From the sequence record OR062945.1: 64,000 nt of DNA; one strand, 5' to 3'. Positions 1 to 64,000 of this stretch are shown here, piece by piece. The number at the start of each line of letters is the position of its first letter. The stretch's first letter is position 1. The notes under the pieces were generated by a model. The model had not been told where the DNA came from. It did no database searches and saw only the letters and a list, made by a program, of their open reading frames with translations. This DNA is from Escherichia phage 308Ecol101PP. The translations under genes were made by a program, and so were the position numbers.

Positions 1-427
1 TCGAATAATAACCAGCTTCACCACCTTGGTTTAATACGTTCGTATCACTACCTAAACGTCGCGGATACTGACCTGTCGGATCTGAAAAACCTTCAAGTTT
101 ATTAGGCTTTTCACGTACAATTCCGCCATATGTACCAAGTACAATCCCGTTTGTTTTCCATTTGTCTAAGAAATGACCATATACTCGAGTTCCTTCAACA
201 GGACCTGTAACAGAACCACCAATACCTGACATTGATGCAGACGTAATAGGTTGAATAACAGTCATCCATGGAAGTTTTTCTGTAGGAATACCTTGTACAT
301 CACCTTGTGCTCTCTGTGCCGGATGAAGACCAACGACTCGAACTCGAACTCGCCCTTGTTTTAATGGGTCCATTCTGTCCTCGACAACACCCACGAACCA
401 ATTAAGGCTGCTGCTAATCATTTCCAT
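1..427 (-). CDS. 5: Baseplate hub / tail-associated lysozyme gp5, N-terminal part (gene runs off the left edge)
   Basis: Minus-strand translation from ATG (rc of 425-427) gives MEMISSSLNWFVGVVEDRMDPLKQGRVRVRVVGLH..., the gp5 N-terminal OB-fold region; TAATG overlap with gene 53 stop. Confidence 0.85.
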   Translation of the reverse strand, partial: MEMISSSLNWFVGVVEDRMDPLKQGRVRVRVVGLHPAQRAQGDVQGIPTEKLPWMTVIQPITSASMSGIGGSVTGPVEGTRVYGHFLDKWKTNGIVLGTYGGIVREKPNKLEGFSDPTGQYPRRLGSDTNVLNQGGEAGYYS

Positions 428-1002
428 TATGCGATCTCCATCTCACGAATCAAATCTGTGATAAACGAGTTTATATCTTCTTTTGCAACAATTTTTATTT
501 TACGAAGTTTTTCATTATCTAATACTGCCGCTTCATAAGTATCTACTGCGGCTAAAGGTCCTTTATATTGCGGATACTTACGTGCTTCATCACCTTTATC
601 GTACCACACTAAAGGCTCGTCCGGATATGAAACCAAATTGTAAAATTTCTCACGATTTTCATTAATATGATAAAGAACTTGGTCACCGCCAGCATTAGCA
701 TATTTCTGAATAGAAGCTTGATACGCTGCTTCCTGAGATGTAATCCAACCATAATACGGATCATAGTTGTCATTACACATCAAAAGGACCCAGTATAATT
801 GAGGGTTGCCATAAATTATGTTTGCTAGTTCTTCAGGACGCGGAGAGCCTTTAATATAATAAGAACGTAATCTATAATTGGCAGCAACACGCTTAAAGTA
901 CTCTTTATAGTTACGAAATATGTCTGTCATAGGAATAGTAGGTGCATTCTTATTAACTGTTTTAGCACTATATCCTATTGGGTCGAAGAATGTAAATAAC
1001 AA
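427..1002 (-). CDS. 53: Baseplate wedge protein gp53
   Basis: 191 aa ORF MLFTFFDPIGYSAKTVNKNAPTIPMTDIF... matches T4 gp53 as I recall it; precedes gene 5 on the same strand; apparent TTG start. Confidence 0.85.
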   Translation of the reverse strand: MLFTFFDPIGYSAKTVNKNAPTIPMTDIFRNYKEYFKRVAANYRLRSYYIKGSPRPEELANIIYGNPQLYWVLLMCNDNYDPYYGWITSQEAAYQASIQKYANAGGDQVLYHINENREKFYNLVSYPDEPLVWYDKGDEARKYPQYKGPLAAVDTYEAAVLDNEKLRKIKIVAKEDINSFITDLIREMEIA

Positions 1003-1029
1003 GATAGTCTCCTTCCAATATGAAATTGG

Positions 1030-1037
1030 TATAAATA
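1030..1037 (+). promoter_or_regulatory. T4-type late promoter TATAAATA for gene 4
   Basis: Exact TATAAATA about 27 nt upstream of gene 4 ATG. Confidence 0.55.
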
Positions 1038-1044
1038 ATAATAC

Positions 1045-1052
1045 TATTTATA
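1045..1052 (-). promoter_or_regulatory. T4-type late promoter TATAAATA (minus strand) for genes 53-5
   Basis: TATTTATA on + strand = TATAAATA on - strand, about 43 nt upstream of gene 53 start. Confidence 0.5.
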
Positions 1053-1063
1053 AGGAGGACAAC

Positions 1064-1513
1064 ATGGCCTACTCTGGTAAATGGGTCCCAAAAAATTTAA
1101 AAAAATACCGTGGAGACCATACCAAAATAACGTATCGTTCAAACTGGGAAAAATTCTTTTTCGAATGGTTGGATAAAAATCCAGAAATTATTGCATGGGG
1201 TAGTGAAACGGCAGTAATTCCATATTTTTGTAATGCTGAAGGTAAGAAACGTCGATACTACATGGACATATGGATGAAAGATGCATCAGGTCAAGAGTTC
1301 TTTGTAGAAATAAAACCAAAGAAAGAAACTCAACCACCTATTAAGCCTGCAAATCTTACAACTGCAGCAAAGAAACGTTATATGAATGAAATATATACCT
1401 GGTCTGTGAACTGTGACAAATGGAAAGCCGCCTCAGCTGTTGCTGAAAAGAGAAATATAAAATTTCGAGTTCTAACCGAAGATGGTCTTAGAAAACTCGG
1501 ATACAAGGGGTAA
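1064..1513 (+). CDS. 4: Head completion protein gp4
   Basis: [51 protein letters not shown]...; SD AAGGAGG upstream; ORF-track start at 920 overlaps gene 53 and is rejected. Confidence 0.85.
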
Positions 1514-1515
1514 TT

Positions 1516-2337
1516 ATGAGCATATTCCAAATTATATCTGAAGGCGTACAAGCCCCTAAGATTGCTCAGTCTATGAATGAAAGAAAATGGATTGAGATAG
1601 GATTAGAATACAAGAAAGCTAAAGAGAAAGGAATCACTGCAAAAGCATTTGCAGAATCAAAAGGAATAAAATACTCGTCATTTACATCTGCAATGTCTAG
1701 ATATGCATCATCTATTAAGACTGCACAGAAAATTGAAACGCTTGAATCTAAACCTAAAAATAAACTCAATAAGCAAGAACGTCAACTTCTGATGATAAAC
1801 TCGTTTCGCAGTTCAATACGAGAAAAGATTAGAAATGAAGGCGCAGCAGTAAACAACAAATCATCTAAGTGGTTTGTTGAAACAATTAAGAAAAGTGTAA
1901 AAGGTCATAAAGTAGTCAAGCCTACGCCAGGCAAAATTTATACTTACGTGTATGATGCTAAACATAAAGATACTCTGCCGTATTGGGACCGATATCCTTT
2001 GATTATTTATTTAGGATTAGGTAAACATAATTTGATGTATGGGTTAAACTTGCACTATATCCCACCTAAAGCGCGACAACAGTTTCTTGAAGAATTGCTG
2101 AAGCAATATGCTAGCACAACTACTATTACTAATAACACAAAGTTGAAGATAGACTGGAGCAAGGTGAAAGGATTTCAAGGTGCTGACAAAATGATTAAAG
2201 CATACCTACCAGGCCACATTAGAGGAACAATAACAGAAATCGCTCCTAAAGACTGGGCTAACATAATCATGTTACCTACTCAACAGTTTATGTCAAAAGG
2301 AAAACGTTTCTCTGCGAATACTGTTTGGAAATCTTAA
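1516..2337 (+). CDS. 2: DNA end protector protein gp2
   Basis: 273 aa, same size and position as T4 gp2 (between 4 and 3); ATG 3 nt after gene 4 stop. Confidence 0.75.
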
Positions 2338-2439
2338 TTCTATTCTCTTCCGTTCTTCTGATATTCTGTTGAACCGGATTAATGGAAGAGACCTAAAACC
2401 ATTATACTGCATTTTTATTAAAGCGTTTTTGAGGTGCTT

Positions 2440-3024
2440 ATGACTCGTCCAGCGAGACAGATTTTTAACCAAACAAATATAACAAACTTTGTTGTGGATA
2501 TCCCGGATAGTACACGAACGTCAGGTTTTGTGCTCAATGCCCAAACGGCTCCATTGCCAGGTGTGAGAATTCCTGTTGTTGAAACTGTGACAGGCACAAT
2601 GGGGTTAGGACGTGCAATGCGTGCAGGCACCACATTTGAATACGACCCTTTTGTTGTACGATTTATAGTTGATGAAGACATGACGTCCTGGATGAACATG
2701 TATAAATGGATGCTCAGCACTAATAACTATATAACCGGACATAATACGGCCCACTCCGATGGTCCTGAGTTTGTTACTTTGCACATTTTAAACAACAATA
2801 AGACAGAAGTAGTTTTGACGGCGAATTTCTATAAACCATGGATTTCTGATTTGAGTGAAATCGAATTTAGTTACACCGAAGACTCTGACCCTGCCGTTAC
2901 GTGCGTAGCAACTATTCACTACGCGTATATGACGATAGAAAAGGATGGTGAAGTCATTGTATCTCAACAACCACGTCAAGCGGTCGAATCTAAATCCATT
3001 TCTAGACACCCTTCCTTGCGTTAA
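2440..3024 (+). CDS. 3: Tail completion / sheath stabilizer gp3 (by synteny)
   Basis: Position between gene 2 and gene 1; SD GAGG before ATG 2440; sequence itself not recognised. Confidence 0.5.
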   Translation: MTRPARQIFNQTNITNFVVDIPDSTRTSGFVLNAQTAPLPGVRIPVVETVTGTMGLGRAMRAGTTFEYDPFVVRFIVDEDMTSWMNMYKWMLSTNNYITGHNTAHSDGPEFVTLHILNNNKTEVVLTANFYKPWISDLSEIEFSYTEDSDPAVTCVATIHYAYMTIEKDGEVIVSQQPRQAVESKSISRHPSLR

Positions 3025-3077
3025 TCGCTTCTAGCTCCGTATGTTATAATCACTCATAAATTATATGAGGAAAACCT

Positions 3078-3812
3078 ATGGAGCTAATCTTTTTAAGTGG
3101 CATCAAACGTAGTGGTAAAGACACTACTGCTGATTACATCAATTCAAACTTTAAATCCGTAAAATACCAATTAGCATATCCAATTAAAGACGCTCTAGCA
3201 ATAGCCTGGGGACGTAGGCATGCTGAAAATCCTGATGTATTCACAGAGTTGAAATACGAATACTTTGAAGGCATTGGATACGACCGTGAAACGCCATTAA
3301 ATCTCAATAAGTTGGATGTTATTGAATTATTGGAAGAAGCGCTAATTTATTTACAAAGTCAATATTTACCAATTAATAATGTTAAAGTATTATCATCGTT
3401 AGAAGGTGGATATTCATATCTAGATATTAAACCATACGAAGCCCTGCGTGAAGCTATAAATAATATCAACGACACATGGTCAATCCGCCGTCTTATGCAA
3501 GCCCTCGGTACGGATGTTGTCGTTAATTTATTTGACCGTATGTATTGGGTTAAACTTTTTGCATTAAATTATATGGATTATATTGGAAGTGATTTCGATT
3601 ACTATGTTGTAACCGATACACGCCAAGTCCATGAAATGGAAACCGCTAGAGCGATGGGTGCTACAGTTATTCATGTGGTTCGCTCTGGTACGGAATCCAC
3701 TGATAAACATATTACAGAAGCTGGGTTGCCTATTGAAGAAGGCGATTTAGTTATTACAAACGACGGCTCTTTAGAAGAGCTTTATTCTAAAATTGAAACA
3801 ATCTTAAGGTAA
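3078..3812 (+). CDS. 1: Deoxynucleoside monophosphate kinase gp1
   Basis: MELIFLSGIKRSGKDTTADYI... P-loop; ...RRLMQALGTDVVVNLFDRMYWVKLFAL...ARAMGATVIHVVR...DLVITNDGSLEEL matches T4 gp1. Confidence 0.9.
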   Translation: MELIFLSGIKRSGKDTTADYINSNFKSVKYQLAYPIKDALAIAWGRRHAENPDVFTELKYEYFEGIGYDRETPLNLNKLDVIELLEEALIYLQSQYLPINNVKVLSSLEGGYSYLDIKPYEALREAINNINDTWSIRRLMQALGTDVVVNLFDRMYWVKLFALNYMDYIGSDFDYYVVTDTRQVHEMETARAMGATVIHVVRSGTESTDKHITEAGLPIEEGDLVITNDGSLEELYSKIETILR

Positions 3813-3816
3813 TAAA

Positions 3817-4502
<686 letters not shown>

Positions 4503-4514
4503 TTTAACAAAACA

Positions 4515-4553
4515 GTTTACATAAGGATGATGGCGTGTTACTATCATCCTATC
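4515..4553 (+). promoter_or_regulatory. Early promoter cassette (GTTTAC -35, extended -10 TGTTACTAT) with flanking inverted repeat
   Basis: GTTTAC 4515-4520; IR AGGATGAT / ATCATCCT around the -10. Confidence 0.55.
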
Positions 4554-4578
4554 AAATAAACGACCTCAAGGAAATAAA

Positions 4579-4866
4579 ATGAAAACCTATAAAGAATTTA
4601 TATCACCTGTTGCTAACGTTTCTACTCTGACCGAAGCAACCCTTACTTCCGAAGTTATTAAAGCAAATAAAGGACGTGAGGGTAAACCAATGATTAGTCT
4701 GGTTGACGGCGAAGAAGTAAAAGGTACTGTTTACTTAGGGGATGGATGGTCTGCTAAGAAAGATGGCGCTACTATTGTTATCTCTCCGGCTGAAGAGACT
4801 GCACTGTTTAAAGCTAAGCATATTTCTGTAGCTCAGCTTAAAATTATTGCAAAAACTCTTCTGTAA
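4579..4866 (+). CDS. Internal protein I-like capsid-targeted protein
   Basis: N-terminal MKTYKEFISPV... capsid-targeting leader; 95 aa; position next to 57B as T4 ipI; promoter cassette at 4515. Confidence 0.7.
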   Translation: MKTYKEFISPVANVSTLTEATLTSEVIKANKGREGKPMISLVDGEEVKGTVYLGDGWSAKKDGATIVISPAEETALFKAKHISVAQLKIIAKTLL

Positions 4867-4869
4867 GTA

Positions 4870-4908
4870 GTTTACATGCTGATAGGACTATGTTATAGTA
4901 GTCCTATC
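4870..4908 (+). promoter_or_regulatory. Early promoter stem-loop cassette (PeSL-like)
   Basis: GTTTAC; 10-bp IR GATAGGACTA / TAGTCCTATC flanking TGTTATAG. Confidence 0.6.
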
Positions 4909-4935
4909 AAATCAACAACCAAACGGAAAAAACAA

Positions 4936-5199
4936 ATGAAAACGTATAAAGAATTTATCGCTGAATCTCAATCTTCTACTCTGTCAGAGAACTACGAATC
5001 ATTCTCTTACAACAACGACCATGCAATGTTCTACGACCGAAACATCGGTACTTATGTCCATGTATGGGGTGTTAAAGATGGTAACGTAGTTGTTAAGAAA
5101 AACTCTAAAGAAGGCAATGGTCGTGGCCAGGTAAAAATTACCAGCAAGAAAGCTATCCAAGCTTACGTCGATTATGTTAAACGCGAAGCTGGTATTTAA
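4936..5199 (+). CDS. Capsid-targeted internal-protein-like protein
   Basis: Starts MKTYKEFIAESQ (CTS leader) at internal ATG 4936; promoter cassette at 4870. Confidence 0.65.
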   Translation: MKTYKEFIAESQSSTLSENYESFSYNNDHAMFYDRNIGTYVHVWGVKDGNVVVKKNSKEGNGRGQVKITSKKAIQAYVDYVKREAGI

Positions 5200-5201
5200 T
5201 A

Positions 5202-5241
5202 GTTTACATGATGATAGGACTATGTTATAGTAGTCCTATCA
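5202..5241 (+). promoter_or_regulatory. Early promoter stem-loop cassette (PeSL-like)
   Basis: GTTTAC; identical IR GATAGGACTA / TAGTCCTATC. Confidence 0.6.
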
Positions 5242-5261
5242 AAACATGAGAGGATAATAAA

Positions 5262-5447
5262 ATGAAACGCGCTGAACTGATTCGTAATGTTGCTGTAGTA
5301 ATTGCTTCAATGGCTTTTAGTTTTTCGATGTTTGTAGGATTCATTTGTGGACTACTGACGACAACTGAAAATTCTATCTCATTGGTAGTAGCATTTCTAA
5401 TCGGCTTAATCGCTATCGTTATGGATAAAATTGCAAAAGGTGAGTAA
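5262..5447 (+). CDS. Small membrane protein (61 aa)
   Basis: Hydrophobic 61 aa ORF directly downstream of promoter cassette 5202 with SD GAGAGGA; the overlapping minus-strand ORF is judged a shadow. Confidence 0.55.
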   Translation: MKRAELIRNVAVVIASMAFSFSMFVGFICGLLTTTENSISLVVAFLIGLIAIVMDKIAKGE

Positions 5448-5448
5448 A

Positions 5449-5811
5449 ATGAAATATCACGTATATGCTGATTTTGAAGCAAATCCTTCTAAAGACCCTG
5501 ATTGTCGTTTGATACGCAGACCATTTGATTCAGCAGCTCAAGCATGGGCTTGGATTAAAACTTGTACTCCTTCTTACACTTTCTTTGAAGTGGTAGACGA
5601 TAACGGAGTTCTGCATCCAGAACCTACAGAAACTATTAATTTCCTTCTGTTTGCTGGTTATGACTGTTATCCTCTTGGTGGTATTGACGACCTTGTTGCT
5701 ACAGGAAAAACTGTTGAGGCTCTTCGCGAAATTTATAAAAACGCAGAAGAAAATTTTGACTGGTATCATATTGTTGATGCTCATACCTTTGAAATGGTGG
5801 AACATTCATGA
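5449..5811 (+). CDS. Hypothetical protein
   Basis: SD GGTGAG then ATG 5449 (MKYHVYADFEANPSKDPD...); stop/start overlap with upstream ORF. Confidence 0.6.
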   Translation: MKYHVYADFEANPSKDPDCRLIRRPFDSAAQAWAWIKTCTPSYTFFEVVDDNGVLHPEPTETINFLLFAGYDCYPLGGIDDLVATGKTVEALREIYKNAEENFDWYHIVDAHTFEMVEHS

Positions 5812-6098
5812 TTCTTTATGCTAAAGTATCGTCCATTGAGAATGGATATGAAAGCGATCAACGTGCAGCTAAAGCACTAGTTGATGACTACGGTATTCTG
5901 ACTAACTTTGAGGTTGAAAAGGTTTATATCGACCGTTCATCTTCGCAAGTTAAATTACTCTGTGAAGACGATAAATTTAACACAGTTAACTTTGATTTCT
6001 TTATTGAAACAGAAAAAGGCCCTCTTGAATATGATATTTTCAAGAATCCTTTGAAATTACGTTGCATTGAATATAATTACATTAATATGGTACGGTGA
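5808..6098 (+). CDS. Hypothetical protein
   Basis: ATGA overlap with upstream gene; 96 aa. Confidence 0.6.
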   Translation: MILYAKVSSIENGYESDQRAAKALVDDYGILTNFEVEKVYIDRSSSQVKLLCEDDKFNTVNFDFFIETEKGPLEYDIFKNPLKLRCIEYNYINMVR

Positions 6099-6102
6099 GT
6101 AA

Positions 6103-6618
6103 ATGAATATTTGTTTAGGCAGTACAATTCCTAAGGGTTACGTAATTGATGTCACTACTTGGGAAAATGACGGCGACAACTATAAAACCAAAACATTATT
6201 TGGTGTAGAAGAGCATGAGCTCCAACAGTTTAAATATCTCTTAAAGAAATTTAAGAGCCGTCATTCCAGCACTAAAGCTGAACGTTACTGTGGTAATACA
6301 CTATTCAGTGATTGTTCGCTTTTAATCTATGAATACTTGGTTGAAGGACTGTTCTCAGACCAGCTTTATCCAGAATTCATTAAAAAGGTCTTTGGTATCG
6401 AAGTTGACCTTGGTGACAAATCCGAAGAAGATGAAACACGTGTATTCGACCTATTCTTTGAGAGCGGAGATGAGATATCTCAAGGACTTATTGATATTCT
6501 TGGCTATGCTTCCGAATACTATGATTACGATTTCTTGCGTGTAGTTGAACGTGTTGAATTCGCTTATATTGAAGAAGAAATTGTTTTGCCGACTGTTAAA
6601 ATGATTGATTTGCTTTAA
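6103..6618 (+). CDS. Hypothetical acidic protein
   Basis: SD GGTGAG before ATG; 171 aa. Confidence 0.65.
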   Translation: MNICLGSTIPKGYVIDVTTWENDGDNYKTKTLFGVEEHELQQFKYLLKKFKSRHSSTKAERYCGNTLFSDCSLLIYEYLVEGLFSDQLYPEFIKKVFGIEVDLGDKSEEDETRVFDLFFESGDEISQGLIDILGYASEYYDYDFLRVVERVEFAYIEEEIVLPTVKMIDLL

Positions 6619-6697
6619 GAATTATGTGTTATTATTAATTCATACCCTCTATTACCAAAGGTGCTCTAAAGTGCCTTTCATAATAGAAAGTTATTAA

Positions 6698-6772
6698 GGC
6701 CCTGTAGCTCAATGGGAGAGCTGTCAGCTCATAACTGATAGGTAGCTGGATCGAAACCAGCCAGGGTCACCA
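6698..6772 (+). tRNA. tRNA-Met (anticodon CAT; could be Ile2 if lysidinylated)
   Basis: Hand-folded cloverleaf: acceptor GGCCCTG/CAGGGTC, D stem GCTC/GAGC, anticodon stem GTCAG/CTGAT with loop CTCATAA, T arm GCTGG-ATCGAAA-CCAGC, encoded CCA. Confidence 0.8.
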
Positions 6773-6775
6773 ATT

Positions 6776-6852
<77 letters not shown>

Positions 6853-6870
6853 ACTTCAAGTGAGGAAAAT

Positions 6871-7215
6871 ATGAAAGGCAATATTTATTTGGTAGTTCAT
6901 GATTTAACGTTTTATTTTAACGAACAGGATACAGTTATTTCCGACCGGTTGATTAATTCGTTATATCAACACGCTGATTACGTTTATTTTCAAAATGAAT
7001 TCGGACATTGGAAGTTTCTTAAAAACCGTTCCGGGTTAACTAGTTTTGAATACTTTGACCGTAAAGACCTTTTAAACGAAATTCCATTACAACATCGGTT
7101 CCAGAAACGCGAATCACTATACTATTGTCGCCATATACCAAATGCTGAATGTGTTTATGAAGCGATTAATCTATGGCGTAGACGTAGAGAGCAAATTGAT
7201 GATATGCCAAAATAA
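6871..7215 (+). CDS. Hypothetical protein
   Basis: ATG 6871 after SD GAGGA; the ORF-track start at 6823 would lie inside tRNA-Arg. Confidence 0.55.
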   Translation: MKGNIYLVVHDLTFYFNEQDTVISDRLINSLYQHADYVYFQNEFGHWKFLKNRSGLTSFEYFDRKDLLNEIPLQHRFQKRESLYYCRHIPNAECVYEAINLWRRRREQIDDMPK

Positions 7216-7518
7216 GAAGCCGGGTCGCTACCGGCAAGTCGTCGGACTGATGTTCCCTGAGTAAGGACTGGTCTTAATAAATCTTTATGATTTGTTAATA
7301 TCCCCTTACATCACAGCAGAAACGGCGCAAAGAATTATCGATTCGAGGAAATATCTTTGCCGTAAGCCGAGTAGCGTTTTTGACGGAACGTTCGGATATG
7401 GTCGAGATATGGCCTTTTAAAAATATTGAGTAGCGTCAACTGCTTAATAACCGGGTTCGAATCCCGGCGTTTCGTACAAACACTTGCCTTAGTAGGTGGA
7501 AACCCCGACAAGGTATAT
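7216..7518 (+). ncRNA. Candidate structured stable RNA(s) with tRNA-like 3' T-arm (non-coding gap downstream of tRNAs)
   Basis: 300 nt without ORF, relatively GC-rich; contains CCGGGTTCGAATCCCGG T-arm-like hairpin (7451-7467) and local hairpins; bounded by terminator 7520; T4 has stable RNAs in its tRNA cluster. Confidence 0.3.
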
Positions 7519-7519
7519 A

Positions 7520-7547
7520 GCCCCTTCCGAAAGGTTGGGGCTTTTTT
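7520..7547 (+). terminator. Rho-independent terminator
   Basis: GCCCC-TTCCGAAAGGTT-GGGGC followed by TTTTTT. Confidence 0.7.
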
Positions 7548-7548
7548 G

Positions 7549-7556
7549 TATAAATA
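7549..7556 (+). promoter_or_regulatory. Late promoter motif TATAAATA upstream of CTS-protein gene 7592
   Basis: Exact 8-mer immediately after terminator 7520. Confidence 0.4.
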
Positions 7557-7591
7557 TAGTAAACAATAAACCTACTTTCTAAGGACCATCA

Positions 7592-8218
7592 ATGTATACT
7601 TTTAATGAATTTTTAGCCGAAACGGAAGTAATCACCGAAGCCGGTGTACGTATGACAAAAGAGAAATGGCAAGCTGCTTACGATGCTATTTCTGGTACAA
7701 AAACTAGTACAGAGTTTTTCAAAAACGTTCAAGCCATGTATGGTATCGACACTTCCAGCCAAAAAGAATATTACAGAGCTTCTAAAGCATTCAAAGATAT
7801 TGTTAGTGGCGGTGTTTCTGCTAAATCGGGTTCGCCTAAAGTAAAACCTGCTCCTACCGTTCCTAAACCTGCGACCCCTAAAGCAATAGCAAAACCTGAG
7901 CCTAAGCCGGAAGTAAAAGCAACTCCTAAAGCTCCTGCTCTTAAGTTTGATACTTCTAGCCTGGAAAAAAAATATAAACAACTATCTTCGCTTGTTCGTG
8001 ATATTGAATCCGATACATCTTCACTCGTTCGTGAATTCAACAGTCTTCGTAATGGCCAACATATCAACAACCTTGATACCCCAGACCTTTATCGTCTTTA
8101 TTTGACTATTGAAGGTTTGAAGTACACTCAACCACTTCATGATGAGATTAAAGAAAAACTTCGTCAGGCAGGTCGTTTGGCTGCTGACGCTGCTCAGTAT
8201 GCAAAAACTCGTAAGTAA
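7592..8218 (+). CDS. Capsid-targeted protein with Pro/Lys-rich linker
   Basis: Starts MYTFNEFLAETEV (CTS-like); PKVKPAPTVPKPATPKAIAKPEPKPEVKATPKAP low-complexity linker; TATAAATA late-promoter motif at 7549. Confidence 0.7.
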   Translation: MYTFNEFLAETEVITEAGVRMTKEKWQAAYDAISGTKTSTEFFKNVQAMYGIDTSSQKEYYRASKAFKDIVSGGVSAKSGSPKVKPAPTVPKPATPKAIAKPEPKPEVKATPKAPALKFDTSSLEKKYKQLSSLVRDIESDTSSLVREFNSLRNGQHINNLDTPDLYRLYLTIEGLKYTQPLHDEIKEKLRQAGRLAADAAQYAKTRK

Positions 8219-8223
8219 AGAAT

Positions 8224-8243
8224 GGGGACTTCGGTCCCCTTTA
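8224..8243 (+). terminator. Rho-independent terminator with UUCG tetraloop
   Basis: GGGGAC-TTCG-GTCCCC then TTTA. Confidence 0.6.
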
Positions 8244-8270
8244 GGGGGTCTATAACTTACTGAAAAAGTT

Positions 8271-8299
8271 GTTTACTTCTTCCCTAGATGTGTTACTAT
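8271..8299 (+). promoter_or_regulatory. Early promoter (GTTTAC, 17 nt spacer, TGTTACTAT)
   Basis: -35/-10 spacing as sigma70 consensus; weak IR. Confidence 0.5.
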
Positions 8300-8327
8300 A
8301 GTCCTATTAAAACATGAGGAGAATATT

Positions 8328-8831
8328 ATGAGTCTTTACACTGAACTGAATAAAAAATCTGAAGAATCCGCTGAAACTATTTTTAAAAACGTGCAAAAGC
8401 GTATTTTAGAAAAGATGTATAACACTGCAGCTAAAGGTGAAAAATCTTGCCGGTTTCCGATGAGGTGTTCTTCCGATTTATGCGCAAATACTATTGAATG
8501 GCTGGAAAGTGAAGGTCTTACGGTAGAGAAAAACCCGGCGTCTTCTATTGACAGTGAATCATATATTAGTATTTCTTGGGATAAATCAAGGGTAGAAGAG
8601 AAAGATGGTGATTGGGTTGTAGATGTTAAAACTTCTGATGGCGGACGTTCTGTTGAAGTTTCAGCTGTAGTTAAAGGTACCCACGAACAAAGGACTTGGG
8701 GATGGGGTGGTGAAGAAAAAGAAATTGTTCTTAGTGTGATTGCCAGGTCAACTAGTAATAAAATTGCACAAAGCATCATTGACGCTGCAATTGCTGAAGC
8801 AGAAAAAATTTGCAAAATTAAAAATAAATGA
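8328..8831 (+). CDS. Hypothetical protein
   Basis: Promoter cassette 8271 and SD GAGGAGA upstream; 167 aa. Confidence 0.65.
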   Translation: MSLYTELNKKSEESAETIFKNVQKRILEKMYNTAAKGEKSCRFPMRCSSDLCANTIEWLESEGLTVEKNPASSIDSESYISISWDKSRVEEKDGDWVVDVKTSDGGRSVEVSAVVKGTHEQRTWGWGGEEKEIVLSVIARSTSNKIAQSIIDAAIAEAEKICKIKNK

Positions 8832-8860
8832 TGTACAAACGCCAAGGACGGTGTTACTAT
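8832..8860 (+). promoter_or_regulatory. Early promoter (TGTACA -35, GTGTTACTAT -10)
   Basis: 17 nt spacer. Confidence 0.45.
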
Positions 8861-8889
8861 AGACCTATCAACTACAGAGGAGAAACAAA

Positions 8890-9117
8890 ATGGCTACAGT
8901 TAGTATTGATGTCGTTGATTATGAATACACCGAAGAAGTTATTCGCAGCCGTCACCCTGAAGTTCGTATCGATTCAGTCCAAGATTCCAAGTTTTGGACA
9001 ACCGAGCTTAATCTGAGTGGTCCTTATGAAGCTGTTAAGAAGTTCATGGTTGAAGAATACTGCGAAGGCATGCACCCCGAAGACGCCGAGTTTTATGTCA
9101 ATTTGATTAAAAAATAA
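8890..9117 (+). CDS. Hypothetical acidic protein
   Basis: Promoter 8832, SD GAGGAGA; 75 aa. Confidence 0.6.
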   Translation: MATVSIDVVDYEYTEEVIRSRHPEVRIDSVQDSKFWTTELNLSGPYEAVKKFMVEEYCEGMHPEDAEFYVNLIKK

Positions 9118-9125
9118 TTTACAAA

Positions 9126-9161
9126 CTCTTGAGAGCAGAGTATAATGCTCTCGTTGGATAA
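9126..9161 (+). promoter_or_regulatory. Early promoter cassette with IR GAGAGC / GCTCTC around TATAAT
   Basis: TTTACA -35, TATAAT -10 at 9150-9155; near-identical copy at 39400. Confidence 0.6.
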
Positions 9162-9187
9162 TAAACCACCAATTGAAAGGTAATAAT

Positions 9188-9781
9188 ATGAACACACTGA
9201 AGAAACTTGTTGAATTCATCCGCACTAAACTTGGTACTGCTATGGCTAAAAATCTGACTGTCGAAGAACAGTATAACGCAGCTGCAGATAAGTTGATTAC
9301 CCAAATCAAAGAACTAAAAACGGCTTCTGTTAAATCTATTAATGAAGAAAAACGTATTCGCGAACTTGTTATTGAAAAGAATAAGCAAGCCGCTTCTAAG
9401 GAACGTGAAATTCGTAAGCTCTTGGCTGAAGGACAAGATGTTACCATGCATGCCAAGCTTGGTCTTCTGTATCGTCGAACTGCCGAACAACTTAATACAA
9501 AAGCTGACGGGTACGCTGCTATGCGAATTGAAATTGCTCGTAAGGTGGTTGAACTTGATGATGCTCGTCAGAACCTGGCAATCAAACTCGAATACATTCG
9601 TGAAACTCGAGCAGCCAATGCCCTTGGTATCTCTACGGCTGATGATGTAATTGAAATCGCTGCACTGACTAAGGTTGATATCGAAGACACTCTGACTCGT
9701 GTTGAAACGTTCAATGGCACTCCAGCTGGTGTCGAAACCACTTCTGCTGATGTACAAGAATATATTAACTCTTTGAAATAA
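9188..9781 (+). CDS. Coiled-coil protein (PspA/IM30-like?)
   Basis: Promoter cassette 9126; long heptad-rich helical sequence; terminator hairpin at 9790. Confidence 0.65.
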
Positions 9782-9789
9782 AATAATAC

Positions 9790-9812
9790 GGAGGACTCCG
9801 GTCCTCCTTTTG
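9790..9812 (+). terminator. Rho-independent terminator
   Basis: GGAGGAC-TCCG-GTCCTCC then TTTTGG. Confidence 0.65.
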
Positions 9813-9830
9813 GATAATAAAGGAGTTAAC

Positions 9831-10427
9831 ATGCGAAACCAAAATAATGATATTGACTCAATGTTCGAAGAGTTCCGAGATAAGGTAAATCCACCTACGT
9901 CTTTAGTTGATTCATTACGATATGTTGCAACTGGACGTAAATGGTACTGGTCGTCTTCTTATGAGACAACTGAATATGCAAATAACCGAAAATCTTTATT
10001 AGCCCCAGGTATTATGATTCATGATATCGGAGCTATTGCTAAACTAGTTGCAGACCATGATATTAGATTCACTGATTTCATTGCTCCTACGTGGTCTGTT
10101 TGTTGTTTAAACACTGAATGGGACTACATCAGTGAACGTTCAGATGATTACGTAGGCTTTAGAGATAAGCTCTTAAGGTCTAACATGTTTTATATCGATA
10201 CAGAAGTTCTAGTCGATAATAAAAAATATTACTTTACGTTAATCGTCGATTCTGAAACTATGTATGAAGGCAAGCCTTTGCTTAAAAGAGTTGATGCTTT
10301 AAGTGCTATTGATGCGCTTTATGAAACTATGGTTGTTAGTCCTAATTTCACTAACAATTTAATCCTTGAGCAATTTATTATGGAATGTAGAGAATATGTC
10401 AAAGCCAACCCTATACATGCCAATTAA
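9831..10427 (+). CDS. Hypothetical protein; C-terminus carries QFIMECREY junction motif
   Basis: SD AGGAG then ATG 9831; ends overlapping next gene. Confidence 0.65.
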   Translation: MRNQNNDIDSMFEEFRDKVNPPTSLVDSLRYVATGRKWYWSSSYETTEYANNRKSLLAPGIMIHDIGAIAKLVADHDIRFTDFIAPTWSVCCLNTEWDYISERSDDYVGFRDKLLRSNMFYIDTEVLVDNKKYYFTLIVDSETMYEGKPLLKRVDALSAIDALYETMVVSPNFTNNLILEQFIMECREYVKANPIHAN

Positions 10428-10791
10428 GCCCTGGGCATACGAATACAAACGTAAATTAATTCCTAATGAAGTGTTGTTTGGTCCTATTTTAGCTTTAGCA
10501 TTTTTAATCTTTATGATTATAGGAGCTATTTTAGATTCCAATAAAGTTATATCGTCTGATGCAGCATTTTCATTAATGTTCGTCGCACCACTTATTGTAC
10601 CGTTTTTATTAATGCCTATTAATTGGGTAGGATATTGGCACCAAGGCCGTCATCACAGAGCCCGATTAAGAGAATGGAAAGTTCAGTGCGCAAAAGCCCA
10701 AGCTCAATATGATGAAGCTGTTAAAAAGTATGAATATGAAGAAGCTATGGAATTCGTTAAGGAAATAAGATGCAAAAGCCTCAACTCTTAA
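10396..10791 (+). CDS. Small membrane protein, FIKECR-tail family
   Basis: ATG directly after GAATGTAGAGAAT junction motif; two hydrophobic segments; C-terminal ...MEFVKEIRCK. Confidence 0.55.
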   Translation: MSKPTLYMPIKPWAYEYKRKLIPNEVLFGPILALAFLIFMIIGAILDSNKVISSDAAFSLMFVAPLIVPFLLMPINWVGYWHQGRHHRARLREWKVQCAKAQAQYDEAVKKYEYEEAMEFVKEIRCKSLNS

Positions 10792-11129
10792 CCGTATGGC
10801 CGTCTCTTGGTGAGAACATTCTAATTTTTATTATGAGTATTGGCATGGGATTTGCCTTTGGATTAGTTGGATTTCTTATTGACGGAGTTGTGTTAGGATT
10901 TATAGGGAATACAGGTGGATTCACAGACCAATGGCAGGACCTAAGATACACCCAAGCTTTTGCATCTATCGCATCATTTTGTACTGTAGTCTATTTTTAC
11001 TACGATTTTATAAACCATAACAAGAAAAATAAAAAGGTTTACGCTTCTCAAATGATTAGTTATAATGAACTCCTAGCTAGACGTGAAAATGAAACAATAG
11101 AAAACTTTATTAAGGAATGTAGAAAATGA
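10770..11129 (+). CDS. Small membrane protein, FIKECR-tail family
   Basis: Hydrophobic segments; C-terminal ...ENFIKECRK; ATGA overlap with downstream gene. Confidence 0.65.
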   Translation: MQKPQLLTVWPSLGENILIFIMSIGMGFAFGLVGFLIDGVVLGFIGNTGGFTDQWQDLRYTQAFASIASFCTVVYFYYDFINHNKKNKKVYASQMISYNELLARRENETIENFIKECRK

Positions 11130-11431
11130 GTAAGATTATTGAAATTAAAGTACCAGAGTTTAATGATGCTAAATCCGCTTCAGATGCAATTTATAAACTT
11201 CTGAATCAAGCTGAACGTATCGAAGAAGAAGCAACAAAGATCGCGGACCAATATGCTGTATCATTTTCTGTAGGTGATTATGGTAGCGGTCGTACTTATT
11301 ATCCTAAGGGTGAAATTGTATCCCAGTGGATGAAAGATGAAATTGAAAATAATGGTGGTGATGTTAAACGTGAAGGTAATGGTTACGTTATTACTGAAGG
11401 TGCTTGGGTTTCGTCTTCTGCGATGTGCTAA
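11126..11431 (+). CDS. Small protein, tandem paralog 1 (C-terminal GAWVSSSAMC)
   Basis: First of three adjacent ORFs sharing C-terminal G-W-x-S/A-S-S-x-x-C tail. Confidence 0.65.
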   Translation: MSKIIEIKVPEFNDAKSASDAIYKLLNQAERIEEEATKIADQYAVSFSVGDYGSGRTYYPKGEIVSQWMKDEIENNGGDVKREGNGYVITEGAWVSSSAMC

Positions 11432-11440
11432 GGAATCATT

Positions 11441-11713
11441 ATGTCTAAAGAACAAACCGAACTGGCTGAAGCCGTAGCAAAAATCTATGCAGCTATTGAG
11501 GCTGCCAAAGAAATTGCTGATAAACAAAACACAACATTCAACTTGTATCCAGCTTATGGTATGGGTGGAACCTATCATTCACCCGGACAACTTAAAGCCG
11601 ATCTTGAACGTTGTACAAAAAACGGCTATGCCGAATGGGCTGACGTTTACCAATACGACTACAACCTGAGCCTCGAAACTGGTGGTTGGATTGCATCTTC
11701 TCACACTTGCTAA
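11441..11713 (+). CDS. Small protein, tandem paralog 2 (C-terminal GGWIASSHTC)
   Basis: SD AAGGAA then ATG; shared C-terminal tail. Confidence 0.65.
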   Translation: MSKEQTELAEAVAKIYAAIEAAKEIADKQNTTFNLYPAYGMGGTYHSPGQLKADLERCTKNGYAEWADVYQYDYNLSLETGGWIASSHTC

Positions 11714-11722
11714 GGAAACCAT

Positions 11723-11920
11723 ATGTCTCGTGAATTAGATTGTGCTGTACGTACGGCAGTAGCTGCTCTGGAAAACCTGTTCCAAATTGCAACAGAAGAA
11801 CGCGAAGAAGTTACATTGTGGATTGAAGATAACGCAGGTCTGAATCTCCAGGACGCGATCTCATTATCCAATAATAGCATTACTGTTCAAGGCTGGGTAT
11901 CATCTAGTTATTCTTGCTAA
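11723..11920 (+). CDS. Small protein, tandem paralog 3 (C-terminal QGWVSSSYSC)
   Basis: SD AAGGAA then ATG; shared C-terminal tail. Confidence 0.6.
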   Translation: MSRELDCAVRTAVAALENLFQIATEEREEVTLWIEDNAGLNLQDAISLSNNSITVQGWVSSSYSC

Positions 11921-11924
11921 AACA

Positions 11925-11963
11925 GTTTACAACAAGATAGGGCTATGTTATAGTAGTCCTATC
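11925..11963 (+). promoter_or_regulatory. Early promoter stem-loop cassette (PeSL-like)
   Basis: GTTTAC; IR GATAGGGCTA / TAGTCCTATC. Confidence 0.6.
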
Positions 11964-11982
11964 AAATTAAATGGAGTCCACA

Positions 11983-12222
11983 ATGATTTATTACGAAAGT
12001 ATCGGAACCAAAGTGGTTGGTAAAACCATTACTCGCGAAAAGTTTGCAAAGATATTCGATATGCGTTATAAAAAATCTGAACACAAAGGCATCCGATTCG
12101 AAGATGCGCACTGTACAATTTGTCCTTATAATGAAGACATAAACGGTACAATCGTTCCATTGGTAGAGGCTTCACATGATGACCTCTGGGATGAATATAA
12201 TATCGCATGTCGTGAAATTTAA
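11983..12222 (+). CDS. Hypothetical protein
   Basis: Promoter cassette 11925; SD GGAG before ATG 11983 (alternative start 11971). Confidence 0.6.
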   Translation: MIYYESIGTKVVGKTITREKFAKIFDMRYKKSEHKGIRFEDAHCTICPYNEDINGTIVPLVEASHDDLWDEYNIACREI

Positions 12223-12246
12223 GTTAATTAATCCGAGGAAAATATT

Positions 12247-13203
12247 ATGATGTTAGTTATTGGTTCTCGTGCACTTCACTATCATGGTCTTATTGATTCT
12301 AACGCTATCAAAAATAGTGATTGGGACTTTATTGCAGACCAAGGTTCTTGGAATGCATTCAAAAATCAAATGATGGGTGTATATGTTCATCAAGATAACC
12401 CTGATGTCCAAGTTTTCAAATGCTTCCATAATGGACGCGAAACTCATTTTGAAGCATATATTGTTCCGGCAATCACTAATGTCCGTGAATTAGTCGGTGA
12501 ACTCACTCCTGAAGATTTCACGTCTTCTTATGACCTTTTAAAATACGCCAAGAAAAATTTGACTAAAGACCGTTTGAACGGGTTTTACTGGGCAACTCCT
12601 GAGATATGTCTTGCAATTAAGATGTCTCATCGTTTCAAGAAAAATAATCCATTCTTTTTAAAGACTATGAACCATATTCAGTATCTTCGTGGTAAAGGTG
12701 TTACACTGAACGATGAACTTACTGAAATTATGCTGAAACGCCAGAAAGAAACCTTGAACTATGCTCACCCGATTCTTGACACTTCTAAAAGTGCGTTCTT
12801 TAAAGATGACATCTATACATATGACCATGATACTATTCATGAAGCCATTGCACTAACAGACCGTCCGGCTTATACGTTTTATATGAAAGACGGTTCTGAA
12901 GTAATGACCTCACGCGAGAAGTTTGAATCACTTCCGGAAATGGTCAAATTGGCCGGTGTATATGAAGAAACATGTGTACTAGCGTTAGAACGTTCTCAGA
13001 TTCCTAATGGCTTTGAAATCCATCCTCGTGATAGTTTTATGATGGCATTAGAAAAGGTCTGTACTTCAATCACATCAGGCTGGTTCCGTGAGTATGCCTG
13101 GGAGAACTATGGCAAAGTAGTAAGTATGTATCAAAGCTTAGGACACGACGATTACGTCAAGCGTTTCAAACAAAATTTTCATATGGTAAAACCTTTCAAA
13201 TAA
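12247..13203 (+). CDS. Hypothetical protein (318 aa)
   Basis: Long ORF with SD GAGGAAA; no fold recognised. Confidence 0.7.
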   Translation: MMLVIGSRALHYHGLIDSNAIKNSDWDFIADQGSWNAFKNQMMGVYVHQDNPDVQVFKCFHNGRETHFEAYIVPAITNVRELVGELTPEDFTSSYDLLKYAKKNLTKDRLNGFYWATPEICLAIKMSHRFKKNNPFFLKTMNHIQYLRGKGVTLNDELTEIMLKRQKETLNYAHPILDTSKSAFFKDDIYTYDHDTIHEAIALTDRPAYTFYMKDGSEVMTSREKFESLPEMVKLAGVYEETCVLALERSQIPNGFEIHPRDSFMMALEKVCTSITSGWFREYAWENYGKVVSMYQSLGHDDYVKRFKQNFHMVKPFK

Positions 13204-13215
13204 TTTCACCAAACT

Positions 13216-13253
13216 GTTTACAAGGTCTGTAGTTGTTGATACTATAGACCTAT
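13216..13253 (+). promoter_or_regulatory. Early promoter stem-loop cassette (PeSL-like)
   Basis: GTTTAC; IR GGTCTGTAG / CTATAGACC. Confidence 0.55.
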
Positions 13254-13282
13254 CAAAACAAATGAGTGAATGGAGATACAAA

Positions 13283-13483
13283 ATGACTACTTTGAATAAA
13301 CGTTTCGGTAAAGCTAAACCTGGCTGTGCAGCAGAACGTCGTTACATTTTCGCTCAGTTAGAAGATGTAGAGTATCAGATTAATCAAGTTCACATTACTG
13401 GCATCGAGCCTATGTGTGGCCTTGAAGCTCTTCGTGAAGTTCGTGACGGGTATCGTCGTGATATCGAAGAAATGTCAAAATAA
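13283..13483 (+). CDS. Hypothetical protein
   Basis: Promoter cassette 13216; SD GGAGA before ATG 13283 (alternative start 13262). Confidence 0.55.
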   Translation: MTTLNKRFGKAKPGCAAERRYIFAQLEDVEYQINQVHITGIEPMCGLEALREVRDGYRRDIEEMSK

Positions 13484-13522
13484 GTGTACAAACTGATAGG
13501 GCTATGTTATAGTAGTCCTATT
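13484..13522 (+). promoter_or_regulatory. Early promoter stem-loop cassette (PeSL-like)
   Basis: GTGTAC; IR GATAGGGCTA / TAGTCCTATT. Confidence 0.55.
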
Positions 13523-13541
13523 AAAACATGAGGAGAATAAT

Positions 13542-13847
13542 ATGAAATTAACAGAAACCAACCGAATTGGTCTTTTAACAATACTTGCATCACCTTTTTA
13601 CGCAGCTCTTTCTGTTGCAGTATTACAAAAGGCTTACGATATGGATGGTGTTCCTGGTTTTGTATTCTTATCACCGTTTTTGCTATTCGTTGGAGCATTG
13701 TTATTATACGCCACGACTAGTTTCGACCATAATGTCTGGGTCAATTATAAATGTAAATTGTCTGAAGAAGAACACGCAGAAGCTCGTAAAAAAGCTATTG
13801 AATCTACCAATCTAGAAAATTTCATTAAAGAATGTCGAGGAAAATAA
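13542..13847 (+). CDS. Small membrane protein, FIKECR-tail family
   Basis: Promoter cassette 13484; hydrophobic segments; C-terminal ...ENFIKECRGK. Confidence 0.65.
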   Translation: MKLTETNRIGLLTILASPFYAALSVAVLQKAYDMDGVPGFVFLSPFLLFVGALLLYATTSFDHNVWVNYKCKLSEEEHAEARKKAIESTNLENFIKECRGK

Positions 13848-13848
13848 T

Positions 13849-14535
13849 ATGAATAGTTCTAAAGTGTTTAATAGTCAAGCTCGTGCAGTAGGTGGTTTTG
13901 CTCATGCGATTAAAAACGACCAGATTAAAAACGAGCCTATGTTCTTTAACTGCGATTTGAATTTTGCTTTTGATAATGGCGGCCCGATTACTCGTAGCTT
14001 TATCCAAAATCTTCCTGATGATTGGAAAGACTCGGATGTAGTATTTGATTCACGAGTCCACATGCTGATGCCTGGTTGGTATCCTGCTATTCCTGGATAT
14101 CACCATGATGACGTACCACGCCCAGATATTCCAACAGGACAACATTTTATTACTGCAGGACAACCTGATTATGACAACCCTCGTTACCATTCTGAACATA
14201 TTCTTGGTCTTGTTAACGCTGATGTGTGTCCTACTCATTTTGCAACAGGAACTGCAGAGTTCAGTCAGATTCCTGATGGCGAACTTATCTATCGCCAGTG
14301 GCACAAAGAAGTCCTCGAAAAAATTGAAAAAGGTGAACTAGAGAAATGGGAAGCTCCAGATCGTACTCTTCTTCAGTTTGATTGGCAAACATGGCACACT
14401 GGTTCTCGTGCAATTAGTAATGGATGGCGTTGGTTCGGACGTGTATCTCGTAATACAGACCGAGTTAAAAAGATTACCAATGAAATTCGTGTCAACGCTC
14501 AAGTTTATCTAGAATTCCCTATGGAAGGCTGGTAA
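13849..14535 (+). CDS. Hypothetical protein (228 aa)
   Basis: Starts immediately after FIKECR junction; no fold recognised. Confidence 0.7.
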   Translation: MNSSKVFNSQARAVGGFAHAIKNDQIKNEPMFFNCDLNFAFDNGGPITRSFIQNLPDDWKDSDVVFDSRVHMLMPGWYPAIPGYHHDDVPRPDIPTGQHFITAGQPDYDNPRYHSEHILGLVNADVCPTHFATGTAEFSQIPDGELIYRQWHKEVLEKIEKGELEKWEAPDRTLLQFDWQTWHTGSRAISNGWRWFGRVSRNTDRVKKITNEIRVNAQVYLEFPMEGW

Positions 14536-15026
14536 TGATTAACAAAACATATTGGTCTAATATAGACGATGACAACGAAGGTATTTCATACTATTCAGTA
14601 GATTGGACGGGATGTCCATCCTACTTAGTGAAACATATTTGCCAAGAATTTAAAATCGACCAGCCAGCAGGTATTATTGTGAACAGATACATTAATGGAT
14701 ATCAACCTATCGATGAAGTAATACGAACAACTCAAGCTGATCTTGAAAAGTTTTTCAATAAGTGCCAATGGATAACAGGATGGATTATATTTGTACCGTC
14801 GGTATGGTTTTTTAGTACTAAAGTAAGTGCCTTTGCTGTACTAGATATTATCGCTATCTTATTAGCATCTACTATTGTAAGTATTATTGGTGGTATTATT
14901 GGTGGAGGTACTGTAGGCATCATTATTAATCTTGTTAAAAGTAGTTTACAGGAACGTAAAGACAAGATAAAGGCCAAGAATAATGAAGTTGAACGTTTTA
15001 TTACCGAATGCAGGAATTTGAGATGA
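14535..15026 (+). CDS. Membrane protein, FIKECR-tail family
   Basis: Gly/Ile-rich transmembrane segment; C-terminal ...ERFITECRNLR. Confidence 0.65.
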   Translation: MINKTYWSNIDDDNEGISYYSVDWTGCPSYLVKHICQEFKIDQPAGIIVNRYINGYQPIDEVIRTTQADLEKFFNKCQWITGWIIFVPSVWFFSTKVSAFAVLDIIAILLASTIVSIIGGIIGGGTVGIIINLVKSSLQERKDKIKAKNNEVERFITECRNLR

Positions 15027-15259
15027 GTATAGCAATTTACATTAAATCAGAATCATGTGATAGTTATCTGTACACATACGATAAAGACGTGTCAGAAGAA
15101 AAAATCAAAGACGATCTTAATATGGACCTTGATATGTTCTGTCCTATTGCAGATTACAAACTTGCGGTCTCTAATAGTGAAAGTCCATCTAAAGAAACGC
15201 GCATTGAAGAATTTATGTCCGAATTAATGGCTAAATCATGGGACCGAGATGATGAGTAA
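15023..15259 (+). CDS. Hypothetical acidic protein
   Basis: ATG 15023 after GAATGCAGGAA junction (alternative start 15008). Confidence 0.55.
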   Translation: MSIAIYIKSESCDSYLYTYDKDVSEEKIKDDLNMDLDMFCPIADYKLAVSNSESPSKETRIEEFMSELMAKSWDRDDE

Positions 15260-15707
15260 GAAAAATAAAGTGAAAGAACTATCAGCCGGTATTATTTTCC
15301 TTACCGAAGATAAAGAATTATTCATGGGGCGTGTAACTGGTTCTCGTCCTAAAGGTTCTTTAGCTCATCGGTGGGATATTCCTAAAGGTCGTGTCGAGCC
15401 CGGTGAATCTCCTATCGAAGCCGCTATTCGTGAATGCGAAGAAGAAACTGGGTTTACACAATATGACCCTGCCTTCCTGAAAGACCTAGGTGAACATCAT
15501 TACTCAGACAATAAGAATATTCATCTGTTCCTATATACCATCCCTGTAGAGCACGAGCAATTCAGAAACAGTGTTTGTAATTCCTATCATACGTTCCCAG
15601 ACGGACGACAGATTCCTGAATTTGATGCATTCGCTTTAATTAAACCTTCTCAGTGGGAATATGTAATGGGCAAATCATTATATAAGGTGCTCACTACCAT
15701 CCTATAA
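15249..15707 (+). CDS. nudE: Nudix hydrolase NudE
   Basis: Nudix box GRVEPGESPIEAAIRECEEETG; position immediately upstream of lysozyme as in T4. Confidence 0.85.
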   Translation: MMSKKNKVKELSAGIIFLTEDKELFMGRVTGSRPKGSLAHRWDIPKGRVEPGESPIEAAIRECEEETGFTQYDPAFLKDLGEHHYSDNKNIHLFLYTIPVEHEQFRNSVCNSYHTFPDGRQIPEFDAFALIKPSQWEYVMGKSLYKVLTTIL

Positions 15708-15709
15708 GT

Positions 15710-15739
15710 AATAAATACCTCCTATAAACGTGGGAGGTA
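15710..15739 (+). promoter_or_regulatory. Lysozyme RBS-sequestering hairpin with embedded late-promoter-like AATAAATA
   Basis: TACCTCC (15716-15722) pairs with GGAGGTA (15733-15739), which contains the lysozyme SD GGAGG; 7/8 match to TATAAATA at 15710-15717. Confidence 0.45.
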
Positions 15740-15741
15740 TT

Positions 15742-16230
15742 ATGAATATATTTGAAATGCTTCGTAATGACGAAGGTCTTAGACTGACTTTATACAAAGA
15801 CACTGAAGGCTTTTGGACAATTGGCATAGGTCATTTAGTAACAAAGAACCCGTCTTTAGCTGTAGCTAAAGCTGAACTTGACAGAATGATCGGGCGTAAA
15901 TGCAACGGTACAATTACCCTTGATGAGGCTGAAAAGTTATTTAATGAAGACGTTGATAAAGCTGTTCGCGGAATCTTGGGTAATGTTAAACTTAAACCGG
16001 TATATGATTCTTTAGATGCGGTTCGTCGATGTGCATTGGTCAATATGGTCTTCCAAATGGGTGTAGCAGGCGTCGCTGGTTTTACTAATTCTCTTCGTAT
16101 GCTTCAACAGAAACGTTGGGATGAAGCGGCAGTAAATCTAGCACAATCTAAATGGTATCGTCAGACACCTAATCGCGCGAAACGCGTAATCTCAACATTT
16201 AAAACAGGAACTTGGAAAGCGTATATATGA
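15742..16230 (+). CDS. e: Endolysin (T4 lysozyme e)
   Basis: [32 protein letters not shown]...[27 protein letters not shown]: near-complete match to T4 lysozyme. Confidence 0.95.
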
Positions 16231-16508
16231 AAACATATAGTGAATTTTTATCAGAATCTATTCTTAACGAAGCTACTGACACATTTGCAACTAAGCTAGG
16301 TGCAGCTTTGGTTGAAGCTGAAAGTCTATTAGCACGTATTTCTGAACTTGCTAGTAAGATAGATACTCGCAAATTTGAGCGCACCAGTGATATCGTTAAG
16401 CTTGAAGCCTTGTTGCGTATGTGCGATAAACCGGAAGAAATCGCTAAGAACGGCTCGCTGATGAAACAACGTCTTGAAAAATATATTTCAGGCGCTTCAG
16501 AAAAATAG
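16227..16508 (+). CDS. Capsid-targeted internal-protein-like protein
   Basis: Starts [12 protein letters not shown] (CTS leader); ATGA overlap with lysozyme stop. Confidence 0.65.
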
Positions 16509-16509
16509 T

Positions 16510-16564
16510 GTTTACTTCCTCCAAGGGTTTTGATACTATACATTCATCAACTACTTGGAGGAAA
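16510..16564 (+). promoter_or_regulatory. Early promoter cassette; IR pairs an anti-SD segment with the denV SD
   Basis: GTTTAC; TTCCTCCAAG (16517-16526) complementary to CTTGGAGGAA (16555-16564), which holds the SD; -10 TACTAT inside the loop. Confidence 0.6.
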
Positions 16565-16566
16565 TT

Positions 16567-16980
16567 ATGACTCGTATCAATTTAACACTTGTTTCTGAAC
16601 TGACCGACCAACATCTTATGGCTGAGTATCGTGAATTACCACGCGTATTTGGTGCAGTCCGTAAACATGTTCAAAACGGTAAACGTGTAAAGGATTTTAA
16701 AATCTCTCCAACATTTATCTTAGGCACAGGTCACGTAACATTCTTTTACGACAAACTCGAATTTTTACGTTTACGTCAAATCGAGCTAATCGCCGAATGC
16801 TTGAAACGTGGTTTCAAAATCAAGGACACATCTGTCCAAGATATTTCCGACATCCCTGCCGAATTTCGTAATAATTATGTCCCGTCCGAAGCGTCCATTG
16901 CGATAAGTCAAGCACGCTTAGATGAAAAAATTGCTCAGCGCCCGACTTGGTACAAATACTATGGTAAATCAATTTACTAA
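16567..16980 (+). CDS. denV: Endonuclease V (pyrimidine dimer DNA glycosylase)
   Basis: [35 protein letters not shown]...[10 protein letters not shown] matches T4 DenV. Confidence 0.95.
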
Positions 16981-16986
16981 GGAAAA

Positions 16987-17247
16987 ATGAAAATGTATCA
17001 AGAATTTATCGCTGAAGCAGATGCCAAAGGTCCTAAATTTAAAGTTAAAGCTTTCATTGGTGATGCGGAAGACTTTGGCTCATTAAAACGTAATGGGTAT
17101 TCTTTCTTAGGTGGCGATGGTAAAGAAATCAACACCTATGCAAAACGTAGTGAAATTGCTTATGTTGTAGCAAGCCCTAAAGTAGATGTTGACGATATTG
17201 GATACGATTTTAACAACTTTGGAATTATTTCTGGCGGTAAAGCTTAA
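16987..17247 (+). CDS. Internal protein (ipII/ipIII-like), capsid-targeted
   Basis: Starts MKMYQEFIAEA (CTS leader); adjacent to denV as T4 ipII/ipIII. Confidence 0.65.
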   Translation: MKMYQEFIAEADAKGPKFKVKAFIGDAEDFGSLKRNGYSFLGGDGKEINTYAKRSEIAYVVASPKVDVDDIGYDFNNFGIISGGKA

Positions 17248-17250
17248 ATT

Positions 17251-17280
17251 GTTTACGCTTAAGTATTAATATGGTATAAT
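17251..17280 (+). promoter_or_regulatory. Early promoter (GTTTAC, 18 nt spacer, TATAAT)
   Basis: Consensus hexamers upstream of CTS gene 17311. Confidence 0.55.
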
Positions 17281-17310
17281 TACTCTATCAAAACAAATAA
17301 GGAAACAAAA

Positions 17311-17640
17311 ATGAAAACGTATCAAGAGTTTATCACTGAAGTTACATTATCTGCGGAACAGAAAGCTGCTATCGAAGAAGGTAAAAATCCCAAAGTAACA
17401 TATAAAGTAAATGGTAAAGGCGTTTTTGATGGCTTGGTTCAAGACCCTGAATTGAAAAAAGCTCTTTCTAAAACTAATGCGTACTTTGCTCCTAAATTTA
17501 ACGCAGCCGGTGTACTTATTGGATTGGATGTATTCAACTCTAAAGGTGTTCTATCTAATGCCTTTGGTTATGCCGCTAACAAAATTACCAAAGCCGAATG
17601 GGAATCCAATACCAAACAAGCTCAAAAGCCTAGAGTATAA
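17311..17640 (+). CDS. Internal protein (ipII/ipIII-like), capsid-targeted
   Basis: Starts MKTYQEFITEV (CTS leader); promoter 17251. Confidence 0.65.
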   Translation: MKTYQEFITEVTLSAEQKAAIEEGKNPKVTYKVNGKGVFDGLVQDPELKKALSKTNAYFAPKFNAAGVLIGLDVFNSKGVLSNAFGYAANKITKAEWESNTKQAQKPRV

Positions 17641-17812
17641 TTCTTGCCTAATAAAGGGAAACGCAACCTCTCCTTATGAACGTCGAGTCCTCTAAGTGAT
17701 GTACCTTTTCCAACCTGTAATAAGGTCGAGCGCAATGCGGTAATGGGTTTACATAGCGAGTCGAAGGACCTAACATGTGCCACGGAACGGCCCAAACCTT
17801 AAGAGAAATAAT

Positions 17813-18352
17813 ATGAGAACATTTTTAACTGGACCTTATCTATCCCTGATGAATGCTTTTACACACCATTCTGATGCTAGAGTAGAAGAAATTTGTAAGA
17901 ACGGTTATGTCCCACCATTTGAAGACGTACTCAAGCAGTACTGTACACTTCGTTTAGACGGTGGTAGACAATCAGGTAAATCGACCGCAGTAACTAATTT
18001 TGCTGTTAATTGGCTGTATGACGGTGGAACAGTTATTGTTCTTTCTAATACTTCAGCTTACGCTAAAATTTCTGCTGGCAACATTGAAAAAGAATTTTCT
18101 CGTTATTCTAGCGACGATATTCGATTCCGTTTATTTACTGATTCTGTCCGTAGTTTTATTGGCAATGAAGGTTCTAAATTCCGTGGATTAACGCTTTCTC
18201 GTATTCTGTATATAATTGACGAGCCTATTAAAGCTCCTGATATGGATAAGATTTACAACATACATATTAAAACAGTCCAACACTGTTGCAAAAGCAAATA
18301 TTGCATCAGTGGTATTGCTCGTCCTCAATTTTTTGTGATTGGAATGCAATGA
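17813..18352 (+). CDS. P-loop NTPase-like protein
   Basis: Walker A-like GGRQSGKST; ATG 17813 after SD AGAGAAA. Confidence 0.6.
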   Translation: MRTFLTGPYLSLMNAFTHHSDARVEEICKNGYVPPFEDVLKQYCTLRLDGGRQSGKSTAVTNFAVNWLYDGGTVIVLSNTSAYAKISAGNIEKEFSRYSSDDIRFRLFTDSVRSFIGNEGSKFRGLTLSRILYIIDEPIKAPDMDKIYNIHIKTVQHCCKSKYCISGIARPQFFVIGMQ

Positions 18353-18657
18353 TGACCACTATTGAAGTTTTTGAGTATTGTTATAACAGCCCAGTATGCA
18401 ATAAAAGGGCTCTTGTAGAAAATTACGAGATTTACCATTTTAAACCTAAACGATATCGTTTGACTAAAGGTCCGTTCGCAGGGCAGCAGGTTCTTTGTAC
18501 TGCTCCTAATGCACGGTTGATGACTAGTATTCCGCATTTCAAAATGGAATTTATTGATGGGCCATTTAAGGGATTAATCACTCAAAGTTTAATGGCGTTT
18601 AATTCCGACCCATTTTTGATTAAAGAAAAATCTTGGATAAATTTATTTTCTAATTGA
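18349..18657 (+). CDS. Hypothetical protein
   Basis: ATGATGA overlap with upstream gene; 103 aa. Confidence 0.55.
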   Translation: MMTTIEVFEYCYNSPVCNKRALVENYEIYHFKPKRYRLTKGPFAGQQVLCTAPNARLMTSIPHFKMEFIDGPFKGLITQSLMAFNSDPFLIKEKSWINLFSN

Positions 18658-18663
18658 GGTTAT

Positions 18664-19026
18664 ATGAAAGCATATCAAATTCTTGAAGGCACACACAAAG
18701 GCACTATTTATTTTGAAGACGGTACTCAAGCCCGGATTATTGTCTCTAAGACTTTTAAAGAAGACGCTATTGTAGACCCGGAAATTTTCTACGGTTTGAA
18801 TGCCCGTGAAATTGAAATTGAACATCAACCTAAAGTTAAAATTGAAGGTGGTCAACACCTGAACGTTAACGTTCTGCGTCGTGAAACTCTGGAAGATGCA
18901 GTTAAGCATCCGGAAAAATATCCGCAGCTGACCATCCGTGTATCTGGTTATGCAGTTCGCTTTAACTCTCTTACTCCAGAACAGCAGCGCGACGTTATCG
19001 CTCGTACCTTTACTGAGAGTCTATAA
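18664..19026 (+). CDS. grcA: Autonomous glycyl radical cofactor (GrcA/YfiD; T4 Y06I-like)
   Basis: C-terminal ...[60 protein letters not shown] with RVSGY glycyl-radical motif; matches E. coli GrcA as I recall it. Confidence 0.85.
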
Positions 19027-19229
19027 TGGCTAAATTGATTATAGAAGGGACTGAAGATGTTTTAAAATGTTTTGCCGCCTGGTTTAGTTGCTCAGGCGAG
19101 CAATCATTCATTGAAGCATTTAGAATGGGTGATATTACTGGAAAATATCCGTCAACCGATATCACTGTACGCGGATATGGTATTAATGAGCCTATCCAAT
19201 TGGTCGAATATGACCCTTGCCACCGATGA
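19026..19229 (+). CDS. Hypothetical protein
   Basis: TAATG overlap with grcA-like gene; 67 aa. Confidence 0.5.
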   Translation: MAKLIIEGTEDVLKCFAAWFSCSGEQSFIEAFRMGDITGKYPSTDITVRGYGINEPIQLVEYDPCHR

Positions 19230-19240
19230 GGAAATTCCTT

Positions 19241-19507
19241 ATGTCGATTGAAGACATCAAAGGCTACAAGCCACATACCAATGATAAAATCAGTAAAGTG
19301 AACGCTATTAAAGACGCAGAAGTCCGTCTTGGATTGATGTTTGATGCTCTGATTGAAGAAGCATATATCTTGAAAGAAAATGAATCAGAGCAACAAACCA
19401 AAGAAGATATGGATGCAGTGCAGGCTCTTAAGTATGCTAAGCAACATCTAAAAGAAGCCAGCATGTGGGCATGTCGTGCAGTATTTCGACCTGAGGAAAA
19501 ATACTAA
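19241..19507 (+). CDS. Hypothetical protein
   Basis: SD GAGGAAA then ATG 19241. Confidence 0.55.
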   Translation: MSIEDIKGYKPHTNDKISKVNAIKDAEVRLGLMFDALIEEAYILKENESEQQTKEDMDAVQALKYAKQHLKEASMWACRAVFRPEEKY

Positions 19508-19722
19508 TGGCTTCTACTATTACTGGGTTATTGGACTTTCAAGAAAAGGTCAACAAAATTTGTAGTGAATACTTAAAGTATCTTGAAGAAGACCTTGAAG
19601 ATTGTAAGGAAGAAGGCGAAGAAGACTATGCTGACCAGCGTCGTCGCCAAATCGAAGAGATGAGGCATTTCGCCGATATGGTATCTAAAGAATCTTGGGC
19701 TTTAACTCCATTTTATCAATAA
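19507..19722 (+). CDS. Hypothetical acidic protein
   Basis: TAATG overlap; 71 aa. Confidence 0.55.
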   Translation: MASTITGLLDFQEKVNKICSEYLKYLEEDLEDCKEEGEEDYADQRRRQIEEMRHFADMVSKESWALTPFYQ

Positions 19723-19726
19723 AGTA

Positions 19727-19777
19727 GTTTACTTCTCCTCTAGTTGTGTTACTATAGACCTGTCAACTAGAGGAGAA
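19727..19777 (+). promoter_or_regulatory. Early promoter stem-loop cassette; 14-bp perfect IR pairing anti-SD with SD
   Basis: GTTTAC; TTCTCCTCTAGTTG / CAACTAGAGGAGAA flanking TGTTACTATAGACCTGT. Confidence 0.65.
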
Positions 19778-19783
19778 ATCAAA

Positions 19784-20242
19784 ATGACTATCAATTCAGA
19801 CGTTTTTATCCGCCGCAATAAACTCCGTCGAATCTTTGAAACGGAGTTCCGCAAAATAAATGCCGGTATAAAAGATGCTGCAAAGTCTCTTGGACTACCA
19901 GGCTTTCATATCAAGTATTCTCAACATCTCTTAGATCGTGCCATCCAGAGAGAAATAGATGAGAACTACGTTTTTGAATTATTTCGTAAAGTAAAAAATC
20001 ATGTTAAAGAAGTTGCAGAATTTTTATCAATGCCGGCACGTCCAGATGTTGATGAAGATTTTGTCGAAGGTGTCGAATACCGTCCAGGCCGTTTAGAAAT
20101 AACTGACGGAAATCTTTGGTTAGGACTTACAGTTTGTCGCGAAAATCCAGCATTCAAAATGAAGACTCTTCAATGCAGAATGGCTATTATTAACAGTAAA
20201 CGACTACCAGGAAAAGCTTCTAAAGCAGTGATTAAAATCTAG
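19784..20242 (+). CDS. regB: RegB-like endoribonuclease (tentative)
   Basis: 152 aa (T4 RegB is 153 aa); lies between denV and tk as regB does in T4; promoter cassette 19727; call rests on size, position and partial recall of the sequence. Confidence 0.55.
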   Translation: MTINSDVFIRRNKLRRIFETEFRKINAGIKDAAKSLGLPGFHIKYSQHLLDRAIQREIDENYVFELFRKVKNHVKEVAEFLSMPARPDVDEDFVEGVEYRPGRLEITDGNLWLGLTVCRENPAFKMKTLQCRMAIINSKRLPGKASKAVIKI

Positions 20243-20250
20243 AGGTAAAC

Positions 20251-20793
20251 ATGAGAAAAGCACTACTCGCTGGTCTATTTGCTCTTTCATTATCAGCACA
20301 TAGCTCCGAGCATACTTTTAGTAATGTCCAACTCGATAACTTGAATTATGCTTATCAGTTTGGGGAACAGTTTTCTAAGGACGGAAAATTTAAAACGCAT
20401 GAAAATATGCATAAGAAAGGACTTGGATACATAATGGCCGCAATACTATGGCAGGAATCATCTGCCGGTATTAATCTTAAAGATAAGAAAGGTCACCATG
20501 CGTATGGAATGTTCCAAAATTATCTACCAACAATGAGGGCAAGAATTAACCAGCTTGGTTATAATATGACTGATGCCCAAATTAAGAAAATGCTATCTAA
20601 GCGGTCTAATTCAGCCAGATGGGCTTATATCGAATTTTCTTATTGGTTAAATATACATAATGGGGATATAAGAAAAGCTATATCCTCATATAATGCGGGA
20701 TGGAAGACAAGTGCTGGAAGTAAATATGCTTCTGAAGTCCTAGAAAAGGCTAATTACCTTAAATCAAACAAACTACTGGAAATAAAAGAATGA
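20251..20793 (+). CDS. Secreted lytic-transglycosylase-like (SLT-domain) protein
   Basis: N-terminal signal peptide MRKALLAGLFALSLSAHS; ...AILWQESSAG...AYGMFQ resembles the SLT catalytic E-S ... G-x-x-Q motif. Confidence 0.6.
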   Translation: MRKALLAGLFALSLSAHSSEHTFSNVQLDNLNYAYQFGEQFSKDGKFKTHENMHKKGLGYIMAAILWQESSAGINLKDKKGHHAYGMFQNYLPTMRARINQLGYNMTDAQIKKMLSKRSNSARWAYIEFSYWLNIHNGDIRKAISSYNAGWKTSAGSKYASEVLEKANYLKSNKLLEIKE

Positions 20794-21137
20794 CCAAAAT
20801 GTTGGCTTTAATAGTTGGCTTGGTTTCATTTAACGCTCTTGCTAATACTACATATACTGATGTAACGGAGTATACAAACAGAACAGCGTCTGATTATTGT
20901 GGTAAAAGTCAAGAGTGTAAAGTAGATTTTTCACAAAAATTGTTATATGCGTATAAAGACGGAGAAAAAGATGGGGCGTCTAGTAGGTTCAAGGCGTCTA
21001 CCTTAATTAAAAGATACTATAAAAAATGGCAAATATTAGAATGCTCGGTGGCGGAACCTAAAGATAAGGCAGCATGCAATTCTATGGTGGACCGTCTAGT
21101 TGACTCTTATACTAGAGGACTTGCAGCAAGTGATTAA
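20790..21137 (+). CDS. Secreted small protein
   Basis: Signal peptide MTKMLALIVGLVSFNALA; ATGA overlap. Confidence 0.6.
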   Translation: MTKMLALIVGLVSFNALANTTYTDVTEYTNRTASDYCGKSQECKVDFSQKLLYAYKDGEKDGASSRFKASTLIKRYYKKWQILECSVAEPKDKAACNSMVDRLVDSYTRGLAASD

Positions 21138-21597
21138 AAACTATATCAAGGGCGATATTGTCGCCCTGTTTTCTAAAGGTAATAATATCGCTCATGGGTG
21201 TAATTGTTTTCATACAATGGGCGCCGGCGTGGCAGGACAATTAGCAAAGGCTTATCCAAAAATTCTGGAAGCCGATAAACTTCAAACCGAATTTGGAGAC
21301 GAGTCTAAACTCGGGACTTATTCGGTTTATGAAAAATATTTTAAGACCCATAAAGCTTATTGCTTTAATCTTTATACACAGTTTGAGCCTGGACCTAATT
21401 TTGAGTACTATGCTTTAATGAATTGTATAATAGAATTAAATGAATTCGGAAAGAATAAGATAACAAAGCCTGTACTTTATATGCCAAGAATTGGTGCAGG
21501 TATCGGTGGCGGAAACTGGGATGTCATCGAAGAGATTTTAGATACGTATTCCACTAAACTAGAAATTGTGATTGTTGATTGGGAACCATTATTATGA
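21100..21597 (+). CDS. Macro-domain protein (ADP-ribose binding / hydrolase candidate)
   Basis: GDIVALFSKGNNIAHGCNCFHTMGAGVAGQL and YMPRIGAGIGGGNW resemble macro-domain Gly-rich loops; start uncertain (ATG 21100 overlaps upstream gene; GTG 21130 possible). Confidence 0.6.
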   Translation: MTLILEDLQQVIKNYIKGDIVALFSKGNNIAHGCNCFHTMGAGVAGQLAKAYPKILEADKLQTEFGDESKLGTYSVYEKYFKTHKAYCFNLYTQFEPGPNFEYYALMNCIIELNEFGKNKITKPVLYMPRIGAGIGGGNWDVIEEILDTYSTKLEIVIVDWEPLL

Positions 21598-21806
21598 ATA
21601 TACATTATCCACATCCATATGACCCAAAGAATAAGGCAGTAATTATTCGTCAATGGGAACGCATTTGTCGTACCAAATGTCCAATTAATAGTCCACATGA
21701 TGTAGATAAAGACTACATCGGAACATTCGTTGAATATACCTTTATTGATAAGAAAGGCCGTAAACAACATGTAGAAGAATATTGCTTAAAGGTGTCATGG
21801 CTATGA
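21594..21806 (+). CDS. Hypothetical protein
   Basis: ATGA overlap at 21594. Confidence 0.5.
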   Translation: MNIHYPHPYDPKNKAVIIRQWERICRTKCPINSPHDVDKDYIGTFVEYTFIDKKGRKQHVEEYCLKVSWL

Positions 21807-22009
21807 GTCAAACAAAAATTCTTACAGGTGCTAAATGCGAAAAATGCGAATGGCCTGTAGTTTTTGCTTTATGCAATAACGAAATGGCTTGTGATTTTGA
21901 TTATTGGTGTTACTGTTCGAACAAAGGTTGTAGCAATCATAAAGGTGAAGGGTTTTACTCAGGATTTTACCCTTACCCGGATTTCGTTAAAGAAGGTGAA
22001 CCTAAATGA
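21797..22009 (+). CDS. Cys-rich small protein (possible Zn-binding)
   Basis: CEKCEW...CNNEMACDFDYWCYCSNKGCSNHKG. Confidence 0.5.
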   Translation: MAMSQTKILTGAKCEKCEWPVVFALCNNEMACDFDYWCYCSNKGCSNHKGEGFYSGFYPYPDFVKEGEPK

Positions 22010-22188
22010 AATTAACTAAAGAAGAGAAAGCTAAACTGTTCGAACTTATCCATGACCTATTGGATGAACAAGCAGCCACCAATGCGTATGATGAATATGC
22101 TCCTTTAACAGATGAAGAATATCAAGCATTGTTGGAATCATTTGACAGGAAAGAACAAGAACTTATTGACTACGTGAATTCACTATAA
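22006..22188 (+). CDS. Hypothetical acidic protein
   Basis: ATGA overlap; 60 aa. Confidence 0.5.
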   Translation: MKLTKEEKAKLFELIHDLLDEQAATNAYDEYAPLTDEEYQALLESFDRKEQELIDYVNSL

Positions 22189-22197
22189 GGGACTCTT

Positions 22198-22779
22198 ATG
22201 GCTAGTTTAATTTTTACATATGCCGCTATGAACGCTGGTAAGTCTGCTTCATTACTTACTGCCGCACATAACTATAAAGAACGTGGCATGGGTGTATTAG
22301 TTCTTAAACCGGCTATTGATACTCGCGATTCAAAAGGTGAAATAGTCTCTCGTATTGGTATTCGTCAGGACGCCAATATAATTACAAAAGACATGGATAT
22401 CTTTGAATTCTATAAATGGGCTGCAGCACAAAAGGATATTCATTGTGTATTTGTTGACGAAGCTCAGTTCTTAACTACTGAAAAGGTGTATCAACTTAGT
22501 CGTATTGTTGACGTATACAATGTGCCGGTAATGGCATATGGACTACGAACAGATTTTAAAGGTAATCTATTTGAAGGTTCTCAAGCATTAATGGCTATTG
22601 CCGATAAGCTTGTTGAACTTAAAGGTGTCTGTCATTGTGGTAAAAAGGCCACAATGGTAGCTAGAGTCACGGAAGACGGACTTCCAATTACGGATGGCAG
22701 TCAAATTGAAATTGGTGATACCGATAGATATGTGTCATTATGCCGGAAGCATTGGAATGATTTGACAGGGTTGTTATAA
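22198..22779 (+). CDS. tk: Thymidine kinase
   Basis: MASLIFTYAAMNAGKSASLL P-loop; ...VDEAQFL...CHCGKKATM... typical TK. Confidence 0.95.
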   Translation: MASLIFTYAAMNAGKSASLLTAAHNYKERGMGVLVLKPAIDTRDSKGEIVSRIGIRQDANIITKDMDIFEFYKWAAAQKDIHCVFVDEAQFLTTEKVYQLSRIVDVYNVPVMAYGLRTDFKGNLFEGSQALMAIADKLVELKGVCHCGKKATMVARVTEDGLPITDGSQIEIGDTDRYVSLCRKHWNDLTGLL

Positions 22780-22782
22780 ATA
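22775..22782 (+). promoter_or_regulatory. TATAAATA motif overlapping tk stop (possible late promoter)
   Basis: Exact 8-mer 25 nt upstream of ATG 22807; could be chance in AT-rich DNA. Confidence 0.25.
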
Positions 22783-22806
22783 CTAATATCTAACCAAGAG
22801 GTATAT

Positions 22807-23019
22807 ATGCAGCAATTAAACGAAAGACAACTTCGTAATCTTACTGTAACCCAATTGGATGAAATCCGAAGAGAATTAGGACATTCTATTTCTCATTTAA
22901 ACGAGGATATCCGTCAAACTGGTTCTAAAGCTGATTATACACGCAAGCGCAAGCTGGAAAAATACCTCACAGATGTTAAGGCCGTCCAAAGGCGAAAAAT
23001 AAATACTGGCCAAAATTAA
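22807..23019 (+). CDS. Hypothetical protein
   Basis: SD GAGG; TATAAATA motif at 22775. Confidence 0.55.
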
Positions 23020-23031
23020 CAGGAGGCCTAT

Positions 23032-23334
23032 ATGGCCTTAAGAGCGATAGCTGTCATGGCGATGCTGGGGTTTTTTGCAGCAACAACTCCTATCGTTGGT
23101 ACTGCGTACACTGACCCATATTTTGATAACTTTATGGAATCAGGGATTAAAAACGTATATACTTTGTTTGAAATTCAAAATGTCGAGAATTCTGAAAAAT
23201 TCTATAAGTATATGGCAAAGCATTACAAAAATAGCCCCTGTGATGATGCATTTGAATGTCATGAACAAGGCATAAAAACTGCCAGACAATTTGCCGAGTT
23301 CATGAAAATAAAATTAGAGCCTACATCTATCTAA
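23032..23334 (+). CDS. Secreted/periplasmic small protein
   Basis: Signal-peptide-like MALRAIAVMAMLGFFAATTPIVGTA; followed by terminator 23341. Confidence 0.6.
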   Translation: MALRAIAVMAMLGFFAATTPIVGTAYTDPYFDNFMESGIKNVYTLFEIQNVENSEKFYKYMAKHYKNSPCDDAFECHEQGIKTARQFAEFMKIKLEPTSI

Positions 23335-23340
23335 TTTAAT

Positions 23341-23369
23341 AGCCCCTTCCTTATGGTTGGGGCTTTTTT
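23341..23369 (+). terminator. Rho-independent terminator
   Basis: AGCCCC-TTCCTTATGGTT-GGGGCT then TTTTTG; near-copy of the 7520 terminator. Confidence 0.7.
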
Positions 23370-23379
23370 GCATTTAGCA

Positions 23380-23431
23380 GTTTACTTCTCCTCAGGTTGT
23401 GTTATAGTAGACCTTACTTACTAGAGGAGAA
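23380..23431 (+). promoter_or_regulatory. Early promoter stem-loop cassette
   Basis: GTTTAC; TTCTCCTC / GAGGAGAA IR; -10 TGTTATAGT. Confidence 0.55.
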
Positions 23432-23435
23432 CGTT

Positions 23436-23615
23436 ATGTCACGTAAAGAAAAAATTTCTAAGTTAATGTTTTTGATTGAAGAGTACGCTAATGCGGTATC
23501 TGATTGGGAAAATGCTCATGGTTGCGAAGATGGAGACATCGACATTAACAGAGCTATGAAAAAGATGGCAGATGCCCACACCGAATTGCAAATGTATGTT
23601 AACGAGATTATGTGA
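23436..23615 (+). CDS. Hypothetical protein
   Basis: Promoter cassette 23380, SD GGAGA then ATG 23436. Confidence 0.55.
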   Translation: MSRKEKISKLMFLIEEYANAVSDWENAHGCEDGDIDINRAMKKMADAHTELQMYVNEIM

Positions 23616-23622
23616 GGATATT

Positions 23623-23790
23623 ATGCTTTACGATTATACTGGAAAATCTGAAGACGGTGTACTTGAACTTTTACCTGAAAGCGCTGAAGATGATGATATG
23701 GTGGTGATATATTGTGTTGGTTGTCAATCAATGCATGATGAAATTTTTAAACGTGAACCAAGAAACTGTTGGCACAGGAGCATGAGATGA
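23623..23790 (+). CDS. Small protein, MLYD paralog 1
   Basis: MLYDYTGKSEDGVLELLPE...C..C; SD GAGGA. Confidence 0.5.
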   Translation: MLYDYTGKSEDGVLELLPESAEDDDMVVIYCVGCQSMHDEIFKREPRNCWHRSMR

Positions 23791-23881
23791 TTTATTATCT
23801 TGAACCTTGGGCTTGGTTAACAATGGCTGTAGGACCTGTTTTAATTGGTTTATTCTTTTCATGGTTGGCGAGGAAACTGTA

Positions 23882-24097
23882 ATGTTATATGACCCAAGCG
23901 GTTGTTCTGAAGATGGTGTGATTGTTCTGGAGCCTGAGCATCCAGTTGGTGATGTATATCGCACCGTTGAAGTATGTGAATGTAATTTCGTTGAAGGTAA
24001 TACTGGCGGAATTTCCATTGAGCAAGAAGATGATGTTATTTACCTGGATGCAAGCCAAGTAGAAGCTCTTTATAGCATTTTAAAACATAATCGGTAG
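23882..24097 (+). CDS. Small protein, MLYD paralog 2
   Basis: MLYDPSGCSEDGVIVLEPE...C.C; SD GAGGAAA. Confidence 0.5.
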   Translation: MLYDPSGCSEDGVIVLEPEHPVGDVYRTVEVCECNFVEGNTGGISIEQEDDVIYLDASQVEALYSILKHNR

Positions 24098-24137
24098 TTT
24101 ACGTCTTGGTAGGACTATGTTATAGTAGTCCTACCAA
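24097..24137 (+). promoter_or_regulatory. Early promoter stem-loop cassette (PeSL-like)
   Basis: GTTTAC; IR TTGGTAGGACTA / TAGTCCTACCAA. Confidence 0.6.
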
Positions 24138-24154
24138 AACAAATGGAGAACAAA

Positions 24155-24265
24155 ATGAAACTTTTGCTTATCGCTTATGTTGTAGTACAATACAATTATC
24201 CGATGTTTACTTATAACATGGTAAACGGCATAGTGAATCTTATTGAAACGAGTATGGTAAAATGA
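24155..24265 (+). CDS. Very small hydrophobic ORF (36 aa)
   Basis: Directly downstream of promoter cassette 24097 with SD GGAGAA; ATGA coupling to next ORF; below ORF-track threshold. Confidence 0.3.
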   Translation: MKLLLIAYVVVQYNYPMFTYNMVNGIVNLIETSMVK

Positions 24266-24441
24266 CCCGTGAACAAGCTAATAAATTGATGGACCTTATT
24301 CGTGACTTGCGCGAAGCTGATTCAGATTTGAATGATGTAGCTTATCATGCGGTAAATGATAATGTAGACTTTTATGAAAATCAGGTTGATGCTTGTCAGA
24401 ATGCTTTGGTGAATTTTGTTGAAACTTTAATTGGTGAATAA
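24262..24441 (+). CDS. Small acidic ORF (59 aa)
   Basis: MTREQANKLMDLIRDLREADSDL...; fills the gap between 24265 and 24443; below ORF-track threshold. Confidence 0.4.
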   Translation: MTREQANKLMDLIRDLREADSDLNDVAYHAVNDNVDFYENQVDACQNALVNFVETLIGE

Positions 24442-24442
24442 T

Positions 24443-24973
24443 ATGAAAACTGTAATTGAAACAACCGAGTTGTTTGGTGATTTATGTATCGAAAAACGTG
24501 GTTATGTGTATGTTCTGACACAAGAAGATGATGCTGCTACTATTCTTCCTATGGAACTGGACAAGATTTTGAAACTCAATCCACCGGGTCATGCATCTGT
24601 AATTAACATTAATGAAGACCTTCAAGTTCGTTTTTATCATGGACTTTATAGTGGGGTTAATATCGAAACTGAAGACGAATGTTTTTCTATTAATAATTGG
24701 AAAACATTCGTCACTAAGGTGAAAGAATTCGTGGAATCTGAAACAGCCAAAAAGGCCAAACTTCAATGGGCTAAATGCCGTAATGCTTTTATTACAAATC
24801 AGGACCGCCCTGACTATACAACAGTCCTAGGCGTTAATCCTTCTTATGAAGATGGTGATGTCGTAGTTATTCGTCAAATTGATGACCTTCGACAACATAT
24901 CATTACATTAGACAAAGATGAAGCAGTTGCTCTTAAAGCTTATCTTGATTCTATTATCCCGACTTTGAAATAA
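24443..24973 (+). CDS. Hypothetical protein
   Basis: ATG 24443 two nt after upstream stop; 176 aa. Confidence 0.65.
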   Translation: MKTVIETTELFGDLCIEKRGYVYVLTQEDDAATILPMELDKILKLNPPGHASVININEDLQVRFYHGLYSGVNIETEDECFSINNWKTFVTKVKEFVESETAKKAKLQWAKCRNAFITNQDRPDYTTVLGVNPSYEDGDVVVIRQIDDLRQHIITLDKDEAVALKAYLDSIIPTLK

Positions 24974-24982
24974 GGAATTATT

Positions 24983-25456
24983 ATGATTATCAATGAAAAC
25001 TCTTGGCACTTTAAAATTTATGCCGCGTTCAATAGTACATGGAATCGCCCGAAAACATTATGTGCTTATTTTTGGAAAACGTTAATCCCGGTATTGTCTG
25101 TTTCAATTATTGGATTTGCGATTTTAGCAGCAGTCGTAATCATTGGCCAGGAAATTTTAACTAAATTCTTTGTTTTTAGCAGTCTATGGACATTAGTTCC
25201 AGCCTCAATTGGTGTAGGCATTTTAATTGTAGCAGTCATGGCTTTTATTGCTACCGGGTTGGTAATTGGTCCGTCTTGGTTGTTAGACAAATATAACGAC
25301 AGAAAATATTATAAAGAAATTGAGCTCATTGCACAAAACCAAGAACGAATTAAAAATGGACTTGCGCCTATTGAACGTAAGAAATCATTAATAGGCGAAT
25401 ACCTTAAAGCTCGTAAAGAAAAAGTCTGTCCTACTCTTGAATATAAGGCTAAATGA
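24983..25456 (+). CDS. Membrane protein
   Basis: Multiple hydrophobic segments followed by a basic C-terminal helix. Confidence 0.65.
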   Translation: MIINENSWHFKIYAAFNSTWNRPKTLCAYFWKTLIPVLSVSIIGFAILAAVVIIGQEILTKFFVFSSLWTLVPASIGVGILIVAVMAFIATGLVIGPSWLLDKYNDRKYYKEIELIAQNQERIKNGLAPIERKKSLIGEYLKARKEKVCPTLEYKAK

Positions 25457-26442
25457 TGAAAACAATTATGAAAGGCTACTTTGGTAGTCACCTTTATGGA
25501 ACGTCTACTCCTGAATCTGACGTCGATTTTAAAGAAATTTATGTCCCTCATGCTCGTGATATCTTGACCGGTAACGTTAAAGAACACATGAGCAAGAACA
25601 CGAATAACACATCTTCTAAGAACACAAAAGACGACGTGGACCATGAGTTGTATAGTCTCAAATATTTCTTTAAACTAGCTGCGGACGGTGAAACTGTCGC
25701 ATTAGATATGCTTCACACTCCACAAAGTTTAGTAGTTAAATCTGATTTGCCTGATGTATGGAAGTATATTCAAGATAACAGGTCTCGTTTCTATACCACT
25801 AACATGAAATCTTATTTAGGGTACGTCCGTAAGCAAGCTTCTAAATATGGTGTCAAGGGTTCTCGACTGGCTGTTCTTCGTCAAGCCCTTAAACGTTCTA
25901 ATGAATGGGGACAATACTTTGATAATGGTGCAGTAATTCGTTTATCACATATGAAGAATGTTCTGCCTGTAGGTGAATTTGCTTCATGGGTTGAAACCGA
26001 AAACGAGAAAACAGGTAAGCAAACATTCTATAATCTGTTAGACCGTAAATTCCAAGACACGTTAACCAATAAAGAGTTCAATGCCATCCTTGTTAAACTA
26101 GAAGAGAACTATGGCGAACGTGCTCGTAAAGCAGAAGCTAACGAAGGTATTGACTGGAAAGCATTGAGTCATGCATGCCGTGGTGGACTTCAATTATTGG
26201 AAATTTACAAAACAGGCGACCTGGTTTACCCACTTCAGGATGCTCCATTTATTCTCGATGTTAAGCTTGGTAAACATACTTTTAAAACTGTACAAGAATT
26301 CCTAGAAGATATCGTTGACCAAGTTGAACATGCGTCAGAACAAGCTGCCAAGAACGGTATGCAACAAAAAGTAGATATGAGTTTCTGGGATGACTTCCTT
26401 GAACAGGTCTATCTCGAAAATCATAATTCTTACTATAAATAA
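25453..26442 (+). CDS. Pol-beta-superfamily nucleotidyltransferase-fold protein (candidate)
   Basis: N-terminal GSHLYGTSTPESDVDF fits the G-S-x(9-13)-D-x-D NTase signature; 329 aa. Confidence 0.6.
   Translation: MMKTIMKGYFGSHLYGTSTPESDVDFKEIYVPHARDILTGNVKEHMSKNTNNTSSKNTKDDVDHELYSLKYFFKLAADGETVALDMLHTPQSLVVKSDLPDVWKYIQDNRSRFYTTNMKSYLGYVRKQASKYGVKGSRLAVLRQALKRSNEWGQYFDNGAVIRLSHMKNVLPVGEFASWVETENEKTGKQTFYNLLDRKFQDTLTNKEFNAILVKLEENYGERARKAEANEGIDWKALSHACRGGLQLLEIYKTGDLVYPLQDAPFILDVKLGKHTFKTVQEFLEDIVDQVEHASEQAAKNGMQQKVDMSFWDDFLEQVYLENHNSYYK
26434..26441 (+). promoter_or_regulatory. TATAAATA motif (possible late promoter)
   Basis: Exact 8-mer 33 nt upstream of ATG 26474; could be chance. Confidence 0.25.
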
Positions 26443-26473
26443 GTAGATAAATAACCATTAACTTGAGGTAAAT

Positions 26474-26737
26474 ATGAAAAAATTGGTAATTGGTTTATTC
26501 GCAGTAATGATGGCATTCTCTGTTGGTGCTACCACGGGTGCAGCCGGCGGTAACCAGTCTTCTGGGCCTTCTAATGGTTCGGTAAATGCATCACATTCTC
26601 AGGGTATTGAGAACATTAAATCAAGCTATATTAATAGCACGGCCGGACAAGCAACTGAAGCATGGTCAAAGGGACGAGTAGTTACTCGCTCCGTATTCTG
26701 TGATATGCCTAATTATGTTGCTAAGTGCGATAAGTAA
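26474..26737 (+). CDS. Secreted small protein
   Basis: Signal peptide MKKLVIGLFAVMMAFSVGA; terminator at 26742. Confidence 0.6.
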   Translation: MKKLVIGLFAVMMAFSVGATTGAAGGNQSSGPSNGSVNASHSQGIENIKSSYINSTAGQATEAWSKGRVVTRSVFCDMPNYVAKCDK

Positions 26738-26741
26738 ATGT

Positions 26742-26762
26742 GGGGACCTTCGGGTCCCTTTA
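26742..26762 (+). terminator. Rho-independent terminator with UUCG tetraloop
   Basis: GGGGACC-TTCG-GGTCCC then TTTA; near-copy of the 8224 terminator. Confidence 0.6.
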
Positions 26763-26789
26763 GGGGGTTAAAATATTTTTAAAAAAGTA

Positions 26790-26818
26790 GTGTACATGCT
26801 TTTAGGATATGTTATTAT
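26790..26818 (+). promoter_or_regulatory. Early promoter (GTGTAC, 17 nt spacer, TATTAT)
   Basis: Follows terminator 26742. Confidence 0.5.
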
Positions 26819-26856
26819 AGACCTATCAAAACGAAATGAGTAAATTGGAGAATAAA

Positions 26857-27837
26857 ATGTTCAACGTTCAAATCAAAAAAGGTATCTATCGTAATAACGA
26901 AATCTCTGGTTCTTATGTTGCCACAAAGACCTGGTTCCCAGCAAAGCTTAATCCTGAATGTTCCCACTTAGGTGATGGTAAAATTTTCGTTATGATTGAT
27001 GGTTCTGAACGCGGAGTATGGGTCTTCAAATCAGACATCGTAATGGAAGGAGTTGAGACGTCACCAGTTGCAGTTGTTGAAAGCACTGAAGATATGAAAA
27101 CTCGTATCAACAAACGCTTTAAAGTAATGAACATGATGACGAATGGCATTATCGATGGCAAAATTCGTTCACTCATTATTTCAGGTGCAGCTGGTATTGG
27201 TAAGACGTATTCTCTGGATAAAGCACTTAATAATGCTAATGATAACGGTTTCATCAAATACAAAAGCATTAATGGTAAAATCTCTGGTATTGGCCTTTAC
27301 GAACAACTTTGGCTCAACCGTGATGCGGACAGCGTTCTCTTAATCGACGACGTTGACGTATTCTCAGATATGGACATCTTGAACCTTCTTAAAGCAGCAT
27401 TAGATACTGGAGATAAACGCAAAGTTTGCTGGAGCACTGCGTCATCTTATCTCGATGATAAGGGTATTGATAAAGAATTTGAGTTTGAAGGTACTATCGT
27501 TTTCATTACAAACGTTGATATCGATAAAGAGTTAGAACGCGGTTCGAAACTTGCCCCACACCTTCAAGCTTTAGTATCTCGTTCAGTGTATCTCGACCTT
27601 GGAGTACACTCTAATGAAGAGATTATGGTTCGAGTTGAAGATGTAATATTATCTACTGACATGATGCAGAAACGTGGTCTGACAGATGCAGAAACGTATA
27701 AAGCATTGTCCTGGATGAAGGCTAACGTATCTCGTCTTCGCAATGTATCATTACGTACGGCTCTTTACGTAGCAGATTTTATTTCAACTGATAAAGATGG
27801 TTGGGAAGAAATCTCGGAAGTTACTTTACTGAAATAA
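26857..27837 (+). CDS. AAA+/P-loop ATPase
   Basis: Walker A ISGAAGIGKTY and Walker B VLLIDDVD; promoter 26790 (alternative start 26836). Confidence 0.75.
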   Translation: MFNVQIKKGIYRNNEISGSYVATKTWFPAKLNPECSHLGDGKIFVMIDGSERGVWVFKSDIVMEGVETSPVAVVESTEDMKTRINKRFKVMNMMTNGIIDGKIRSLIISGAAGIGKTYSLDKALNNANDNGFIKYKSINGKISGIGLYEQLWLNRDADSVLLIDDVDVFSDMDILNLLKAALDTGDKRKVCWSTASSYLDDKGIDKEFEFEGTIVFITNVDIDKELERGSKLAPHLQALVSRSVYLDLGVHSNEEIMVRVEDVILSTDMMQKRGLTDAETYKALSWMKANVSRLRNVSLRTALYVADFISTDKDGWEEISEVTLLK

Positions 27838-27975
27838 GCTTATAGGAAGTTCTGAGGTAACAAAAGCCATAAAGATGAATAATCATATGGCTTACCTCAA
27901 AGAAGGACACCAGGAACCTACTGAGGGCATAGAAATATTTAAAAATAATGATGTACAAATCAAAGAGGATATGTT

Positions 27976-28263
27976 ATGGATTTTATGCAAAAAATTAAAG
28001 CCGCAGTAGAACTCTATGCTCATCGTATGGTTAGTTCTACAATGCAATATAGCGAGGAGGTTCGCCAGGACTCTTCCTTGAAAGGAAAAACTAAAGCCTT
28101 AATTACCTTAGATCGTTTGCAAAAGAATGCCATAGAGATGCTCCAGTACGACAAGGCTGTATATAAGAAAGAACAGGAAGAGAAACTTAAATCTGAAAAA
28201 TTACAGAAAATTCCGAAATCGGTTTGGTTCAGTGGAAAAAATACCGAAAAAAGTTTCTTTTAG
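27976..28263 (+). CDS. Hypothetical protein
   Basis: SD AAGAGGA; 95 aa. Confidence 0.55.
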   Translation: MDFMQKIKAAVELYAHRMVSSTMQYSEEVRQDSSLKGKTKALITLDRLQKNAIEMLQYDKAVYKKEQEEKLKSEKLQKIPKSVWFSGKNTEKSFF

Positions 28264-28265
28264 TT

Positions 28266-28300
28266 GTTTACAAGGTCTATAGTTATGTTATTATAGACCT
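28266..28300 (+). promoter_or_regulatory. Early promoter stem-loop cassette
   Basis: GTTTAC; IR AGGTCTATA / TATAGACCT. Confidence 0.6.
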
Positions 28301-28321
28301 ATCAACTACTGGAGGTAAAAC

Positions 28322-28849
28322 ATGAACGCTAAAGATATTTTCAACCTGGTAAATTATAACGACGGTAAATTTAAATCTGAAGCACAAAGCAAGTTCTTTA
28401 ATGACGTTGCTTATGGTAACGAGATTACCGTGGACGGAGGTCAGATTTTCAAATCTCGCTGGAATTGGATTGCTATCATCGATTCAGTTGGAATTGTGGA
28501 AGTCTACAAAAACACTAACAAAAAACGTACATTATTCTGGTCTCGTGAAACTAACGAGCAGTACAAAAAGGATAAAGCATCTCGTTTATCCAAAGTAACC
28601 CAGGAAGATATCGAGTTTATCAAGAAAGATATCGAGATGTACGAAAATTTAATCGCTGAAGACCAGGCAGTACTCGATAAGTTTGATGAAATTAAAGCTT
28701 CTCGTGAAATCCCTGACTTCATGAAAGAAACAGTAAACGAACGATACGCTCTCACTTCAGAACGTATTGCAAACTATACAAAACAGAAAGCAGAACGTAT
28801 TAGTACTCTTCGGAAATTTGAAGAACGTTTAAAGACGGTTCACGCATAA
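28322..28849 (+). CDS. Coiled-coil protein
   Basis: Promoter cassette 28266, SD GGAGG; 175 aa. Confidence 0.65.
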   Translation: MNAKDIFNLVNYNDGKFKSEAQSKFFNDVAYGNEITVDGGQIFKSRWNWIAIIDSVGIVEVYKNTNKKRTLFWSRETNEQYKKDKASRLSKVTQEDIEFIKKDIEMYENLIAEDQAVLDKFDEIKASREIPDFMKETVNERYALTSERIANYTKQKAERISTLRKFEERLKTVHA

Positions 28850-28911
28850 ACGCTTTACCCAAGGACGGGTTATAATGGTTTTGAGTTCCAATTCAATCTG
28901 AGGAAATAGAT

Positions 28912-29907
28912 ATGAGCATTACATCTGATGCGGTAAAACATGAAATTAACGGTTTATGTGCTTCACAGATTAAAGTGTGGTTTAAAGACCATAATGATCG
29001 CAGAGCACTTAATTATGAGCAAATTGCTATCCAAGTTCATCAATTACTGACTAGTAAATTTGATTTTCATATGCCGTCTGAAATTTATACTAATCTACCG
29101 CGAGCGCTTATTAAAGCGTGTAAAGGTTACGGAAAATCAATGGCTGATGGAATCTTCAGCGCGCTGAATAAACTTAACGTTCTGTCGATGATTAACTCTA
29201 ACAACATTCTGCGTAATCTAGGACGTACTGATTTGTTCGGTCGTGAACAGTGTAAAATGCCTTTGAAATGGATTGTTGCTCATCTTAACGAGAACCAAAC
29301 ACGTTTTATGGCCGTATCAGCACGCTTACAAATGGGCCTAGATCGTCAGATGAACTTTAAAACTCATCCACGGTATTCAGGTTCAACAGACTTTTATAAA
29401 TGTGAGCTTCAAAAGGTTGCAGGTAAAACTGTCTTAGTAGTTCGTGTAACGTTTGAAGGACGACGTCAAGGATATTTTGACCTAATCGGCTCTGGTCTTA
29501 AACATTGTGGATTTATTGACGAAGTTGATATTAAGCGAGACGGCATTGGATACCGTATTGGATATGTTTGTACTCTTAAAGAAGAGATTTCAGGACCAGC
29601 ACCAGGACTAAAAGACGTTAGATATAAAGACGAGCTTGTTGAAGAAATAAAAGAAGTTGAATATGATATCAACCAAGAAGATGCTCTTAAAGACCTTATT
29701 GATGAACTAAACCAAGACATTATTCCGGTTCAGAAATTTGAATCAAAACATGCTGAGCAAATCAAATACTTTGAAGCTTTGATTAACGAACTTAATGTAA
29801 CTATTCAACAGACTGATGATGAAATCTCACGATTAGCAGGCTTAAATGGTAAAAATAAAACGGAACGAGCTAATCTTATTCAAGTAGTAAAACTTCTTAA
29901 GGAATGA
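28912..29907 (+). CDS. Hypothetical protein with C-terminal coiled coil (331 aa)
   Basis: SD GAGGAAA; first of three similarly sized genes. Confidence 0.7.
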   Translation: MSITSDAVKHEINGLCASQIKVWFKDHNDRRALNYEQIAIQVHQLLTSKFDFHMPSEIYTNLPRALIKACKGYGKSMADGIFSALNKLNVLSMINSNNILRNLGRTDLFGREQCKMPLKWIVAHLNENQTRFMAVSARLQMGLDRQMNFKTHPRYSGSTDFYKCELQKVAGKTVLVVRVTFEGRRQGYFDLIGSGLKHCGFIDEVDIKRDGIGYRIGYVCTLKEEISGPAPGLKDVRYKDELVEEIKEVEYDINQEDALKDLIDELNQDIIPVQKFESKHAEQIKYFEALINELNVTIQQTDDEISRLAGLNGKNKTERANLIQVVKLLKE

Positions 29908-29936
29908 TGTACAACCAGGGATGGTTGGAGTATAAT
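29908..29936 (+). promoter_or_regulatory. Early promoter (TGTACA, 17 nt spacer with CAACCA/TGGTTG hairpin, TATAAT)
   Basis: Near-identical to promoter at 30903. Confidence 0.55.
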
Positions 29937-29962
29937 AAATTTTTCAACATGAGGAATATAAA

Positions 29963-30898
29963 ATGGCTTCTATTACACGTAGAGAACTTATCAAAGAATT
30001 TACCTCGAACGCATATACCCCAGGTCCTAATCCTATCCGTATGCCTGTAAAGACTCCTGAAGAGATTGAGGAAATCTGTTCATATTATGGGATTACTTCT
30101 CGTAAGTTTACTCAATTTGAATGCGTTACTAACACACCAGTTAAAGAGTTCATTAAAAATGGCGAGTTCAGTCGTTTATTAGCCAAACAGAAACTTCGTA
30201 ATTTTTGTATTGGCGGTGAAGGACAATATTTTGCTAAACAGTTCAGAAATAACCTTAACAATCTGATGGCCATTGCTTCTCGTATTCGTCCTCAAGCAAT
30301 TAACATGAAACATTTGAAATATACTTACGATAAGTTAGAAATCATGGTTATCAGTGAGAACGAGTTCACTCTTACGTATAAACCTAAGAATGATAACGTT
30401 GCTCGTGTATTCCACCAAGCGTTGGAAGTGTTAGGTGATAATATTTACCAGATTAAAGCAATTTATTCTCGTGAGCTTAATATTATCAACCCTATCAAGA
30501 ATAAGGGCCATATCGCTATCCAGGCTCGTGTATCTATTGGTAAAAAGGTTCCTGCGCCATGGTGGCACAAAGACTCTGAATACTATCAAAATCTTAAAAA
30601 GGAAAATGCAACGTTCGAAGCGTCAATTACTGCAACCCCAATTGGCAACGCTGAAGTTCTAGGTGCATATTCTACTGCTCCATCTATATACACTTCACCG
30701 TCGACTAAACTGGAAATCTCTAACGGTCTTCTTCCTGCCGAAGATTACTATTATAATCAAATCAAAGCCACTGTGGACCAACTGTCTGTTGAACTTGACA
30801 AAGCACAAGCTAAGCTTCGTGATGCTCAACAAGTAGTTACCAAGCTCCAGTTGCAGTACTCTAAACTTTTTAACGCAATGAATGCATTAAAATCATAA
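29963..30898 (+). CDS. Hypothetical protein with C-terminal coiled coil (311 aa)
   Basis: Promoter 29908; SD GAGGAA. Confidence 0.7.
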   Translation: MASITRRELIKEFTSNAYTPGPNPIRMPVKTPEEIEEICSYYGITSRKFTQFECVTNTPVKEFIKNGEFSRLLAKQKLRNFCIGGEGQYFAKQFRNNLNNLMAIASRIRPQAINMKHLKYTYDKLEIMVISENEFTLTYKPKNDNVARVFHQALEVLGDNIYQIKAIYSRELNIINPIKNKGHIAIQARVSIGKKVPAPWWHKDSEYYQNLKKENATFEASITATPIGNAEVLGAYSTAPSIYTSPSTKLEISNGLLPAEDYYYNQIKATVDQLSVELDKAQAKLRDAQQVVTKLQLQYSKLFNAMNALKS

Positions 30899-30902
30899 AT
30901 CA

Positions 30903-30932
30903 GTTTACAACCAAGGATGGTTGGAGTATAAT
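30903..30932 (+). promoter_or_regulatory. Early promoter (GTTTAC, spacer hairpin, TATAAT)
   Basis: Near-identical to promoter at 29908. Confidence 0.55.
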
Positions 30933-30960
30933 CTTTCTATCTTAACGAGAGGAAAATATT

Positions 30961-31905
30961 ATGACACGTTCACATTACATTGATTATTTTGCAGGTCTTA
31001 TCGCTAACGTTCATGCCCAACGTGCTTCTGGTTCATTAGGATTTGATGTTCCACACCGAGTTGTAGTAAGTGGTATTCTTCGCGATTTTGGTACATACAC
31101 AGGCCAAGAAAATCATATCTGTAAAGATACTCAGAATGCATATTCTCATTCATTAGGGACACTGCTTCAATGGTTCAAACGTTCTCGTTTATTATCTTCT
31201 ACTGTAGCTCGCGATAACATTAAAAACTTTATGAAGCCGAGCTTTATTAAATCTGTGACATCTAAAACCGATTTGGTTGAATTCACTATTGTTAATGATG
31301 TTAAAAAGACTCATTTGGCTGATTGGTTATCTACCATTCCTGAAACTAAATTTGCTGATAAATTTGCTTGTGAATTCAATAACCAAGTGAATATGCTTTT
31401 TAAACATTCACGTAAATTATTCACAGGTGGCGATGATCGTACAAATACAGTTCATGCTAAAGATTGGGTTACTGCAGTGTTCAAACCAACAGGTAATGGT
31501 ACCGCATCATTATCAATTGATATCCAGGTTCCTTATTACTACTCACGTAATCTCGGTACCATGAAAGCCGAAGAAATTAATAAGCACAACAAAACCATTC
31601 GTTCGCTGTCTTATAAACTTCGCATGATGTTAAGAATCATGGACGTGGTAGAAATGTATGATGAAACCGAAGATAATGGTTCAATGTTATACAGTTCTCG
31701 CATTCAAATTAAGTTGAAGAACCCTAACGAGTATAAGCCTATTAAAGAGCCTAAAGCAGAAAAAGTTGATAACTTAAGAGAAGAACGCGAATATCTCAAA
31801 TCTCGCCTGAAAGAAGTCGAAGCCCAGATTGCAGAACAAACTAAATCATTAAAAGCTCTGAATGCAAAAGCTGATGGTTTACGAAATGCCATTGAGGTTT
31901 TATAA
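30961..31905 (+). CDS. Hypothetical protein with C-terminal coiled coil (314 aa)
   Basis: Promoter 30903; SD GAGAGGAAA. Confidence 0.7.
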   Translation: MTRSHYIDYFAGLIANVHAQRASGSLGFDVPHRVVVSGILRDFGTYTGQENHICKDTQNAYSHSLGTLLQWFKRSRLLSSTVARDNIKNFMKPSFIKSVTSKTDLVEFTIVNDVKKTHLADWLSTIPETKFADKFACEFNNQVNMLFKHSRKLFTGGDDRTNTVHAKDWVTAVFKPTGNGTASLSIDIQVPYYYSRNLGTMKAEEINKHNKTIRSLSYKLRMMLRIMDVVEMYDETEDNGSMLYSSRIQIKLKNPNEYKPIKEPKAEKVDNLREEREYLKSRLKEVEAQIAEQTKSLKALNAKADGLRNAIEVL

Positions 31906-32210
31906 TGAAACTACGTCTTTTAGAGGATATTGATATGAGCACTAATCACGGCTTGGTTAAGTTTATTGACGATAGTTCAAAGATTGAATTTGTTCAGCGA
32001 GATAAAATCCACGGTGAAGAAGAGTTCGTTCCTCCGGCATGGAACGAAATAATGAAAATGGTTGAACGACGTGAAAATGCTGCCAAATCGGCAGCAAAAC
32101 ATCCGTGCCCGGAATGTGGAACTATCCAAGTCCAACTGGTTAACTGGACCACTAATAACTTGAAATTGAAATGCCGTAAATGCTTCCACAAATTTGAGAG
32201 AACATTATAA
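31905..32210 (+). CDS. Small Zn-ribbon-like protein
   Basis: CPECG...CRKC pair of CxxC motifs; TAATG overlap. Confidence 0.55.
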   Translation: MKLRLLEDIDMSTNHGLVKFIDDSSKIEFVQRDKIHGEEEFVPPAWNEIMKMVERRENAAKSAAKHPCPECGTIQVQLVNWTTNNLKLKCRKCFHKFERTL

Positions 32211-32623
32211 TGAGATATAGCCTTCGTTGTTTTATCGCAGCTTTAGTTTTTGCTATTATTCCATTCATTTGGAACAGCCAGAATACTTACATGGAAACTA
32301 AAGTAATTCCTGTGGAGGTAGTGGAATTAATCTCAGGCCAATCTACAGGAAAATATTCTAAATTAGAATTTATTGCAGTCTATAAAGATGAGCAAGGACG
32401 AGTTTTTGACAGGCGTGTATCGCCATCGTTTTATACGCTTCTGAATAAAGGTGATACGATAGCTATAGAAATTCGTGAGATGGATATCAAACAAACTACT
32501 AAAGATAACTTGATTTGGTTCTTTGGTACAGTGTTGTTGGTTTCTATCTGTATCACAGGTTTTATTACATGTATTGTATTTGGCATTGCATATTTAATCG
32601 ATGAAAGGAAAAATAATGTTTAA
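32210..32623 (+). CDS. Membrane protein
   Basis: N- and C-terminal hydrophobic segments. Confidence 0.6.
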   Translation: MRYSLRCFIAALVFAIIPFIWNSQNTYMETKVIPVEVVELISGQSTGKYSKLEFIAVYKDEQGRVFDRRVSPSFYTLLNKGDTIAIEIREMDIKQTTKDNLIWFFGTVLLVSICITGFITCIVFGIAYLIDERKNNV

Positions 32624-32879
32624 AGTGTACGGGTATGACTCTACTATTCATAAATGCATTTATTGCGATAATGCGAAACGATTGCTGACTGTTAAGAAAC
32701 AACCATTCGAATTCATTAATGTTATGCCAGAAAAAGGTGTGTTCGATGATGAGAAAATTGCTGAGCTTCTGGTTAAGCTTGGTCGTGAATCACAAGTTGG
32801 ATTGACTATGCCTCAAGTGTTTGCTCCTGATGGAACTTCGATCGGTGGCTTTGACCAACTACGAGAATATTTTAAATGA
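32616..32879 (+). CDS. nrdC: Glutaredoxin (T4 thioredoxin NrdC)
   Basis: MFKVYGYDSTIHKCIYCDNAKRLLTVKKQPFEFINVMPEKGVFDDEKIAELL...GGFDQLREYFK with CxYC active site. Confidence 0.9.
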   Translation: MFKVYGYDSTIHKCIYCDNAKRLLTVKKQPFEFINVMPEKGVFDDEKIAELLVKLGRESQVGLTMPQVFAPDGTSIGGFDQLREYFK

Positions 32880-33232
32880 CATATTCATTAAATCTTAAAG
32901 ATTTCCAAGATGTATACGAAGTTTGTGCCAATGAACTTGGTCCTGATGCTCCAACTATTATTGAAGTTTTAAATGTGCTCCCTTCATCATTAGCTTACGA
33001 AGCCAAATCATGTGGTTGGAACGACACTGTCGTTCGTGATGACCTTTACGTCCTGATGAACGATATGATGGTTAAAAAGGCAGAACCGGTTGCACCAATG
33101 GTTACCATTACCGTTGAAGAATATAATCGCCTGCAAGCCATTGAAGAGCTTCTGTGGAACATTGAATGTGACCTGCCATCCGGACTAGAATCCTGGATTG
33201 ATTATGAAGAGCTCAATAAACTCCGGGGTTAA
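32876..33232 (+). CDS. Hypothetical protein
   Basis: ATGA overlap with nrdC. Confidence 0.6.
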   Translation: MTYSLNLKDFQDVYEVCANELGPDAPTIIEVLNVLPSSLAYEAKSCGWNDTVVRDDLYVLMNDMMVKKAEPVAPMVTITVEEYNRLQAIEELLWNIECDLPSGLESWIDYEELNKLRG

Positions 33233-33281
33233 ACCGTGGTATTCGGCTCGATGGGAGACAGTCGAGCCAGACGTCGAAACA

Positions 33282-33312
33282 GTTTACAATGACGAAGAAA
33301 CGTGTTATGATG
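33282..33312 (+). promoter_or_regulatory. Possible early promoter (GTTTAC ... GTTATGAT)
   Basis: -35 consensus only; weak -10. Confidence 0.3.
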
Positions 33313-33360
33313 AACCTTCAATAAATGAATTAATTGATATGGAAATGGGAAGAGATTATT

Positions 33361-33531
33361 ATGCAAGTTAAATTATTGTACCGTTTATTAAAAAATGGCA
33401 AGCATGATTGGTATTTGCTTATTAAAACCGATCCGAATTTTTTCTCTGGACAACCATTTACAGTTCGTCCTACTAAACGTCAGCTTCGCAAAGCTAAACG
33501 TTCCCATCGTAACTTTTATAGAGAATATTGA
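33361..33531 (+). CDS. Small basic protein, VRPTKRQ-tail family
   Basis: C-terminal ...FTVRPTKRQLRKAKRSHRNFYREY. Confidence 0.5.
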   Translation: MQVKLLYRLLKNGKHDWYLLIKTDPNFFSGQPFTVRPTKRQLRKAKRSHRNFYREY

Positions 33532-33532
33532 T

Positions 33533-33946
33533 ATGAATATTTCTGAAACTCGCGGTAAATGGTTCAAGATTGTTAAAGAAGACGAAGAACTCCAAGATAA
33601 GTTTCCTGAATTAAAGAAAGATACGATCATCAAGGTAATTGGTACTACTACCGAAGATGGTTATGGCGACCATGGCATTATCGAAGTGATGTTGAACACA
33701 GGTGAGAAACTTTGCATCTATGACCGTGATACTTCTCTTTGGTGCTTCTGGGAATCCCATTCAATAGATGAACTCGAAGAAATTGACCAAGTAGTTTGTG
33801 ATGGTGGACTTGGCGAATTCGAAGGTGAACGTATTTCTTATGCTTTAGCTAAATTAGCCGCCCAAGAAAATAATGACGGTTATGAAGGTAATCTGATGCA
33901 AGCCGCAGCGGAATACATTGAATATTTAGAAAGACGTTTAAGTTAA
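33533..33946 (+). CDS. Hypothetical acidic protein
   Basis: ATG 33533 right after upstream stop; flanked by two VRPTKRQ-family ORFs. Confidence 0.65.
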   Translation: MNISETRGKWFKIVKEDEELQDKFPELKKDTIIKVIGTTTEDGYGDHGIIEVMLNTGEKLCIYDRDTSLWCFWESHSIDELEEIDQVVCDGGLGEFEGERISYALAKLAAQENNDGYEGNLMQAAAEYIEYLERRLS

Positions 33947-33955
33947 GGGCTTATT

Positions 33956-34135
33956 ATGAAAACTGCATTATTTTTTGGCGAAAGAACAAACGGTCAAAAA
34001 TCTTGGAAATTTGTTATAATTGGTGCTCCAAACAATCCGAACATGAGGACTTCAATCATTTCGGTAACACGTCCTACTAAAAGAATGATTCGCCAATACA
34101 AACGTTTCCATCGTGACTTTTATAACATTTATTAA
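33956..34135 (+). CDS. Small basic protein, VRPTKRQ-tail family (59 aa)
   Basis: MKTALFFGERTNGQKSWKFVIIG...SVTRPTKRMIRQYKRFHRDFYNIY; paralog of 33361 ORF; below ORF-track threshold. Confidence 0.45.
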   Translation: MKTALFFGERTNGQKSWKFVIIGAPNNPNMRTSIISVTRPTKRMIRQYKRFHRDFYNIY

Positions 34136-34137
34136 AT

Positions 34138-34168
34138 TATAAATACCCTTATCTAATATGGTAAGGGT
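34138..34168 (+). promoter_or_regulatory. Gene 49 late promoter TATAAATA plus hairpin sequestering the gene 49 ribosome-binding site
   Basis: TATAAATA 34138-34145; inverted repeat ACCCTTA (34145-34151) / TAAGGGT (34162-34168) whose 3' half contains the SD AAGGG. Confidence 0.5.
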
Positions 34169-34173
34169 TTATT

Positions 34174-34647
34174 ATGTTATTATCTGGCAAATTATACAAA
34201 GAAGAAAAACAAAAATTTTATGATGCACAGAATGGTAAGTGTCCTATTTGCCACCGTGAATTAGACCCTGATGTTCAAGGTAACCATCTTGACCACGACC
34301 ACGAATTAAACGGGCCAAAAGCAGGTAGAGTTCGTGGGTTACTCTGTAATCTGTGCAACGCAGCAGAAGGCCAAATGAAGCATAAGTTCAACCGTTCCGG
34401 TCTTAAAGGACGTGATGTCGACTACCTCGAATGGCTTGAAGCTCTTCTTGCTTATTTGAAACAAGATTATTCTGATAATAATATCCATCCTAATTTTGTT
34501 CCAGACAAAACTAAAGAGTTCTCAAGACTAGGTAAAGAGGAAATGATGGCTGAGATGCTTCAAAGAGGATTTGAATATAATGAATCTGATACCAAAACAC
34601 AATTAATAGCTTCATTCAAAAAGCAGCTTAGAAAGAGTTTAAAATGA
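34174..34647 (+). CDS. 49: Endonuclease VII (Holliday junction resolvase) gp49
   Basis: MLLSGKLYKEEKQKFYDAQNGKCPICHRELDPDVQGNHLDHDHELNGPKAG...; near-identical to T4 gp49. Confidence 0.95.
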   Translation: MLLSGKLYKEEKQKFYDAQNGKCPICHRELDPDVQGNHLDHDHELNGPKAGRVRGLLCNLCNAAEGQMKHKFNRSGLKGRDVDYLEWLEALLAYLKQDYSDNNIHPNFVPDKTKEFSRLGKEEMMAEMLQRGFEYNESDTKTQLIASFKKQLRKSLK

Positions 34648-36461
34648 AAATTGAAAAAGAAATTGAAGGATTAATTCATAAAACTAATAAAGATCTTTTG
34701 AACGAGAATGCTAATAAAGATTCTCGTGTTTTTCCAACTCAACGGGACCTTATGGCTGGTATTGTGTCTAAGCACATTGCCAAAAATATGGTCCCGTCTT
34801 TTATTATGAAAGCACATGAAAGCGGAATTATCCATTTCCATGATATTGATTATTCCCCTGCTCTTCCATTTACTAATTGCTGTTTAGTAGATTTAAAAGG
34901 AATGCTTGAAAACGGGTTTAAGCTAGGTAATGCTCAAATTGAAACGCCTAAATCGATTGGTGTTGCTACTGCAATTATGGCACAAATTACCGCACAGGTT
35001 GCTTCACATCAGTACGGCGGAACGACTTTTGCTAATGTAGATAAAGTACTTTCTCCTTATGTTAAACGCACCTATGCAAAACATATTGAGGATGCAGAAA
35101 AATGGCAAATCGCTGATGCGTTGAATTATGCCCAATCTAAAACAGAAAAAGACGTATACGATGCATTTCAAGCTTATGAGTATGAAGTAAATACTCTTTT
35201 TAGCTCAAACGGTCAAACGCCTTTTGTAACAATTACATTTGGTACTGGAACTGACTGGACTGAACGAATTATTCAGAAAGCAATTCTTAAAAACCGCATT
35301 AAAGGCCTTGGTCGTGATGGAATAACTCCTATTTTCCCTAAACTTGTTATGTTCATTGAAGAGGGTGTCAATCTTTATAAAGACGACCCGAACTATGATA
35401 TTAAGCAGCTTGCTCTAGAGTGTGCAAGCAAAAGAATGTATCCTGATATTATTTCAGTTAAGAACAATAAAGCTATCACTGGTTCATCTATTCCTGTTTC
35501 TCCAATGGGTTGTCGTAGTTTCTTGAGTGTATGGAAAGATTCGACTGGAAATGAAATTCTTGATGGACGTAATAATCTTGGTGTTGTAACACTGAATCTT
35601 CCTCGTATTGCGTTAGATTCTTATATTGGAACACAATTCAATGAACAGAAATTTGTTGAGCTATTTAATGAACGAATGGATCTGTGTTTTGAAGCCTTGA
35701 TGTGTAGAATTAGTTCTTTAAAGGGTGTTAAAGCAACTGTTGCTCCTATTCTTTACCAAGAAGGTGCATTCGGGGTTCGTCTTAAACCTGATGACGATAT
35801 AATTGAGTTATTTAAAAACGGTAGAAGTTCAGTGTCCTTAGGATACATTGGTATTCACGAATTGAATATTCTTGTCGGTCGTGATATTGGACAAGAAATT
35901 TTAACTAAAATGAATGCTCGTCTTAAGCAGTGGACTGAAAGAACCGGTTTTGCTTTTAGCTTGTATTCTACTCCTGCTGAAAACCTGTGCTATCGCTTCT
36001 GTAAACTTGATACCGAGAAATATGGAAGTGTAAAAGATGTTACTGATAAAGGCTGGTACACTAATAGTTTCCATGTTTCAGTAGAAGAAAATATCACTCC
36101 GTTTGAAAAGATTTCTCGCGAAGCCCCATATCATTTCATTGCGACTGGCGGACATATTTCTTATGTTGAACTTCCTGATATGAAAAATAACCTAAAAGGT
36201 CTTGAGGCTGTATGGGATTATGCTGCACAACATTTAGATTATTTTGGTGTTAATATGCCAGTAGATAAATGTTTTACATGTGGAAGTACTCATGAAATGA
36301 CTCCTACTGAAACCGGATTTGTTTGTTCTATTTGTGGAGAAACTGACCCTAAAAAGATGAACACCATAAGAAGAACATGCGGTTATCTTGGAAATCCTAA
36401 CGAACGCGGATTTAATCTCGGCAAAAATAAAGAAATCATGCATAGGGTTAAACACCAATGA
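34644..36461 (+). CDS. nrdD: Anaerobic ribonucleoside-triphosphate reductase NrdD (no intron)
   Basis: 605 aa continuous ORF; C-terminal Zn ribbon CFTCG...CSICG and glycyl radical motif RRTCGYLG. Confidence 0.95.
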   Translation: MKIEKEIEGLIHKTNKDLLNENANKDSRVFPTQRDLMAGIVSKHIAKNMVPSFIMKAHESGIIHFHDIDYSPALPFTNCCLVDLKGMLENGFKLGNAQIETPKSIGVATAIMAQITAQVASHQYGGTTFANVDKVLSPYVKRTYAKHIEDAEKWQIADALNYAQSKTEKDVYDAFQAYEYEVNTLFSSNGQTPFVTITFGTGTDWTERIIQKAILKNRIKGLGRDGITPIFPKLVMFIEEGVNLYKDDPNYDIKQLALECASKRMYPDIISVKNNKAITGSSIPVSPMGCRSFLSVWKDSTGNEILDGRNNLGVVTLNLPRIALDSYIGTQFNEQKFVELFNERMDLCFEALMCRISSLKGVKATVAPILYQEGAFGVRLKPDDDIIELFKNGRSSVSLGYIGIHELNILVGRDIGQEILTKMNARLKQWTERTGFAFSLYSTPAENLCYRFCKLDTEKYGSVKDVTDKGWYTNSFHVSVEENITPFEKISREAPYHFIATGGHISYVELPDMKNNLKGLEAVWDYAAQHLDYFGVNMPVDKCFTCGSTHEMTPTETGFVCSICGETDPKKMNTIRRTCGYLGNPNERGFNLGKNKEIMHRVKHQ

Positions 36462-36928
36462 ATTATGATAGATTTTATCCTTGCGATTTTGTGAATGGCC
36501 CTGGTTGCAGGGTCGTTCTTTTCGTTACAGGTTGTTTGCATAAATGCGAAGGGTGTTATAATAAATCAACATGGAACGCTAGAAATGGTATTCCATTCAC
36601 GGGTGAAACACTAGAGCAATTAATTGAATGTTTGAATAATGATTATATAGAAGGATTAACTATAACTGGAGGAGACCCTCTCTATCCCGATAACAGAGAT
36701 GTTGTTCATTGCATTGCTCAAACAGTAAAAAATCTTTATCCCAATAAAAGCATTTGGTTGTGGACAGGATATAAGTTTGAAGATATTAAACAACTAGAAA
36801 TGCTTAAATATGTTGATGTTATTATTGATGGGAAGTATGAGAAAAATCTTCCGACTAAAAAGATGTGGCGAGGATCAGATAATCAGCGACTTTGGTCAAA
36901 TACCGATGGGGTGTGGAAACATGATTAA
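36458..36928 (+). CDS. nrdG: Anaerobic RNR activating enzyme NrdG (radical SAM)
   Basis: CLHKCEGCYN Cys cluster near N-terminus; ATGA overlap with nrdD. Confidence 0.9.
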   Translation: MNYDRFYPCDFVNGPGCRVVLFVTGCLHKCEGCYNKSTWNARNGIPFTGETLEQLIECLNNDYIEGLTITGGDPLYPDNRDVVHCIAQTVKNLYPNKSIWLWTGYKFEDIKQLEMLKYVDVIIDGKYEKNLPTKKMWRGSDNQRLWSNTDGVWKHD

Positions 36929-37038
36929 ATTGAATTACATTATGGATACTATAAATGATATGATTTTTCGTTTTGGTCCAGAATTTTATTCGCAGTATAG
37001 TTTGGTGTTTATCAATGCTTAGTTAATTAAGGGTAAAT

Positions 37039-37254
37039 ATGTACAAATTTCGTAAAGGTTTAGCTGATTTTCTTACAACTGTAACGTTCTTTTTGTTTAT
37101 GGCAGTTGGAGCTATTTTTCTTATTCCTTTTACTGTTGTATTTTTCTTGATTAGTTTAATTTCTCCGGAAAAGGGTTTATCCTCCAGCGAATTCAATGAA
37201 CGTTTGGACAAAATTACTAATAAACTGAATTCTGTTCTTGATAAAAAGGCTTAA
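37039..37254 (+). CDS. Small membrane protein
   Basis: Two hydrophobic segments; 71 aa. Confidence 0.55.
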   Translation: MYKFRKGLADFLTTVTFFLFMAVGAIFLIPFTVVFFLISLISPEKGLSSSEFNERLDKITNKLNSVLDKKA

Positions 37255-37256
37255 TT

Positions 37257-37574
37257 ATGATTAGTTTTGAGCGGTATGTGGTAGAGAGTTGGAAAGGTTT
37301 TGATATGTTCGGTAATGACTATTATTTTTACGAATGTAATCTAAATCCTAGTTTTTGGGCTGGACGTGAACGAGATCTCGAAGAAATTAATGCTCGTGCC
37401 GAATTGTTAGGTGAACTGCCTACGGTTTATTTTACCTTTGATGAATCTGGATTTGTTATCCAGGTTTATTTTCCTGAAGAAAACTCTGGTGAGGATTCTG
37501 TTAATCCTCCTTATTGGGCTTACCAAGGAATTATTTCTCGTGGAACAAAACTCGAACTTAAAGAACAAGATTGA
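37257..37574 (+). CDS. Hypothetical acidic protein
   Basis: 105 aa; ATG 2 nt after upstream stop. Confidence 0.6.
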   Translation: MISFERYVVESWKGFDMFGNDYYFYECNLNPSFWAGRERDLEEINARAELLGELPTVYFTFDESGFVIQVYFPEENSGEDSVNPPYWAYQGIISRGTKLELKEQD

Positions 37575-37863
37575 AATTTATGGCATCCCTGAAGAAGTAG
37601 GACGTTGTCCAGGATGTTATACTGTTACAAAACTTTTAAAGGAGCTCAATGCTCCTTATACATTTTATAAAGTCCTCACTAATAATGGTAAGATTGAATA
37701 CGACCGTCCTTTAATCGTATCTCTTGCTAAACGTGCAGGATTCACTTCACTTAATATTCGTTATCCTGTCATATTTTTAAATGATAAGAAACAAAAGAAT
37801 ATTGCAGAGTTTAAAAAGTCCTTGATTTCATTAGGATACGACTCTGATATCATAGAAGATTGA
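37540..37863 (+). CDS. Glutaredoxin-like protein (NrdH-like, CPGC motif); start codon uncertain
   Basis: ...IEIYGIPEEVGRCPGCYTVTKLL...; no ATG in frame near the domain start, GTG 37540 proposed; terminator hairpin at 37862. Confidence 0.5.
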   Translation: MEQNSNLKNKIEIYGIPEEVGRCPGCYTVTKLLKELNAPYTFYKVLTNNGKIEYDRPLIVSLAKRAGFTSLNIRYPVIFLNDKKQKNIAEFKKSLISLGYDSDIIED

Positions 37864-37888
37864 CCAGGTGCCGCCTGGTCTTCTTTAT
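37862..37888 (+). terminator. Rho-independent terminator
   Basis: GACCAGG-TGCCG-CCTGGTC then TTCTTTAT. Confidence 0.6.
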
Positions 37889-37971
37889 CTCATTTCTAAT
37901 ATAATCCATTGGAATCTTCACTTCACTATCTCCTTGTGCCCCTCTCAAATCGAAAATATTTTCATAAAACA

Positions 37972-38012
37972 GTTTACATCCTCAATAGATGTGTTAAGAT
38001 TAAACCATCTAC
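37972..38012 (+). promoter_or_regulatory. Early promoter cassette with IR TAGATG / CATCTA
   Basis: GTTTAC; -10 GTTAAGAT. Confidence 0.5.
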
Positions 38013-38028
38013 TATAGAGGAAAATAAA

Positions 38029-38211
38029 ATGACAATTGAAGATAAAGAAATTAAGGTCGACCAGTACTATTCTGTCAATGGTAATGCAGTACAGATAACC
38101 AGAGTTTCAAGCCTGGATGTTTGGTACCGTTCAATCAAATATCCAGAAATTGGTGAAATGCTTTGTGACCGTGGTATCTTCTGTTCAATTGCAAAGGAAA
38201 TTAAGCCATGA
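38029..38211 (+). CDS. Hypothetical protein
   Basis: Promoter cassette 37972; SD AGAGGAAA then ATG 38029. Confidence 0.5.
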   Translation: MTIEDKEIKVDQYYSVNGNAVQITRVSSLDVWYRSIKYPEIGEMLCDRGIFCSIAKEIKP

Positions 38212-38456
38212 TTAGTTTAGATTCAAAGAAAGTTGTTCTAACTCTTAATGTAAACAACGAACGTCTGGTGTTCATTACCATTTCTGATTTGAACGTTGAA
38301 ATTGCTAATGGCGTCCGTACTTATCAAACGTATAAAACACATTGGGACTATATCCCAATGTTGACGCTTACTCAGCGTTTAGAATCAATTGGTCTTAAAG
38401 ACCTTTCAGTAAGTGAAGTGAATTTTATCAAACGCATTGTATCAATCAACCTCTGA
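38208..38456 (+). CDS. Hypothetical protein
   Basis: ATGA overlap; 82 aa. Confidence 0.55.
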   Translation: MISLDSKKVVLTLNVNNERLVFITISDLNVEIANGVRTYQTYKTHWDYIPMLTLTQRLESIGLKDLSVSEVNFIKRIVSINL

Positions 38457-38463
38457 GGTACTT

Positions 38464-38757
38464 ATGGGTAAAACGTATCGTCGTAAAGATTTGAAAGTTC
38501 GCGATTACGACTATTTTGGTAAGCGTAAAGCTCCTGACGGTGTTAGTCACAAAGACATGGTTGAAAACATTTTCCGCTCAGATAAATGGAAACGTATGAA
38601 AGGCGTTGATTCCGAAGTCAAGAACGAAATGAATCGACAACTCCGCAAAGAAGTTCGTAAGTTGAAAAAAGATGTTTACAGTAAAGAAGATTATGATTAT
38701 AATACTTCTCATACTGAAGCCAAACGTAAAGCTAACGAATGTTATCGTTACAGTTGA
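38464..38757 (+). CDS. Hypothetical basic protein
   Basis: SD GAGGT then ATG 38464. Confidence 0.55.
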   Translation: MGKTYRRKDLKVRDYDYFGKRKAPDGVSHKDMVENIFRSDKWKRMKGVDSEVKNEMNRQLRKEVRKLKKDVYSKEDYDYNTSHTEAKRKANECYRYS

Positions 38758-38764
38758 GGAAATT

Positions 38765-38899
38765 ATGAATATCAAACGAATGCTTTTTAAGCAGGGATTA
38801 TATACTTTAAATGTTAATCCAAAGGGTGATACAACTAAATGGTCCGTAAATGACTGGATTAAGTTCATCGATGAAAATGGGGCGTGGAACACAAAATGA
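38765..38899 (+). CDS. Small ORF (44 aa)
   Basis: SD GAGGAAA then ATG 38765; ATGA overlap with next gene. Confidence 0.4.
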   Translation: MNIKRMLFKQGLYTLNVNPKGDTTKWSVNDWIKFIDENGAWNTK

Positions 38900-39096
38900 A
38901 TCCTGAAAATATTGTGTCATGGCAACTTCGTGAAGAACGTGCCGAATTCTTTGCCAATATGAAACTCAACGGCGTTGAGGACGAAGACTTTTTACGTTGG
39001 TTCTGGATTTACAAATACAAAGAATGCCAGCACGCTGTACTACTGACTTGTGCAGCTATGTATGAAGGCTGGAAAGGCGCTAAAAAGTTCGGTTAA
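38896..39096 (+). CDS. Hypothetical protein
   Basis: 66 aa, ATGA-coupled. Confidence 0.5.
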   Translation: MNPENIVSWQLREERAEFFANMKLNGVEDEDFLRWFWIYKYKECQHAVLLTCAAMYEGWKGAKKFG

Positions 39097-39099
39097 TAA

Positions 39100-39138
39100 T
39101 GTACAACGATAGGAAGACGTGTTATTATCTTCCTATCG
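39100..39138 (+). promoter_or_regulatory. Early promoter stem-loop cassette
   Basis: TGTACA; IR CGATAGGAAGA / TCTTCCTATCG flanking GTGTTATTAT. Confidence 0.6.
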
Positions 39139-39159
39139 TCTTAAAATGAGGAAAATATC

Positions 39160-39399
39160 ATGGAACAAGAATTAGACGTTATTACATCGAAAAAACGTCT
39201 TGAAGTCGTAGTGAATGGCTCAACTATTAAGTTTGTATATGACACTTTAACTGATGCTATTACCGTTAGTTGTGGTGGAAAGGCTTTTAGTCTAGATTCT
39301 ACTGAAAACAAATACCCGTTCTATAAAGGTATCTTTGATATGGGTGTTGATATCAGTGTTCGTCAAGCAAACTATTTACATTATCTTATCACGGAATAA
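39160..39399 (+). CDS. Hypothetical protein
   Basis: Promoter cassette 39100; SD GAGGAAAA. Confidence 0.55.
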   Translation: MEQELDVITSKKRLEVVVNGSTIKFVYDTLTDAITVSCGGKAFSLDSTENKYPFYKGIFDMGVDISVRQANYLHYLITE

Positions 39400-39434
39400 T
39401 GCACAAACTCTTGAGAGCAGAGTATAATGCTCTC
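39400..39434 (+). promoter_or_regulatory. Early promoter cassette, duplicate of the 9126 cassette
   Basis: AATGCACAAACTCTTGAGAGCAGAGTATAATGCTCTC, nearly identical over about 40 nt to 9124-9161. Confidence 0.6.
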
Positions 39435-39467
39435 TCATTGGATAATAAAATAACCGAGGAAAATAAT

Positions 39468-39800
39468 ATGTCTACTAAAATCAAAAACGTAGTTAATTCT
39501 TTCGCTTTCGATAAAGTTGTTGCTCTTCTGGAATCCGGCAATATTGTTACTCCTCAAGTCCTTGACGCGTGGGAATTCCGTCTTTATGAAATCATGCAAA
39601 AACACGACCAGAAAATTGGACGTAATTCTATTCGTGAAATTCTAGTACAATATATTCTTTCTGAATTTGACGTTGCTGCATTTGGTGTTGAATCTAAAGC
39701 TTATCAGAAACATGAAATCTCTGAAAAGACTATCCGTCGTATGAAAAATCAACGTAAGAAAAAATTCGTTGACCTGAAAATTGTTAAGGCGGTAAAATGA
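39468..39800 (+). CDS. Hypothetical protein
   Basis: Promoter cassette 39400; SD GAGGAAAA then ATG 39468. Confidence 0.6.
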   Translation: MSTKIKNVVNSFAFDKVVALLESGNIVTPQVLDAWEFRLYEIMQKHDQKIGRNSIREILVQYILSEFDVAAFGVESKAYQKHEISEKTIRRMKNQRKKKFVDLKIVKAVK

Positions 39801-40024
39801 GCGTATTAACAGAATCTTTGATTAATGACCTGCGTCTAGCTGGTTACGAAGTTGGTACAAATAGCCTAGGTCTTTCTCAGATTGAAGGGCTTGGATTTAT
39901 CCTAGAATATGAATTCAAACAATGGTGGCTATATGCTACGGCTGACGATGCGTTGAATATCGATTTCGTTGACCAATTTGATTCGTTGGATGATGCTCTT
40001 GAAGCAGCAAAGGAACTAGAATGA
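39797..40024 (+). CDS. Hypothetical acidic protein
   Basis: ATGA overlap. Confidence 0.55.
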   Translation: MSVLTESLINDLRLAGYEVGTNSLGLSQIEGLGFILEYEFKQWWLYATADDALNIDFVDQFDSLDDALEAAKELE

Positions 40025-40290
40025 AATTAACTCGAATCAGTATAACTGAAGAAAAGCTGGGCGAATTTTATGTTGACGAATATATGAAAGTCACGTATTT
40101 TCCATTCGTTAAAGGTGTTGGTTTTTGGGAAACTCATGTATCTCAATTAAACGAAGGCGACTATAACGAAACACATGAGAACTTTTTAGATTTTCTTTAT
40201 AATGCCGGTCTTACTGAGCTTTATATCGATATCCATGAGTTCAAACGTTTAATGGAAAAAGTGTTTCAGGCTTATTGTTTGCTCCGATAG
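40021..40290 (+). CDS. Hypothetical protein
   Basis: ATGA overlap. Confidence 0.55.
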   Translation: MKLTRISITEEKLGEFYVDEYMKVTYFPFVKGVGFWETHVSQLNEGDYNETHENFLDFLYNAGLTELYIDIHEFKRLMEKVFQAYCLLR

Positions 40291-40296
40291 TATCTC

Positions 40297-40345
40297 GTGC
40301 TTTAAGATAGGTCTCTAAATATTATGATATAATAGACCTATGAAT
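40297..40345 (+). promoter_or_regulatory. Possible MotA-type middle promoter (TGCTTTA box) with IR, upstream of gene 55
   Basis: GTGCTTTA box, TAAATA/TATAAT-like -10 candidates, IR ATAGGTCT / AGACCTAT. Confidence 0.3.
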
Positions 40346-40362
40346 TGAGCTAAGAGGTACTT

Positions 40363-40920
40363 ATGACTGAACAAAAACCTAAAAATAACTATGTGAATAA
40401 TAAAGAGCTTCTCGCCGCTATAATCGAGTGGAAAAAGGAGCTCTTAAATAATAAAGACCCAAACAAAATTATTCGTCAGAATGATACCATCGGTTTAGCA
40501 ATTATGCTTATCGCCGAAGGCCTGTCCAAACGTTTCAACTTTTCAGGATATACCCAGTCTTGGAAGCAGGAGATGATTGCAGATGGGATTGAAGCCTCTA
40601 TTAAGGGACTTCATAATTTCGACGAAACTAAGTACAATAACCCACATGCATACATAACTCGAGCTTGTTTTAATGCTTTTGTCCAACGTATCAAAAAAGA
40701 ACGTAAGGAAGTTGCAAAGAAATATAGTTACTTCGTTCATAATGTCTACGACAGTCATGACGATGATATGGTAGCGTTGGTAGATGAAACGTTTATTCAA
40801 GACATCTACGATAAAATGACGCATTATGAAGAATCCGCTTATAAAGCTCCTGGGGCTGAAAAGAAGGAAGTTGTTAGCGATTCGCCTAGTTTGGATTTTT
40901 TATATGAGGATGACAATTGA
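40363..40920 (+). CDS. 55: Late-transcription sigma factor gp55
   Basis: [117 protein letters not shown]...: near-identical to T4 gp55. Confidence 0.95.
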
Positions 40921-41119
40921 CATCTCTAACTACTTAGAAGAACCTTTTGACGAAGCAATCCCTTATTTGGTAAAACTGTTGGGTCGTGAATTTAAGATTA
41001 ATTTTGACATCGACCCTTTGAACCCACATGACGTGTCATTTTCGATAAATGGGACTCCGGTTGAGTATGAGTTCTGTATTGAAGAGGATGGACGTTTTTA
41101 TTTTAATTTAATGAGATAA
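40910..41119 (+). CDS. Hypothetical protein
   Basis: Start overlaps gp55 stop (ATG 40904 or 40910). Confidence 0.5.
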
Positions 41120-41120
41120 T

Positions 41121-41444
41121 ATGACTACCGAGATTATTGAAAATAAAGAAGCAGAAGATGCAGTAGCTAAAATGCTACAAGAAATCCAAAAGAAAAATGA
41201 AGCTGAAGCACGTAAAAAATCCGAAAAGATTCTTAAAAAGAATCGTTTTGAACTAAACCGTCTTTATGCTCATGCTCAAGAAGCAGCAATTCAAAACAAC
41301 TTCGAAGCTTACGAATATGCTATTAAGAAATCTCGGGATATTCTACGACAACCATATAATGACAAGTTAATTAAAATCCAGTGGGTTACTACTCGTCAGG
41401 CTATTGAGGACATCATTAACGGCGCTAGTTCAAACAAAGTTTAA
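41121..41444 (+). CDS. Hypothetical coiled-coil protein
   Basis: ATG 41121 right after upstream stop. Confidence 0.6.
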   Translation: MTTEIIENKEAEDAVAKMLQEIQKKNEAEARKKSEKILKKNRFELNRLYAHAQEAAIQNNFEAYEYAIKKSRDILRQPYNDKLIKIQWVTTRQAIEDIINGASSNKV

Positions 41445-41664
41445 ACGTCTGAAGCTGAACGCAGGGTTCACTCTTAAATTGGGAGGTCCTCTTTGTGTTA
41501 AAATCTCTGAAAAGGAATATCACGACGGTTCTATTACAGAAATTTGTCCGCCTATTGTAAAGGCAGACCCAAAACAACTCGTGTGGGTCGATTCATTTCA
41601 AGTTAAGAAATGGTGGAAACGATGAGAGAAATCGATTTAGGTATTTTCTGAGAGGTGATTATGC

Positions 41665-41838
41665 ATGACGAACGACCTGACCTCTGAAAATTTCGATAAA
41701 ATCCGTAAAGGCAAAGCAGAAAGAATGAGACGTTTTAAAGAGTCTTATGATAAAGCTAAAGCCGAAGGAACTATTACATACAAGCCCATTCGATTTAAAA
41801 GTTCAAATGAGCCTCTGTACGGTGTACTATGTGGATAG
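41665..41838 (+). CDS. Small basic ORF (57 aa)
   Basis: SD AGAGGTGA then ATG; ends exactly at terminator hairpin 41838; below ORF-track threshold. Confidence 0.4.
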   Translation: MTNDLTSENFDKIRKGKAERMRRFKESYDKAKAEGTITYKPIRFKSSNEPLYGVLCG

Positions 41839-41861
41839 GAACTCTTCGGAGTTCCTTTTTT
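41838..41861 (+). terminator. Rho-independent terminator with UUCG tetraloop
   Basis: GGAACTC-TTCG-GAGTTCC then TTTTTT. Confidence 0.7.
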
Positions 41862-41907
41862 GCTTTATAAACGGATGATAGAATGAATTAACTAATGAGG
41901 AAATAAT

Positions 41908-42927
41908 ATGAAAATTTTGCACTTAGGCGACTTCCATATCGGAGTCAAACAAGATGACCCATGGGTTCAAGATATTCAACGTGATGGTATTCGTCAAGCA
42001 ATTGAATACTCTAAGAAACACGGGATTAAAACTTGGATTCAGTACGGTGATTGGTTTGACGTCCGTAAAGCAATAACACATCGTACAATGGAATTCAATC
42101 GTGAAATCGTTGATATGATTTCTAAAGCAGGCATTCACGTTCATGTCACGATAGGAAACCACGACATGGCGTTTAAGAATACAATAACACCTAACACTGT
42201 TTCTGAATTGTTAACTCAATTTGAAAACTTTACTATTTATGAGCATCCAACTACTGTAGATTTTGACGGATGTCTGATTGATATCGTTCCATGGATGTGT
42301 GAAGAAAATACGGGTGAAATCTTAGAGCACATCAAGACTTCTTCTGCTGCGTATTGTGTTGGGCACTGGGAACTGAATGGCTTTTATTTCTATAAAGGAA
42401 TGAAGTCTCATGGGCTTGAACCTGATTTCTTAAAGACCTATAAACAAGTCTGGTCCGGCCACTTCCACACAATCTCTGAAGCTGCTAACGTCAAATATAT
42501 TGGGACACCATGGACCCTTACTGCAGGTGATGAGAACGACCCGCGCGGATTCTGGGTATTTGACACTGATGTTGAACGTATGGAATTTATTCCTAATGAA
42601 ACAACATGGCATCGACGAATCACTTATCCATTTAAAGGCAAAATCAATTATTCTGATTATACTAATCTAGCCGTACGTGTTATAGTATCAGAAATTGATT
42701 CAGAGTTGACTAAGTTTGAATCTGAACTTGAAAAAGTAGTTCACTCTCTTCGTATGGTTTCTAAAGTTGATAACAGTGTTGAATCTGATGACGACCAGGA
42801 AATCGAGATTAAATCACTTCAAGATATCATTAAAGAATATATTGACGCGATTCCAGATATCTCAGACGAAGACAGAGAAGCGCTGGTCAAATATTCCAAC
42901 GAACTTTATATTGAGGCAACACAATGA
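41908..42927 (+). CDS. 47: Recombination nuclease gp47 (Mre11-like)
   Basis: MKILHLGDFHIGV... calcineurin-like phosphoesterase motifs (GDxHxG, GNHD); precedes gp46 as in T4. Confidence 0.9.
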   Translation: MKILHLGDFHIGVKQDDPWVQDIQRDGIRQAIEYSKKHGIKTWIQYGDWFDVRKAITHRTMEFNREIVDMISKAGIHVHVTIGNHDMAFKNTITPNTVSELLTQFENFTIYEHPTTVDFDGCLIDIVPWMCEENTGEILEHIKTSSAAYCVGHWELNGFYFYKGMKSHGLEPDFLKTYKQVWSGHFHTISEAANVKYIGTPWTLTAGDENDPRGFWVFDTDVERMEFIPNETTWHRRITYPFKGKINYSDYTNLAVRVIVSEIDSELTKFESELEKVVHSLRMVSKVDNSVESDDDQEIEIKSLQDIIKEYIDAIPDISDEDREALVKYSNELYIEATQ

Positions 42928-43181
42928 CTTTAGATGAATTTAACAATGCTGGACTCGGGCTTGAAGTTGAAATAGACGTTAAAGATGATGATGGATTCGA
43001 GAACACTATCAAGTATTGGATTGAGCCATTACGCGTTGAAGGCAATGAAGTTAAAGCAGTTCATGTCTGCACAGACTGGGCTATTGAATTTAGCTTTAAT
43101 ATAATGGACAACGATACTCCTGGCTCTATTCTTAAAATGGCTGAAGCGTGTATTGAGGACGCGTATAATGACGAAGACTGA
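42924..43181 (+). CDS. Hypothetical acidic protein
   Basis: ATGA overlap with gene 47. Confidence 0.55.
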   Translation: MTLDEFNNAGLGLEVEIDVKDDDGFENTIKYWIEPLRVEGNEVKAVHVCTDWAIEFSFNIMDNDTPGSILKMAEACIEDAYNDED

Positions 43182-43407
43182 TTATGAAATCCATCGTCAT
43201 GAATTTAGTATTGGTGACGGTTATATTGGTGTCGTTGAATGGACTGAGAATTACGAGGAATCAACTCCTCGTTTCTTTGGAACAATGTATGTTACCTGTG
43301 AGTACGCGCCAGGTGTTGTTATTTATGCAGAACTAGATGAATATTTTGCTGATAGAGATGACATGTTAAAATATGTAGAGGACTTCATTCGAAGAGAATA
43401 CATATGA
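43168..43407 (+). CDS. Hypothetical protein
   Basis: ATG 43168 overlaps upstream gene end. Confidence 0.5.
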   Translation: MTKTDYEIHRHEFSIGDGYIGVVEWTENYEESTPRFFGTMYVTCEYAPGVVIYAELDEYFADRDDMLKYVEDFIRREYI

Positions 43408-45092
43408 AATCATTTAAATTAAATCGTGTTCGTTATCAAAACATCATGTCGGTAGGTGGGAATCCTATTGACATCCAATTAGATAAAGTCCAAAAGACAT
43501 TAATCACTGGTAAAAATGGCGGTGGTAAATCTACGATGTTAGAAGCCATTACTTTCGGACTTTTCGGTAAACCATTTCGTGATGTTAAGAAAGGGCAAAT
43601 CATTAATAGCACGAACAAGAAAGAGCTCTTAGTTGAGCTTTGGATGGAATTCGATGGTAAAAAATACTTCATTAAACGTGGCCAAAAGCCCAATATTTTC
43701 GAAATCTCCGTTGACGGTGTTCGTCTCGATGAATCTGCCAGCAGTCGTGACTTCCAAGAAGAATTTGAACGTAGCATCGGAATGTCATACGCGTCTTTTA
43801 AACAAATCGTTGTGCTTGGGACGGCAGGGTATACCCCTTTCATGGCTCTTAGCACCCCTGCTCGTAGAAAACTTGTCGAAGACCTTTTAGAAGTCGGCAC
43901 ACTCGCCGAAATGGATAAAATCAATAAGTCTCAAGTTCGAGAACTTAATTCTCAGGGACAAGTTCTTGATGCCAAGAAAGATGGTATTATCCAACAAATT
44001 AAGATTTATAATGAGAATATCGAACGTCAAAAGAAATTATCTGGTGATAATGTAGCGCGTCTACAGAATATGTATGACGACCTAGCCAAAGAAGCTCGTT
44101 CATTAAAAGCAGAAATCGAAGAAGCTAATGAGCGACTACTTAATATCGTTCTTGATGAAGACCCTACTGAGGCATTCAACAAGATCGGACAAGAAGCATT
44201 CTTGATTAAATCTAAAATCGACTCATATAACAAAGTTATTAAGATGTATCATGACGGTGGTACATGTCCTACTTGTGCATCGCAGTTGCACCAGGGTGAT
44301 CCTATTGTCTCTAAGATTACCGATAAGCTTCACGAATGTAATCACTCATTCGAGCAACTTACATGTCACAGAGATAATCTGAGTGTCCTAGTGGACGAAT
44401 ATAGAGCTAATGTTAAGACTAAACAGGACCTTGCATCTGATATTCGTACCAAGAAACAAGCAATGATTGCCACTATTGATAAAGCTAAGAAAGTTAAAGC
44501 TGCAATAGAGCAAGCCTCAGCAGAATTTATCGACCATGCCGATGAGATAGCTTTGCTTCAAAAAGAACTTGATAAAATCATTAAAACAAAATCAGATATC
44601 GTTCTTGAAAAATACCATCGTGGTATTATCACAGATATGTTAAAAGATTCTGGTATTAAAGGTGCTATCATTAAAAAATATGTGCCTCTGTTCAACAAGC
44701 AGATTAACCATTATCTTAAAATCATGGAAGCTGATTACGTGTTTTCTATTGATGAAGAATTCAATGAATCTATAAAATCACGTGGCCGTGAAGAGTTCAG
44801 TTATGCTTCATTTAGTCAAGGCGAAAAAGCGCGTATCGATATCGCATTGTTGTTTACATGGCGAGATATTGCTGAAAAGGTCTCTGGTGTTAGAATCAAT
44901 ACATTAATTATGGACGAAGTCATGGATTCCGCGACTGATTCTGAAGGTATTAAAGCTATTTCAACAATTCTTAACTCTCTAACCGATGCAAACGTGTTTA
45001 TAATTAGTCACAGAGACCATGACCCACAAGCTTATGGACAACATCTTCAAATGAGCAAAGTTGGACGATTTACTGTAATGACTGTTTCATAA
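43404..45092 (+). CDS. 46: Recombination ATPase gp46 (Rad50/SbcC-like)
   Basis: Walker A GKNGGGKST at N-terminus, long coiled coil with central CPTC zinc hook, C-terminal signature/Walker B LIMDEV. Confidence 0.9.
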   Translation: MKSFKLNRVRYQNIMSVGGNPIDIQLDKVQKTLITGKNGGGKSTMLEAITFGLFGKPFRDVKKGQIINSTNKKELLVELWMEFDGKKYFIKRGQKPNIFEISVDGVRLDESASSRDFQEEFERSIGMSYASFKQIVVLGTAGYTPFMALSTPARRKLVEDLLEVGTLAEMDKINKSQVRELNSQGQVLDAKKDGIIQQIKIYNENIERQKKLSGDNVARLQNMYDDLAKEARSLKAEIEEANERLLNIVLDEDPTEAFNKIGQEAFLIKSKIDSYNKVIKMYHDGGTCPTCASQLHQGDPIVSKITDKLHECNHSFEQLTCHRDNLSVLVDEYRANVKTKQDLASDIRTKKQAMIATIDKAKKVKAAIEQASAEFIDHADEIALLQKELDKIIKTKSDIVLEKYHRGIITDMLKDSGIKGAIIKKYVPLFNKQINHYLKIMEADYVFSIDEEFNESIKSRGREEFSYASFSQGEKARIDIALLFTWRDIAEKVSGVRINTLIMDEVMDSATDSEGIKAISTILNSLTDANVFIISHRDHDPQAYGQHLQMSKVGRFTVMTVS

Positions 45093-45146
45093 ACGCTTTA
45101 ACACGATGTGGTTATAATGACCACATCAAATTAAATGGAGAACAAC

Positions 45147-45335
45147 ATGGAGTATTCAACTGGCCAACATCTTCTCGTTGTCCCTGAAATTAAAAAATAT
45201 GTTTTGACCAATACGTTTTCAGGTGAAGAACATATTGTTACTGAACAAATGCTCAAATCTGCTTTTAAAGATGAGTATAATAAAATAATGTCTAATCGCA
45301 ATTCCGCATGGACAGTTACCGACTTCTACGAATAA
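45147..45335 (+). CDS. Hypothetical protein (45.2-position)
   Basis: SD GGAGAA then ATG 45147. Confidence 0.5.
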   Translation: MEYSTGQHLLVVPEIKKYVLTNTFSGEEHIVTEQMLKSAFKDEYNKIMSNRNSAWTVTDFYE

Positions 45336-45347
45336 GAGAGAAATAAT

Positions 45348-45764
45348 ATGTTTACTACTGCTAAAGGTTTCACTGCTGCTGATCTGAAAGTTACTTCTAT
45401 CCGTACTGACGCTAACCCACATAACCATAATCGTGTTCGTAAAGCATGGGTCCTGCATTGTGATGACGCAAGTGCTAAAAAACTCCAATCTTTGCCACAA
45501 GAAACTCGTTTTATGATTTATGGTTTTATTGATAACGATGTATCTGATATGTGGATTCATCTGATGCGTAAGCACTATAAAGATTCTATTGAAGCCGGCG
45601 GAAAAATCGTTCTTGATAAAGATGGTTCTGAGCGTCTGGAAGATCTCTACTGTGTTGATGCCGACGAACAACTAATTGCAGCTGGTGAAATTGTTGCTTC
45701 TAAAATTCCAGAATATATTGAATCACTGCCTGAAGCTATTAAAAAGCAGATGGTTGCTGCATAA
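45348..45764 (+). CDS. RNA polymerase-binding protein RpbA-like (by position)
   Basis: 138 aa ORF between genes 46 and 45, where T4 has rpbA. Confidence 0.5.
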   Translation: MFTTAKGFTAADLKVTSIRTDANPHNHNRVRKAWVLHCDDASAKKLQSLPQETRFMIYGFIDNDVSDMWIHLMRKHYKDSIEAGGKIVLDKDGSERLEDLYCVDADEQLIAAGEIVASKIPEYIESLPEAIKKQMVAA

Positions 45765-45806
45765 TAAATTTGTTATAAACTTTGAATTGTCTTGAAAGGA
45801 AATAAA

Positions 45807-46493
45807 ATGAAACTGTCTAAAGATACTATCGCTATTCTGAAAAACTTTGCCTCTATTAACTCCGGCATTCTGCTGAGTCAAGGTAAATTTATTATGACTC
45901 GTGCAGTTAATGGCACCACTTATGCGGAAGCAAATATCTCTGATGAAATTGATTTTGACGTAGCACTTTATGATTTGAATAGCTTCTTAAGCATTTTGAG
46001 TCTAGTGTCTGATGATGCTGAAATTTCGATGCACACCGATGGCAATATTAAAATTGCAGATACACGTTCCACGGTTTATTGGCCTGCCGCTGACAAGAGC
46101 ACCATTGTTTTTCCTAATAAGCCAATTCAATTCCCAGTGGCTTCTGTGATTACTGAAATTAAAGCCGAAGACCTTCAACAATTGCTTCGAGTTTCACGTG
46201 GTCTTCAGATTGATACAATTGCTATTACAAATAAAGATGGTAAAATTGTTATCAACGGCTATAATAAAGTTGAAGATTCTGGACTAACTCGTCCTAAGTA
46301 TTCTTTGACTCTTACCGATTATGATGGTTCTAACAATTTTAACTTCGTAATCAATATGGCTAATATGAAAATCCAGCCAGGTAACTATAAAGTAATGTTG
46401 TGGGGAGCTGGTGATAAAGTTGCAGCCAAGTTTGAAAGCTCTCAAGTAAGTTATGTTATTGCGATGGAAGCCGATTCTACTCACGACTTCTAA
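45807..46493 (+). CDS. 45: Sliding clamp gp45
   Basis: MKLSKDTIAILKNFASINSGILLSQGKFIMTRAVNGTTYAEANISDEIDFDVALYDLNSFL... matches T4 gp45. Confidence 0.95.
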   Translation: MKLSKDTIAILKNFASINSGILLSQGKFIMTRAVNGTTYAEANISDEIDFDVALYDLNSFLSILSLVSDDAEISMHTDGNIKIADTRSTVYWPAADKSTIVFPNKPIQFPVASVITEIKAEDLQQLLRVSRGLQIDTIAITNKDGKIVINGYNKVEDSGLTRPKYSLTLTDYDGSNNFNFVINMANMKIQPGNYKVMLWGAGDKVAAKFESSQVSYVIAMEADSTHDF

Positions 46494-46568
46494 GTCAAAG
46501 CTTTACGTTTATTGTGATACGATTATGGAGGAGAAATCCTCCGGTTTAATGATAATGAGGAAAATTAC

Positions 46569-47531
46569 ATGATTACTATCAATTCCAAAGAACACATTCT
46601 AGAACAGAAATATCGTCCTTCTTCCATTGACGAATGTATTCTGCCTGCGTATGACCATGAAACATTCAAGTCTTTAGTATCTAAAGGAAAACTTCCTCAT
46701 ATTATTTTGCACTCTCCTTCTCCTGGTACAGGTAAAACAACCGTAGCAAAAGCATTATGTAATGATATCAATGCCGAAATGATGTTCGTCAACGGTTCTG
46801 ATTGTAAGATTGATTTTGTACGGGGACCGTTAACCGCATTCGCTCGTTCAGTCTCAATGGAAGGCAAGCCTAAAGTTATTGTTATTGATGAATTTGACCG
46901 TAGTGGCCTCGCCGAATCACAACGTCACCTTCGTACGTTTATGGAAGAATTCTCTAGTAACTGCTCTATTATTATTACTGCTAACAACATCGATGGAATT
47001 ATTGAACCATTACGTAGTCGTTGTCGAGTTATCGAATTCGGACGTCCAACCGAAGAAGATAAAATCTCGATGATGAAGAAAATGATTCATCGTATGGTTG
47101 AAATCTGTAAGAACGAAAATATCGAAATCGCTGATATGAAAGTTGTTGCAGCTCTGGTTAAAAAGAACTTCCCAGACTTTCGTCGAACAATTGGCCAATT
47201 AGACCAGTACTCGTCTAAAGGTGTTCTTGATGCGGGTATTTTGTCTATCGTAACTAATGACCGTGGCACAGTCTCTGATGTTATCGAAGCAATGAAGAAC
47301 AAAGATATCAAACAGCTTCGTGCATTAGCTCCAAAATATGCCGCAGATTATTCATGGTTCATCGATAAATTAGTTTCAGAATGTTATGACCAAGTTGCAC
47401 CTGGTAAAAGTATTATTTCGCTTTATGAAATTGCAGGCGAAAACAATAAGTTTCATGGATTAGCAAGTAATATTGAATTACATGTTATGTATATGCTTCT
47501 TCAACTGACCTGCGAACTGACTTGGAAATAA
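46569..47531 (+). CDS. 44: Clamp loader large subunit gp44
   Basis: [27 protein letters not shown]...[15 protein letters not shown]...VIVIDEFD... AAA+ motifs; matches T4 gp44. Confidence 0.95.
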
Positions 47532-47532
47532 T

Positions 47533-48096
47533 ATGAACTTATTCGATGATGACGTCCAGCTTAACGAGCACCAAATTGCATGGAAGTCTAATGACGCTGA
47601 TGCGATTCAAAAATGTGCTGATATGTTTAAAGAAAAACCTGAGAATGAATTCTTTAAAATCATTAATGCTATTAATGAAAAGAAATCTATGTCAATTGCT
47701 CAGGTCGACTACTCAAAATTTATGGTTGAGAACTCATTATCCCAGTTCCCAGAATGTATGCCAGCTGTTTACATGATGAACTTAGTCGGTTCTGAATTAA
47801 GTGATGAAGCGCACTTCAACTATATGATGGCGGCAATTCCGCGTGGTCGTCGATTCTCTAAATGGGCTAAACTAGTCGAAGACACTTCAGAGTTACTAGT
47901 TATCAAACTGTTGATGAAACATTACACAATCAACATGAATGATGCTACTGAGTATAAGCGGCTCCTTGAAAAAAATAACAAGTTGCCAATAGTCCTTAAA
48001 GAACTGAAGGCCATGGTCACTGATGAGTTTCTCAAAGAAGTTACAAAAAATGTGAAAGAACAAAAACAATTTAAAAAATTAGCATTGGAATGGTAA
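47533..48096 (+). CDS. 62: Clamp loader small subunit gp62
   Basis: 187 aa ORF immediately after gene 44 (stop/start 1 nt apart), as in T4. Confidence 0.9.
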
Positions 48097-48098
48097 AA

Positions 48099-48467
48099 AT
48101 GATTGAAATTAAATTGAAGAACCCTGAAGATTTTCTGAAAGTCAAAGAGACTTTGACCCGTATGGGCATCGCTAATAACAAGGATAAAGTCCTTTACCAG
48201 TCTTGTCATATCCTCCAAAAGCAAGGTAAGTACTATATCGTCCACTTTAAAGAAATGCTGCGTATGGACGGACGTCAGGTTGATATTGACGGTGAAGACT
48301 ATCAGCGACGTGATTCGATTGCTCAGTTGCTTGAAGACTGGGGATTGATTGTTATTGAAGACTCTGCTCGTGAAGATCTGTTTGGCCTGACTAATAACTT
48401 CCGTGTTATCTCTTTTAAACAGAAAGATGACTGGACTTTGAAAGCAAAATATACAATTGGTAATTAA
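48099..48467 (+). CDS. regA: Translational repressor RegA
   Basis: MIEIKLKNPEDFLKVKETLTRMGIANNKDKVLYQSCHILQKQGKYYIVHFKEMLRMDGRQV...NFRVISFKQK matches T4 RegA. Confidence 0.9.
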   Translation: MIEIKLKNPEDFLKVKETLTRMGIANNKDKVLYQSCHILQKQGKYYIVHFKEMLRMDGRQVDIDGEDYQRRDSIAQLLEDWGLIVIEDSAREDLFGLTNNFRVISFKQKDDWTLKAKYTIGN

Positions 48468-48474
48468 AGCAATG

Positions 48475-48494
48475 GGACTTCGGTCCCATTTGGA
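48475..48494 (+). terminator. Terminator-like hairpin after regA
   Basis: GGGAC-TTCG-GTCCC then ATTTGG. Confidence 0.5.
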
Positions 48495-48548
48495 GTATAA
48501 TAAGTTCATCAACAAACAAAAGACAATAACTCGTCTAAAGGAAATTAA

Positions 48549-51260
48549 ATGAAAGAATTTTACTTAACGGTTGAACAGATTGGTGATTCAATTTTTGAAC
48601 GTTACATCGATTCTAACGGCCGTGAACGTACTCGTGAAGTAGAATATAAACCATCACTGTTTGCTCATTGTCCAGAAAGTCAGGCTACGAAATATTTCGA
48701 TATCTACGGTAAGCCGTGTACTCGTAAGTTGTTCGCCAATATGCGTGATGCCTCCCAATGGATTAAACGCATGGAAGATATCGGACTTGAAGCACTTGGC
48801 ATGGATGATTTCAAATTGGCGTATTTGTCTGACACTTATAACTATGAAATCAAATACGACCATACAAAAATTCGTGTGGCTAACTTCGACATCGAAGTAA
48901 CATCTCCGGACGGGTTCCCTGAGCCGTCACAAGCAAAACATCCGATTGATGCTATCACTCATTATGACTCAATTGATGACAGGTTTTATGTATTTGACCT
49001 TTTGAATTCTCCATATGGTAATGTAGAAGAATGGTCTATTGAAATCGCTGCTAAGCTTCAAGAACAAGGCGGTGATGAAGTTCCATCTGAAATTATCGAT
49101 AAAATCATTTATATGCCGTTCGATAACGAAAAAGAATTGTTGATGGAATATCTCAACTTCTGGCAACAGAAAACTCCTGTCATTTTGACTGGATGGAACG
49201 TTGAGTCATTTGATATTCCATATGTGTATAACCGAATCAAGAATATTTTTGGCGAATCTACTGCGAAACGTTTATCACCACATCGTAAAACTCGTGTTAA
49301 AGTTATCGAAAACATGTATGGTTCTCGTGAAATCATTACATTGTTCGGTATCTCTGTTCTTGATTACATTGACCTTTACAAAAAATTCTCTTTTACCAAT
49401 CAACCATCATATTCTCTGGATTACATTTCAGAATTTGAATTGAACGTTGGTAAACTGAAATATGACGGCCCTATTTCTAAGCTTCGTGAAAGCAATCACC
49501 AACGATATATTTCTTATAACATTATCGACGTGTATCGTGTATTGCAAATTGATGCTAAACGTCAGTTCATCAACTTGAGTTTGGACATGGGTTATTATGC
49601 TAAGATACAGATTCAATCTGTGTTTAGCCCAATTAAAACATGGGATGCTATTATTTTTAATAGCCTTAAAGAGCAGAACAAGGTGATTCCACAAGGTCGT
49701 TCTCACCCGGTTCAACCTTATCCCGGCGCTTTTGTTAAGGAACCTATTCCAAATCGATACAAATATGTAATGAGTTTCGACCTTACATCTCTGTATCCAA
49801 GTATTATTCGCCAAGTGAATATTAGCCCAGAAACAATAGCAGGAACGTTTAAAGTAGCTCCACTACATGATTATATTAACGCAATCGCTGAACGTCCTTC
49901 TGATGTGTACAGTTGTTCTCCTAACGGCATGATGTATTATAAAGACCGTGACGGTGTTGTTCCAACTGAAATCACTAAAGTCTTTAATCAACGTAAAGAA
50001 CATAAAGGTTACATGCTTGCAGCTCAACGTAATGGCGAAATAATTAAAGAGGCATTGCATAATCCTAATCTTTCTGTTGACGAACCATTAGATGTTGATT
50101 ATCGTTTCGACTTCAGTGATGAGATTAAAGAAAAGATTAAAAAGTTGTCTGCTAAATCTCTTAATGAAATGTTGTTTAGAGCTCAACGTACTGAAGTTGC
50201 AGGTATGACTGCCCAAATTAACCGTAAATTGCTTATCAACTCACTTTATGGTGCACTTGGCAACGTTTGGTTCCGTTATTATGATTTGCGTAATGCTACT
50301 GCAATCACAACATTCGGGCAAATGGCTTTACAGTGGATTGAACGTAAAGTTAATGAATATCTGAATGAAGTTTGTGGCACAGAAGGTGAAGCTTTCGTTC
50401 TTTATGGTGATACAGACTCTATTTACGTATCTGCTGATAAAATTATCGATAAGGTTGGTGAATCTAAATTCCGTGATACCAACCATTGGGTAGACTTCTT
50501 AGATAAGTTTGCACGTGAACGTATGGAACCAGCTATTGATAGAGGTTTCCGTGAAATGTGTGAATACATGAACAATAAACAACACTTAATGTTCATGGAC
50601 CGAGAAGCTATCGCTGGGCCTCCACTCGGTTCTAAAGGTATTGGTGGATTCTGGACTGGTAAGAAACGTTATGCATTAAACGTGTGGGATATGGAAGGAA
50701 CCAGATACGCTGAGCCTAAACTCAAAATCATGGGTCTAGAGACTCAGAAATCTTCGACTCCTAAAGCAGTACAGAAAGCTCTTAAAGAATGTATTCGTCG
50801 TATGCTTCAAGAAGGTGAAGAATCATTACAAGAATATTTTAAAGAGTTTGAAAAAGAATTCCGTCAATTGAATTATATTAGCATCGCGTCGGTATCTTCT
50901 GCGAATAACATTGCTAAATATGATGTAGGTGGATTCCCTGGTCCTAAATGCCCGTTCCATATTCGTGGAATTCTGACGTATAACCGGGCTATCAAAGGTA
51001 ATATCGATGCACCGCAAGTTGTAGAAGGTGAAAAAGTATATGTTCTGCCTTTACGTGAAGGAAACCCATTCGGTGATAAATGTATCGCATGGCCTTCTGG
51101 TACTGAAATCACAGATTTAATTAAAGACGATGTACTTCATTGGATGGACTACACTGTTCTCCTTGAGAAGACATTTATTAAACCACTTGAAGGATTCACA
51201 TCAGCAGCGAAACTCGATTACGAGAAGAAAGCATCTCTGTTCGATATGTTCGATTTTTGA
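48549..51260 (+). CDS. 43: DNA polymerase gp43 (family B), uninterrupted
   Basis: 903 aa; exo motifs FDIE and YNIIDV, pol motifs DLTSLYPSII, KILINSLYGALG, YGDTDS; sequence matches my recollection of RB69 gp43. Confidence 0.97.
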   Translation: MKEFYLTVEQIGDSIFERYIDSNGRERTREVEYKPSLFAHCPESQATKYFDIYGKPCTRKLFANMRDASQWIKRMEDIGLEALGMDDFKLAYLSDTYNYEIKYDHTKIRVANFDIEVTSPDGFPEPSQAKHPIDAITHYDSIDDRFYVFDLLNSPYGNVEEWSIEIAAKLQEQGGDEVPSEIIDKIIYMPFDNEKELLMEYLNFWQQKTPVILTGWNVESFDIPYVYNRIKNIFGESTAKRLSPHRKTRVKVIENMYGSREIITLFGISVLDYIDLYKKFSFTNQPSYSLDYISEFELNVGKLKYDGPISKLRESNHQRYISYNIIDVYRVLQIDAKRQFINLSLDMGYYAKIQIQSVFSPIKTWDAIIFNSLKEQNKVIPQGRSHPVQPYPGAFVKEPIPNRYKYVMSFDLTSLYPSIIRQVNISPETIAGTFKVAPLHDYINAIAERPSDVYSCSPNGMMYYKDRDGVVPTEITKVFNQRKEHKGYMLAAQRNGEIIKEALHNPNLSVDEPLDVDYRFDFSDEIKEKIKKLSAKSLNEMLFRAQRTEVAGMTAQINRKLLINSLYGALGNVWFRYYDLRNATAITTFGQMALQWIERKVNEYLNEVCGTEGEAFVLYGDTDSIYVSADKIIDKVGESKFRDTNHWVDFLDKFARERMEPAIDRGFREMCEYMNNKQHLMFMDREAIAGPPLGSKGIGGFWTGKKRYALNVWDMEGTRYAEPKLKIMGLETQKSSTPKAVQKALKECIRRMLQEGEESLQEYFKEFEKEFRQLNYISIASVSSANNIAKYDVGGFPGPKCPFHIRGILTYNRAIKGNIDAPQVVEGEKVYVLPLREGNPFGDKCIAWPSGTEITDLIKDDVLHWMDYTVLLEKTFIKPLEGFTSAAKLDYEKKASLFDMFDF

Positions 51261-51300
51261 TATAATGACATGGACGGTAAACTAATTAAATGAGAGAAAT

Positions 51301-51936
51301 ATGAAAACTACTCCTATTACTATCGCTATTGACGCAATCATAAAACAAGCTTCTTCTTTGGCCGCTATGGCCAAAGTAATTAGTCAAAACCCTGCTCGTT
51401 ATAATGCTATTCTAGAAACTCTTCGACGCCCAGGACTTAGTAATTATGAAAGCCGAGTAATTATTACAGGTGTTGGTAAGAATGCTAATATTGCAACTAA
51501 AGCTTCTGAGACATTTGCTTCACTTGGTATCCCGAGTATGTACTTGAACACTGGGCATTATTCTCACGGTGATGCAGGATTCATTGCGCCTAATGATGTG
51601 TTGATTCATATTAGTCGTTCTGGTAAAACTGAAGAAATGATAGGCGTGGCTAAGCATCTTAAAATGATTCGTCCGAACGTCAAACAGATTCTGTTGCATT
51701 GTAACCCGGACATTCCACAAGAATACGAAGCTCTTTTTGATTATACGTTCTGTACAGGCATCGCAGTAGAGGTTGATGAGAATTCTCTGGCTCCGACCAT
51801 GTCCACTACATTGTTGTTAGCGCTTATCGATACGTTTGCTATCAACCTTTCGTCTGAACGTGGATTTACCTCTAATGACTTCCTTAAGTTCCACCCTGGT
51901 GGTGCACTAGGTGCCATGTTACGAGGCGAACAATGA
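51301..51936 (+). CDS. SIS-domain sugar-phosphate isomerase (KdsD/GmhA-like)
   Basis: VIITGVGKNANIATKASETFASLGIP...VLIHISRSGKTEEM: SIS-domain Gly-rich loop plus S-x-S-G-x-T-E motif. Confidence 0.7.
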   Translation: MKTTPITIAIDAIIKQASSLAAMAKVISQNPARYNAILETLRRPGLSNYESRVIITGVGKNANIATKASETFASLGIPSMYLNTGHYSHGDAGFIAPNDVLIHISRSGKTEEMIGVAKHLKMIRPNVKQILLHCNPDIPQEYEALFDYTFCTGIAVEVDENSLAPTMSTTLLLALIDTFAINLSSERGFTSNDFLKFHPGGALGAMLRGEQ

Positions 51937-52076
51937 AAGCAATAACAATAGGACTTTTACTATTGATGCTTGTCATGACTATCTACTGGAGCTTAACGGC
52001 TCCAGTAATGATTCCGACTCTTATAATCGGATGGATTATGATTGGACTACAAGCAAAGTATGAATGCTTTAACTAG
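51933..52076 (+). CDS. Small membrane ORF (47 aa)
   Basis: MKAITIGLLLLMLVMTIYWSL...; ATGA-coupled to SIS gene; below ORF-track threshold. Confidence 0.4.
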   Translation: MKAITIGLLLLMLVMTIYWSLTAPVMIPTLIIGWIMIGLQAKYECFN

Positions 52077-52117
52077 AATAGTGTACAATACTCCTACTTA
52101 CCAATGAGGACCACAAC

Positions 52118-53803
52118 ATGAAAAAAGCTGTTATTCTTGGTGCTGGACTGGCAACTCGTTTGTATCCAATAACGCATCATATTCCTAAGGTGCTTGTTAA
52201 CTATAAACAAGACACTATTCTGAGCAATTTGTATACAATTTATTCTGACCTTGGCGCAGATGAAATTATTGTAGTAGTTCATTCAAAATTTGCTGAAACT
52301 GTTCGAGCTTATTGTGAGCAAGAAGGGTTCAATGTGACTATTCGTACAGTTGATGAAGCGTATGGTTCTGCTTATGCTCTTGCTAAATTGCACAAAGATT
52401 TAGACGGCCATAATGTAATTGTTAACTGGTGTGATATTATTCCTGATTTTGGTTCGTGGTCTTGGAATGTTAACGCAATCTATGTTAAGGGTGACGAATG
52501 TCGATATAATTTCGACGGTGAAAATATCACTAATGTAGGTTCAACAGGTGGTAATGTTGTAGGAATTTATCAGTTCAAAGACTGGGAATTCTATATGGGT
52601 TCTACTGATGAGGAAATTCATGAATACTGCAAAGGACGTGATTTCGTAGAATTCCTTTACGGCAGCGCATTCAATAAATCAGAGCTTATGAATCTAATTG
52701 ATTTAGGTGATATGCCTAAACTTGAAAAAGCTCATGAAGTTCGTGAACTTAATCGTAGTTTTAATGCAGTTGAAATTGGTGAAGAAACTGTAACTAAATT
52801 CGCATTAACCGAACAGGGCCGAGCTCTTCAGAAAGATGAGATTTCATGGTATCTTAAAGTGAAATCAGATTCAGTTCCTCAGTTAGTTTCTGTTAATGAA
52901 AATAACTTTGAAATGGAACGCATTAAAGGTAAGCCGGCATTTGAATATATTAAATCCAAATCAAGTCTTGCTCGTCCACAAATTGTTGATGCAATTTTAG
53001 ATGCACTGAAATTCAGCACAGACACTTATTTTGTAAGTCCTGAAACTGTTCGTCGTGATTTCACTAAAGAATTCTATACTAAAGTTATTGATCGTTGTGA
53101 AAGTATTCAACCATTGATTGATTCATTTGGTAAAATCACACATGTGAACTACACTAAGATTGGGCGTCTGAAGCCAATGTTGAAACAAGCTTTAGAACAC
53201 CTTATTCGTTATCATAACCGTTCTCAGGGACAGTACTCTGTTATTCATGGTGACCCGAACTTCAGTAATACTATGATTACTGATAATGGTGAAGTCAAGT
53301 TTATCGACCCTCGTGGATATTTTGGTGAAACCAAGATTTATGGGCCAAAATTGTATGATGAAGCTAAAGTGCTTTACGCTGTTTCAGGTTATGATGAATT
53401 CAACGCTAATCCGACTTGGGGACAGTTTACTATTGATGAAACAACTTGTAATGTGACTATTAACATCAATCCGTTAGTTTACAAATATGGAAAGATGAGT
53501 TCGTTTAACGAGTATCATCATTTGGCAGTGGCAATTATCTGGATTGCATTAGGTGGTTATTTCAAGAATAATCCACTTAAAGCGGTAGCCGCATATTATA
53601 AAGGTATGGAACTTCTGACTAAGCAATTACGTAATATGGGCCGTGTACTTCAGGACGGCACTATTAGTTATGATGTAGCAGAACCTGTAACGGCTACTCT
53701 GATTACAAAAAATCCTGGTAAATGGGTACTAACTGATAAAGAAACTGGTGTTTCTTATCGTCCAATCGGTGGCGATATCACTCATCAATGGGAACGAATC
53801 TAA
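52118..53803 (+). CDS. Bifunctional sugar-1-phosphate nucleotidyltransferase (N-terminal) / kinase-like (C-terminal) protein
   Basis: N-terminal MKKAVILGAGLATRLYPIT resembles RmlA/LicC G-x-G-x-R-L motif; C-terminal ...VIHGDPNFSNTMITDNGEVKFIDPRGYFG... resembles choline/aminoglycoside kinase-fold catalytic loop. Confidence 0.7.
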   Translation: MKKAVILGAGLATRLYPITHHIPKVLVNYKQDTILSNLYTIYSDLGADEIIVVVHSKFAETVRAYCEQEGFNVTIRTVDEAYGSAYALAKLHKDLDGHNVIVNWCDIIPDFGSWSWNVNAIYVKGDECRYNFDGENITNVGSTGGNVVGIYQFKDWEFYMGSTDEEIHEYCKGRDFVEFLYGSAFNKSELMNLIDLGDMPKLEKAHEVRELNRSFNAVEIGEETVTKFALTEQGRALQKDEISWYLKVKSDSVPQLVSVNENNFEMERIKGKPAFEYIKSKSSLARPQIVDAILDALKFSTDTYFVSPETVRRDFTKEFYTKVIDRCESIQPLIDSFGKITHVNYTKIGRLKPMLKQALEHLIRYHNRSQGQYSVIHGDPNFSNTMITDNGEVKFIDPRGYFGETKIYGPKLYDEAKVLYAVSGYDEFNANPTWGQFTIDETTCNVTININPLVYKYGKMSSFNEYHHLAVAIIWIALGGYFKNNPLKAVAAYYKGMELLTKQLRNMGRVLQDGTISYDVAEPVTATLITKNPGKWVLTDKETGVSYRPIGGDITHQWERI

Positions 53804-54189
53804 TGCACCGTGTAAAAAACATGCTTAATCTTTGTTTTGATGTCGATGATTGTATAACAGAGTGGAATAACAATCGTGATTACGTGAACTTCAAACCAGA
53901 CGTCGAAATGGTGTCTGCCATTAATGCCCTGTATGATGCAGGGCATACCATAACGCTTTACACTGCTCGCGGTATGAAGTCAGTAGGTCCTGGTCGTATA
54001 GCAATTGACATTCTCCCAAGTCTGATTCAGAACTTGGCAAACATTGGATTGAAGTACCATAATTTGCTAACACATAAACCAGTATATGATTGGATTATCG
54101 ACGACAAAGCTATGCGTCCTGACGAATTCAAAGCTCTTATGAATAAAGGCGAATTCGAAACATTTAAATCATATAAACCGAATCTATAA
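53803..54189 (+). CDS. HAD-superfamily phosphatase-like protein (tentative)
   Basis: N-terminal LNLCFDVDDCIT resembles HAD motif I (D-x-D); TAATG overlap with upstream gene. Confidence 0.5.
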   Translation: MHRVKNMLNLCFDVDDCITEWNNNRDYVNFKPDVEMVSAINALYDAGHTITLYTARGMKSVGPGRIAIDILPSLIQNLANIGLKYHNLLTHKPVYDWIIDDKAMRPDEFKALMNKGEFETFKSYKPNL

Positions 54190-54235
54190 TAATTTAAGTA
54201 AGACCTGCAAAAACCATCGCATCAATTAACGTGGG

Positions 54236-55411
54236 ATGCAAAAAAAAAAAATGAATACTTTTAAAATCGGAACGAATTTTGATTTAGCTCTTCTTGATAA
54301 AATCGTAGAGCTCAATAAAACTTATCCTAATAGCTTGATAAACGAAGTATACGGCTCTACAAGAGAAATGGCTTTTGTAGCAGCCAGACCTGATTTTAGG
54401 CTTCCTGACGTTGACAAAAAGATGTTAGAAGATTACGTTAAACGTTGTAACGAATTAGGTATTTGCTTTAACTATACACTCAACACGATAAATCCTGGTT
54501 CAAAAAGAGAACTAGTTGAGTGGAAGAAGAAAGCTATTCAGGATTATGTTCAGTATCTTTGGTCAATAGGCGTATGGCGTATTACTATCGCTAACCCTGT
54601 TGTTATGGAAATTGTTCGTGAAGTCAATAAAGACATTGAGATTGAAGTTTCAACAATTCTACATGTCGATGCTGTAACTCAAATCAAATACTTGCATGAC
54701 CAATATAATATCAAAAAGGTCTGCTGTGGAATTCATAAGAACCGTTCAGTTTCTTTCCTGAAACGTGCAGCAGAGTTTTGTAATAAGAACAATATAATAT
54801 TTGAAGTTCTTGTAAATGAGTTCTGTTCTAATGCTGGTAAAGGGTACACAACACATTGTAGCTATCGTGACTCTTGCTATATTTTCCATAGCACCGATGT
54901 TACAGTAGATGATGCCAAATCCTTAAATGGATATCCAATGCAACACTGTATTAAAGCTCGTGATACAGATCCATTTAACTGGTTGAGAACTCGTTTTGTT
55001 CGTCCTCAAGATTTGAAACTTTATAATGATATTGGTATCACTCAATTTAAAGTTTCAGGACGTACAGGTAGCACCGACTACATTTTAAAAGTTCTTGAAG
55101 CTTACGCTTCTGAAAAGTTTGAAGGTAATTTGTTGGAATTGTGGAAGCCTTTAGAGACCATTTTCACTCTTGAAAATGAGACTGAGTTTTCACATACGGT
55201 AAATATTGAAACCTCTTTGTTAGACGGCTTTTTAGAAAAAAGGTGGTTCAAACATCCAGATTTCGATTGTGCTAATGAAATCTGCGGGACGACGTGTACA
55301 TATTGTGAAAGATATTATAAACGTCAGTTATCTAAAAATGGGTTATCAGAAAACTCTATATCTATTATTGATATAACTAACTCTGATGACGCTTTGAGGT
55401 ACCCAGAATGA
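54236..55411 (+). CDS. Hypothetical protein with Cys-rich C-terminus (candidate modification enzyme; fold not recognised)
   Basis: 391 aa; C-terminal CANEICGTTCTYCERYY; A12 homopolymer at 54240-54251 between two candidate start codons (54236 and 54251). Confidence 0.65.
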   Translation: MQKKKMNTFKIGTNFDLALLDKIVELNKTYPNSLINEVYGSTREMAFVAARPDFRLPDVDKKMLEDYVKRCNELGICFNYTLNTINPGSKRELVEWKKKAIQDYVQYLWSIGVWRITIANPVVMEIVREVNKDIEIEVSTILHVDAVTQIKYLHDQYNIKKVCCGIHKNRSVSFLKRAAEFCNKNNIIFEVLVNEFCSNAGKGYTTHCSYRDSCYIFHSTDVTVDDAKSLNGYPMQHCIKARDTDPFNWLRTRFVRPQDLKLYNDIGITQFKVSGRTGSTDYILKVLEAYASEKFEGNLLELWKPLETIFTLENETEFSHTVNIETSLLDGFLEKRWFKHPDFDCANEICGTTCTYCERYYKRQLSKNGLSENSISIIDITNSDDALRYPE

Positions 55412-55569
55412 TTTCTAGAAAAACTTTTAACCACCAACTTAACGAAGAGATTTTGACTATTAAAATTAACAGCAACGAACAAATTCTTAAAAAGGCCCTT
55501 ATGGGCCTGTTTGAAACTAAAGCGGCTAAAGTGATTAAAGAAACCTGTTCAACTAGAATACTACGCTGA
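55408..55569 (+). CDS. Small ORF (53 aa), doubtful
   Basis: ATGA overlap with upstream gene, but contains a GGCCC-TTAT-GGGCC hairpin that may instead be a terminator. Confidence 0.25.
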   Translation: MISRKTFNHQLNEEILTIKINSNEQILKKALMGLFETKAAKVIKETCSTRILR

Positions 55570-55689
55570 TGCATTTCTTCATAGTGTTCTTGGAAATATC
55601 GATGCTGAAGCTTTACGTTATATCAACATCGCTAAGAAATTCAAATAAGCTTTATGAATTGAGTATATAATAACTGTATTGAGGTAAAC

Positions 55690-56406
55690 ATGGGAAAACA
55701 TAACACAATGAAATATATTAAAGCCGCAGATTTTCAATCCGCATTTAAAGCTGTCAATCGTGAAATTTTAGAAAATCCACAGTTCGTTACTGATTCTCGT
55801 ATTGGACGTTGTAATGAAATTGGGTCTATGACAGTAGTTGTTGATACCCCTTCATCATTCAAAATGACCGACCCACGTATTAATCGCATCTCTTATGAAT
55901 ATGCTGAAGATTTCTGGAAATTTATGATTTCTGGTGGTACTGATGCAAAAGAAGCATTTAAGGCATATCCTAACGTTGCTAAATTTATTTCTAAACCTAA
56001 ATCAGACGCTTTGCCTGCAAACTTCAACACTTTCTATGGTCCACGAATTGCGGCCCAGTTACCAGCTCTTCTCAAAGAACTTAAAGAGAAACCTAATTCA
56101 CGAAGAGTTGTGTTTCAAATTCTTGAAAGTTCAGATCAGGCTTTGCTTGATTCGGATGAAACGCTTGAATATCCATGTACTGACTCAGTGACTTATTATA
56201 TTCGTGATGGTAAGCTTTATACCCACTGTCATATGCGTTCTCAGAACTGTGCTGTTGTTATGCAGTTGGATTTTTATCTCCAAGGAAAATTACTTCATTA
56301 TATCGCTAACGAATGTGGTGTAGAAGTTGGTGATTATACTCATACCATGGTAAGTGCCCATGTGTTTGAACGTGATTTTGATTATGTTAAAGGATTCCTT
56401 GACTAA
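55690..56406 (+). CDS. 42: Thymidylate-synthase-fold pyrimidine hydroxymethylase (gene 42-like, divergent)
   Basis: ...KPNSRRVVF...YPCTDSVTYYIRDGKLYTHCHMRSQNCAV...SAHVFERDF parallels T4 gp42 NPDSRRG...CTNTVQYLIRDKKINAVVNMRSNDVV...SLHVYSRHF; N-terminal half diverges. Confidence 0.7.
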   Translation: MGKHNTMKYIKAADFQSAFKAVNREILENPQFVTDSRIGRCNEIGSMTVVVDTPSSFKMTDPRINRISYEYAEDFWKFMISGGTDAKEAFKAYPNVAKFISKPKSDALPANFNTFYGPRIAAQLPALLKELKEKPNSRRVVFQILESSDQALLDSDETLEYPCTDSVTYYIRDGKLYTHCHMRSQNCAVVMQLDFYLQGKLLHYIANECGVEVGDYTHTMVSAHVFERDFDYVKGFLD

Positions 56407-57305
56407 TGGCTATTTTCCGCGTACCTATCTTGAGTATGCGGTCTTATGAAACTGGACAGTATGCTATCCTTAAGGATGGCAACTTCCAACTTCATTTGCA
56501 CCGTGCTAATCCGGGTGATGTGATTACATATCCACGTAATGCATCTGATATTAAAGAATGCGAACGTCTTTTTCCAGAATTTAAGTTTGTTCCATTATGG
56601 TATAAAGATAACGCGTATAACACTCGTAAATATTTCTGGTCTGAAAATGAATTTGTGGTTGATTCATTAATTGCTTATTATGATTGTGATTTTCTAATCA
56701 CAGATATCACTGGATATGACGGCGCTTTTGATGTGGAATTCAATTTCAATATCACTGCAGACCCTAATAAACCACGTTTTTATATTGACGAATTCTTAAA
56801 AACCGACATGTTGTCGGTTAATCGTTCACTTCAAACTACTGTGTTGAATGAACGTCAAAAAGAAGTGCTGGTTAACGCAGGTGCAGATGGTAATAAGATT
56901 ATCGTAACCCAGAAAGTTATACGTCCTTCCATCATGCAGCGTCTTGTAGGTGATTTGGCTCCTATTCATCTAGATGGTATTTTTCATCCATTTCGAATTA
57001 GTGACCCGTGCTATCGTTTTGAACAAGTGGTTGAATGTGCAATTCAATTAGGTCAACCGCTTTATATAACTGATCCAAATAATAGTTTCGACAGAAATAA
57101 GTATCCTGAAGAAGCGCTGATTCGAATTTTTAATCCAACTAAAACTGAGTACTATCAAATTCTTAAAGGACGTCCGAAGATTCAATATTTCGAAAATCCT
57201 GAAGAAGTATTCCATCCAGGTCTTGGTGAGTTCATCTACTTTAATGCTTTAATTTCTTCGCCGTATAATATACCTAAATACGAAGATGTCGTAATCGAGG
57301 AATAA
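56406..57305 (+). CDS. Hypothetical protein at the beta-gt position (candidate glycosyltransferase; fold not recognised)
   Basis: 299 aa; TAATG overlap with gene 42-like; occupies the slot where T4 has beta-glucosyltransferase. Confidence 0.6.
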   Translation: MAIFRVPILSMRSYETGQYAILKDGNFQLHLHRANPGDVITYPRNASDIKECERLFPEFKFVPLWYKDNAYNTRKYFWSENEFVVDSLIAYYDCDFLITDITGYDGAFDVEFNFNITADPNKPRFYIDEFLKTDMLSVNRSLQTTVLNERQKEVLVNAGADGNKIIVTQKVIRPSIMQRLVGDLAPIHLDGIFHPFRISDPCYRFEQVVECAIQLGQPLYITDPNNSFDRNKYPEEALIRIFNPTKTEYYQILKGRPKIQYFENPEEVFHPGLGEFIYFNALISSPYNIPKYEDVVIEE

Positions 57306-57306
57306 A

Positions 57307-57855
57307 ATGGTTAAAATTATTTTAGTAGATGGCCCGGATAATGCCGGTAAAACAACTTTCATTAATGACATAATGGAAATTAGTGAAAGATATGTAAAGA
57401 TTGATTTCCCTAAACGAACAGTTGATGGACGTTTCGATGTTAAGTCTCGAAATGAAGTTGGCTGTTTCGAAACGATGTTGAATTATTTAGACCCTACTAA
57501 GATTTATCTGTTAGACCGTGGATATATTAGTAACTGGGTTTATGGACGTATTCGACAAGATGCGGACTCGGTTCTTGACGTTTATGAACAGGATTATGTT
57601 CGTCTTTGCCAAAACCATGATGTGTTCACAATTATTTTAACACGTAACGAAATGACTGAAAGTTTTGAAGACGACCTTATTACTTTGTCTTCATTCGGTT
57701 TTAATACAGTCATTTCATATTTTGAAGAGTTTGCAATTCATAACAAAATCCAAACGTATCAATTACTTAATCATGACGGTGCTAACAAAGTTATAGGATT
57801 TAATGCAAGCGAACGTAATTATTTGATTACAGAAATTATCAAATGGGCTCGTTAA
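57307..57855 (+). CDS. P-loop nucleoside/nucleotide kinase-like protein
   Basis: MVKIILVDGPDNAGKTTF Walker A; LLDRGYISNWVYG resembles the thymidylate-kinase DR(Y/H) region. Confidence 0.65.
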   Translation: MVKIILVDGPDNAGKTTFINDIMEISERYVKIDFPKRTVDGRFDVKSRNEVGCFETMLNYLDPTKIYLLDRGYISNWVYGRIRQDADSVLDVYEQDYVRLCQNHDVFTIILTRNEMTESFEDDLITLSSFGFNTVISYFEEFAIHNKIQTYQLLNHDGANKVIGFNASERNYLITEIIKWAR

Positions 57856-57954
57856 GAGCCTGTTTAAAGTTTTAAATGCTGTATAACCCTTAGTATATAA
57901 TCGTCTTATCTTTTAAACATGAGTAAAATATAATGATGCCTATGGAAAAATACA

Positions 57955-59127
57955 ATGTCTGATTTAAAATCTCGTCTGATTAAAGCTTCTACTTCTAAAA
58001 TGACTGCAGACTTGACTAAGTCTAAGCTGTTTAATAATCGTGATGAAGTCCCTACTCGTATTCCGATGTTGAATATTGCATTAGGTGGTGCACTGAATGC
58101 CGGGTTGCAATCAGGCTTAACTATTTTTGCTGCTCCTTCTAAACACTTTAAAACGTTGTTTGGGCTGACCATGGTTGCAGCATATATGAAGAAATATAAA
58201 GATGCAATTTGTTTGTTCTATGATTCAGAATTTGGTGCTTCAGAATCTTATTTTCGTTCAATGGGTGTTGATTTAGACCGTGTAGTTCATACTCCTATTC
58301 AATCTGTCGAACAACTTAAAGTTGATATGACTAATCAGCTTGACGCGATTGAACGTGGTGATAAAGTTATTATCTTTATCGATTCAATCGGTAATACTGC
58401 ATCTAAGAAAGAAACCGAAGATGCGTTGAACGAGAAAGTCGTAGGTGATATGTCTCGTGCTAAGGCACTTAAATCTCTTTTCCGTATTGTGACCCCGTAT
58501 CTGACTATTAAAGATATTCCGTGTGTTGCAATTAACCATACAGCAATGGAAATCGGCGGATTGTATCCTAAAGAGATTATGGGCGGTGGTACAGGTATTC
58601 TTTATTCTGCCAACACGGTATTTTTTATCTCTAAACGTCAGGTTAAAGAAGGCACAGAATTGACCGGTTATGACTTCACGTTGAAAGCAGAAAAATCTCG
58701 AACCGTTAAAGAAAAATCTACTTTCCCAATCACGGTTAATTTTGATGGTGGTATCGACCCATTCAGTGGCTTGTTAGAAATGGCAACTGAAATTGGTTTT
58801 GTAGTTAAGCCTAAAGCCGGGTGGTATGCTCGAGAATTCCTTGACGAAGAAACAGGCGAAATGATTCGTGAAGAAAAATCATGGCGTGCTAAAGCTACTG
58901 ATTGTGTAGAATTCTGGGGACCGTTGTTTAAACACAAACCTTTCCGAGACGCAATTGAAACTAAATATAAACTAGGTGCTATCTCTTCTATTAAAGAAGT
59001 TGATGACGCTGTTAATGACCTTATTAATTGCAAAGCAACAACTAAAGTTCCGGTTAAAACTTCTGATGCACCGTCTGCAGCAGATATAGAAAACGACCTT
59101 GACGAAATGGAAGATTTCGATGAATAA
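57955..59127 (+). CDS. uvsX: Recombinase UvsX (RecA-like)
   Basis: MSDLKSRLIKASTSKMTADLT...; matches T4 UvsX throughout. Confidence 0.95.
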   Translation: MSDLKSRLIKASTSKMTADLTKSKLFNNRDEVPTRIPMLNIALGGALNAGLQSGLTIFAAPSKHFKTLFGLTMVAAYMKKYKDAICLFYDSEFGASESYFRSMGVDLDRVVHTPIQSVEQLKVDMTNQLDAIERGDKVIIFIDSIGNTASKKETEDALNEKVVGDMSRAKALKSLFRIVTPYLTIKDIPCVAINHTAMEIGGLYPKEIMGGGTGILYSANTVFFISKRQVKEGTELTGYDFTLKAEKSRTVKEKSTFPITVNFDGGIDPFSGLLEMATEIGFVVKPKAGWYAREFLDEETGEMIREEKSWRAKATDCVEFWGPLFKHKPFRDAIETKYKLGAISSIKEVDDAVNDLINCKATTKVPVKTSDAPSAADIENDLDEMEDFDE

Positions 59128-59461
59128 TCTCGATGATTTAAATCTAGAAATCGTTGATGAATCCCCTTCTTCGGAAGGGGAAGACATTCGCAAAGAACGA
59201 GTGTTTAATGAATCTCTTAAAATTATCCGTTCAGCAATGGAAAATGTCATTCAAGAGATTCTGATTACACTTGAAGACGGTTCTCATCATATAGTCTATA
59301 TTACAAAACTAGACTGGGTTGATGGTAAAATCGTAATGGACTTTGCAGTTCTTGACCAGGATAGAAAAGCAGAACTTGCACCACATGTTGAAAAATGTGT
59401 TACAATGCAAGTACAACAAGCTTTTAATGAACGGACCAAGAAAAAATTTAAATTCTTTTAA
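59120..59461 (+). CDS. 40: gp40-position protein (head vertex assembly chaperone in T4)
   Basis: 113 aa ORF overlapping uvsX stop, upstream of gene 41, as T4 gene 40. Confidence 0.6.
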   Translation: MNNLDDLNLEIVDESPSSEGEDIRKERVFNESLKIIRSAMENVIQEILITLEDGSHHIVYITKLDWVDGKIVMDFAVLDQDRKAELAPHVEKCVTMQVQQAFNERTKKKFKFF

Positions 59462-59470
59462 GGAGTTATC

Positions 59471-60913
59471 GTGGTAGAAATTATTTTGTCTCATCTAGTA
59501 TATGACCAGGCTTATTTTTCTAAGGTCTGGCCTTATATGGATTCTGAGTATTTTGAGCGTGGACCGGCAAAAAATGTCTTTAAAATTATAAAGAGCCACG
59601 TTAACGAATATAATGCAATGCCATCTATCAATGCGTTAAAGGTGGCTTTAGATAACAGTTCTTTAACTGAAGCCGAATATAAAGGAACTTCAGACCTAAT
59701 TGAAAAATTGGCTGATACTCCTGAAGACCATGAATGGTTGGTTAAAGAAACTGAGAAATATGTCCAGCAAAAAGCGATGTATAATGCTACGTCCAAAATC
59801 ATTGAGATTCAGTCTAATGCTGAATTACCTCCAGAACAACGTAACAAGAAAATGCCTGATGTAGGAGCTATTCCTGATATTATGCGTCAAGCACTTTCAA
59901 TTTCGTTTGATAGTTATGTTGGGCATGACTGGATGGAAGACTATGAAGCACGCTGGCTTTCTTATCTAAACAAAGCACGTAAGGTCCCGTTCAAATTAAA
60001 CATTCTGAATAAAATCACTAAAGGTGGTGCTGAAACCGGTACACTGAATGTTTTAATGGCTGGTGTTAACGTTGGTAAATCTTTAGGCCTTTGTTCACTT
60101 GCTGCAGATTATCTTCAAACAGGTCATAACGTTCTTTATATTTCTATGGAAATGGCTGAAGAAGTTTGCGCTAAGCGTATAGATGCAAACATGCTTGACG
60201 TATCACTTGATGATATTGATGATGGTAACGTATCTTATGCTGAATATAAAGCCAAGATGGAAAAATGGCGTTCAAAATCCACATTAGGACGTTTAGTAGT
60301 TAAACAGTATCCTACTGGCGGAGCTAATGCTAATACATTCCGTGCATTGCTTAATGAATTGAAACTCAAGAAGAACTTTGTGCCATCTGTAATCATGGTT
60401 GATTACTTAGGTATTTGTGGGTCTTGTCGTATCAGAGTTTACACTGAAAATAGTTACACATTAGTTAAAGCTATCGCAGAAGAACTTCGTGCATTAGCAG
60501 TAGAATCTGAAACAGTTCTATGGACTGCAGCTCAAGTAGGACGTGCAGCATGGGATGCTTCGGATATGAACATGAGCGATATTGCAGAATCAGCAGGTTT
60601 ACCAGCAACGGCAGATTTCATGTTGGCCGTAATTGAAACCGAAGAACTTGCACAAGCCGAACAACAACTTATCAAACAAATCAAATCACGATACGGCGAT
60701 AAGAATAAGTGGAATAAATTCCTGATGGGTGTACGTAAAGGCAACCAGAAATGGATTGAGATTGAGCAAGAAGGCATGAACACATCTAACACAGTAAATG
60801 AAAACGCAGGTGCTCAGATGCGTCAGGCAGAGGTGAATCGTACGGAACGCGTAGGTAAAGCCAAAGCAACACGTGCTGACCTAGATAGCTTAGCCAATGA
60901 GTTAAAATTTTAA
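59471..60913 (+). CDS. 41: Replicative DNA helicase gp41 (DnaB-like)
   Basis: GTG start; MVEIILSHLVYDQAYFSKVWPYMDSEYFERGPAKN...; Walker A AGVNVGKS; matches T4 gp41. Confidence 0.95.
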   Translation: MVEIILSHLVYDQAYFSKVWPYMDSEYFERGPAKNVFKIIKSHVNEYNAMPSINALKVALDNSSLTEAEYKGTSDLIEKLADTPEDHEWLVKETEKYVQQKAMYNATSKIIEIQSNAELPPEQRNKKMPDVGAIPDIMRQALSISFDSYVGHDWMEDYEARWLSYLNKARKVPFKLNILNKITKGGAETGTLNVLMAGVNVGKSLGLCSLAADYLQTGHNVLYISMEMAEEVCAKRIDANMLDVSLDDIDDGNVSYAEYKAKMEKWRSKSTLGRLVVKQYPTGGANANTFRALLNELKLKKNFVPSVIMVDYLGICGSCRIRVYTENSYTLVKAIAEELRALAVESETVLWTAAQVGRAAWDASDMNMSDIAESAGLPATADFMLAVIETEELAQAEQQLIKQIKSRYGDKNKWNKFLMGVRKGNQKWIEIEQEGMNTSNTVNENAGAQMRQAEVNRTERVGKAKATRADLDSLANELKF

Positions 60914-60918
60914 TAAAA

Positions 60919-60938
60919 AGGAGACTTCGGTCTCCTTT
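60919..60938 (+). terminator. Terminator-like hairpin after gene 41
   Basis: GGAGAC-TTCG-GTCTCC then TTTCGGGG. Confidence 0.55.
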
Positions 60939-60942
60939 CGGG

Positions 60943-60996
60943 GTTTACATCTTCCTCTAGGCATGATACGATGTACTTACACCAACCAAGAGGAAA
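60943..60996 (+). promoter_or_regulatory. Early promoter cassette with anti-SD/SD inverted repeat
   Basis: GTTTAC; TTCCTCT ... AGAGGAA. Confidence 0.5.
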
Positions 60997-61001
60997 ACAT
61001 T

Positions 61002-61376
61002 ATGAATATGTCTCAAGCAATTTTTACTGCAATCACCGAAAACACAACTGTTGAAGTAGTTTCTCCACTGGCAACCTACGTTATTCTTGCTCCTAAAACT
61101 ATTGTATCTCGTATGGAAAACATGGGCAAACGTATCGTACAAATTGTTGGAGCCGGAAATCAAAAACTTGATTATCTGCGAACCATCAAAGCTTATGAAC
61201 ATTTCCAACTCGAAAAAGGTTCTCCTATCCAGGTAGAACTCGTAAATGGTGATATCGTTCGAGCAATGTTCCATCATTTCTATGCATTGAATGACCCATC
61301 TAAAGCAGTTCGTTTAATTGCATACGACGCAAACCAAACCGAAATCAACGCAGATGTATCTAAATTACGTTTTTAA
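61002..61376 (+). CDS. Hypothetical protein
   Basis: Promoter cassette 60943; SD AGAGGAAAA then ATG 61002. Confidence 0.6.
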   Translation: MNMSQAIFTAITENTTVEVVSPLATYVILAPKTIVSRMENMGKRIVQIVGAGNQKLDYLRTIKAYEHFQLEKGSPIQVELVNGDIVRAMFHHFYALNDPSKAVRLIAYDANQTEINADVSKLRF

Positions 61377-61427
61377 GTTTACTTCTCCAGTAGTTGTGTT
61401 ATTATAGACCTATCAACTACTGGAGAA
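61377..61427 (+). promoter_or_regulatory. Early promoter stem-loop cassette; 14-bp perfect IR
   Basis: GTTTAC; TTCTCCAGTAGTTG / CAACTACTGGAGAA; differs from the 19727 copy by compensatory changes. Confidence 0.65.
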
Positions 61428-61431
61428 CAAA

Positions 61432-61749
61432 ATGAAAACCATCGATTGTAAAGCAGAATTTAAGATTTTTTATCACGGTTCAAGTAGTTCAGCTAACATC
61501 GAAAACATGCTTTGTCCTCCTGAGGAAACAGGAGTTCTGTCTGAAACCGGACGTAAGAAAAACTTGGATCGTGTATTCTTTACTGAAGATATCGGTTTAG
61601 CAAAGATTTATGCAGGACGAGCAGCACGCTCTTATGGAGGTGAACCACGTCTCTATCGAGTAATTTCTCCGGTAGACGTAGTTCAAATGAATGATACTAA
61701 AGGTGCTACAGTTTATCACGCTGAATGGGCATTTTGTGAGGAAATATGA
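61432..61749 (+). CDS. Hypothetical protein
   Basis: Promoter cassette 61377; SD GGAGAA. Confidence 0.6.
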   Translation: MKTIDCKAEFKIFYHGSSSSANIENMLCPPEETGVLSETGRKKNLDRVFFTEDIGLAKIYAGRAARSYGGEPRLYRVISPVDVVQMNDTKGATVYHAEWAFCEEI

Positions 61750-61937
61750 GCAAATTAACTAAAGTTACTTTTATAGGTTGGTTTAAAAGCGGTGAGATGT
61801 TCACTAAAGATATCATGTTATCAGGTGATCGCGAAGAAATCGAGTGGGTTACGGTACAACTTGCTGAAGTGAACAACGCATTAGTTAAAGCATTTGTTAA
61901 TGACGAGAAAGTTTTTGAAGCTGATTTCAGAGGATAA
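61746..61937 (+). CDS. Hypothetical protein
   Basis: ATGA overlap; 63 aa. Confidence 0.5.
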   Translation: MSKLTKVTFIGWFKSGEMFTKDIMLSGDREEIEWVTVQLAEVNNALVKAFVNDEKVFEADFRG

Positions 61938-61938
61938 T

Positions 61939-62151
61939 ATGTATTCAACTGTGTTTAAACCATCAACATACGAATTTGCATCAACTACACAATGGAAAGC
62001 TCTTATTCTGGAAGGATGGGAACTAATGATGGACTGTGAAGCATCTGAAAAGTTTCCGCACGGCAAAGTGGACTTCGTTAAATTTGCTGTACGTCCGACT
62101 AAACGACAGATTCGTCAAGAAAAACGCAAATTTCGCAAAAGTTTAAAATAA
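61939..62151 (+). CDS. Small basic protein, VRPTKRQ-tail family
   Basis: C-terminal ...FAVRPTKRQIRQEKRKFRKSLK; SD GAGGATAA then ATG 61939. Confidence 0.5.
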   Translation: MYSTVFKPSTYEFASTTQWKALILEGWELMMDCEASEKFPHGKVDFVKFAVRPTKRQIRQEKRKFRKSLK

Positions 62152-62153
62152 CT

Positions 62154-62183
62154 GTTTACAAGCACCACATACTGTGTTACTAT
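62154..62183 (+). promoter_or_regulatory. Early promoter (GTTTAC ... TGTTACTAT)
   Basis: Consensus hexamers upstream of lipoprotein gene. Confidence 0.5.
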
Positions 62184-62211
62184 CTTTTTATCAACTACAG
62201 AGGAAATTAAA

Positions 62212-62580
62212 ATGAAAAAATTAATCGCTTTAGCAATGGTATTTGGATTAACCGGATGTGGTGCCCATGGCTTTATCCCTAATAACGTTGGCCAATTGAT
62301 TTACAATCCGAATGTTAAACAATATGAACAACCTAAAGTTGAAGTGGAAGACCCGGTTACTGTAGGTAATCGAATGATTCAAGCTGATGCCCATGCTCAA
62401 CGTTATCGTGACTCTGATACTGTAGCTGTGTCAAAGGAACAGCGCGTTAAAGAACATTGCTTACAGGCTACTGAAATCGCATTCATTCGCTATGTTGAAA
62501 CAACCGGTAAAGAGCCTACCCAGAAACAAATCGCGAATAACTACGTCCAGTGTATTGAACGTTTAAACAAATTTAATTAA
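62212..62580 (+). CDS. Lipoprotein
   Basis: MKKLIALAMVFGLTGC signal peptide with lipobox; promoter 62154. Confidence 0.6.
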   Translation: MKKLIALAMVFGLTGCGAHGFIPNNVGQLIYNPNVKQYEQPKVEVEDPVTVGNRMIQADAHAQRYRDSDTVAVSKEQRVKEHCLQATEIAFIRYVETTGKEPTQKQIANNYVQCIERLNKFN

Positions 62581-62641
62581 TTGGTTTACGCCAAAGTTAA
62601 AACAAGATGCTATAAACATAACAAATCAAGAGGAAATTAAC

Positions 62642-62890
62642 ATGGAATTATTCGTGGCTAGTTCAGTAGCAGTTTTAATCGCAGGTATTGGTTCAATCAT
62701 CATTTACATGTTGCCTTGGGTAATCGCACTTATTCGTGGCACAAAAAGCACAACAGCAATCTTCTTTGTATCTTTACTCTTTAACTGGACGATGATTGGT
62801 TGGATTGGAACTTTAATTTGGTCTATTGTTGCCGAAAAGAAATCTGCTCAGCAGCCTCAACAAGTAATTATTATTCGCGAAAAAGAATAA
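62642..62890 (+). CDS. Small membrane protein
   Basis: Two hydrophobic segments; 82 aa. Confidence 0.55.
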   Translation: MELFVASSVAVLIAGIGSIIIYMLPWVIALIRGTKSTTAIFFVSLLFNWTMIGWIGTLIWSIVAEKKSAQQPQQVIIIREKE

Positions 62891-62894
62891 ACTT

Positions 62895-62933
62895 GTTTAC
62901 ATTATAGATGGACTATAGTATAGTAGTCCTATC
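62895..62933 (+). promoter_or_regulatory. Early promoter stem-loop cassette (PeSL-like)
   Basis: GTTTAC; IR GATGGACTA / TAGTCCTATC. Confidence 0.55.
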
Positions 62934-62953
62934 AAATCAACTAAGGAGTTAAA

Positions 62954-63247
62954 ATGAAAAAGTTATCATTGGCAGCAATCTTACTCGCAGTATCATGTGC
63001 ACCAGCTCCAGTTACGGCAGGTTATGATAAAGACCTCTGTGAGTGGTCAATGACTGCAAATCAAGAAGATGTTGAACAACAAATCTTCTCTGATATCATG
63101 AACATCACTAAACGAGACCGTCCTAATATGGTTAATAAAGTTGTTGAACAACTTAAGTCCGGTGGTATCATGCAGTACAATTATGTTTTGTATTGTGACC
63201 CTAATTTCGATAACAAAGATATCGTAACCGAAATCACAGGTGAATAA
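62954..63247 (+). CDS. Lipoprotein
   Basis: MKKLSLAAILLAVSC signal peptide with lipobox; promoter cassette 62895. Confidence 0.6.
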   Translation: MKKLSLAAILLAVSCAPAPVTAGYDKDLCEWSMTANQEDVEQQIFSDIMNITKRDRPNMVNKVVEQLKSGGIMQYNYVLYCDPNFDNKDIVTEITGE

Positions 63248-63248
63248 T

Positions 63249-63899
63249 ATGATTTATTACATGCACAAAAACGCGCCATTTAAATATGGTAAATTTCCTA
63301 ATGCACAATGTTATAATATAACGCCGAATGAAAATAATAACGGTTATCATATTGGTGTAATTTTTGTAATTGTTAAAGATAACGAAATCGTTGCCTGGGC
63401 TGATTTTAAAGGTACAACGTATGATGTTAATCCGGTGCCTTTCACATATTACAATATAATGGATTTGGCATATGATTATAATTGGTTTAATCATGACGCG
63501 TTGGCTCATATTGAAGGTGTAGGATTTGACATCTCTTATTCTAGCTATTCATTATGTCCTATGAGCCGAGCTCACGGTAAAGATGCATCATATCTTTCAT
63601 TTCGGAAACGTGTAAACTTCAAACGTAGTACAGAGTATGTCGGTGGACTCTTTGTTAAAGATAATAAAATAACCCGTATTAGTTATCCTTTAAGTGTAGG
63701 TCAAAAAGATGTTGATGTTGATTTAGACTTAACTGAAAATAACATTAATCATATTGCTTCTGTATATTTTGATATCGATGAAAAAATTGTAGTGTGTGGA
63801 TACGAATTACCACCTGAAGAAAAGGCTGAAGCAATTGAAGTCGAATTAGAAATTTCTGTTGATGACCAAATATTTAATGCATTTATGAATCGAGGTTAA
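63249..63899 (+). CDS. Hypothetical protein (216 aa)
   Basis: ATG 63249 two nt after upstream stop. Confidence 0.65.
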   Translation: MIYYMHKNAPFKYGKFPNAQCYNITPNENNNGYHIGVIFVIVKDNEIVAWADFKGTTYDVNPVPFTYYNIMDLAYDYNWFNHDALAHIEGVGFDISYSSYSLCPMSRAHGKDASYLSFRKRVNFKRSTEYVGGLFVKDNKITRISYPLSVGQKDVDVDLDLTENNINHIASVYFDIDEKIVVCGYELPPEEKAEAIEVELEISVDDQIFNAFMNRG

Positions 63900-63900
63900 A

Positions 63901-64000
63901 ATGACTACTGCAATTTGCACTGGTTCTAAAATTAGTGTTTTTACAAGTTTTGAAGATTATGAAGTTGTTTCAAAACACCAATACCATATTAGCGTAAAAG
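63901..64000 (+). CDS. Hypothetical protein, 5' part only (runs off right edge)
   Basis: ATG 63901 two nt after upstream stop; open to window end. Confidence 0.4.
   Translation, partial: MTTAICTGSKISVFTSFEDYEVVSKHQYHISVK

Follow-up and report, generated by a model that had tools for sequence, protein, structure and literature searches.

Six small proteins encoded in a 64-kb stretch of phage DNA (hereafter the window) begin with the capsid-targeting leader known from phage T4, and they therefore very probably travel inside the head and enter the cell together with the DNA. Most probably, the proteins are internal head proteins of a Mosigvirus that are packaged, cleaved and ejected, act against host defences and are diversified by cassette exchange. 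The window comes from a Mosigvirus, an RB69/JS09-like T-even coliphage. A six-frame regular-expression scan of its whole length with the pattern M-[KY]-[TM]-[YF]-x-E-F-[IL] returned exactly the six + strand ORFs listed in a first-pass annotation, called here by their start positions (4579, 4936, 7592, 16227, 16987 and 17311; Table 1), and no seventh match in any frame. In comparison, 100 shuffled versions of the window gave a mean of 0.07 matches and a maximum of 1. The consensus quoted in that annotation, with Glu at position 10, holds for five of the ORFs but not for ORF 4579, which falls outside it because it has Pro there. What is observed directly comprises the sequences with their motifs and homologies, the context of the genes and the boundaries of the cassettes.

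Table 1. Leader-bearing ORFs and associated regulatory elements in the window
Feature	Position	Strand	Length (aa)	N-terminus	Remarks
PeSL-like cassette upstream of ipI	4513..4559	+			TTTACA-17-TACTAT with TG; hairpin z = -3.1
Leader ORF, ipI orthologue by similarity	4579..4866	+	95	MKTYKEFISP	19-residue propeptide MKTYKEFISPVANVSTLTE, then predicted 76-aa mature IPI*
PeSL-like cassette upstream of ORF 4936	4868..4914	+			hairpin z = -4.5; left boundary of variable cassette (alignment A3)
Leader ORF, ipI locus, variable cassette	4936..5199	+	87	MKTYKEFIAE	sites I-A-E10, L-S-E18
PeSL-like cassette downstream of ORF 4936, upstream of trna.4 homologue	5200..5246	+			hairpin z = -5.0; 96% identical to the 4868 copy
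Terminator-like hairpin (7520-7541), T-run (7542-7547), then T4-type late promoter TATAAATA (7549-7556)	7520..7556	+			
Leader ORF	7592..8218	+	208	MYTFNEFLAE.TEVITE.AG	PHROG 2280, unknown function
Leader ORF	16227..16508	+	93		sites L-S-E10, L-N-E15; PHROG 3499 'internal head protein', 1e-46
Leader ORF	16987..17247	+	86	MKMYQEFIAE	site I-A-E10, then Ala; starts 7 nt after denV
Degenerate D1-family cassette upstream of ORF 17311	17249..17295	+			TTTACG-17-TATAAT; weak hairpin, z = -1.7
Leader ORF	17311..17640	+	109	MKTYQEFITE	site I-T-E10; predicted mature form basic, pI 9.6; PHROG 3966, unknown function

Five of the six genes map to the two hypervariable regions where internal-protein genes classically lie (57B–tRNA and e–denV–vs.8), and the window is syntenic with the T4 ipI and ipIII-ipII-denV loci. 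ORF 7592 occupies a third locus, just downstream of the rnaD/rnaC homologues. The complete genome of Mosigvirus mar005p1 (168,962 bp) has the leader on exactly six ORFs as well, confined to these three loci, and the close relative LF82-41 has five leader ORFs in the homologous stretch.

In the T4 capsid targeting sequence, positions 4 and 7 drive targeting and positions 8 and 10 processing, as shown for IPIII, and direct T4 experiments have established that the 10-residue peptide alone is enough for packaging (PMC9026906). The leader had been rightly recognised as being of the T4 ipI-III type: an aromatic residue at position 4 (Tyr or Phe) and Phe7 are kept in all six ORFs, and each protein has a gp21-type L/I-x-E site within its first 25 residues. 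Five of these sites end at Glu10 (IAE in 4936 and 16987, LAE in 7592, LSE in 16227, ITE in 17311), and others are found at residues 15, 16 and 18 among the six proteins. ORF 4579 has LTE19 in place of the Glu10 site, as does T4 IPI, whose leader, MKTFKEFTST, also lacks Glu10 and in which L/I-T-E likewise ends at residue 19. As for the protease, mar005p1, a relative of ~96% identity, encodes a Peptidase_S77 protein (3e-107) that is 88% identical to T4 gp21, in a part of the genome that lies beyond the 64-kb window. With the leaders removed, BLASTP detected no similarity between the bodies of the six proteins. PHROG families named internal head or virion protein match 4579, 16227 and 16987. The predicted mature masses are 8.0 (4579), 8.7 (4936), 21.3 (7592), 8.6 (16227), 8.1 (16987) and 10.7 kDa (17311), and the predicted pI values are 9.0 (4579), 9.2 (4936), 9.7 (7592), 9.6 (17311), 8.1 (16227) and 6.4 (16987). 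The near-neutral mature forms of 16227 and 16987 count against the internal-protein reading, as the T4 internal proteins, estimated at ~300 copies each and ~1000 molecules in total per head, are described as basic (PMC9026906).

By analogy with T4, the N-terminal targeting sequence of ~10 residues would tether every protein to the scaffolding core while the prohead is being assembled. Cleavage by the gp21 prohead protease after the Glu of L/I-x-E (Glu10, or Glu15/16/18/19) would then free the mature proteins inside the head. At infection they would exit with the DNA, and their action would thus precede the expression of any phage gene. ORF 4579 IPI would inhibit GmrSD-type type IV restriction of DNA with sugar-modified hydroxymethylcytosine, and 4936, 16227, 16987 and 17311 are most likely narrow-spectrum inhibitors of first-line defences, especially of type IV restriction enzymes. 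ORF 7592 would be a strongly basic, conserved internal protein of IPIII size whose gene is read from a late promoter. Cassette exchange would keep the set diverse, the promoter/stem-loop repeats and the leader-encoding DNA serving as recombination points. We infer packaging, cleavage and ejection, and all targets except that of IPI, from the T4 parallel; the literature searched yielded no virion proteomics of any Mosigvirus.

That diverse leader-tagged internal proteins serve as injected anti-restriction factors has been described since 1994 and was functionally extended in 2022–2025; our interpretation is therefore supported by a published class and is not new. Each of Ip1, Ip2 and Ip3 blocks its own GmrSD type IV enzyme (PMC12373910), and a published anti-restriction role of IPIII concerns ECOR17. 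Furthermore, the leader-bearing Bas37_0260 inhibits McrBC (bioRxiv 10.1101/2025.11.20.689424). This Tequatrovirus protein is encoded at the ipI locus by a second leader gene beside or replacing ipI, and so resembles ORF 4936, by description only. Conversely, when the seven genes ip4-10 were tested with ip1-3 on a panel of GmrSD enzymes, no new inhibition was reproducible, so that new members need not be type IV restriction inhibitors. The T-even repertoire comprises ip4-ip10 (Repoila et al. 1994) and more than 30 variants (Comeau et al. 2007, in PMC2839356). It shares with the present set a constant leader, unrelated bodies, two hypervariable loci and PeSL-like elements, but not the third locus of ORF 7592; 4936, 17311 and 7592 are set beside ip4-ip10 by description only. 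T4 Alt and the phiKZ/SPN3US-like ejection proteins are also packaged in the head, cut after Glu by a gp21-type protease and delivered into the cell, but they have other propeptides, are much larger and lack the MKTYxEFIxE tag. The proposal that the six proteins are candidate injected anti-defence effectors is thus supported by the leader residues, the loci, the identity of IPI and the published class, their own activity being presumed by analogy.

Judged by its sequence, ORF 4579 is the IPI orthologue. It matches Pfam PF11634 IPI_T4 over residues 20-95 (1.3e-50; 169.7 bits, cutoff 25; profile positions 1-76 of 76), a profile that none of the other five leader ORFs match. It belongs to PHROG 4363 'internal virion protein', is named IpI in RB69 and relatives, and shares 88% identity with T4 IPI over its full length and 94% over the mature part, where four residues differ. 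Its position after 57B, its length and a 19-residue propeptide ending in (L/I)-T-E followed by Ala are those of T4 IPI, from which residues 8-13 of the propeptide differ. Four differences from T4 IPI have also been reported for RB69 IPI, a likeness in their number, and RB69 IPI is reported to protect against GmrSD (PMC6024577). Since the modified cytosine of Mosigvirus DNA is arabinosylated, not glucosylated (PMC6024577, PMC13326640), the enzymes countered by ORF 4579 IPI may differ.

ORF 7592 departs from the other leader genes in having Tyr at position 2, in lying outside the two classical loci and in being conserved, not hypervariable. It defines a conserved family of IPIII-sized basic proteins driven by a late promoter in at least six genera, which we regard as a modest addition. 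The family comprises 138 phage records, all labelled 'hypothetical', from Mosigvirus, Dhakavirus, Winklervirus, Kanagawavirus, Karamvirus and Marfavirus. The leader, E10 and E16-A17 are conserved, the leader and E16-A17 down to ~48% identity (alignment A2), and the leader is kept to ~34-37% identity in Karamvirus and Marfavirus (alignment A1). The motif noted before the gene is indeed present, TATAAATA lying 43 nt upstream of the start, and in five other genera a hairpin and (T/C/G)ATAAATA are likewise found 35-43 nt upstream of the homologues. The Pro/Lys-rich linker noted earlier is there too (residues ~76-117, predicted to be disordered); in the AF2 model it joins a helical N domain to a C-terminal helical domain. 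Fold and PDB searches gave no informative match for ORF 7592. We considered it as a member of the T4 IPIII family and rejected this assignment, as the BLASTP match covers the leader only and hhalign gave 20% probability over residues 1-27 only.

It is nevertheless quite possible, though we lean the other way, that the ORF 7592 protein is packaged not chiefly as an anti-defence effector but as a structural, morphogenetic or DNA-associated protein, an IPIII-like core component assisting the assembly of heads or the condensation of DNA. Its conservation across six genera, the canonical late promoter, as in structural genes, and the disordered Pro/Lys linker all fit such a role. So does the predicted mature form (21 kDa, net charge +13), which is like T4 IPIII in size and charge, with equal K+R and D+E counts, and the weak IPIII profile match runs just past the leader. 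In T4, head assembly by IPIII mutants runs at about half the usual rate (PMC9026906). However, T4 IPIII acts against restriction as well, so structural and anti-defence roles are not exclusive. Dhakavirus holds both an IPIII homologue and the ORF 7592 family, which argues against simple replacement, and the body of ORF 7592 has no detected fold or sequence similarity to IPIII.

The internal-protein reading of the set as a whole also draws on the locus around e and denV. T4 IPII and IPIII and ORFs 16227, 16987 and 17311 share an equivalent e-denV-vs.8 locus, essentially the same leader and similar sizes, but no similarity to the T4 IPII/IPIII bodies was detectable in the three ORFs. Both T4 genes lie between e and denV, whereas here leader genes flank denV on both sides. 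The ATG of ORF 16227 overlaps the stop codon of the lysozyme gene e (15730-16230) as ATGA; late-promoter-like boxes with one mismatch lie upstream of e. ORF 16227 is the counterpart of RB69ORF127c, named internal head protein. ORF 16987, whose leader differs from MKTYQEFIAE at residue 3 only, belongs to PHROG 2667 'internal head protein' (7e-21) and occurs in 217 phage records; the RB69 RefSeq and some others name it internal head protein. ORF 17311 occurs in 90 phage records and is 'hypothetical' in all but one among those listed, the exception being a 35%-identical Dhakavirus homologue labelled 'RNA polymerase ADP-ribosylase'. It has leader-bearing Dhakavirus homologues of ~37% identity.

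The 47-nt repeat family D1, in which matches to early promoters of the sigma-70 type coincide with stem-loops, has seven copies, and significant hairpins occur among them. T4 ipI, ipII and ipIII are preceded by the same type of cassette, which here lies upstream of 4579, 4936 and 17311; the copy before 4579 has the layout of that upstream of T4 ipI. Like the PeSL of Arbiol et al. (2010), these are repeated early promoters with a stem-loop in hyperplastic regions, bounding variable ORFs. In particular, the indel or replacement involving ORF 4936 among relatives is bounded exactly by two repeat copies: the ORF is missing from mar005P1, and LF82-41 has another leader ORF in its place. As an upstream ATG at 4876 falls within the promoter/hairpin, 4936 is the likely start. 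ORF 4936 is 'hypothetical' in all 35 phage records that carry it, its tblastn matches are confined to Mosigvirus and Dhakavirus records, and its match to PHROG 13302 begins only at residue 16. A leaderless homologue of its body, 63% identical, is found in Dhakavirus IME341 at another, apparently early locus.

Several leader genes have early-type promoters only, which counts against the internal-protein reading, although the bona fide T4 ip genes look alike. Some leader ORFs, particularly 4936 and 17311, might accordingly act mainly as newly made early cytoplasmic proteins to which the leader adds little, their packaging being inefficient or incidental. They have early-type sigma-70 promoters directly upstream and no late promoter, the 4936 body exists without a leader in Dhakavirus, and leaderless IPIII works when supplied in the host cell. 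We consider this unlikely, since the T4 ipI-III genes have the same cassettes and their products are put at about 300 copies each per head, the targeting and processing residues are all retained, and a purely cytoplasmic protein would have no evident reason for keeping a cleavable leader.

That the shared 5' end is conserved as nucleic acid, as a translation-initiation region or recombination hotspot whose peptide has no targeting function, is highly improbable: the AU-rich repeat family D3 does cover the ribosome-binding site and first ten codons (copies 61-80% identical to the reference copy), and leader DNA is plausibly a recombination point, but Thr3 is written in four different codons across the six genes (ACC, ACG, ACT, ACA), so that the leader is conserved at the peptide level, the codons of positions 8-9 vary within a kept residue class, leaders on metagenomic contigs always have Thr at position 3 and have Ala or Ser at position 11 in 75 of 118, neither of which the pattern requires, and the peptide suffices for packaging in T4.

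Of the phage counter-defences, internal proteins alone are in place when the DNA enters the cell, and host range therefore depends on them where enzymes act within seconds, as in type IV restriction of modified DNA. The leader ORFs are ready candidates for screening on panels of GmrSD, McrBC and other defences and for accounts of which hosts therapeutic Mosigvirus phages can infect. Public records leave 4936, 7592 and 17311 unlabelled (17311 in all but one among those listed). Together with the ORF 7592 family, the leaderless 4936 body and the leader-tagged metagenomic bodies, these are modest additions to the known class.

It is tempting to speculate, at close to even chances, that across the T4 superfamily, and not in T-even coliphages alone, the T4 leader serves as a portable tag for injection. 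This idea arises because ORF 7592 marks a conserved third internal-protein locus that had gone unrecognised, with a major IPIII-sized cargo family in at least six genera, because the 4936 body is known both leaderless and fused to the leader, and because on metagenomic viral contigs this leader precedes at least 56 unrelated families of bodies. If so, the list of leader-bearing ORFs would give a phage's injected effector set straight from its genome, including for abundant marine phages. We found no paper linking the capsid targeting sequence to cyanophages in the literature searched. Many of the 118 leader matches on metagenomic viral contigs come from T4-like cyanophages. The leader-tagged bodies include ART-PolyVal ADP-ribosyltransferases and GNAT acetyltransferases, on other metagenomic contigs (L072, of suggested phage type, and L098), and, in T4-like cyanophage loci, an S-adenosylmethionine lyase of the anti-restriction T3 SAMase type.

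The six plus-strand ORFs for which the first-pass annotation had claimed a T4-type capsid targeting leader are all present, as judged from an ORF listing and a six-frame regular-expression scan (see the table; ORFs are named by their start positions). The scan found no leader match beyond these ORFs on either strand of the whole 64 kb, for a mean of 0.07 matches in shuffled sequence. The consensus initially quoted holds at position 10 in five ORFs, which have Glu, but not in ORF 4579, which has Pro10. Among the leader genes, Thr3 is specified by four different codons, and it is therefore the peptide that is conserved rather than the DNA. No similarity was detected by BLASTP among the six bodies, i.e. 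the proteins with their first 12 residues removed. As the bodies are unrelated, an origin of the six genes by duplication is rejected.

Coordinates of the leader-bearing ORFs and other features
Feature	Sequence	Position (nt)	Strand	Leader or remark
ORF 4579	window	4579-4866	+	MKTYKEFISP; site 1, after 57B (T4 ipI locus)
ORF 4936	window	4936-5199	+	MKTYKEFIAE; site 1
ORF 7592	window	7592-8218	+	MYTFNEFLAE; site 3, directly after 7210-7551
ORF 16227	window	16227-16508	+	10-residue leader, letters withheld; site 2, around denV, between e and vs.8 (T4 ipIII-ipII locus)
ORF 16987	window	16987-17247	+	MKMYQEFIAE; site 2
ORF 17311	window	17311-17640	+	MKTYQEFITE; site 2
T4 rnaD/rnaC-like stretch	window	7210-7551		no ORF
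47-nt PeSL-like cassettes	window	4513, 4868-4914, 5200-5246, 8829, 11923, 13482, 17249		seven copies in 14.5 kb
ATG upstream of ORF 4936	window	4876		start in mechanical call; 4876-4935 extra
TTG upstream of ORF 16227	window	16212		precedes the ATG
Tandem small ORFs	window	11126-11431, 11441-11713, 11723-11920		101, 90 and 65 aa
ORFs with near-C-terminal motif	window	9810-10427, 10366-10791, 10770-11129, 13542-13847, 14535-15026		resembling (N/R/Q)FI(K/T/M)ECR
Leaderless homologue of ORF 4936 body	Dhakavirus IME341 (L009, MH051917.1)	1195-1416		starts MKTLNINSFFYNAN...
Leader-bearing gp123	Prochlorococcus phage P-TIM68 (L131)	512-1009		

In T4, residues 1-10 of IPIII are enough for packaging, positions 4 and 7 of the leader serve targeting and positions 8 and 10 processing, and the prohead protease gp21 cleaves after Glu in L/I-x-E (PMC9026906). 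In our set, position 4 is Tyr or Phe and position 7 is Phe in all six proteins, and (I/L)-x-Glu10 is found in five of the six. As for ORF 4579, it has L-T-E19 followed by Ala, which matches the arrangement of T4 IPI (I-T-E19 then Ala). The predicted mature masses (8.0, 8.7, 21.3, 8.6, 8.1 and 10.7 kDa, from ORF 4579 to ORF 17311) are similar to those of the T4 internal proteins, approximately 8, 10 and 20 kDa (PMC9026906). The window does not span the protease gene; the complete genome of a close relative encodes a Peptidase_S77 protein that shares 88% identity with T4 gp21. In the close relative's 169-kb genome the leader heads six ORFs and no more, each of them at one of these three loci; six is thus the number there too, and is probably the full set in this phage. 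Our literature search returned no usable virion proteomics for Mosigvirus or for any phage with the ORF 7592 family.

Phage records matching the 13-kb stretch number 923 and are led by Escherichia phage PNJ-6 (96.8%). Two of the proteins have identical counterparts in Escherichia phage 308Ecol101PP. The top listed matches are E. coli and Shigella phages, and those checked belong to Mosigvirus (RB69/JS09/mar005P1 group). Gene order is T4-like (1, 57A, 57B, ipI, trna.4-.2, tRNAs, e.x genes, nudE, e, denV, vs.8), with the leader genes spread over three sites. The ATG of ORF 16227 and the stop codon of e overlap (ATGA), and ORF 16987 starts 7 nt past denV. The stretch that precedes ORF 7592 shares 88.6% identity with the T4 rnaD/rnaC region (species 2 and species 1 small stable RNAs), lies downstream of tRNA-Met and tRNA-Arg and ends with a terminator hairpin; it matched no Rfam model.

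By its sequence, ORF 4579 is IPI: residues 20-95 match Pfam IPI_T4 (1.3e-50), and identity to T4 IPI is 88% over the whole protein and reaches 94%, with four substitutions, in its mature part. The IPI of RB69, which also has four residues unlike T4 IPI, was reported to protect RB69 from GmrSD (PMC6024577). ORFs 16227 and 16987 belong to PHROG internal head protein families, a name also used in the RB69 RefSeq record. ORFs 4936, 7592 and 17311 belong to PHROG families of unknown function and are 'hypothetical' in every listed record, the exception being one distant homologue of ORF 17311 annotated as 'RNA polymerase ADP-ribosylase'. The PHROG 13302 match to ORF 4936 begins only at residue 16. 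A leaderless, 63%-identical homologue of its body is found in a Dhakavirus between the topoisomerase gene and motA, with an apparent early promoter upstream; going by these sequences, the same body therefore occurs both with and without the tag. Of note, a mechanical call places the start of ORF 4936 at an upstream ATG inside the promoter/hairpin cassette, and a TTG precedes the ATG of ORF 16227. Automatic annotation could mis-start both genes and hide the leader.

A 47-nt cassette comprising a T4-type early promoter (GTTTAC.-17-TA..AT with TG), the -10 of which sits within a stem-loop, precedes ORFs 4579, 4936 and 17311, and T4 ipI, ipII and ipIII have the same promoter/stem-loop arrangement. 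The copies at 4868 and 5200 of this PeSL-like (early-promoter/stem-loop) family are 96% identical and bracket ORF 4936 exactly. At the same spot, the close relative mar005P1 has a single cassette and no gene, and LF82-41, another close relative, has a different leader-bearing ORF. This pattern fits the shuffling by PeSL elements that Arbiol et al. described (PMC2839356). According to that article, PeSL-type elements at both IP loci had been seen by Repoila et al. in 1994.

The sequence noticed at first pass ahead of ORF 7592 is a canonical late promoter, an exact TATAAATA, and the only one in the upstream regions of the six ORFs, all of which were searched. One-mismatch versions precede ORFs 16987 and 17311 and also e, to which ORF 16227 is coupled. 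Missing late promoters are not counted against packaging, because T4 ipI, ipII and ipIII are without a canonical one too. In five of the five other genera checked, homologues of ORF 7592 have a terminator-like hairpin and then TATAAATA or (G/C)ATAAATA, 35-43 nt upstream. With members as little as 34% identical, the family is present in 138 phage records from Mosigvirus, Dhakavirus, Winklervirus, Kanagawavirus, Karamvirus and Marfavirus. All members down to approximately 48% identity keep Phe7 and the Glu16-Ala17 site, and the leader is still recognisable in the Karamvirus and Marfavirus homologues, which are some 34-37% identical. The AlphaFold2 (AF2) model (pLDDT 72.8) has a helical N domain (residues 23-72) and, modelled with confidence, a helical C domain (122-206); the Pro/Lys-rich linker noticed at first pass corresponds to residues 74-112, which are disordered in the model.

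Could ORF 7592 encode a diverged IPIII? The two proteins are alike in size and charge, with identical K+R and D+E counts, and Dhakavirus carries both an IPIII homologue and a protein of the ORF 7592 family. Pfam and NCBIfam gave sub-threshold low-complexity matches only (SIX1_SD and, in the Pro/Lys linker, TonB), a profile search of the PDB was empty, Foldseek against BFVD returned family members only, and no test detected homology to IPIII, with hhalign aligning the leader region only. Because none of these searches gave a body match, membership is rejected and IPIII is kept as a functional analogy. In our reading, ORF 7592 encodes a late internal protein that is conserved; it may serve morphogenesis, associate with DNA, counter host defences or combine such roles.

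T-even internal proteins are highly diverse, with the leader as their sole common part (reviewed in PMC3012670); a count of at least 10 dates from 1994, and by 2007 the known variants exceeded 30 (cited in PMC2839356). IPI is an inhibitor of the GmrSD of strain CT596. Ip2 and Ip3 each block one different GmrSD variant, without cross-protection, and seven more ip genes, ip4-10, assayed alongside ip1-3 on a GmrSD panel, yielded no new inhibition that was reproducible (PMC12373910). IPIII is required on ECOR17 (PMC9391042), and the leader-bearing Bas37_0260, at the ipI locus, is an McrBC inhibitor (bioRxiv 10.1101/2025.11.20.689424). As functions have been published for IPI, Ip2, Ip3, IPIII and Bas37_0260, the initial reading of the six ORFs as probable ejected internal proteins and candidate anti-defence effectors is of the right kind and already textbook knowledge. 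The feature is real, and its proposed mechanism is well supported by homology and context. To a known kind of feature, our analysis adds three members that lacked annotation and a conserved, apparently new family. The finding itself is of low to moderate interest; the possible use of the leader across the superfamily is of higher interest.

Scanning IMG/VR with a degenerate leader DNA pattern gave at least 120 loci (L011-L130), a sample and not a census. Among the matches listed, 133 in number, 118 coincide with the start of an ORF of 50 aa or more, and 106 of these ORFs have no upstream in-frame ATG. Position 3 is always Thr in the listed matches, though the pattern also allowed Ile and Met, and at position 11, which was left unconstrained, 75 of these 118 ORFs have Ala or Ser. 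Behind the leader MKT[FY]xEF[ILMV]xE, the listed matches carry bodies of at least 56 unrelated families; they lie on viral contigs from metagenomes, and T4-like myoviruses account for many of them. Many loci harbour homologues of gp41, uvsX, gp43, regA, gp44, gp45, gp46 and gp47, 30-45% identical to those of the window, and one finds its matches in T4-like cyanophages, P-TIM68 and S-T4 among them. A recurrent leader-bearing family of 162 aa, found at many cyanophage loci, matches Pfam S-AdoMet lyase (2e-19 and 4e-22), and a SAM hydrolase was reported to be virion-associated in the proteome of the T4-like cyanophage S-CREM2 (PMC10665884). Other leader-borne bodies are ART-PolyVal (1e-23) and a GNAT acetyltransferase, on contigs L072 and L098, of which L072 may be T4-like, as CobS and related genes suggest. 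Among the papers searched, none connects the capsid targeting sequence with cyanophages. These observations suggest, short of proof, that phages across the T4 superfamily may inject enzymes by means of the leader tag.

Other repeats were observed in the window. The three tandem small ORFs have a common C-terminal motif, G(A/G)W(V/I)(S/A)SS..C (GAWVSSSAMC, GGWIASSHTC, QGWVSSSYSC), and the DNA around their stop and next start is also repeated (DNA repeat family D9). Five further ORFs have a near-C-terminal motif (ENFIKECRK, ENFIKECRGK, ERFITECRNLR, EQFIMECREY, EFVKEIRCK) whose coding DNA is repeated as well (family D17); for three of them, the mar005P1 homologues are annotated as predicted membrane proteins.

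Follow-up and report, generated by a model that had tools for sequence, protein, structure and literature searches.

Orthologues of the T4 small stable RNAs rnaD and rnaC in Escherichia phage 308Ecol101PP, and a tRNA-like model of rnaC with a putative kissing loop

The window analyzed here is a stretch of 64,000 nucleotides of Escherichia phage 308Ecol101PP (sequence record OR062945.1). On its + strand, tRNA-Met (6698–6772) and tRNA-Arg (6776–6852), both identified by ARAGORN and Rfam, are followed by an ORF of 114 amino acids (6871–7215, + strand; phrog_3355) and then by the segment 7216–7518, which is the arrangement given in a preliminary description of this DNA. That description called the segment ORF-free, GC-enriched and structured, and all three statements hold. 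The segment contains no ORF of 60 amino acids or more; the frames inside it (42, 47, and 58 amino acids) are mechanical and start with TTG only. Its GC content is 44.9%, versus a window mean of 37.1% (303-nt windows, standard deviation 2.8%), which places it at the 99.7th percentile. The predicted fold of 7210–7550 beats dinucleotide shuffles with z = −5.6. The individual motifs were also found as listed: CCGG-GTCGCTA-CCGG at 7220–7234 (extended by a G7219–C7235 pair), CCGGG-TTCGAAT-CCCGG at 7451–7467, CGGAACG at 7384–7390, and, near 7520, a terminator consisting of a GC-rich hairpin followed by T6 (7519–7547).

Neither ARAGORN nor Rfam reports anything significant inside 7216–7518. The Infernal/Rfam scan that had been proposed for the segment was run at gathering and at permissive thresholds and matched no covariance-model family, and no Rfam family for rnaC or rnaD was found in it. 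Sub-threshold matches (tRNA-Sec, NsiR1, isrK, and others; 14–17.5 bits) are at chance level. The flanking ORFs have no Pfam match and belong in PHROGs to families of unknown function only.

rnaD and rnaC are small stable RNAs of phage T4 that have been known since the 1970s and are among the oldest known phage non-coding RNAs. By sequence homology, the segment encodes orthologues of both. In BLAST searches, 7216–7550 matches 806 phage records, 679 of which cover at least 80% of the stretch, whereas of the 1334 records that match the wider region 6600–7700, just 154 cover it to that extent. The flanks thus vary, and the segment between them is a conserved module. The wider region is about 98–99% identical to that of several T4-type phages of the HX01/JS09 kind (Mosigvirus). 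The matched region is annotated in the RB7 record as 'rnaD, species II RNA' and 'rnaC', and in the T4 record as 'rnaC, small, stable RNA; species 1 RNA', directly 3′ of tRNA-Arg. In a three-way alignment (A1), the stretch is 89–92% identical to T4 and RB7. Over the covariance-model match (7337–7480), the rnaC part has the same sequence as RB7 rnaC (100% identity), and two positions in about 144 nt distinguish it from T4.

The RNA ends in the window are transferred from the T4/RB7 annotation. The rnaD orthologue (T4 species 2 RNA) spans about 7212–7332 on the + strand, with ends set by homology to RB7 rnaD (L001 1497–1617) and T4; the rnaC orthologue (T4 species 1 RNA) spans about 7338–7476 on the + strand, with ends known to ±2 nt. 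The spacer between them, AAUUA (5 nt), is conserved in A1. The order rnaD, rnaC, hairpin, terminator is that of T4 and RB7, on the + strand like the tRNAs. The rnaC of T4 lies likewise on the same strand as its tRNAs, at the end of the cluster, with a hairpin and a terminator after it, and nothing substantive differs in rnaC itself. In rnaD, the 5′ hairpin and the base of the rod hardly vary, and the window has an apical region of the T4/RB7 type. Taken separately, rnaC, rnaD, and the 3′ hairpin with terminator have z values of −3.6, −3.3, and −2.8 relative to shuffles. The analogy with the small stable RNAs of the T4 tRNA cluster that the preliminary description had raised thus extends to orthology with exactly those RNAs, as BLAST shows. 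Its proposal of one stable RNA with a tRNA-like 3′ end stands for the tRNA-like end, where both the T arm and the acceptor-like stem covary, but not for the single RNA, as the segment comprises rnaD, rnaC, and a 3′ hairpin. The option of a degenerate element is not sustained, given the strong structural selection seen in about 11 genera.

GenBank phages, IMG/VR, and metagenomes were searched for homologues of rnaC with BLAST and with motif patterns in which the loops were unconstrained; a covariance model made for this analysis (R1) served to confirm the finds. R1 scores the window rnaC at 161 bits (E = 1e-46). The set comprises 29 distinct homologues and covers about 11 genera of phages: Tequatrovirus, Mosigvirus, Gaprivervirus, Karamvirus, Moonvirus, Kanagawavirus, Gelderlandvirus, Tegunavirus, Kagamiyamavirus, Marfavirus, and unclassified relatives. 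The consensus comprises 48 pairs and was assessed on the first 19 distinct sequences. Of their cells, 94.2% are paired, versus 38–47% with slid partners. Compensatory changes on both sides of a pair occur in 29 of the 48 pairs, and the observed values are reached in 0 of 500 column shuffles. The minimum-free-energy (MFE) structure of the window rnaC alone equals the comparative model. Supported by the 29 homologues, rnaC is predicted to be a tRNA-like four-way junction.

The ends of rnaC form an acceptor-like stem of 7 bp (7339–7345, CGAUUCG, with 7468–7474, CGUUUCG; + strand) that consists of five Watson–Crick pairs and two U·U mismatches and is backed by covariation. Position 3 is G–C in 19 and A–U in 10 of the 29 sequences, with no exception, and the two U·U mismatches are present in 27 of 29 and become U–A and C–G in Tegunavirus. 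The T arm (CCGGG-UUCGAAU-CCCGG, 7451–7467, + strand), in which two of five pairs show compensatory changes and 98.9% of cells are paired, runs directly into the acceptor 3′ strand, as it does in tRNA. Covariation thereby bears out the T-arm-like hairpin and acceptor-like strand that had been noticed from the letters. The acceptor 3′ strand and tail (U-ACA-A) occupy 7468–7479 (+ strand); the encoded tail is UACA here, not NCCA, and reads UCA in Tegunavirus and CCA in Marfavirus. In Kanagawavirus of the CIP9 type (L003, L081, L135), the T loop is UGCAUGC instead of UUCGAAU in an otherwise conserved rnaC. Those phages thus do without a canonical T loop, and tRNA-type tertiary contacts are not universal.

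The acceptor pairing proposed earlier, between CGGAACG (7384–7390) and the strand after the T arm, had to be corrected: the partner of 7468–7474 is the 5′ end of rnaC, 7339–7345. The rejected pairing is possible in this sequence and is 81% paired overall, but it has zero compensatory changes in 29 sequences, is mismatched in divergent lineages, and overlaps a covarying helix; forcing it costs 13.3 kcal/mol (−36.9 versus −50.2). The idea of a G3·U70 alanine identity element, which came from the wrong pairing, is rejected with it, as the true acceptor pair 3:70 is A–U or G–C.

Between the acceptor-like stem and the T arm lie two arms that take the positions of the D arm and the anticodon arm. 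At the D-arm position is a long, interrupted arm of 70 nt (7346–7415, + strand), with a junction helix (AGG 7346–7348/CCU 7413–7415), a middle helix (7352–7370/7392–7409), and an apical helix (7374–7379/7386–7391), the two helices above the junction helix showing compensatory changes in 19 of 22 pairs. The sequence of the arm is mostly different, with the same pairing, in Gelderlandvirus, Karamvirus (EnC15), Kanagawavirus (PEi20, 305), and Marfavirus. A single-stranded U/A-rich linker, UUUAAAAA (7416–7423, + strand), whose AAAAAU is nearly invariant in alignments A5 and A7, leads to the arm at the anticodon position (7424–7449, + strand), which has a 10-bp stem with compensatory changes in 7 of 10 pairs and a 6-nt loop, CGUCAA. 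A single unpaired A separates this arm from the T arm. The earlier remark that no canonical D or anticodon arm could be folded agrees with this model, in which the 70-nt arm and the 10-bp arm occupy those positions.

The loops of the two inner arms are complementary to each other. UUGACG at the apex of the long arm (7380–7385, + strand) is the exact complement of CGUCAA in the loop of the 10-bp arm (7434–7439, + strand), and the two hexamers are perfectly complementary in 29 of 29 sequences: UUGACG/CGUCAA in 23, UUGAUG/CAUCAA in 2 (Tegunavirus), and UUGGCG/CGCCAA in 4 (Marfavirus-type). The six-pair loop–loop helix thus contains two independent double substitutions. Covariation of the complementary apical hexamers in two separate lineages indicates a kissing loop between the long arm and the 10-bp arm, on the strength of only two independent covariation events. 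The covariation fits pairing within one molecule as well as pairing between two. The patterns used for IMG/VR and metagenomes left both loop hexamers unconstrained. A first, looser IMG/VR pattern gave 120 loci, mostly chance matches, and was discarded; the corrected patterns together with the metagenome scan returned just T4-like and Marfavirus-like copies plus four chance matches in GC-rich DNA, and no third variant of the kissing loop. TTGACG could also be read as a −35 promoter box, but this reading was rejected, since the box is lost in TTGATG and TTGGCG, the variants that covary. The literature searched does not mention the loop–loop contact, and this may be the first description of a kissing-loop architecture in rnaC.

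rnaC shares with canonical tRNA an end-formed 7-bp stem that adjoins a 5-bp T stem with the loop UUCGAAU (UUCRANY), a four-way junction, a place inside tRNA clusters, and, in most sequences, a U before the first base of the first stem. Unlike canonical tRNA, it has no D arm, an anticodon-position arm of 10 bp whose 6-nt loop is paired elsewhere, two U·U mismatches in the acceptor, no encoded CCA, and a length of 139 nt. A canonical tRNA (RF00005) was accordingly rejected for 7216–7518: ARAGORN makes no call there, no match reaches threshold, and there is neither a D arm nor a 5-bp anticodon stem with a free 7-nt loop. The best match within the tRNA clan is tRNA-Sec at 7383–7475 (16.6 bits; threshold 47; E = 3.6). 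A tmRNA was likewise rejected (no ARAGORN call, no Rfam tmRNA match, and no tag ORF), as was YrlA (RF02553), whose sole match (16.2 bits; threshold 69) lies on the real tRNAs at 6739–6803, with none at rnaC. Elsewhere, ARAGORN reports a 'tRNA-Phe (gaa)' of 96 nt within the rnaC homologue of Cronobacter phage Pet-CM3-4 (L005 747–842), and GenBank has a 'tRNA-Phe' over the rnaC homologue of Enterobacter phage KKP_3262 (H210). Both calls are very likely false and built on the alternative acceptor pairing.

tRNA-like domains serve as processing or binding handles in several other RNAs, including the tRNA-like domain of tmRNA, the Y RNA-like YrlA, the mascRNA of MALAT1, and the t-elements of plant mitochondria. 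These embody the same idea as rnaC, that is, a mimic of the acceptor/T arm that recruits tRNA enzymes and is joined to a non-tRNA body, but no sequence or covariance-model similarity between them and rnaC was found. To our knowledge, none of them has a kissing loop between two inner arms.

Among the fetched loci, rnaD occurs only upstream of rnaC in genomes of the Tequatrovirus, Mosigvirus, and Gaprivervirus type; in the other genera, a tRNA gene or an ORF precedes rnaC. In Moonvirus, Karamvirus, Gelderlandvirus, Kagamiyamavirus, and Erwinia phage COW86c, the rnaC homologue lies between two tRNA genes with spacers of a few nucleotides. Many GenBank records place 'hypothetical protein' CDSs over rnaC or rnaD homologues, e.g., that of Klebsiella phage F48 (L137 716–853). 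These CDSs are probably spurious, because the region covaries.

The predicted fold of rnaD begins with a 5′ hairpin, GCCGG-GUCGCUA-CCGGC (7219–7235, + strand; 5 bp, 7-nt loop), whose closing pair covaries from G–C to A–U (AU in 6, GC in 4, and GU in 1 sequence of alignment A6). The hairpin is followed by a long irregular rod (7238–7329, + strand), also a predicted fold, with a conserved base (GUCGUCG.../...CGGCGCA). Compensatory changes are found in 9 of the 31 predicted rnaD pairs. The apical part (about 7262–7306) exists in at least three unrelated sequence types (T4/RB7/window, BW-1/L091, and L124), each of which folds as a hairpin. The 3′ end of T4 rnaD is GCGCACCA, versus GCGCAAAG in the window; the CCA at the T4 rnaD end is not conserved among phages, which have CCA, CCG, CAG, or CCT, and AAG here. 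Near this end, GAAACG (7317–7322) is complementary to CGUUUC (7468–7473) in the acceptor 3′ strand of rnaC. The MFE structure of the whole region pairs the two, and the unprocessed precursor may therefore fold unlike the mature RNAs.

In T4 and RB7, rnaD begins 1–2 nt after tRNA-Arg with no ORF between them, but in the window the ORF 6871–7215 separates the two, and its stop codon TAA (7213–7215) falls within the homology-mapped 5′ end of rnaD. The rnaD 5′ end is thus not made by 3′ processing of tRNA-Arg as in T4, and its position in the window is uncertain because the ORF, and not tRNA-Arg, is immediately upstream. The ORF affects the 5′ processing of rnaD and not its homology. An ORF also ends immediately upstream of rnaD in L090, L091, L131, L132, L136, and phage BW-1, with a different C-terminal sequence in L090, L091, L136, and BW-1; given these differing ORFs, the junction looks like an insertion hot spot.

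Genetic evidence on rnaD comes from phage BW-1, in which the only mutation common to three lines adapted to the semi-permissive strain E. coli ECOR34 is in rnaD, a T-to-C change at 164264, with an increase of the virulence index (RBG) from 0.17 to 0.98 (PMC12685909). The SNP was placed at 'about position 41, 3′ end of rnaD' (PMC12685909). On the RNA strand it is an A-to-G change (L169:372), at about nt 74 of about 118 in transcript orientation. In our own mapping onto the predicted fold, the change converts CACAG-UUUUA-CUAUG to CACAG-UUUUA-CUGUG (L169 360–374) and repairs a C·A mismatch in the apical hairpin of rnaD. This stretch is homologous to the apical part of rnaD in the window (about 7270–7300), and the repaired version of the hairpin occurs naturally in contig L091. 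The mutation points to a host-dependent function of the rnaD/rnaC module.

Downstream of rnaC, an irregular hairpin is predicted at 7485–7515 (+ strand). It is conserved and is kept in all T4-type loci in which rnaC is last in the cluster, and it is absent where a tRNA follows rnaC. It is probably a 3′-processing site; its T4 equivalent is presumably an RNase III site. An intrinsic terminator, AGCCCC-UU-CC-GAAA-GG-UU-GGGGCU followed by U6 (7519–7547, + strand; predicted fold), is conserved in T4 and RB7. A simple terminator scan missed it because its stem has an internal loop of U·U/U·U. In T4 and RB7, 9 nt that form a GCC-GCAA-GGC hairpin lie between the processing hairpin and the terminator, whereas the window is without them (7514–7519; A1 columns 316–324). 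No late-promoter motif TATAAATA was found upstream of rnaD. The nearest T4 late-promoter-like TATAAATA is at 7549–7556 (+ strand), just past the terminator and with 36 nt between it and the next ORF (7592–8218; phrog_2280), and the count of the motif in the whole window is not above chance.

The T4 RNAs accumulate as discrete species, rnaC having about 140 nt on a northern blot (PMC9697503). Papers of 2010, 2022, and 2025 still call the function of RNAC and RNAD unknown. An acceptor/T-arm minihelix is enough for RNase P and other enzymes that process tRNA ends to recognize an RNA. In the mechanism proposed here, the acceptor/T minihelix of rnaC would allow the tRNA enzymes of the host to release it from a polycistronic tRNA transcript, with RNase P acting at the 5′ end and endo- and exonucleases acting at the 3′ end, and would also make the RNA stable. 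Where rnaC is last in the cluster, as in the window, its 3′ side would be opened at the hairpin 7485–7515. The mature RNA would then present the acceptor/T face of a tRNA, with the D-arm and anticodon-arm positions replaced and their loops kissing. Because no anticodon-like loop would be free, rnaC should be incapable of decoding; a tRNA face of this kind makes binding of a tRNA-recognizing factor its most likely role, and rnaC would most likely be a tRNA mimic that binds such a factor of host or phage in a host-dependent manner. With high confidence, the best explanation of the whole locus is that it carries orthologues of rnaD and rnaC, a probable processing hairpin, and the terminator of the tRNA transcription unit; in it, rnaC has a tRNA-like fold with a putative kissing loop, would be excised, and is most likely a tRNA mimic. 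Weighing against this explanation are RNA ends taken over from T4 and RB7, the ORF upstream of rnaD, the two U·U mismatches of the acceptor, the UACA tail, and the non-canonical T loop of some Kanagawaviruses; moreover, T4 deletions that remove the tRNA region are viable on laboratory hosts. A more specific proposal is speculative and, as formulated, rather unlikely: rnaC, as a kissing-loop-closed tRNA mimic with its anticodon position hidden, might act, maybe together with rnaD, as a decoy or inhibitor of a host tRNA-directed factor that sets growth on E. coli strains. Under that reading, the target may be a defence nuclease or a tRNA-modifying or repair enzyme.

The structures could instead act only in cis, as a 3′ module that protects or processes the tRNA-cluster transcript, with the excised RNAs being by-products that are inactive in trans. 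In T4-type phages, the module does close the tRNA unit on its 3′ side, with only a processing hairpin and the terminator behind it, and recognition of an acceptor/T minihelix by tRNA-processing enzymes is established knowledge. However, at least five lineages have rnaC between two tRNAs and not at the end of the cluster, and 3′ protection would call for neither a conserved arm of 70 nt, nor one of 10 bp, nor kissing loops that covary. The discrete accumulation of the T4 RNAs (PMC9697503) also speaks against a purely cis-acting role, which is thus improbable.

A reading of rnaC as a tRNA pseudogene in decay, or as a tRNA carrying an unusually long insertion, with rnaD as spacer, would fit the weak tRNA-Sec match at 7383–7475, the ARAGORN 'tRNA-Phe' in Pet-CM3-4, and the tRNA-Phe annotation in KKP_3262. 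Those calls, however, use the alternative acceptor pairing, which lacks covariation and is 13.3 kcal/mol worse; a score of 16.6 bits is far under the Rfam tRNA threshold of 29 bits, and a D arm and a 7-nt anticodon loop are absent. Moreover, the non-tRNA arms are under compensatory selection in the 29 sequences, which is not expected of a pseudogene and makes this account very improbable. Least credible, with next to no probability, is that the segment encodes small proteins. Its mechanical ORFs of 42–58 amino acids and the 'hypothetical protein' annotations in some records would be the grounds for it, but every one of the ORFs starts with TTG, the variation consists of paired compensatory substitutions and indels of 1–2 nt, and the long arm is swapped for other sequence with the same pairing. 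In addition, the curators of T4 and RB7 annotate ncRNAs, and T4 RNAC is seen on northern blots (PMC9697503).

The window itself thus holds no new element: rnaD and rnaC are already known, and a corrected and extended structure is what the analysis adds. The addition is a testable model of rnaC, comprising a tRNA-like junction, a corrected acceptor pairing, and a covarying loop–loop contact; the conservation of rnaC far outside T4, across about 11 genera and often with tRNA genes on both sides; and a structural reading of the published BW-1 mutation in rnaD as base-pair repair. What rnaC and rnaD do is a question 50 years old, and the structural model makes its testing easier. Mis-annotation of the region in GenBank is also exposed, with hypothetical proteins in many records and tRNA-Phe in one.

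Two neighboring regions in related phages have structure of their own. In Klebsiella phage F48 (L137, about 633–698), the place that rnaD takes in T4-type phages is filled by a tRNA–rnaC spacer of about 65 nt with a strong GGGGUGG...CCCACCCC stem, and this spacer may be an unrelated small structured RNA. Downstream of rnaC in Enterobacter phage CIP9 (L003, about 860–960), tRNA-like motifs (GGTAGA... and a CCCTGG-TTGGTA-CCCAGG hairpin) are present in a region for which ARAGORN gives no call, and which may be another structured RNA or a degenerate tRNA.

Follow-up and report, generated by a model that had tools for sequence, protein, structure and literature searches.

Two families of near-identical transcript-end hairpins in a Mosigvirus phage: a probable further example of regulatory cassette shuffling in T4-type phages

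Genes and signals around the hairpins

The window, by which we mean the whole 64,000-nucleotide stretch analysed here, comes from a Mosigvirus, an RB69-like T-even phage, and carries two small families of near-identical hairpins at transcript ends, here called H1 and H2 (Table 1). Both families are real, and both are tiny within these 64 kb, with two copies of H1 and two plus two weaker copies of H2. The first-pass annotation had described near-identical dispersed copies; both pairs are indeed present, on the plus strand, and its coordinates hold overall except that the second H1 copy begins at 23342 and not at 23341.

The first H1 copy (H1a) ends the tRNA/rnaD/rnaC cluster, in which tRNA-Met and tRNA-Arg (6698-6852) are followed by the homologue of the T4 stable RNAs; the calls of ARAGORN and Rfam at this cluster are limited to the two tRNAs. 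In the annotation of relatives a terminator is given at the orthologous site of H1a in G53 and a rho-independent terminator at H1b in SA79RD. The 87-aa ORF in front of H2b is absent from AV118 and LF82-31 and has a premature stop in PECP20.

Table 1. Hairpins, genes and promoters at the sites discussed in the text
Feature	Position	Strand	Remarks
Homologue of T4 stable RNAs rnaD and rnaC (species 2 and 1)	7216-7510	+	long identical blocks, MAFFT alignment with T4 71171-70908
H1a, hairpin GCCCCTTCC-GAAA-GGTTGGGGC (7520-7541) and T6 (7542-7547)	7520-7547	+	intrinsic-terminator-type element
Late-promoter consensus of T4, TATAAATA	7549-7556	+	1 nt past T tract, 36 nt ahead of the ATG of the next gene
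208-aa ORF, phrog_2280, function unknown	7592-8218	+	cassette between H1a and H2a
H2a, GGGGAC-TTCG-GTCCCC (8224-8239) and tail TTTAGGGGG (8240-8248)	8224-8248	+	without T tract
Early promoter, T4-type, -35 GTTTAC (8271-8276), -10 region (8294-8299)	8271-8299	+	
rI, lysis-inhibition gene	23032-23334	+	phrog_1246 and annotations of relatives; closed by H1b
H1b, hairpin GCCCCTTCC-TTAT-GGTTGGGGC (23342-23363) and T6 (23364-23369)	23342-23369	+	closes rI
Early promoter GTTTAC ... TATAGT	23380-23408	+	begins 10 nt after T tract; precedes mobD.2a-like ORF (ATG 23436)
87-aa ORF, phrog_2243	26474-26737	+	variable cassette closed by H2b
H2b, GGGGACC-TTCG-GGTCCCT (26742-26759) and tail TTTAGGGGG (26759-26767)	26742-26767	+	annotated as terminator in SA79RD
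Early promoter GTGTAC ... TATTAT	26790-26818	+	
Weaker H2-family member AATGGGAC-TTCG-GTCCCATT, then TGGAGTATAAT	48471-48490	+	
H2-family member AAGGAGAC-TTCG-GTCTCCTT and TCGGGG	60918-60945	+	G run abuts -35 GTTTAC at 60943

Sequence and predicted function of the two families

H1 has the form GCCCCTTCC-N4-GGTTGGGGC-T6. Over 7520-7548 and 23342-23370 the two copies read GCCCCTTCC-GAAA/TTAT-GGTTGGGGCTTTTTTG and agree at 25 of 29 bases; their arms are equal, including a TT/TT internal mismatch, and the difference is confined to the loops, which leaves very short identical stretches of 9 and 16 nt. Exactly two sites in the window match H1 at up to three mismatches, with 0.00 expected in shuffles. 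In H2 a C(UUCG)G hairpin is followed by TTTAGGGGG (GGGGAC-TTCG-GTCCCC at the first site, GGGGACC-TTCG-GGTCCC at the second). Its 15-nt 3' part at up to two mismatches has two matches in the window, as compared to 0.03 expected, and the weaker members at 48471 and 60918 were found by a repeat search (family D12). All four members show a UUCG loop with a C:G closing pair on a Watson-Crick stem, and the stems carry compensatory changes (GGGGAC/GTCCCC, GGAGAC/GTCTCC, GGGCC/GGCCC). Among the 136 pairs that can be formed from the window's 17 terminator-like hairpins, the top alignment scores are those of the H1 and the H2 pair (24 and 19, respectively; mean -4.3, sd 6.8).

All four hairpins had been taken for terminators. 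This is plausible for H1, a GC-rich stem-loop (predicted folding energies of -16.0 kcal/mol, z -3.7, at 7520 and -15.8 kcal/mol at 23342) which lies downstream of rnaC and of the rI stop, respectively, and has T6 immediately 3' of it. As RNA, H1 would fold into a stem of nine positions that includes a tandem U.U mismatch, is capped by a tetraloop and is followed by U6, and it would act as an intrinsic terminator. For H2 (predicted -12.0 and -12.9 kcal/mol), however, the assignment is doubtful and the pair may not terminate transcription: at 8224 and 26742 the stem is followed by TTT and then AGGGGG, with no run of five or more T, and a terminator scan of these sites flagged only a minus-strand reading (8239-8224) and an alternative hairpin (26753-26769). 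With its very stable C(UUCG)G hairpin and its tail but no U tract, H2 would more likely serve as a 3'-end barrier, a stabiliser or a pause site, and at best as a weak terminator.

Could such hairpins have become alike independently of one another? Selection may favour a small number of optimal terminator designs built from a GC stem, a GNRA or UUCG tetraloop and a U tract, and under pure convergence on these designs there would be neither exchange nor any role in rearrangement. In keeping with this, IMG/VR contains 95 occurrences of the exact H1 arms, which have many different loops and are spread over about 44 unrelated flank contexts of 35-62% GC, and the two window copies differ in their loops and have nothing in common past 29 nt. 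Similarly, the stability of C(UUCG)G hairpins and their occurrence in T4 intercistronic mRNA are well known (Tuerk et al. 1988, summarised in PMC4371310). Given the roughly 44 unrelated phage contexts, functional selection on the H1 stem could indeed add to the identity. Nevertheless, the likeness within each family extends beyond a GC stem and a T tract, as the H1 copies have the TT/TT mismatch in common and the H2 copies the UUUAGGGGG tail, neither of which is needed to form a hairpin. Together with the comparative joints described below this already argues against pure convergence, which we regard as unlikely.

Joints and conversion tracts in related phages

Comparison with related phages shows hairpin copies that have exchanged sequence and that mark the sites at which single genes were inserted, deleted or swapped. 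The base-by-base comparison covered five Mosigvirus genomes. LF82-31, like 22 other records, contains a 186-aa ORF after rI. In this phage a 588-nt insert lies between the counterparts of window positions 22700-23368 and 23331-23715, and 38 nt of H1 are thereby duplicated. In the left copy the rI flank is joined to a GAAA loop and TTTTTGTATAAATAT, as is typical of the site at 7520, and in the right copy the GAAA loop is joined to the resident early promoter. Such chimeric copies are the product expected from crossovers inside the arms. The same 186-aa ORF (74-76% amino-acid identity) occupies the rnaC site of L019 and also that of L003/L004, where it again lies between H1-type hairpins.

Two further sites show gene conversion. 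The rI-site hairpin of AV118 differs from that of MM02 at five positions (loop TTAT to GAAA, GGTT to GGTC), and at all five it agrees with the rnaC-site copy of AV118 itself. Its flanks are 94-99% identical to the other Mosigvirus relatives; this is a conversion tract without an associated indel. In L005 and L090 (IMG/VR) the 8224 site carries the variant of the 26742 type, which needs three coordinated indels, and the flanks are unchanged, a case of conversion in H2. Moreover, H2 has been replaced by H1 at the 8224 site. In MM02 and AV118 the segment 7563-8264, that is the 208-aa gene and H2, has given way to an allele of about 25% identity followed by an H1-type hairpin (joints at 7562 and 8265), with flanks 92-95% identical. 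In G53 the replaced segment is limited to 8219-8264 (joints at 8218 and 8265), where H1 stands as its reverse complement, an exact inversion of the hairpin. Homology with all three phages picks up again at 8265. T4 has an unrelated UUCG hairpin at its rI-side site, and this is followed by a homologous promoter.

The stem variants are also homogeneous within a genome. Paralogous copies in Mosigvirus have GCCCCTTCC/GGTTGGGGC in common, and the JS98-like L003 has GGCCCTTCC/GGTTGGGCC in both copies. The Tequatrovirus-like L239, L240 and L250 contain two GCCCCGACC copies about 550 nt apart around a phrog_2280 cassette, where T4 has a single hairpin which combines the left flank of copy 1 with the right flank of copy 2. 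Pure convergence would account neither for these genus-specific variants in both paralogous copies, nor for the five linked differences of AV118, the chimeric H1 copies bounding the LF82-31 insert or the H2b-type variant at the H2a site in L005/L090. The earlier proposal of cassette-based modular exchange is thus supported both by exchanged sequence and by cassette boundaries in related genomes, namely by the LF82-31 insertion, whose gene occupies the other H1 site in other phages, by the AV118 tract and by the replacement of H2 in MM02, AV118 and G53.

How far the hairpins themselves direct these events is a different matter. Between 5.2 and 28.9 kb the comparison with four relatives revealed 16 structural differences, and at least 13 of their 32 boundaries lie at early promoters and 4 at H1 or H2. 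Such co-location alone is weak evidence, because indels that spare genes must be intergenic and intergenic DNA is here almost entirely promoter or hairpin. Illegitimate or microhomology recombination might strike anywhere, with survival limited to recombinants whose ends coincide with a promoter or come directly behind a terminator; the hairpins would then mark boundaries without being substrates, and flanking copies would be alike since incoming genes bring their own terminator of a common type. There are cases that fit. Between L019 and L051 a cassette lies between two different hairpins and the junction is a 9-nt T-tract microhomology, TTTTTTATA, which suggests that what decides the survival of a junction may be selection for intact punctuation and not homology of the hairpins. 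In addition, no clear repeat borders the left side of the 26441-26734 deletion seen in AV118 and LF82-31. Selection of survivors would not, however, explain the indel-free conversion tracts at the AV118 rI site and the L005/L090 8224 site, the joints within 9-nt arms with both flanking LF82-31 copies chimeric, or the homogeneity of stem variants within genomes, and we consider it improbable as the sole cause.

Still less likely, and in our estimation very unlikely, is a dedicated system in which a nuclease or recombinase recognises H1 DNA in its folded form, that of an imperfect palindrome whose unpaired T.T is conserved, in analogy to integron attC sites or to a cruciform cutter such as endonuclease VII, and which would make the H1-bounded genes true mobile cassettes. 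The idea gains some appeal from the mismatch, which is kept while the stems change in compensation (GCCCC/GGGGC to GGCCC/GGGCC) and whose TT form is found 44 times, against 4 for perfect pairing, when the 3' arm is kept constant, as well as from the near absence of H1 from E. coli genomes and the exact inversion in G53; a stem-loop-binding protein has been speculated on before (Arbiol et al. 2010, PMC2839356). Yet the cassettes come without an associated recombinase, each being one small ORF of unknown function, and the position of the junction varies, with examples in either arm, in the T tract and in the promoter. Moreover, a T tract follows all but a handful of the 95 stem copies in IMG/VR, as in ordinary terminators, and 40 of the 44 distinct flank contexts include such a copy. 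Short homologies, finally, are known to serve the T4 recombination system.

Relation to PeSL elements and other known systems

Modular shuffling of this kind has been described before. Promoter-early stem-loop (PeSL) elements of the same architecture and mechanism were reported for RB49/phi1 (Arbiol et al. 2010, PMC2839356) and for T4/PST and KVP40/nt-1 (Comeau et al. 2014, PMC4122927), in work that included a terminator assay and the experimental demonstration of mini-circles. H1 and H2 are a new example of this "regulatory cassette" shuffling in T4-type phages. The idea is therefore supported but not new. As in PeSLs, a stem-loop and a sigma70-like early promoter share one intergenic space between a stop codon and the next ATG at 23342, 8224 and 26742, with the stem-loop just upstream of the promoter as in PST. 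At 7520, however, no GTTTAC promoter lies between H1a and the ATG at 7592, and the copy is followed by the late-promoter consensus instead. Like PeSLs, the hairpins stand in hyperplastic regions beside small ORFs of unknown function, with the ORFs at 7592-8218 and 26474-26737 and the rI-site 186-aa ORF present, absent or replaced between flanks 92-98% identical. Indel and replacement joints of close relatives again fall inside the elements and leave chimeric ones behind (LF82-31, MM02, AV118, G53, T4 as compared to L239), the one counter-example being the junction in T-tract microhomology only. In AV118 the early promoter of the 26742 site is itself duplicated around a 255-nt insertion (duplication 26809-26832). 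PeSL copies are conserved over about 100 bp; the H2 copies with their promoters match over some 96-102 nt at 76-80% (8212-8307 aligned with the 26742 site of relatives, 26731-26832 with their 8224 site), whereas the H1 pair shares only 29 nt.

We consider it probable that H1 and H2 are recombining cassette-boundary hairpins of the PeSL type. The four hairpins would then be transcript ends closing single-gene cassettes in a variable early ("hyperplastic") region. The phage's own homologous recombination would keep the copies alike, and this likeness would in turn make them sites of crossover. Hairpin arms, T tracts and adjacent promoters contain short patches of identity that would allow gene conversion between dispersed copies as well as insertion, excision and replacement of "promoter-gene-hairpin" cassettes, possibly via small circular intermediates, and every recombinant would retain intact transcription punctuation, as described for RB49/phi1, T4/PST and KVP40/nt-1. 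Of all this, the sequence families, recombinant joints, conversion tracts and the presence or absence of genes are observed in the sequences compared, and termination activity, the enzymes at work and the circular intermediates are inferred.

There are differences, too. Mosigvirus is a genus outside the analyses of PMC2839356 and PMC4122927. What repeats and recombines in this phage is the terminator hairpin itself, over just 25-29 shared bases, and the stems are unlike the RB49 G(n)-loop-C(n) and the PST AGNA-loop-TCNT consensus. The T4 hairpin about 50 nt after rnaC is the orthologue of 7520-7547 by position and sequence (GCCCCGACC-GAAA-GGTTGGGGC-TTTTT), with the same loop, 3' arm and upstream rnaC flank; its stem, however, is fully paired (G.U and A-U) where the window has U.U/U.U, and neither a cassette nor TATAAATA lies behind it. 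There is also a resemblance to lambdoid morons and integron cassettes, which are likewise single genes with their own transcription signals inserted between undisturbed resident genes. Morons presumably enter by illegitimate recombination and have a different GC content, and integron cassettes require an integrase and attC sites, whereas here there is no recombinase, the composition is phage-like and the joints fall in short shared regulatory sequences.

Three minor points appear to be new. In the literature on PeSLs and T4 C(UUCG)G hairpins we found no description of the conserved G-run tail of H2, UU(U)AGGGGG, which is able to pair with the hairpin's own 3' arm and distinguishes H2 from the T4 hairpins that it otherwise resembles in its loop closed by C:G, its short GC stem and its location between cistrons of early transcripts. 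Another is the recurrence of the UU/UU-mismatched H1 stem in the approximately 44 unrelated phage contexts mentioned above. Finally, the H1 copies that open a cassette are followed by the late-promoter consensus TATAAATA; the two PeSL papers (PMC2839356, PMC4122927), in which we found no mention of late promoters, have only early (PeSL) and middle (PmSL) versions. Cassettes that begin with H1 and then TATAAATA are also present in LF82-31, L019, L003 (twice), L239, L240 and L250.

Hairpin pairs and their surroundings

The window comes from a Mosigvirus, the genus of RB69-like T-even phages (megablast and its taxonomy lines), with PNJ-9, PNJ-6, ST0 and JS09 as closest relatives at ~98% identity. 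Early transcription runs on the + strand, and the gene order leads from an internal-protein/tRNA cluster through e, regB, tk and rI towards nrdD. Two pairs of near-identical hairpins had been proposed in the first-pass annotation, and both are present. Members of the first family, H1 (H1a and H1b), read GCCCCTTCC-N4-GGTTGGGGC-TTTTTTG; they agree fully in their arms, even in a TT/TT internal mismatch, and have the loops GAAA and TTAT, respectively. A search with 3 mismatches allowed found these two sites only, and none in 100 shuffles. The second family, H2, consists of a C(UUCG)G tetraloop hairpin with TTTAGGGGG after it, and its members H2a and H2b differ by one extra C:G pair adjoining the loop. 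The 3' 15-mer of H2 is matched twice against 0.03 expected, weaker members lie at 48471 and 60918 (repeat search of the window, family D12), and the family is narrow, with just 6 matches to the exact hairpin-plus-tail pattern in IMG/VR. Among the 17 terminator-like hairpins of the window the H1 and H2 pairs have the top pairwise alignment scores (24 and 19; background of 136 hairpin pairs, mean -4.3, sd 6.8).

At the RNA level the two H1 copies are predicted to fold with -16.0 and -15.8 kcal/mol, and the two H2 copies with -12.0 and -12.9 kcal/mol. The description of H2 as a T-tract terminator has to be corrected, as the T tract is absent from it. An automatic terminator scan overlooked H1 because of the internal mismatch and registered H2 only as a minus-strand reading or an alternative hairpin; it is therefore unusable for defining the hairpin set. 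Both kinds of hairpin are annotated as rho-independent terminators in the GenBank records of the related phages SA79RD and G53. We regard H1 as a predicted intrinsic terminator, and H2 as a very stable hairpin at a cistron 3' end that would serve as a barrier or stabiliser and at most as a weak terminator.

Immediately upstream of H1a there is no protein gene. Direct alignment to T4 identifies 7216-7510, through long identical blocks, as a homologue of the stable RNAs rnaD and rnaC; ARAGORN made no call and Rfam no match for it, Rfam returning two tRNAs only at 6600-7600, even at E<=1. As the orthologous T4 hairpin, GCCCCGACC-GAAA-GGTTGGGGC-TTTTT, follows rnaC by ~50 nt, H1a is the predicted terminator of the tRNA/stable-RNA cluster. 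In some relatives the rnaC/rnaD stretch is annotated as small hypothetical CDSs (MM02 2293-2421 and 2427-2573). H1a is followed by the T4 late-promoter consensus, and 36 nt beyond this by the start ATG of a 208-aa ORF. H1b begins 8 nt past the rI stop codon, and a T4-type early promoter starts 10 nt beyond its T tract. Similarly, H2a and H2b begin 5-6 nt past the stop codons of ORFs 7592-8218 and 26474-26737, respectively, and lie 22-23 nt upstream of an early-promoter -35 (GTTTAC/GTGTAC).

The tail that follows H2 is a new point, for which we found no earlier description. Its UU(U)AGGGGG sequence recurs at two comparison loci, L004:3642 and L219, and is kept across genera though the stems change compensatorily. 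The tail can pair with the C-rich 3' arm of its own hairpin, so that there are two folds of which each excludes the other. Its G run directly abuts the -35 GTTTAC at 60943 and in L219.

Positions of hairpins, promoters and repeats in the window
Feature	Coordinates	Strand	Remark
H1a	7520-7548		
H1b	23342-23370		
H2a	8224-8248		
H2b	26742-26767		
Late-promoter consensus of T4, TATAAATA	7549-7556	+	1 nt past H1a T tract
Tail following H2	8240-8248, 26759-26767, 60938-60945		
Inverted-repeat promoters	4880-4909, 5212-5241, 11936-11963, 13494-13523, 24103-24140, 13223-13251, 28273-28300, 39106-39139, 4524-4550, 19736-19774, 61386-61424, 45105-45127		
Promoter-plus-hairpin unit, AATAATTTACAAACTCTTGAGAGCAGAGTATAATGCTCTC	9113-9152, 39395-39434		
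MKTYKEFI... paralogue repeats	4572-4601, 4929-4958, 16980-17009, 17304-17333		with 16948-17017, 17272-17341
Coding segment RPTKRQLRKAKR...	33466-33520, 34070-34124, 62092-62146		3' ends of three ORFs

Probable conversion and cassette exchange at the hairpin sites

The copies are related beyond a GC stem plus T tract, as is evident from an H1-bounded insertion, conversion tracts, lineage-specific stems and module swaps. In the related phage LF82-31 a 588-nt insert separates segments that match window 22700-23368 and 23331-23715; these matches overlap, so that 38 nt with H1 are present twice. In the left copy the rI flank continues into a GAAA loop and TTTTTGTATAAATAT, the arrangement of site 7520; in the right copy a GAAA loop leads into the resident TTTTTTGCATTTAGCAGTTTAC promoter. 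Both copies are thus chimeric. Such a pair would be the expected outcome of crossovers in the arms that brought in a cassette (loop-3' arm-late promoter-gene-5' arm-loop), or of the integration of a circle with one H1. The arrangement is found in 23 phage records at 97-100% identity. The inserted 186-aa ORF belongs to phrog_2143, and homologues 74-76% identical to it directly follow the rnaC-site H1 in L019 and L003/L004 (~170 kb contigs of JS98-like arrangement). In L003/L004 the homologue has H1-type hairpins on both sides; in L019 the cassette ends in a different terminator, GCCCGC-ATT-GCGGGC-T6. Altogether, H1 with the late-promoter consensus stands at the head of eight cassettes in three genera.

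At the rI site of AV118 the hairpin reads GAAA/GGTCGGGGC, which differs from TTAT/GGTTGGGGC of MM02 by 5 bases within 22 nt; all five are identical to AV118's own rnaC-site copy, and the flanks are still 94-99% identical to those of other Mosigvirus relatives. This supports a putative conversion without indel between hairpins 15 kb apart. A similar case is the 8224 site of L005/L090, where the flanks are unchanged and the stem is of the 26742 type, a difference that takes three coordinated indels. Stems also vary in concert. Mosigvirus H1 copies have the stem GCCCCTTCC in common, three Tequatrovirus-like loci (L239, L240 and L250) contain two GCCCCGACC copies ~550 nt apart around a phrog_2280 cassette, and in L003 both copies read GGCCCTTCC/GGTTGGGCC, in which a C:G pair has changed compensatorily to G:C. 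Compared with the three Tequatrovirus-like loci, T4 has a single hairpin that combines the left flank of copy 1 with the right flank of copy 2. Pure convergence of the copies on a similar hairpin is improbable given these chimeric copies, conversion tracts and concerted stem variants, on which the argument for exchange rests. We also rejected an old tandem duplication with paralogous flanks, the genes flanking H1 (rnaC, phrog_2280, rI and a mobD.2a-like ORF) being unrelated.

Whole modules are exchanged as well. In MM02 and AV118, 7563-8264 (the 208-aa gene and H2a) is swapped for a 154-aa member of the same PHROG, ~25% identical, whose closing hairpin is of H1 type and has a TTAT loop. In G53 the 208-aa gene is retained, and 8219-8264 alone is replaced by an exact reverse complement of H1, so that the hairpin module would have been inverted or rebuilt from opposite arms; the replacing sequence, L002:2238-2258, is GCCCCAACC-ATA-GGAAGGGGC where H2a would be. 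In T4 an unrelated hairpin, AGTCTCC-TTCG-GGAGACT-T7, precedes the promoter homologous to that at 23380. The 87-aa cassette ORF at 26474-26737 is cut short in PECP20 (L006:20919-21107), where TGG has become the stop codon TAG, and is absent from AV118 and LF82-31; it is an accessory gene that is dispensable or in decay.

The T-even recombination system works on short homologies (discussed in PMC2839356). We suggest that it would use the arms, T tracts and neighbouring promoters as identity patches, both for conversion between hairpin copies and for the insertion, excision or replacement of promoter-gene-hairpin units with transcriptional insulation kept. That predicted terminator and barrier hairpins act in this manner in both conversion and cassette exchange is, in our view, probable.

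Distribution of H1 and the PeSL model

The exact arms GCCCCTTCC-N4-GGT(T/C)GGGGC gave 95 listed matches in IMG/VR, a rough figure as the database is redundant. When the flanks of these matches were clustered together with loci from later scans, ~44 distinct unrelated phage contexts were obtained among the matches listed, of which 40 include a T-tract copy. The contigs range from 35 to 62% GC, and several are of T4-like genome size (167-180 kb) with 2-3 copies each. A third conserved H1 site, with the flank TAGTGTTGATAGCCAAC..., occurs in many T-even contigs and is absent from the window. The 208-aa protein as query found only 3 IMG/VR loci. Loops vary freely, even at orthologous sites. With the 3' arm fixed, a sample of 98 matches contained the mismatching TT in 44, GG in 13, GA in 11, AG in 9 and the perfectly pairing AA in 4; these figures are rough, as are the class frequencies among the listed matches to the degenerate pattern GCCCCNNCC-N4-GGNNGGGGC. 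Of 5426 complete E. coli genomes, one has the commonest form of H1, with a TTTC loop, and a host origin was rejected on this ground.

With low probability, the mismatch also serves a separate function. The tandem T.T mismatch persists where stems change compensatorily, the mismatched form outnumbers the perfectly paired one in phage metagenomes, the contexts number ~44, H1 is near-absent from E. coli and an exact inverted form exists. For these reasons H1 could, by analogy, be to phages what attC sites are to integrons, or a favoured substrate of a cruciform-cutting/recombination enzyme, with hairpin-T6-TATAAATA as cassette head. That H1 is in this way a horizontally spreading, structure-recognised module which targets gene cassettes beyond its terminator role is nonetheless very unlikely, and a dedicated structure-specific system behind the exchanges is likewise very unlikely.

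The first-pass reading of reused regulatory units and cassette-based modular exchange is right in substance, and is already published as the PeSL (promoter-early stem-loop) model. For RB49 and phi1, Arbiol et al. (2010; PMC2839356) reported ~50 composite elements in each genome, demonstrated that elements act as terminators and promoters, and detected mini-circles formed between flanking elements, whose crossovers mapped to loop, AT-rich region or promoter. Comeau et al. (2014; PMC4122927) widened the model to T4/PST and KVP40/nt-1, with stem-loops just upstream of the promoter, and to a middle-promoter version. Our case differs from the published ones in its genus, Mosigvirus, in that a terminator-hairpin family is the repeated joint, and in the coupling of H1 to the late-promoter consensus at cassette heads; late promoters are unmentioned in both papers (PMC2839356, PMC4122927). 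It provides a clean base-level case, from a genus outside the original papers, of how T-even phages may move accessory genes with transcription unbroken. The 186-aa gene at two hairpin sites in different phages, the chimeric joints and the conversion tract support the PeSL model from natural genomes and would widen it to units in which a terminator hairpin is coupled with a late promoter. How phage genomes evolve is to be seen no differently than before. In practice, such short elements may indicate in advance the points at which Mosigvirus genomes employed in phage therapy vary, and those at which an engineered insert will probably be tolerated or lost.

Other boundaries and promoter repeats

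Between 5.2 and 28.9 kb the window shows 16 structural differences from four relatives, and of their 32 boundaries early promoters account for at least 13, and H1 or H2 for 4. The difference 13222-13496 lies between promoters at 13216 and 13484, and a 255-nt insert of AV118 has 26809-26832 duplicated on either side. The 26441-26734 deletion has no clear repeat at its left end, and in L051, which lacks the cassette present in L019, the joint is in TTTTTTATA. Hairpin identity is therefore not used at every joint. Moreover, co-location alone is weak evidence because an indel that leaves genes intact can lie only between genes, and almost all intergenic DNA here is regulatory. A selection filter without homology-driven exchange would account for co-location, and we consider it an unlikely explanation of the exchanges as a whole in view of the chimeric and converted copies.

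In many early promoters a strong, near-perfect inverted repeat brackets the -10 hexamer (e.g. TGATAGGACTATGTTATAGTAGTCCTATCA; -14 to -22 kcal/mol), so that the promoter spacer would pair with the first transcribed bases. The placement is the same as in the RB49 PeSLs, whose stem-loops most commonly lie between -35 and -10 or overlap -10 (PMC2839356). The two copies of the 40-nt promoter-plus-hairpin unit, 30 kb apart, are 95% identical (repeat search, D11), and the first is also matched at 98% far away in AV118 (L008:32450-32498). Leaders and promoters are shared among small paralogous genes in tandem, the products of which start MKTYKEFI...; PECP20 is without one such unit (window 17017-17307), which is consistent with unequal exchange between repeats. 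Finally, the coding segment RPTKRQLRKAKR... recurs in repeat families D8 and D13, its last copy standing immediately before an early promoter, and these segments may be paralogous gene ends adjoining promoter cassettes.
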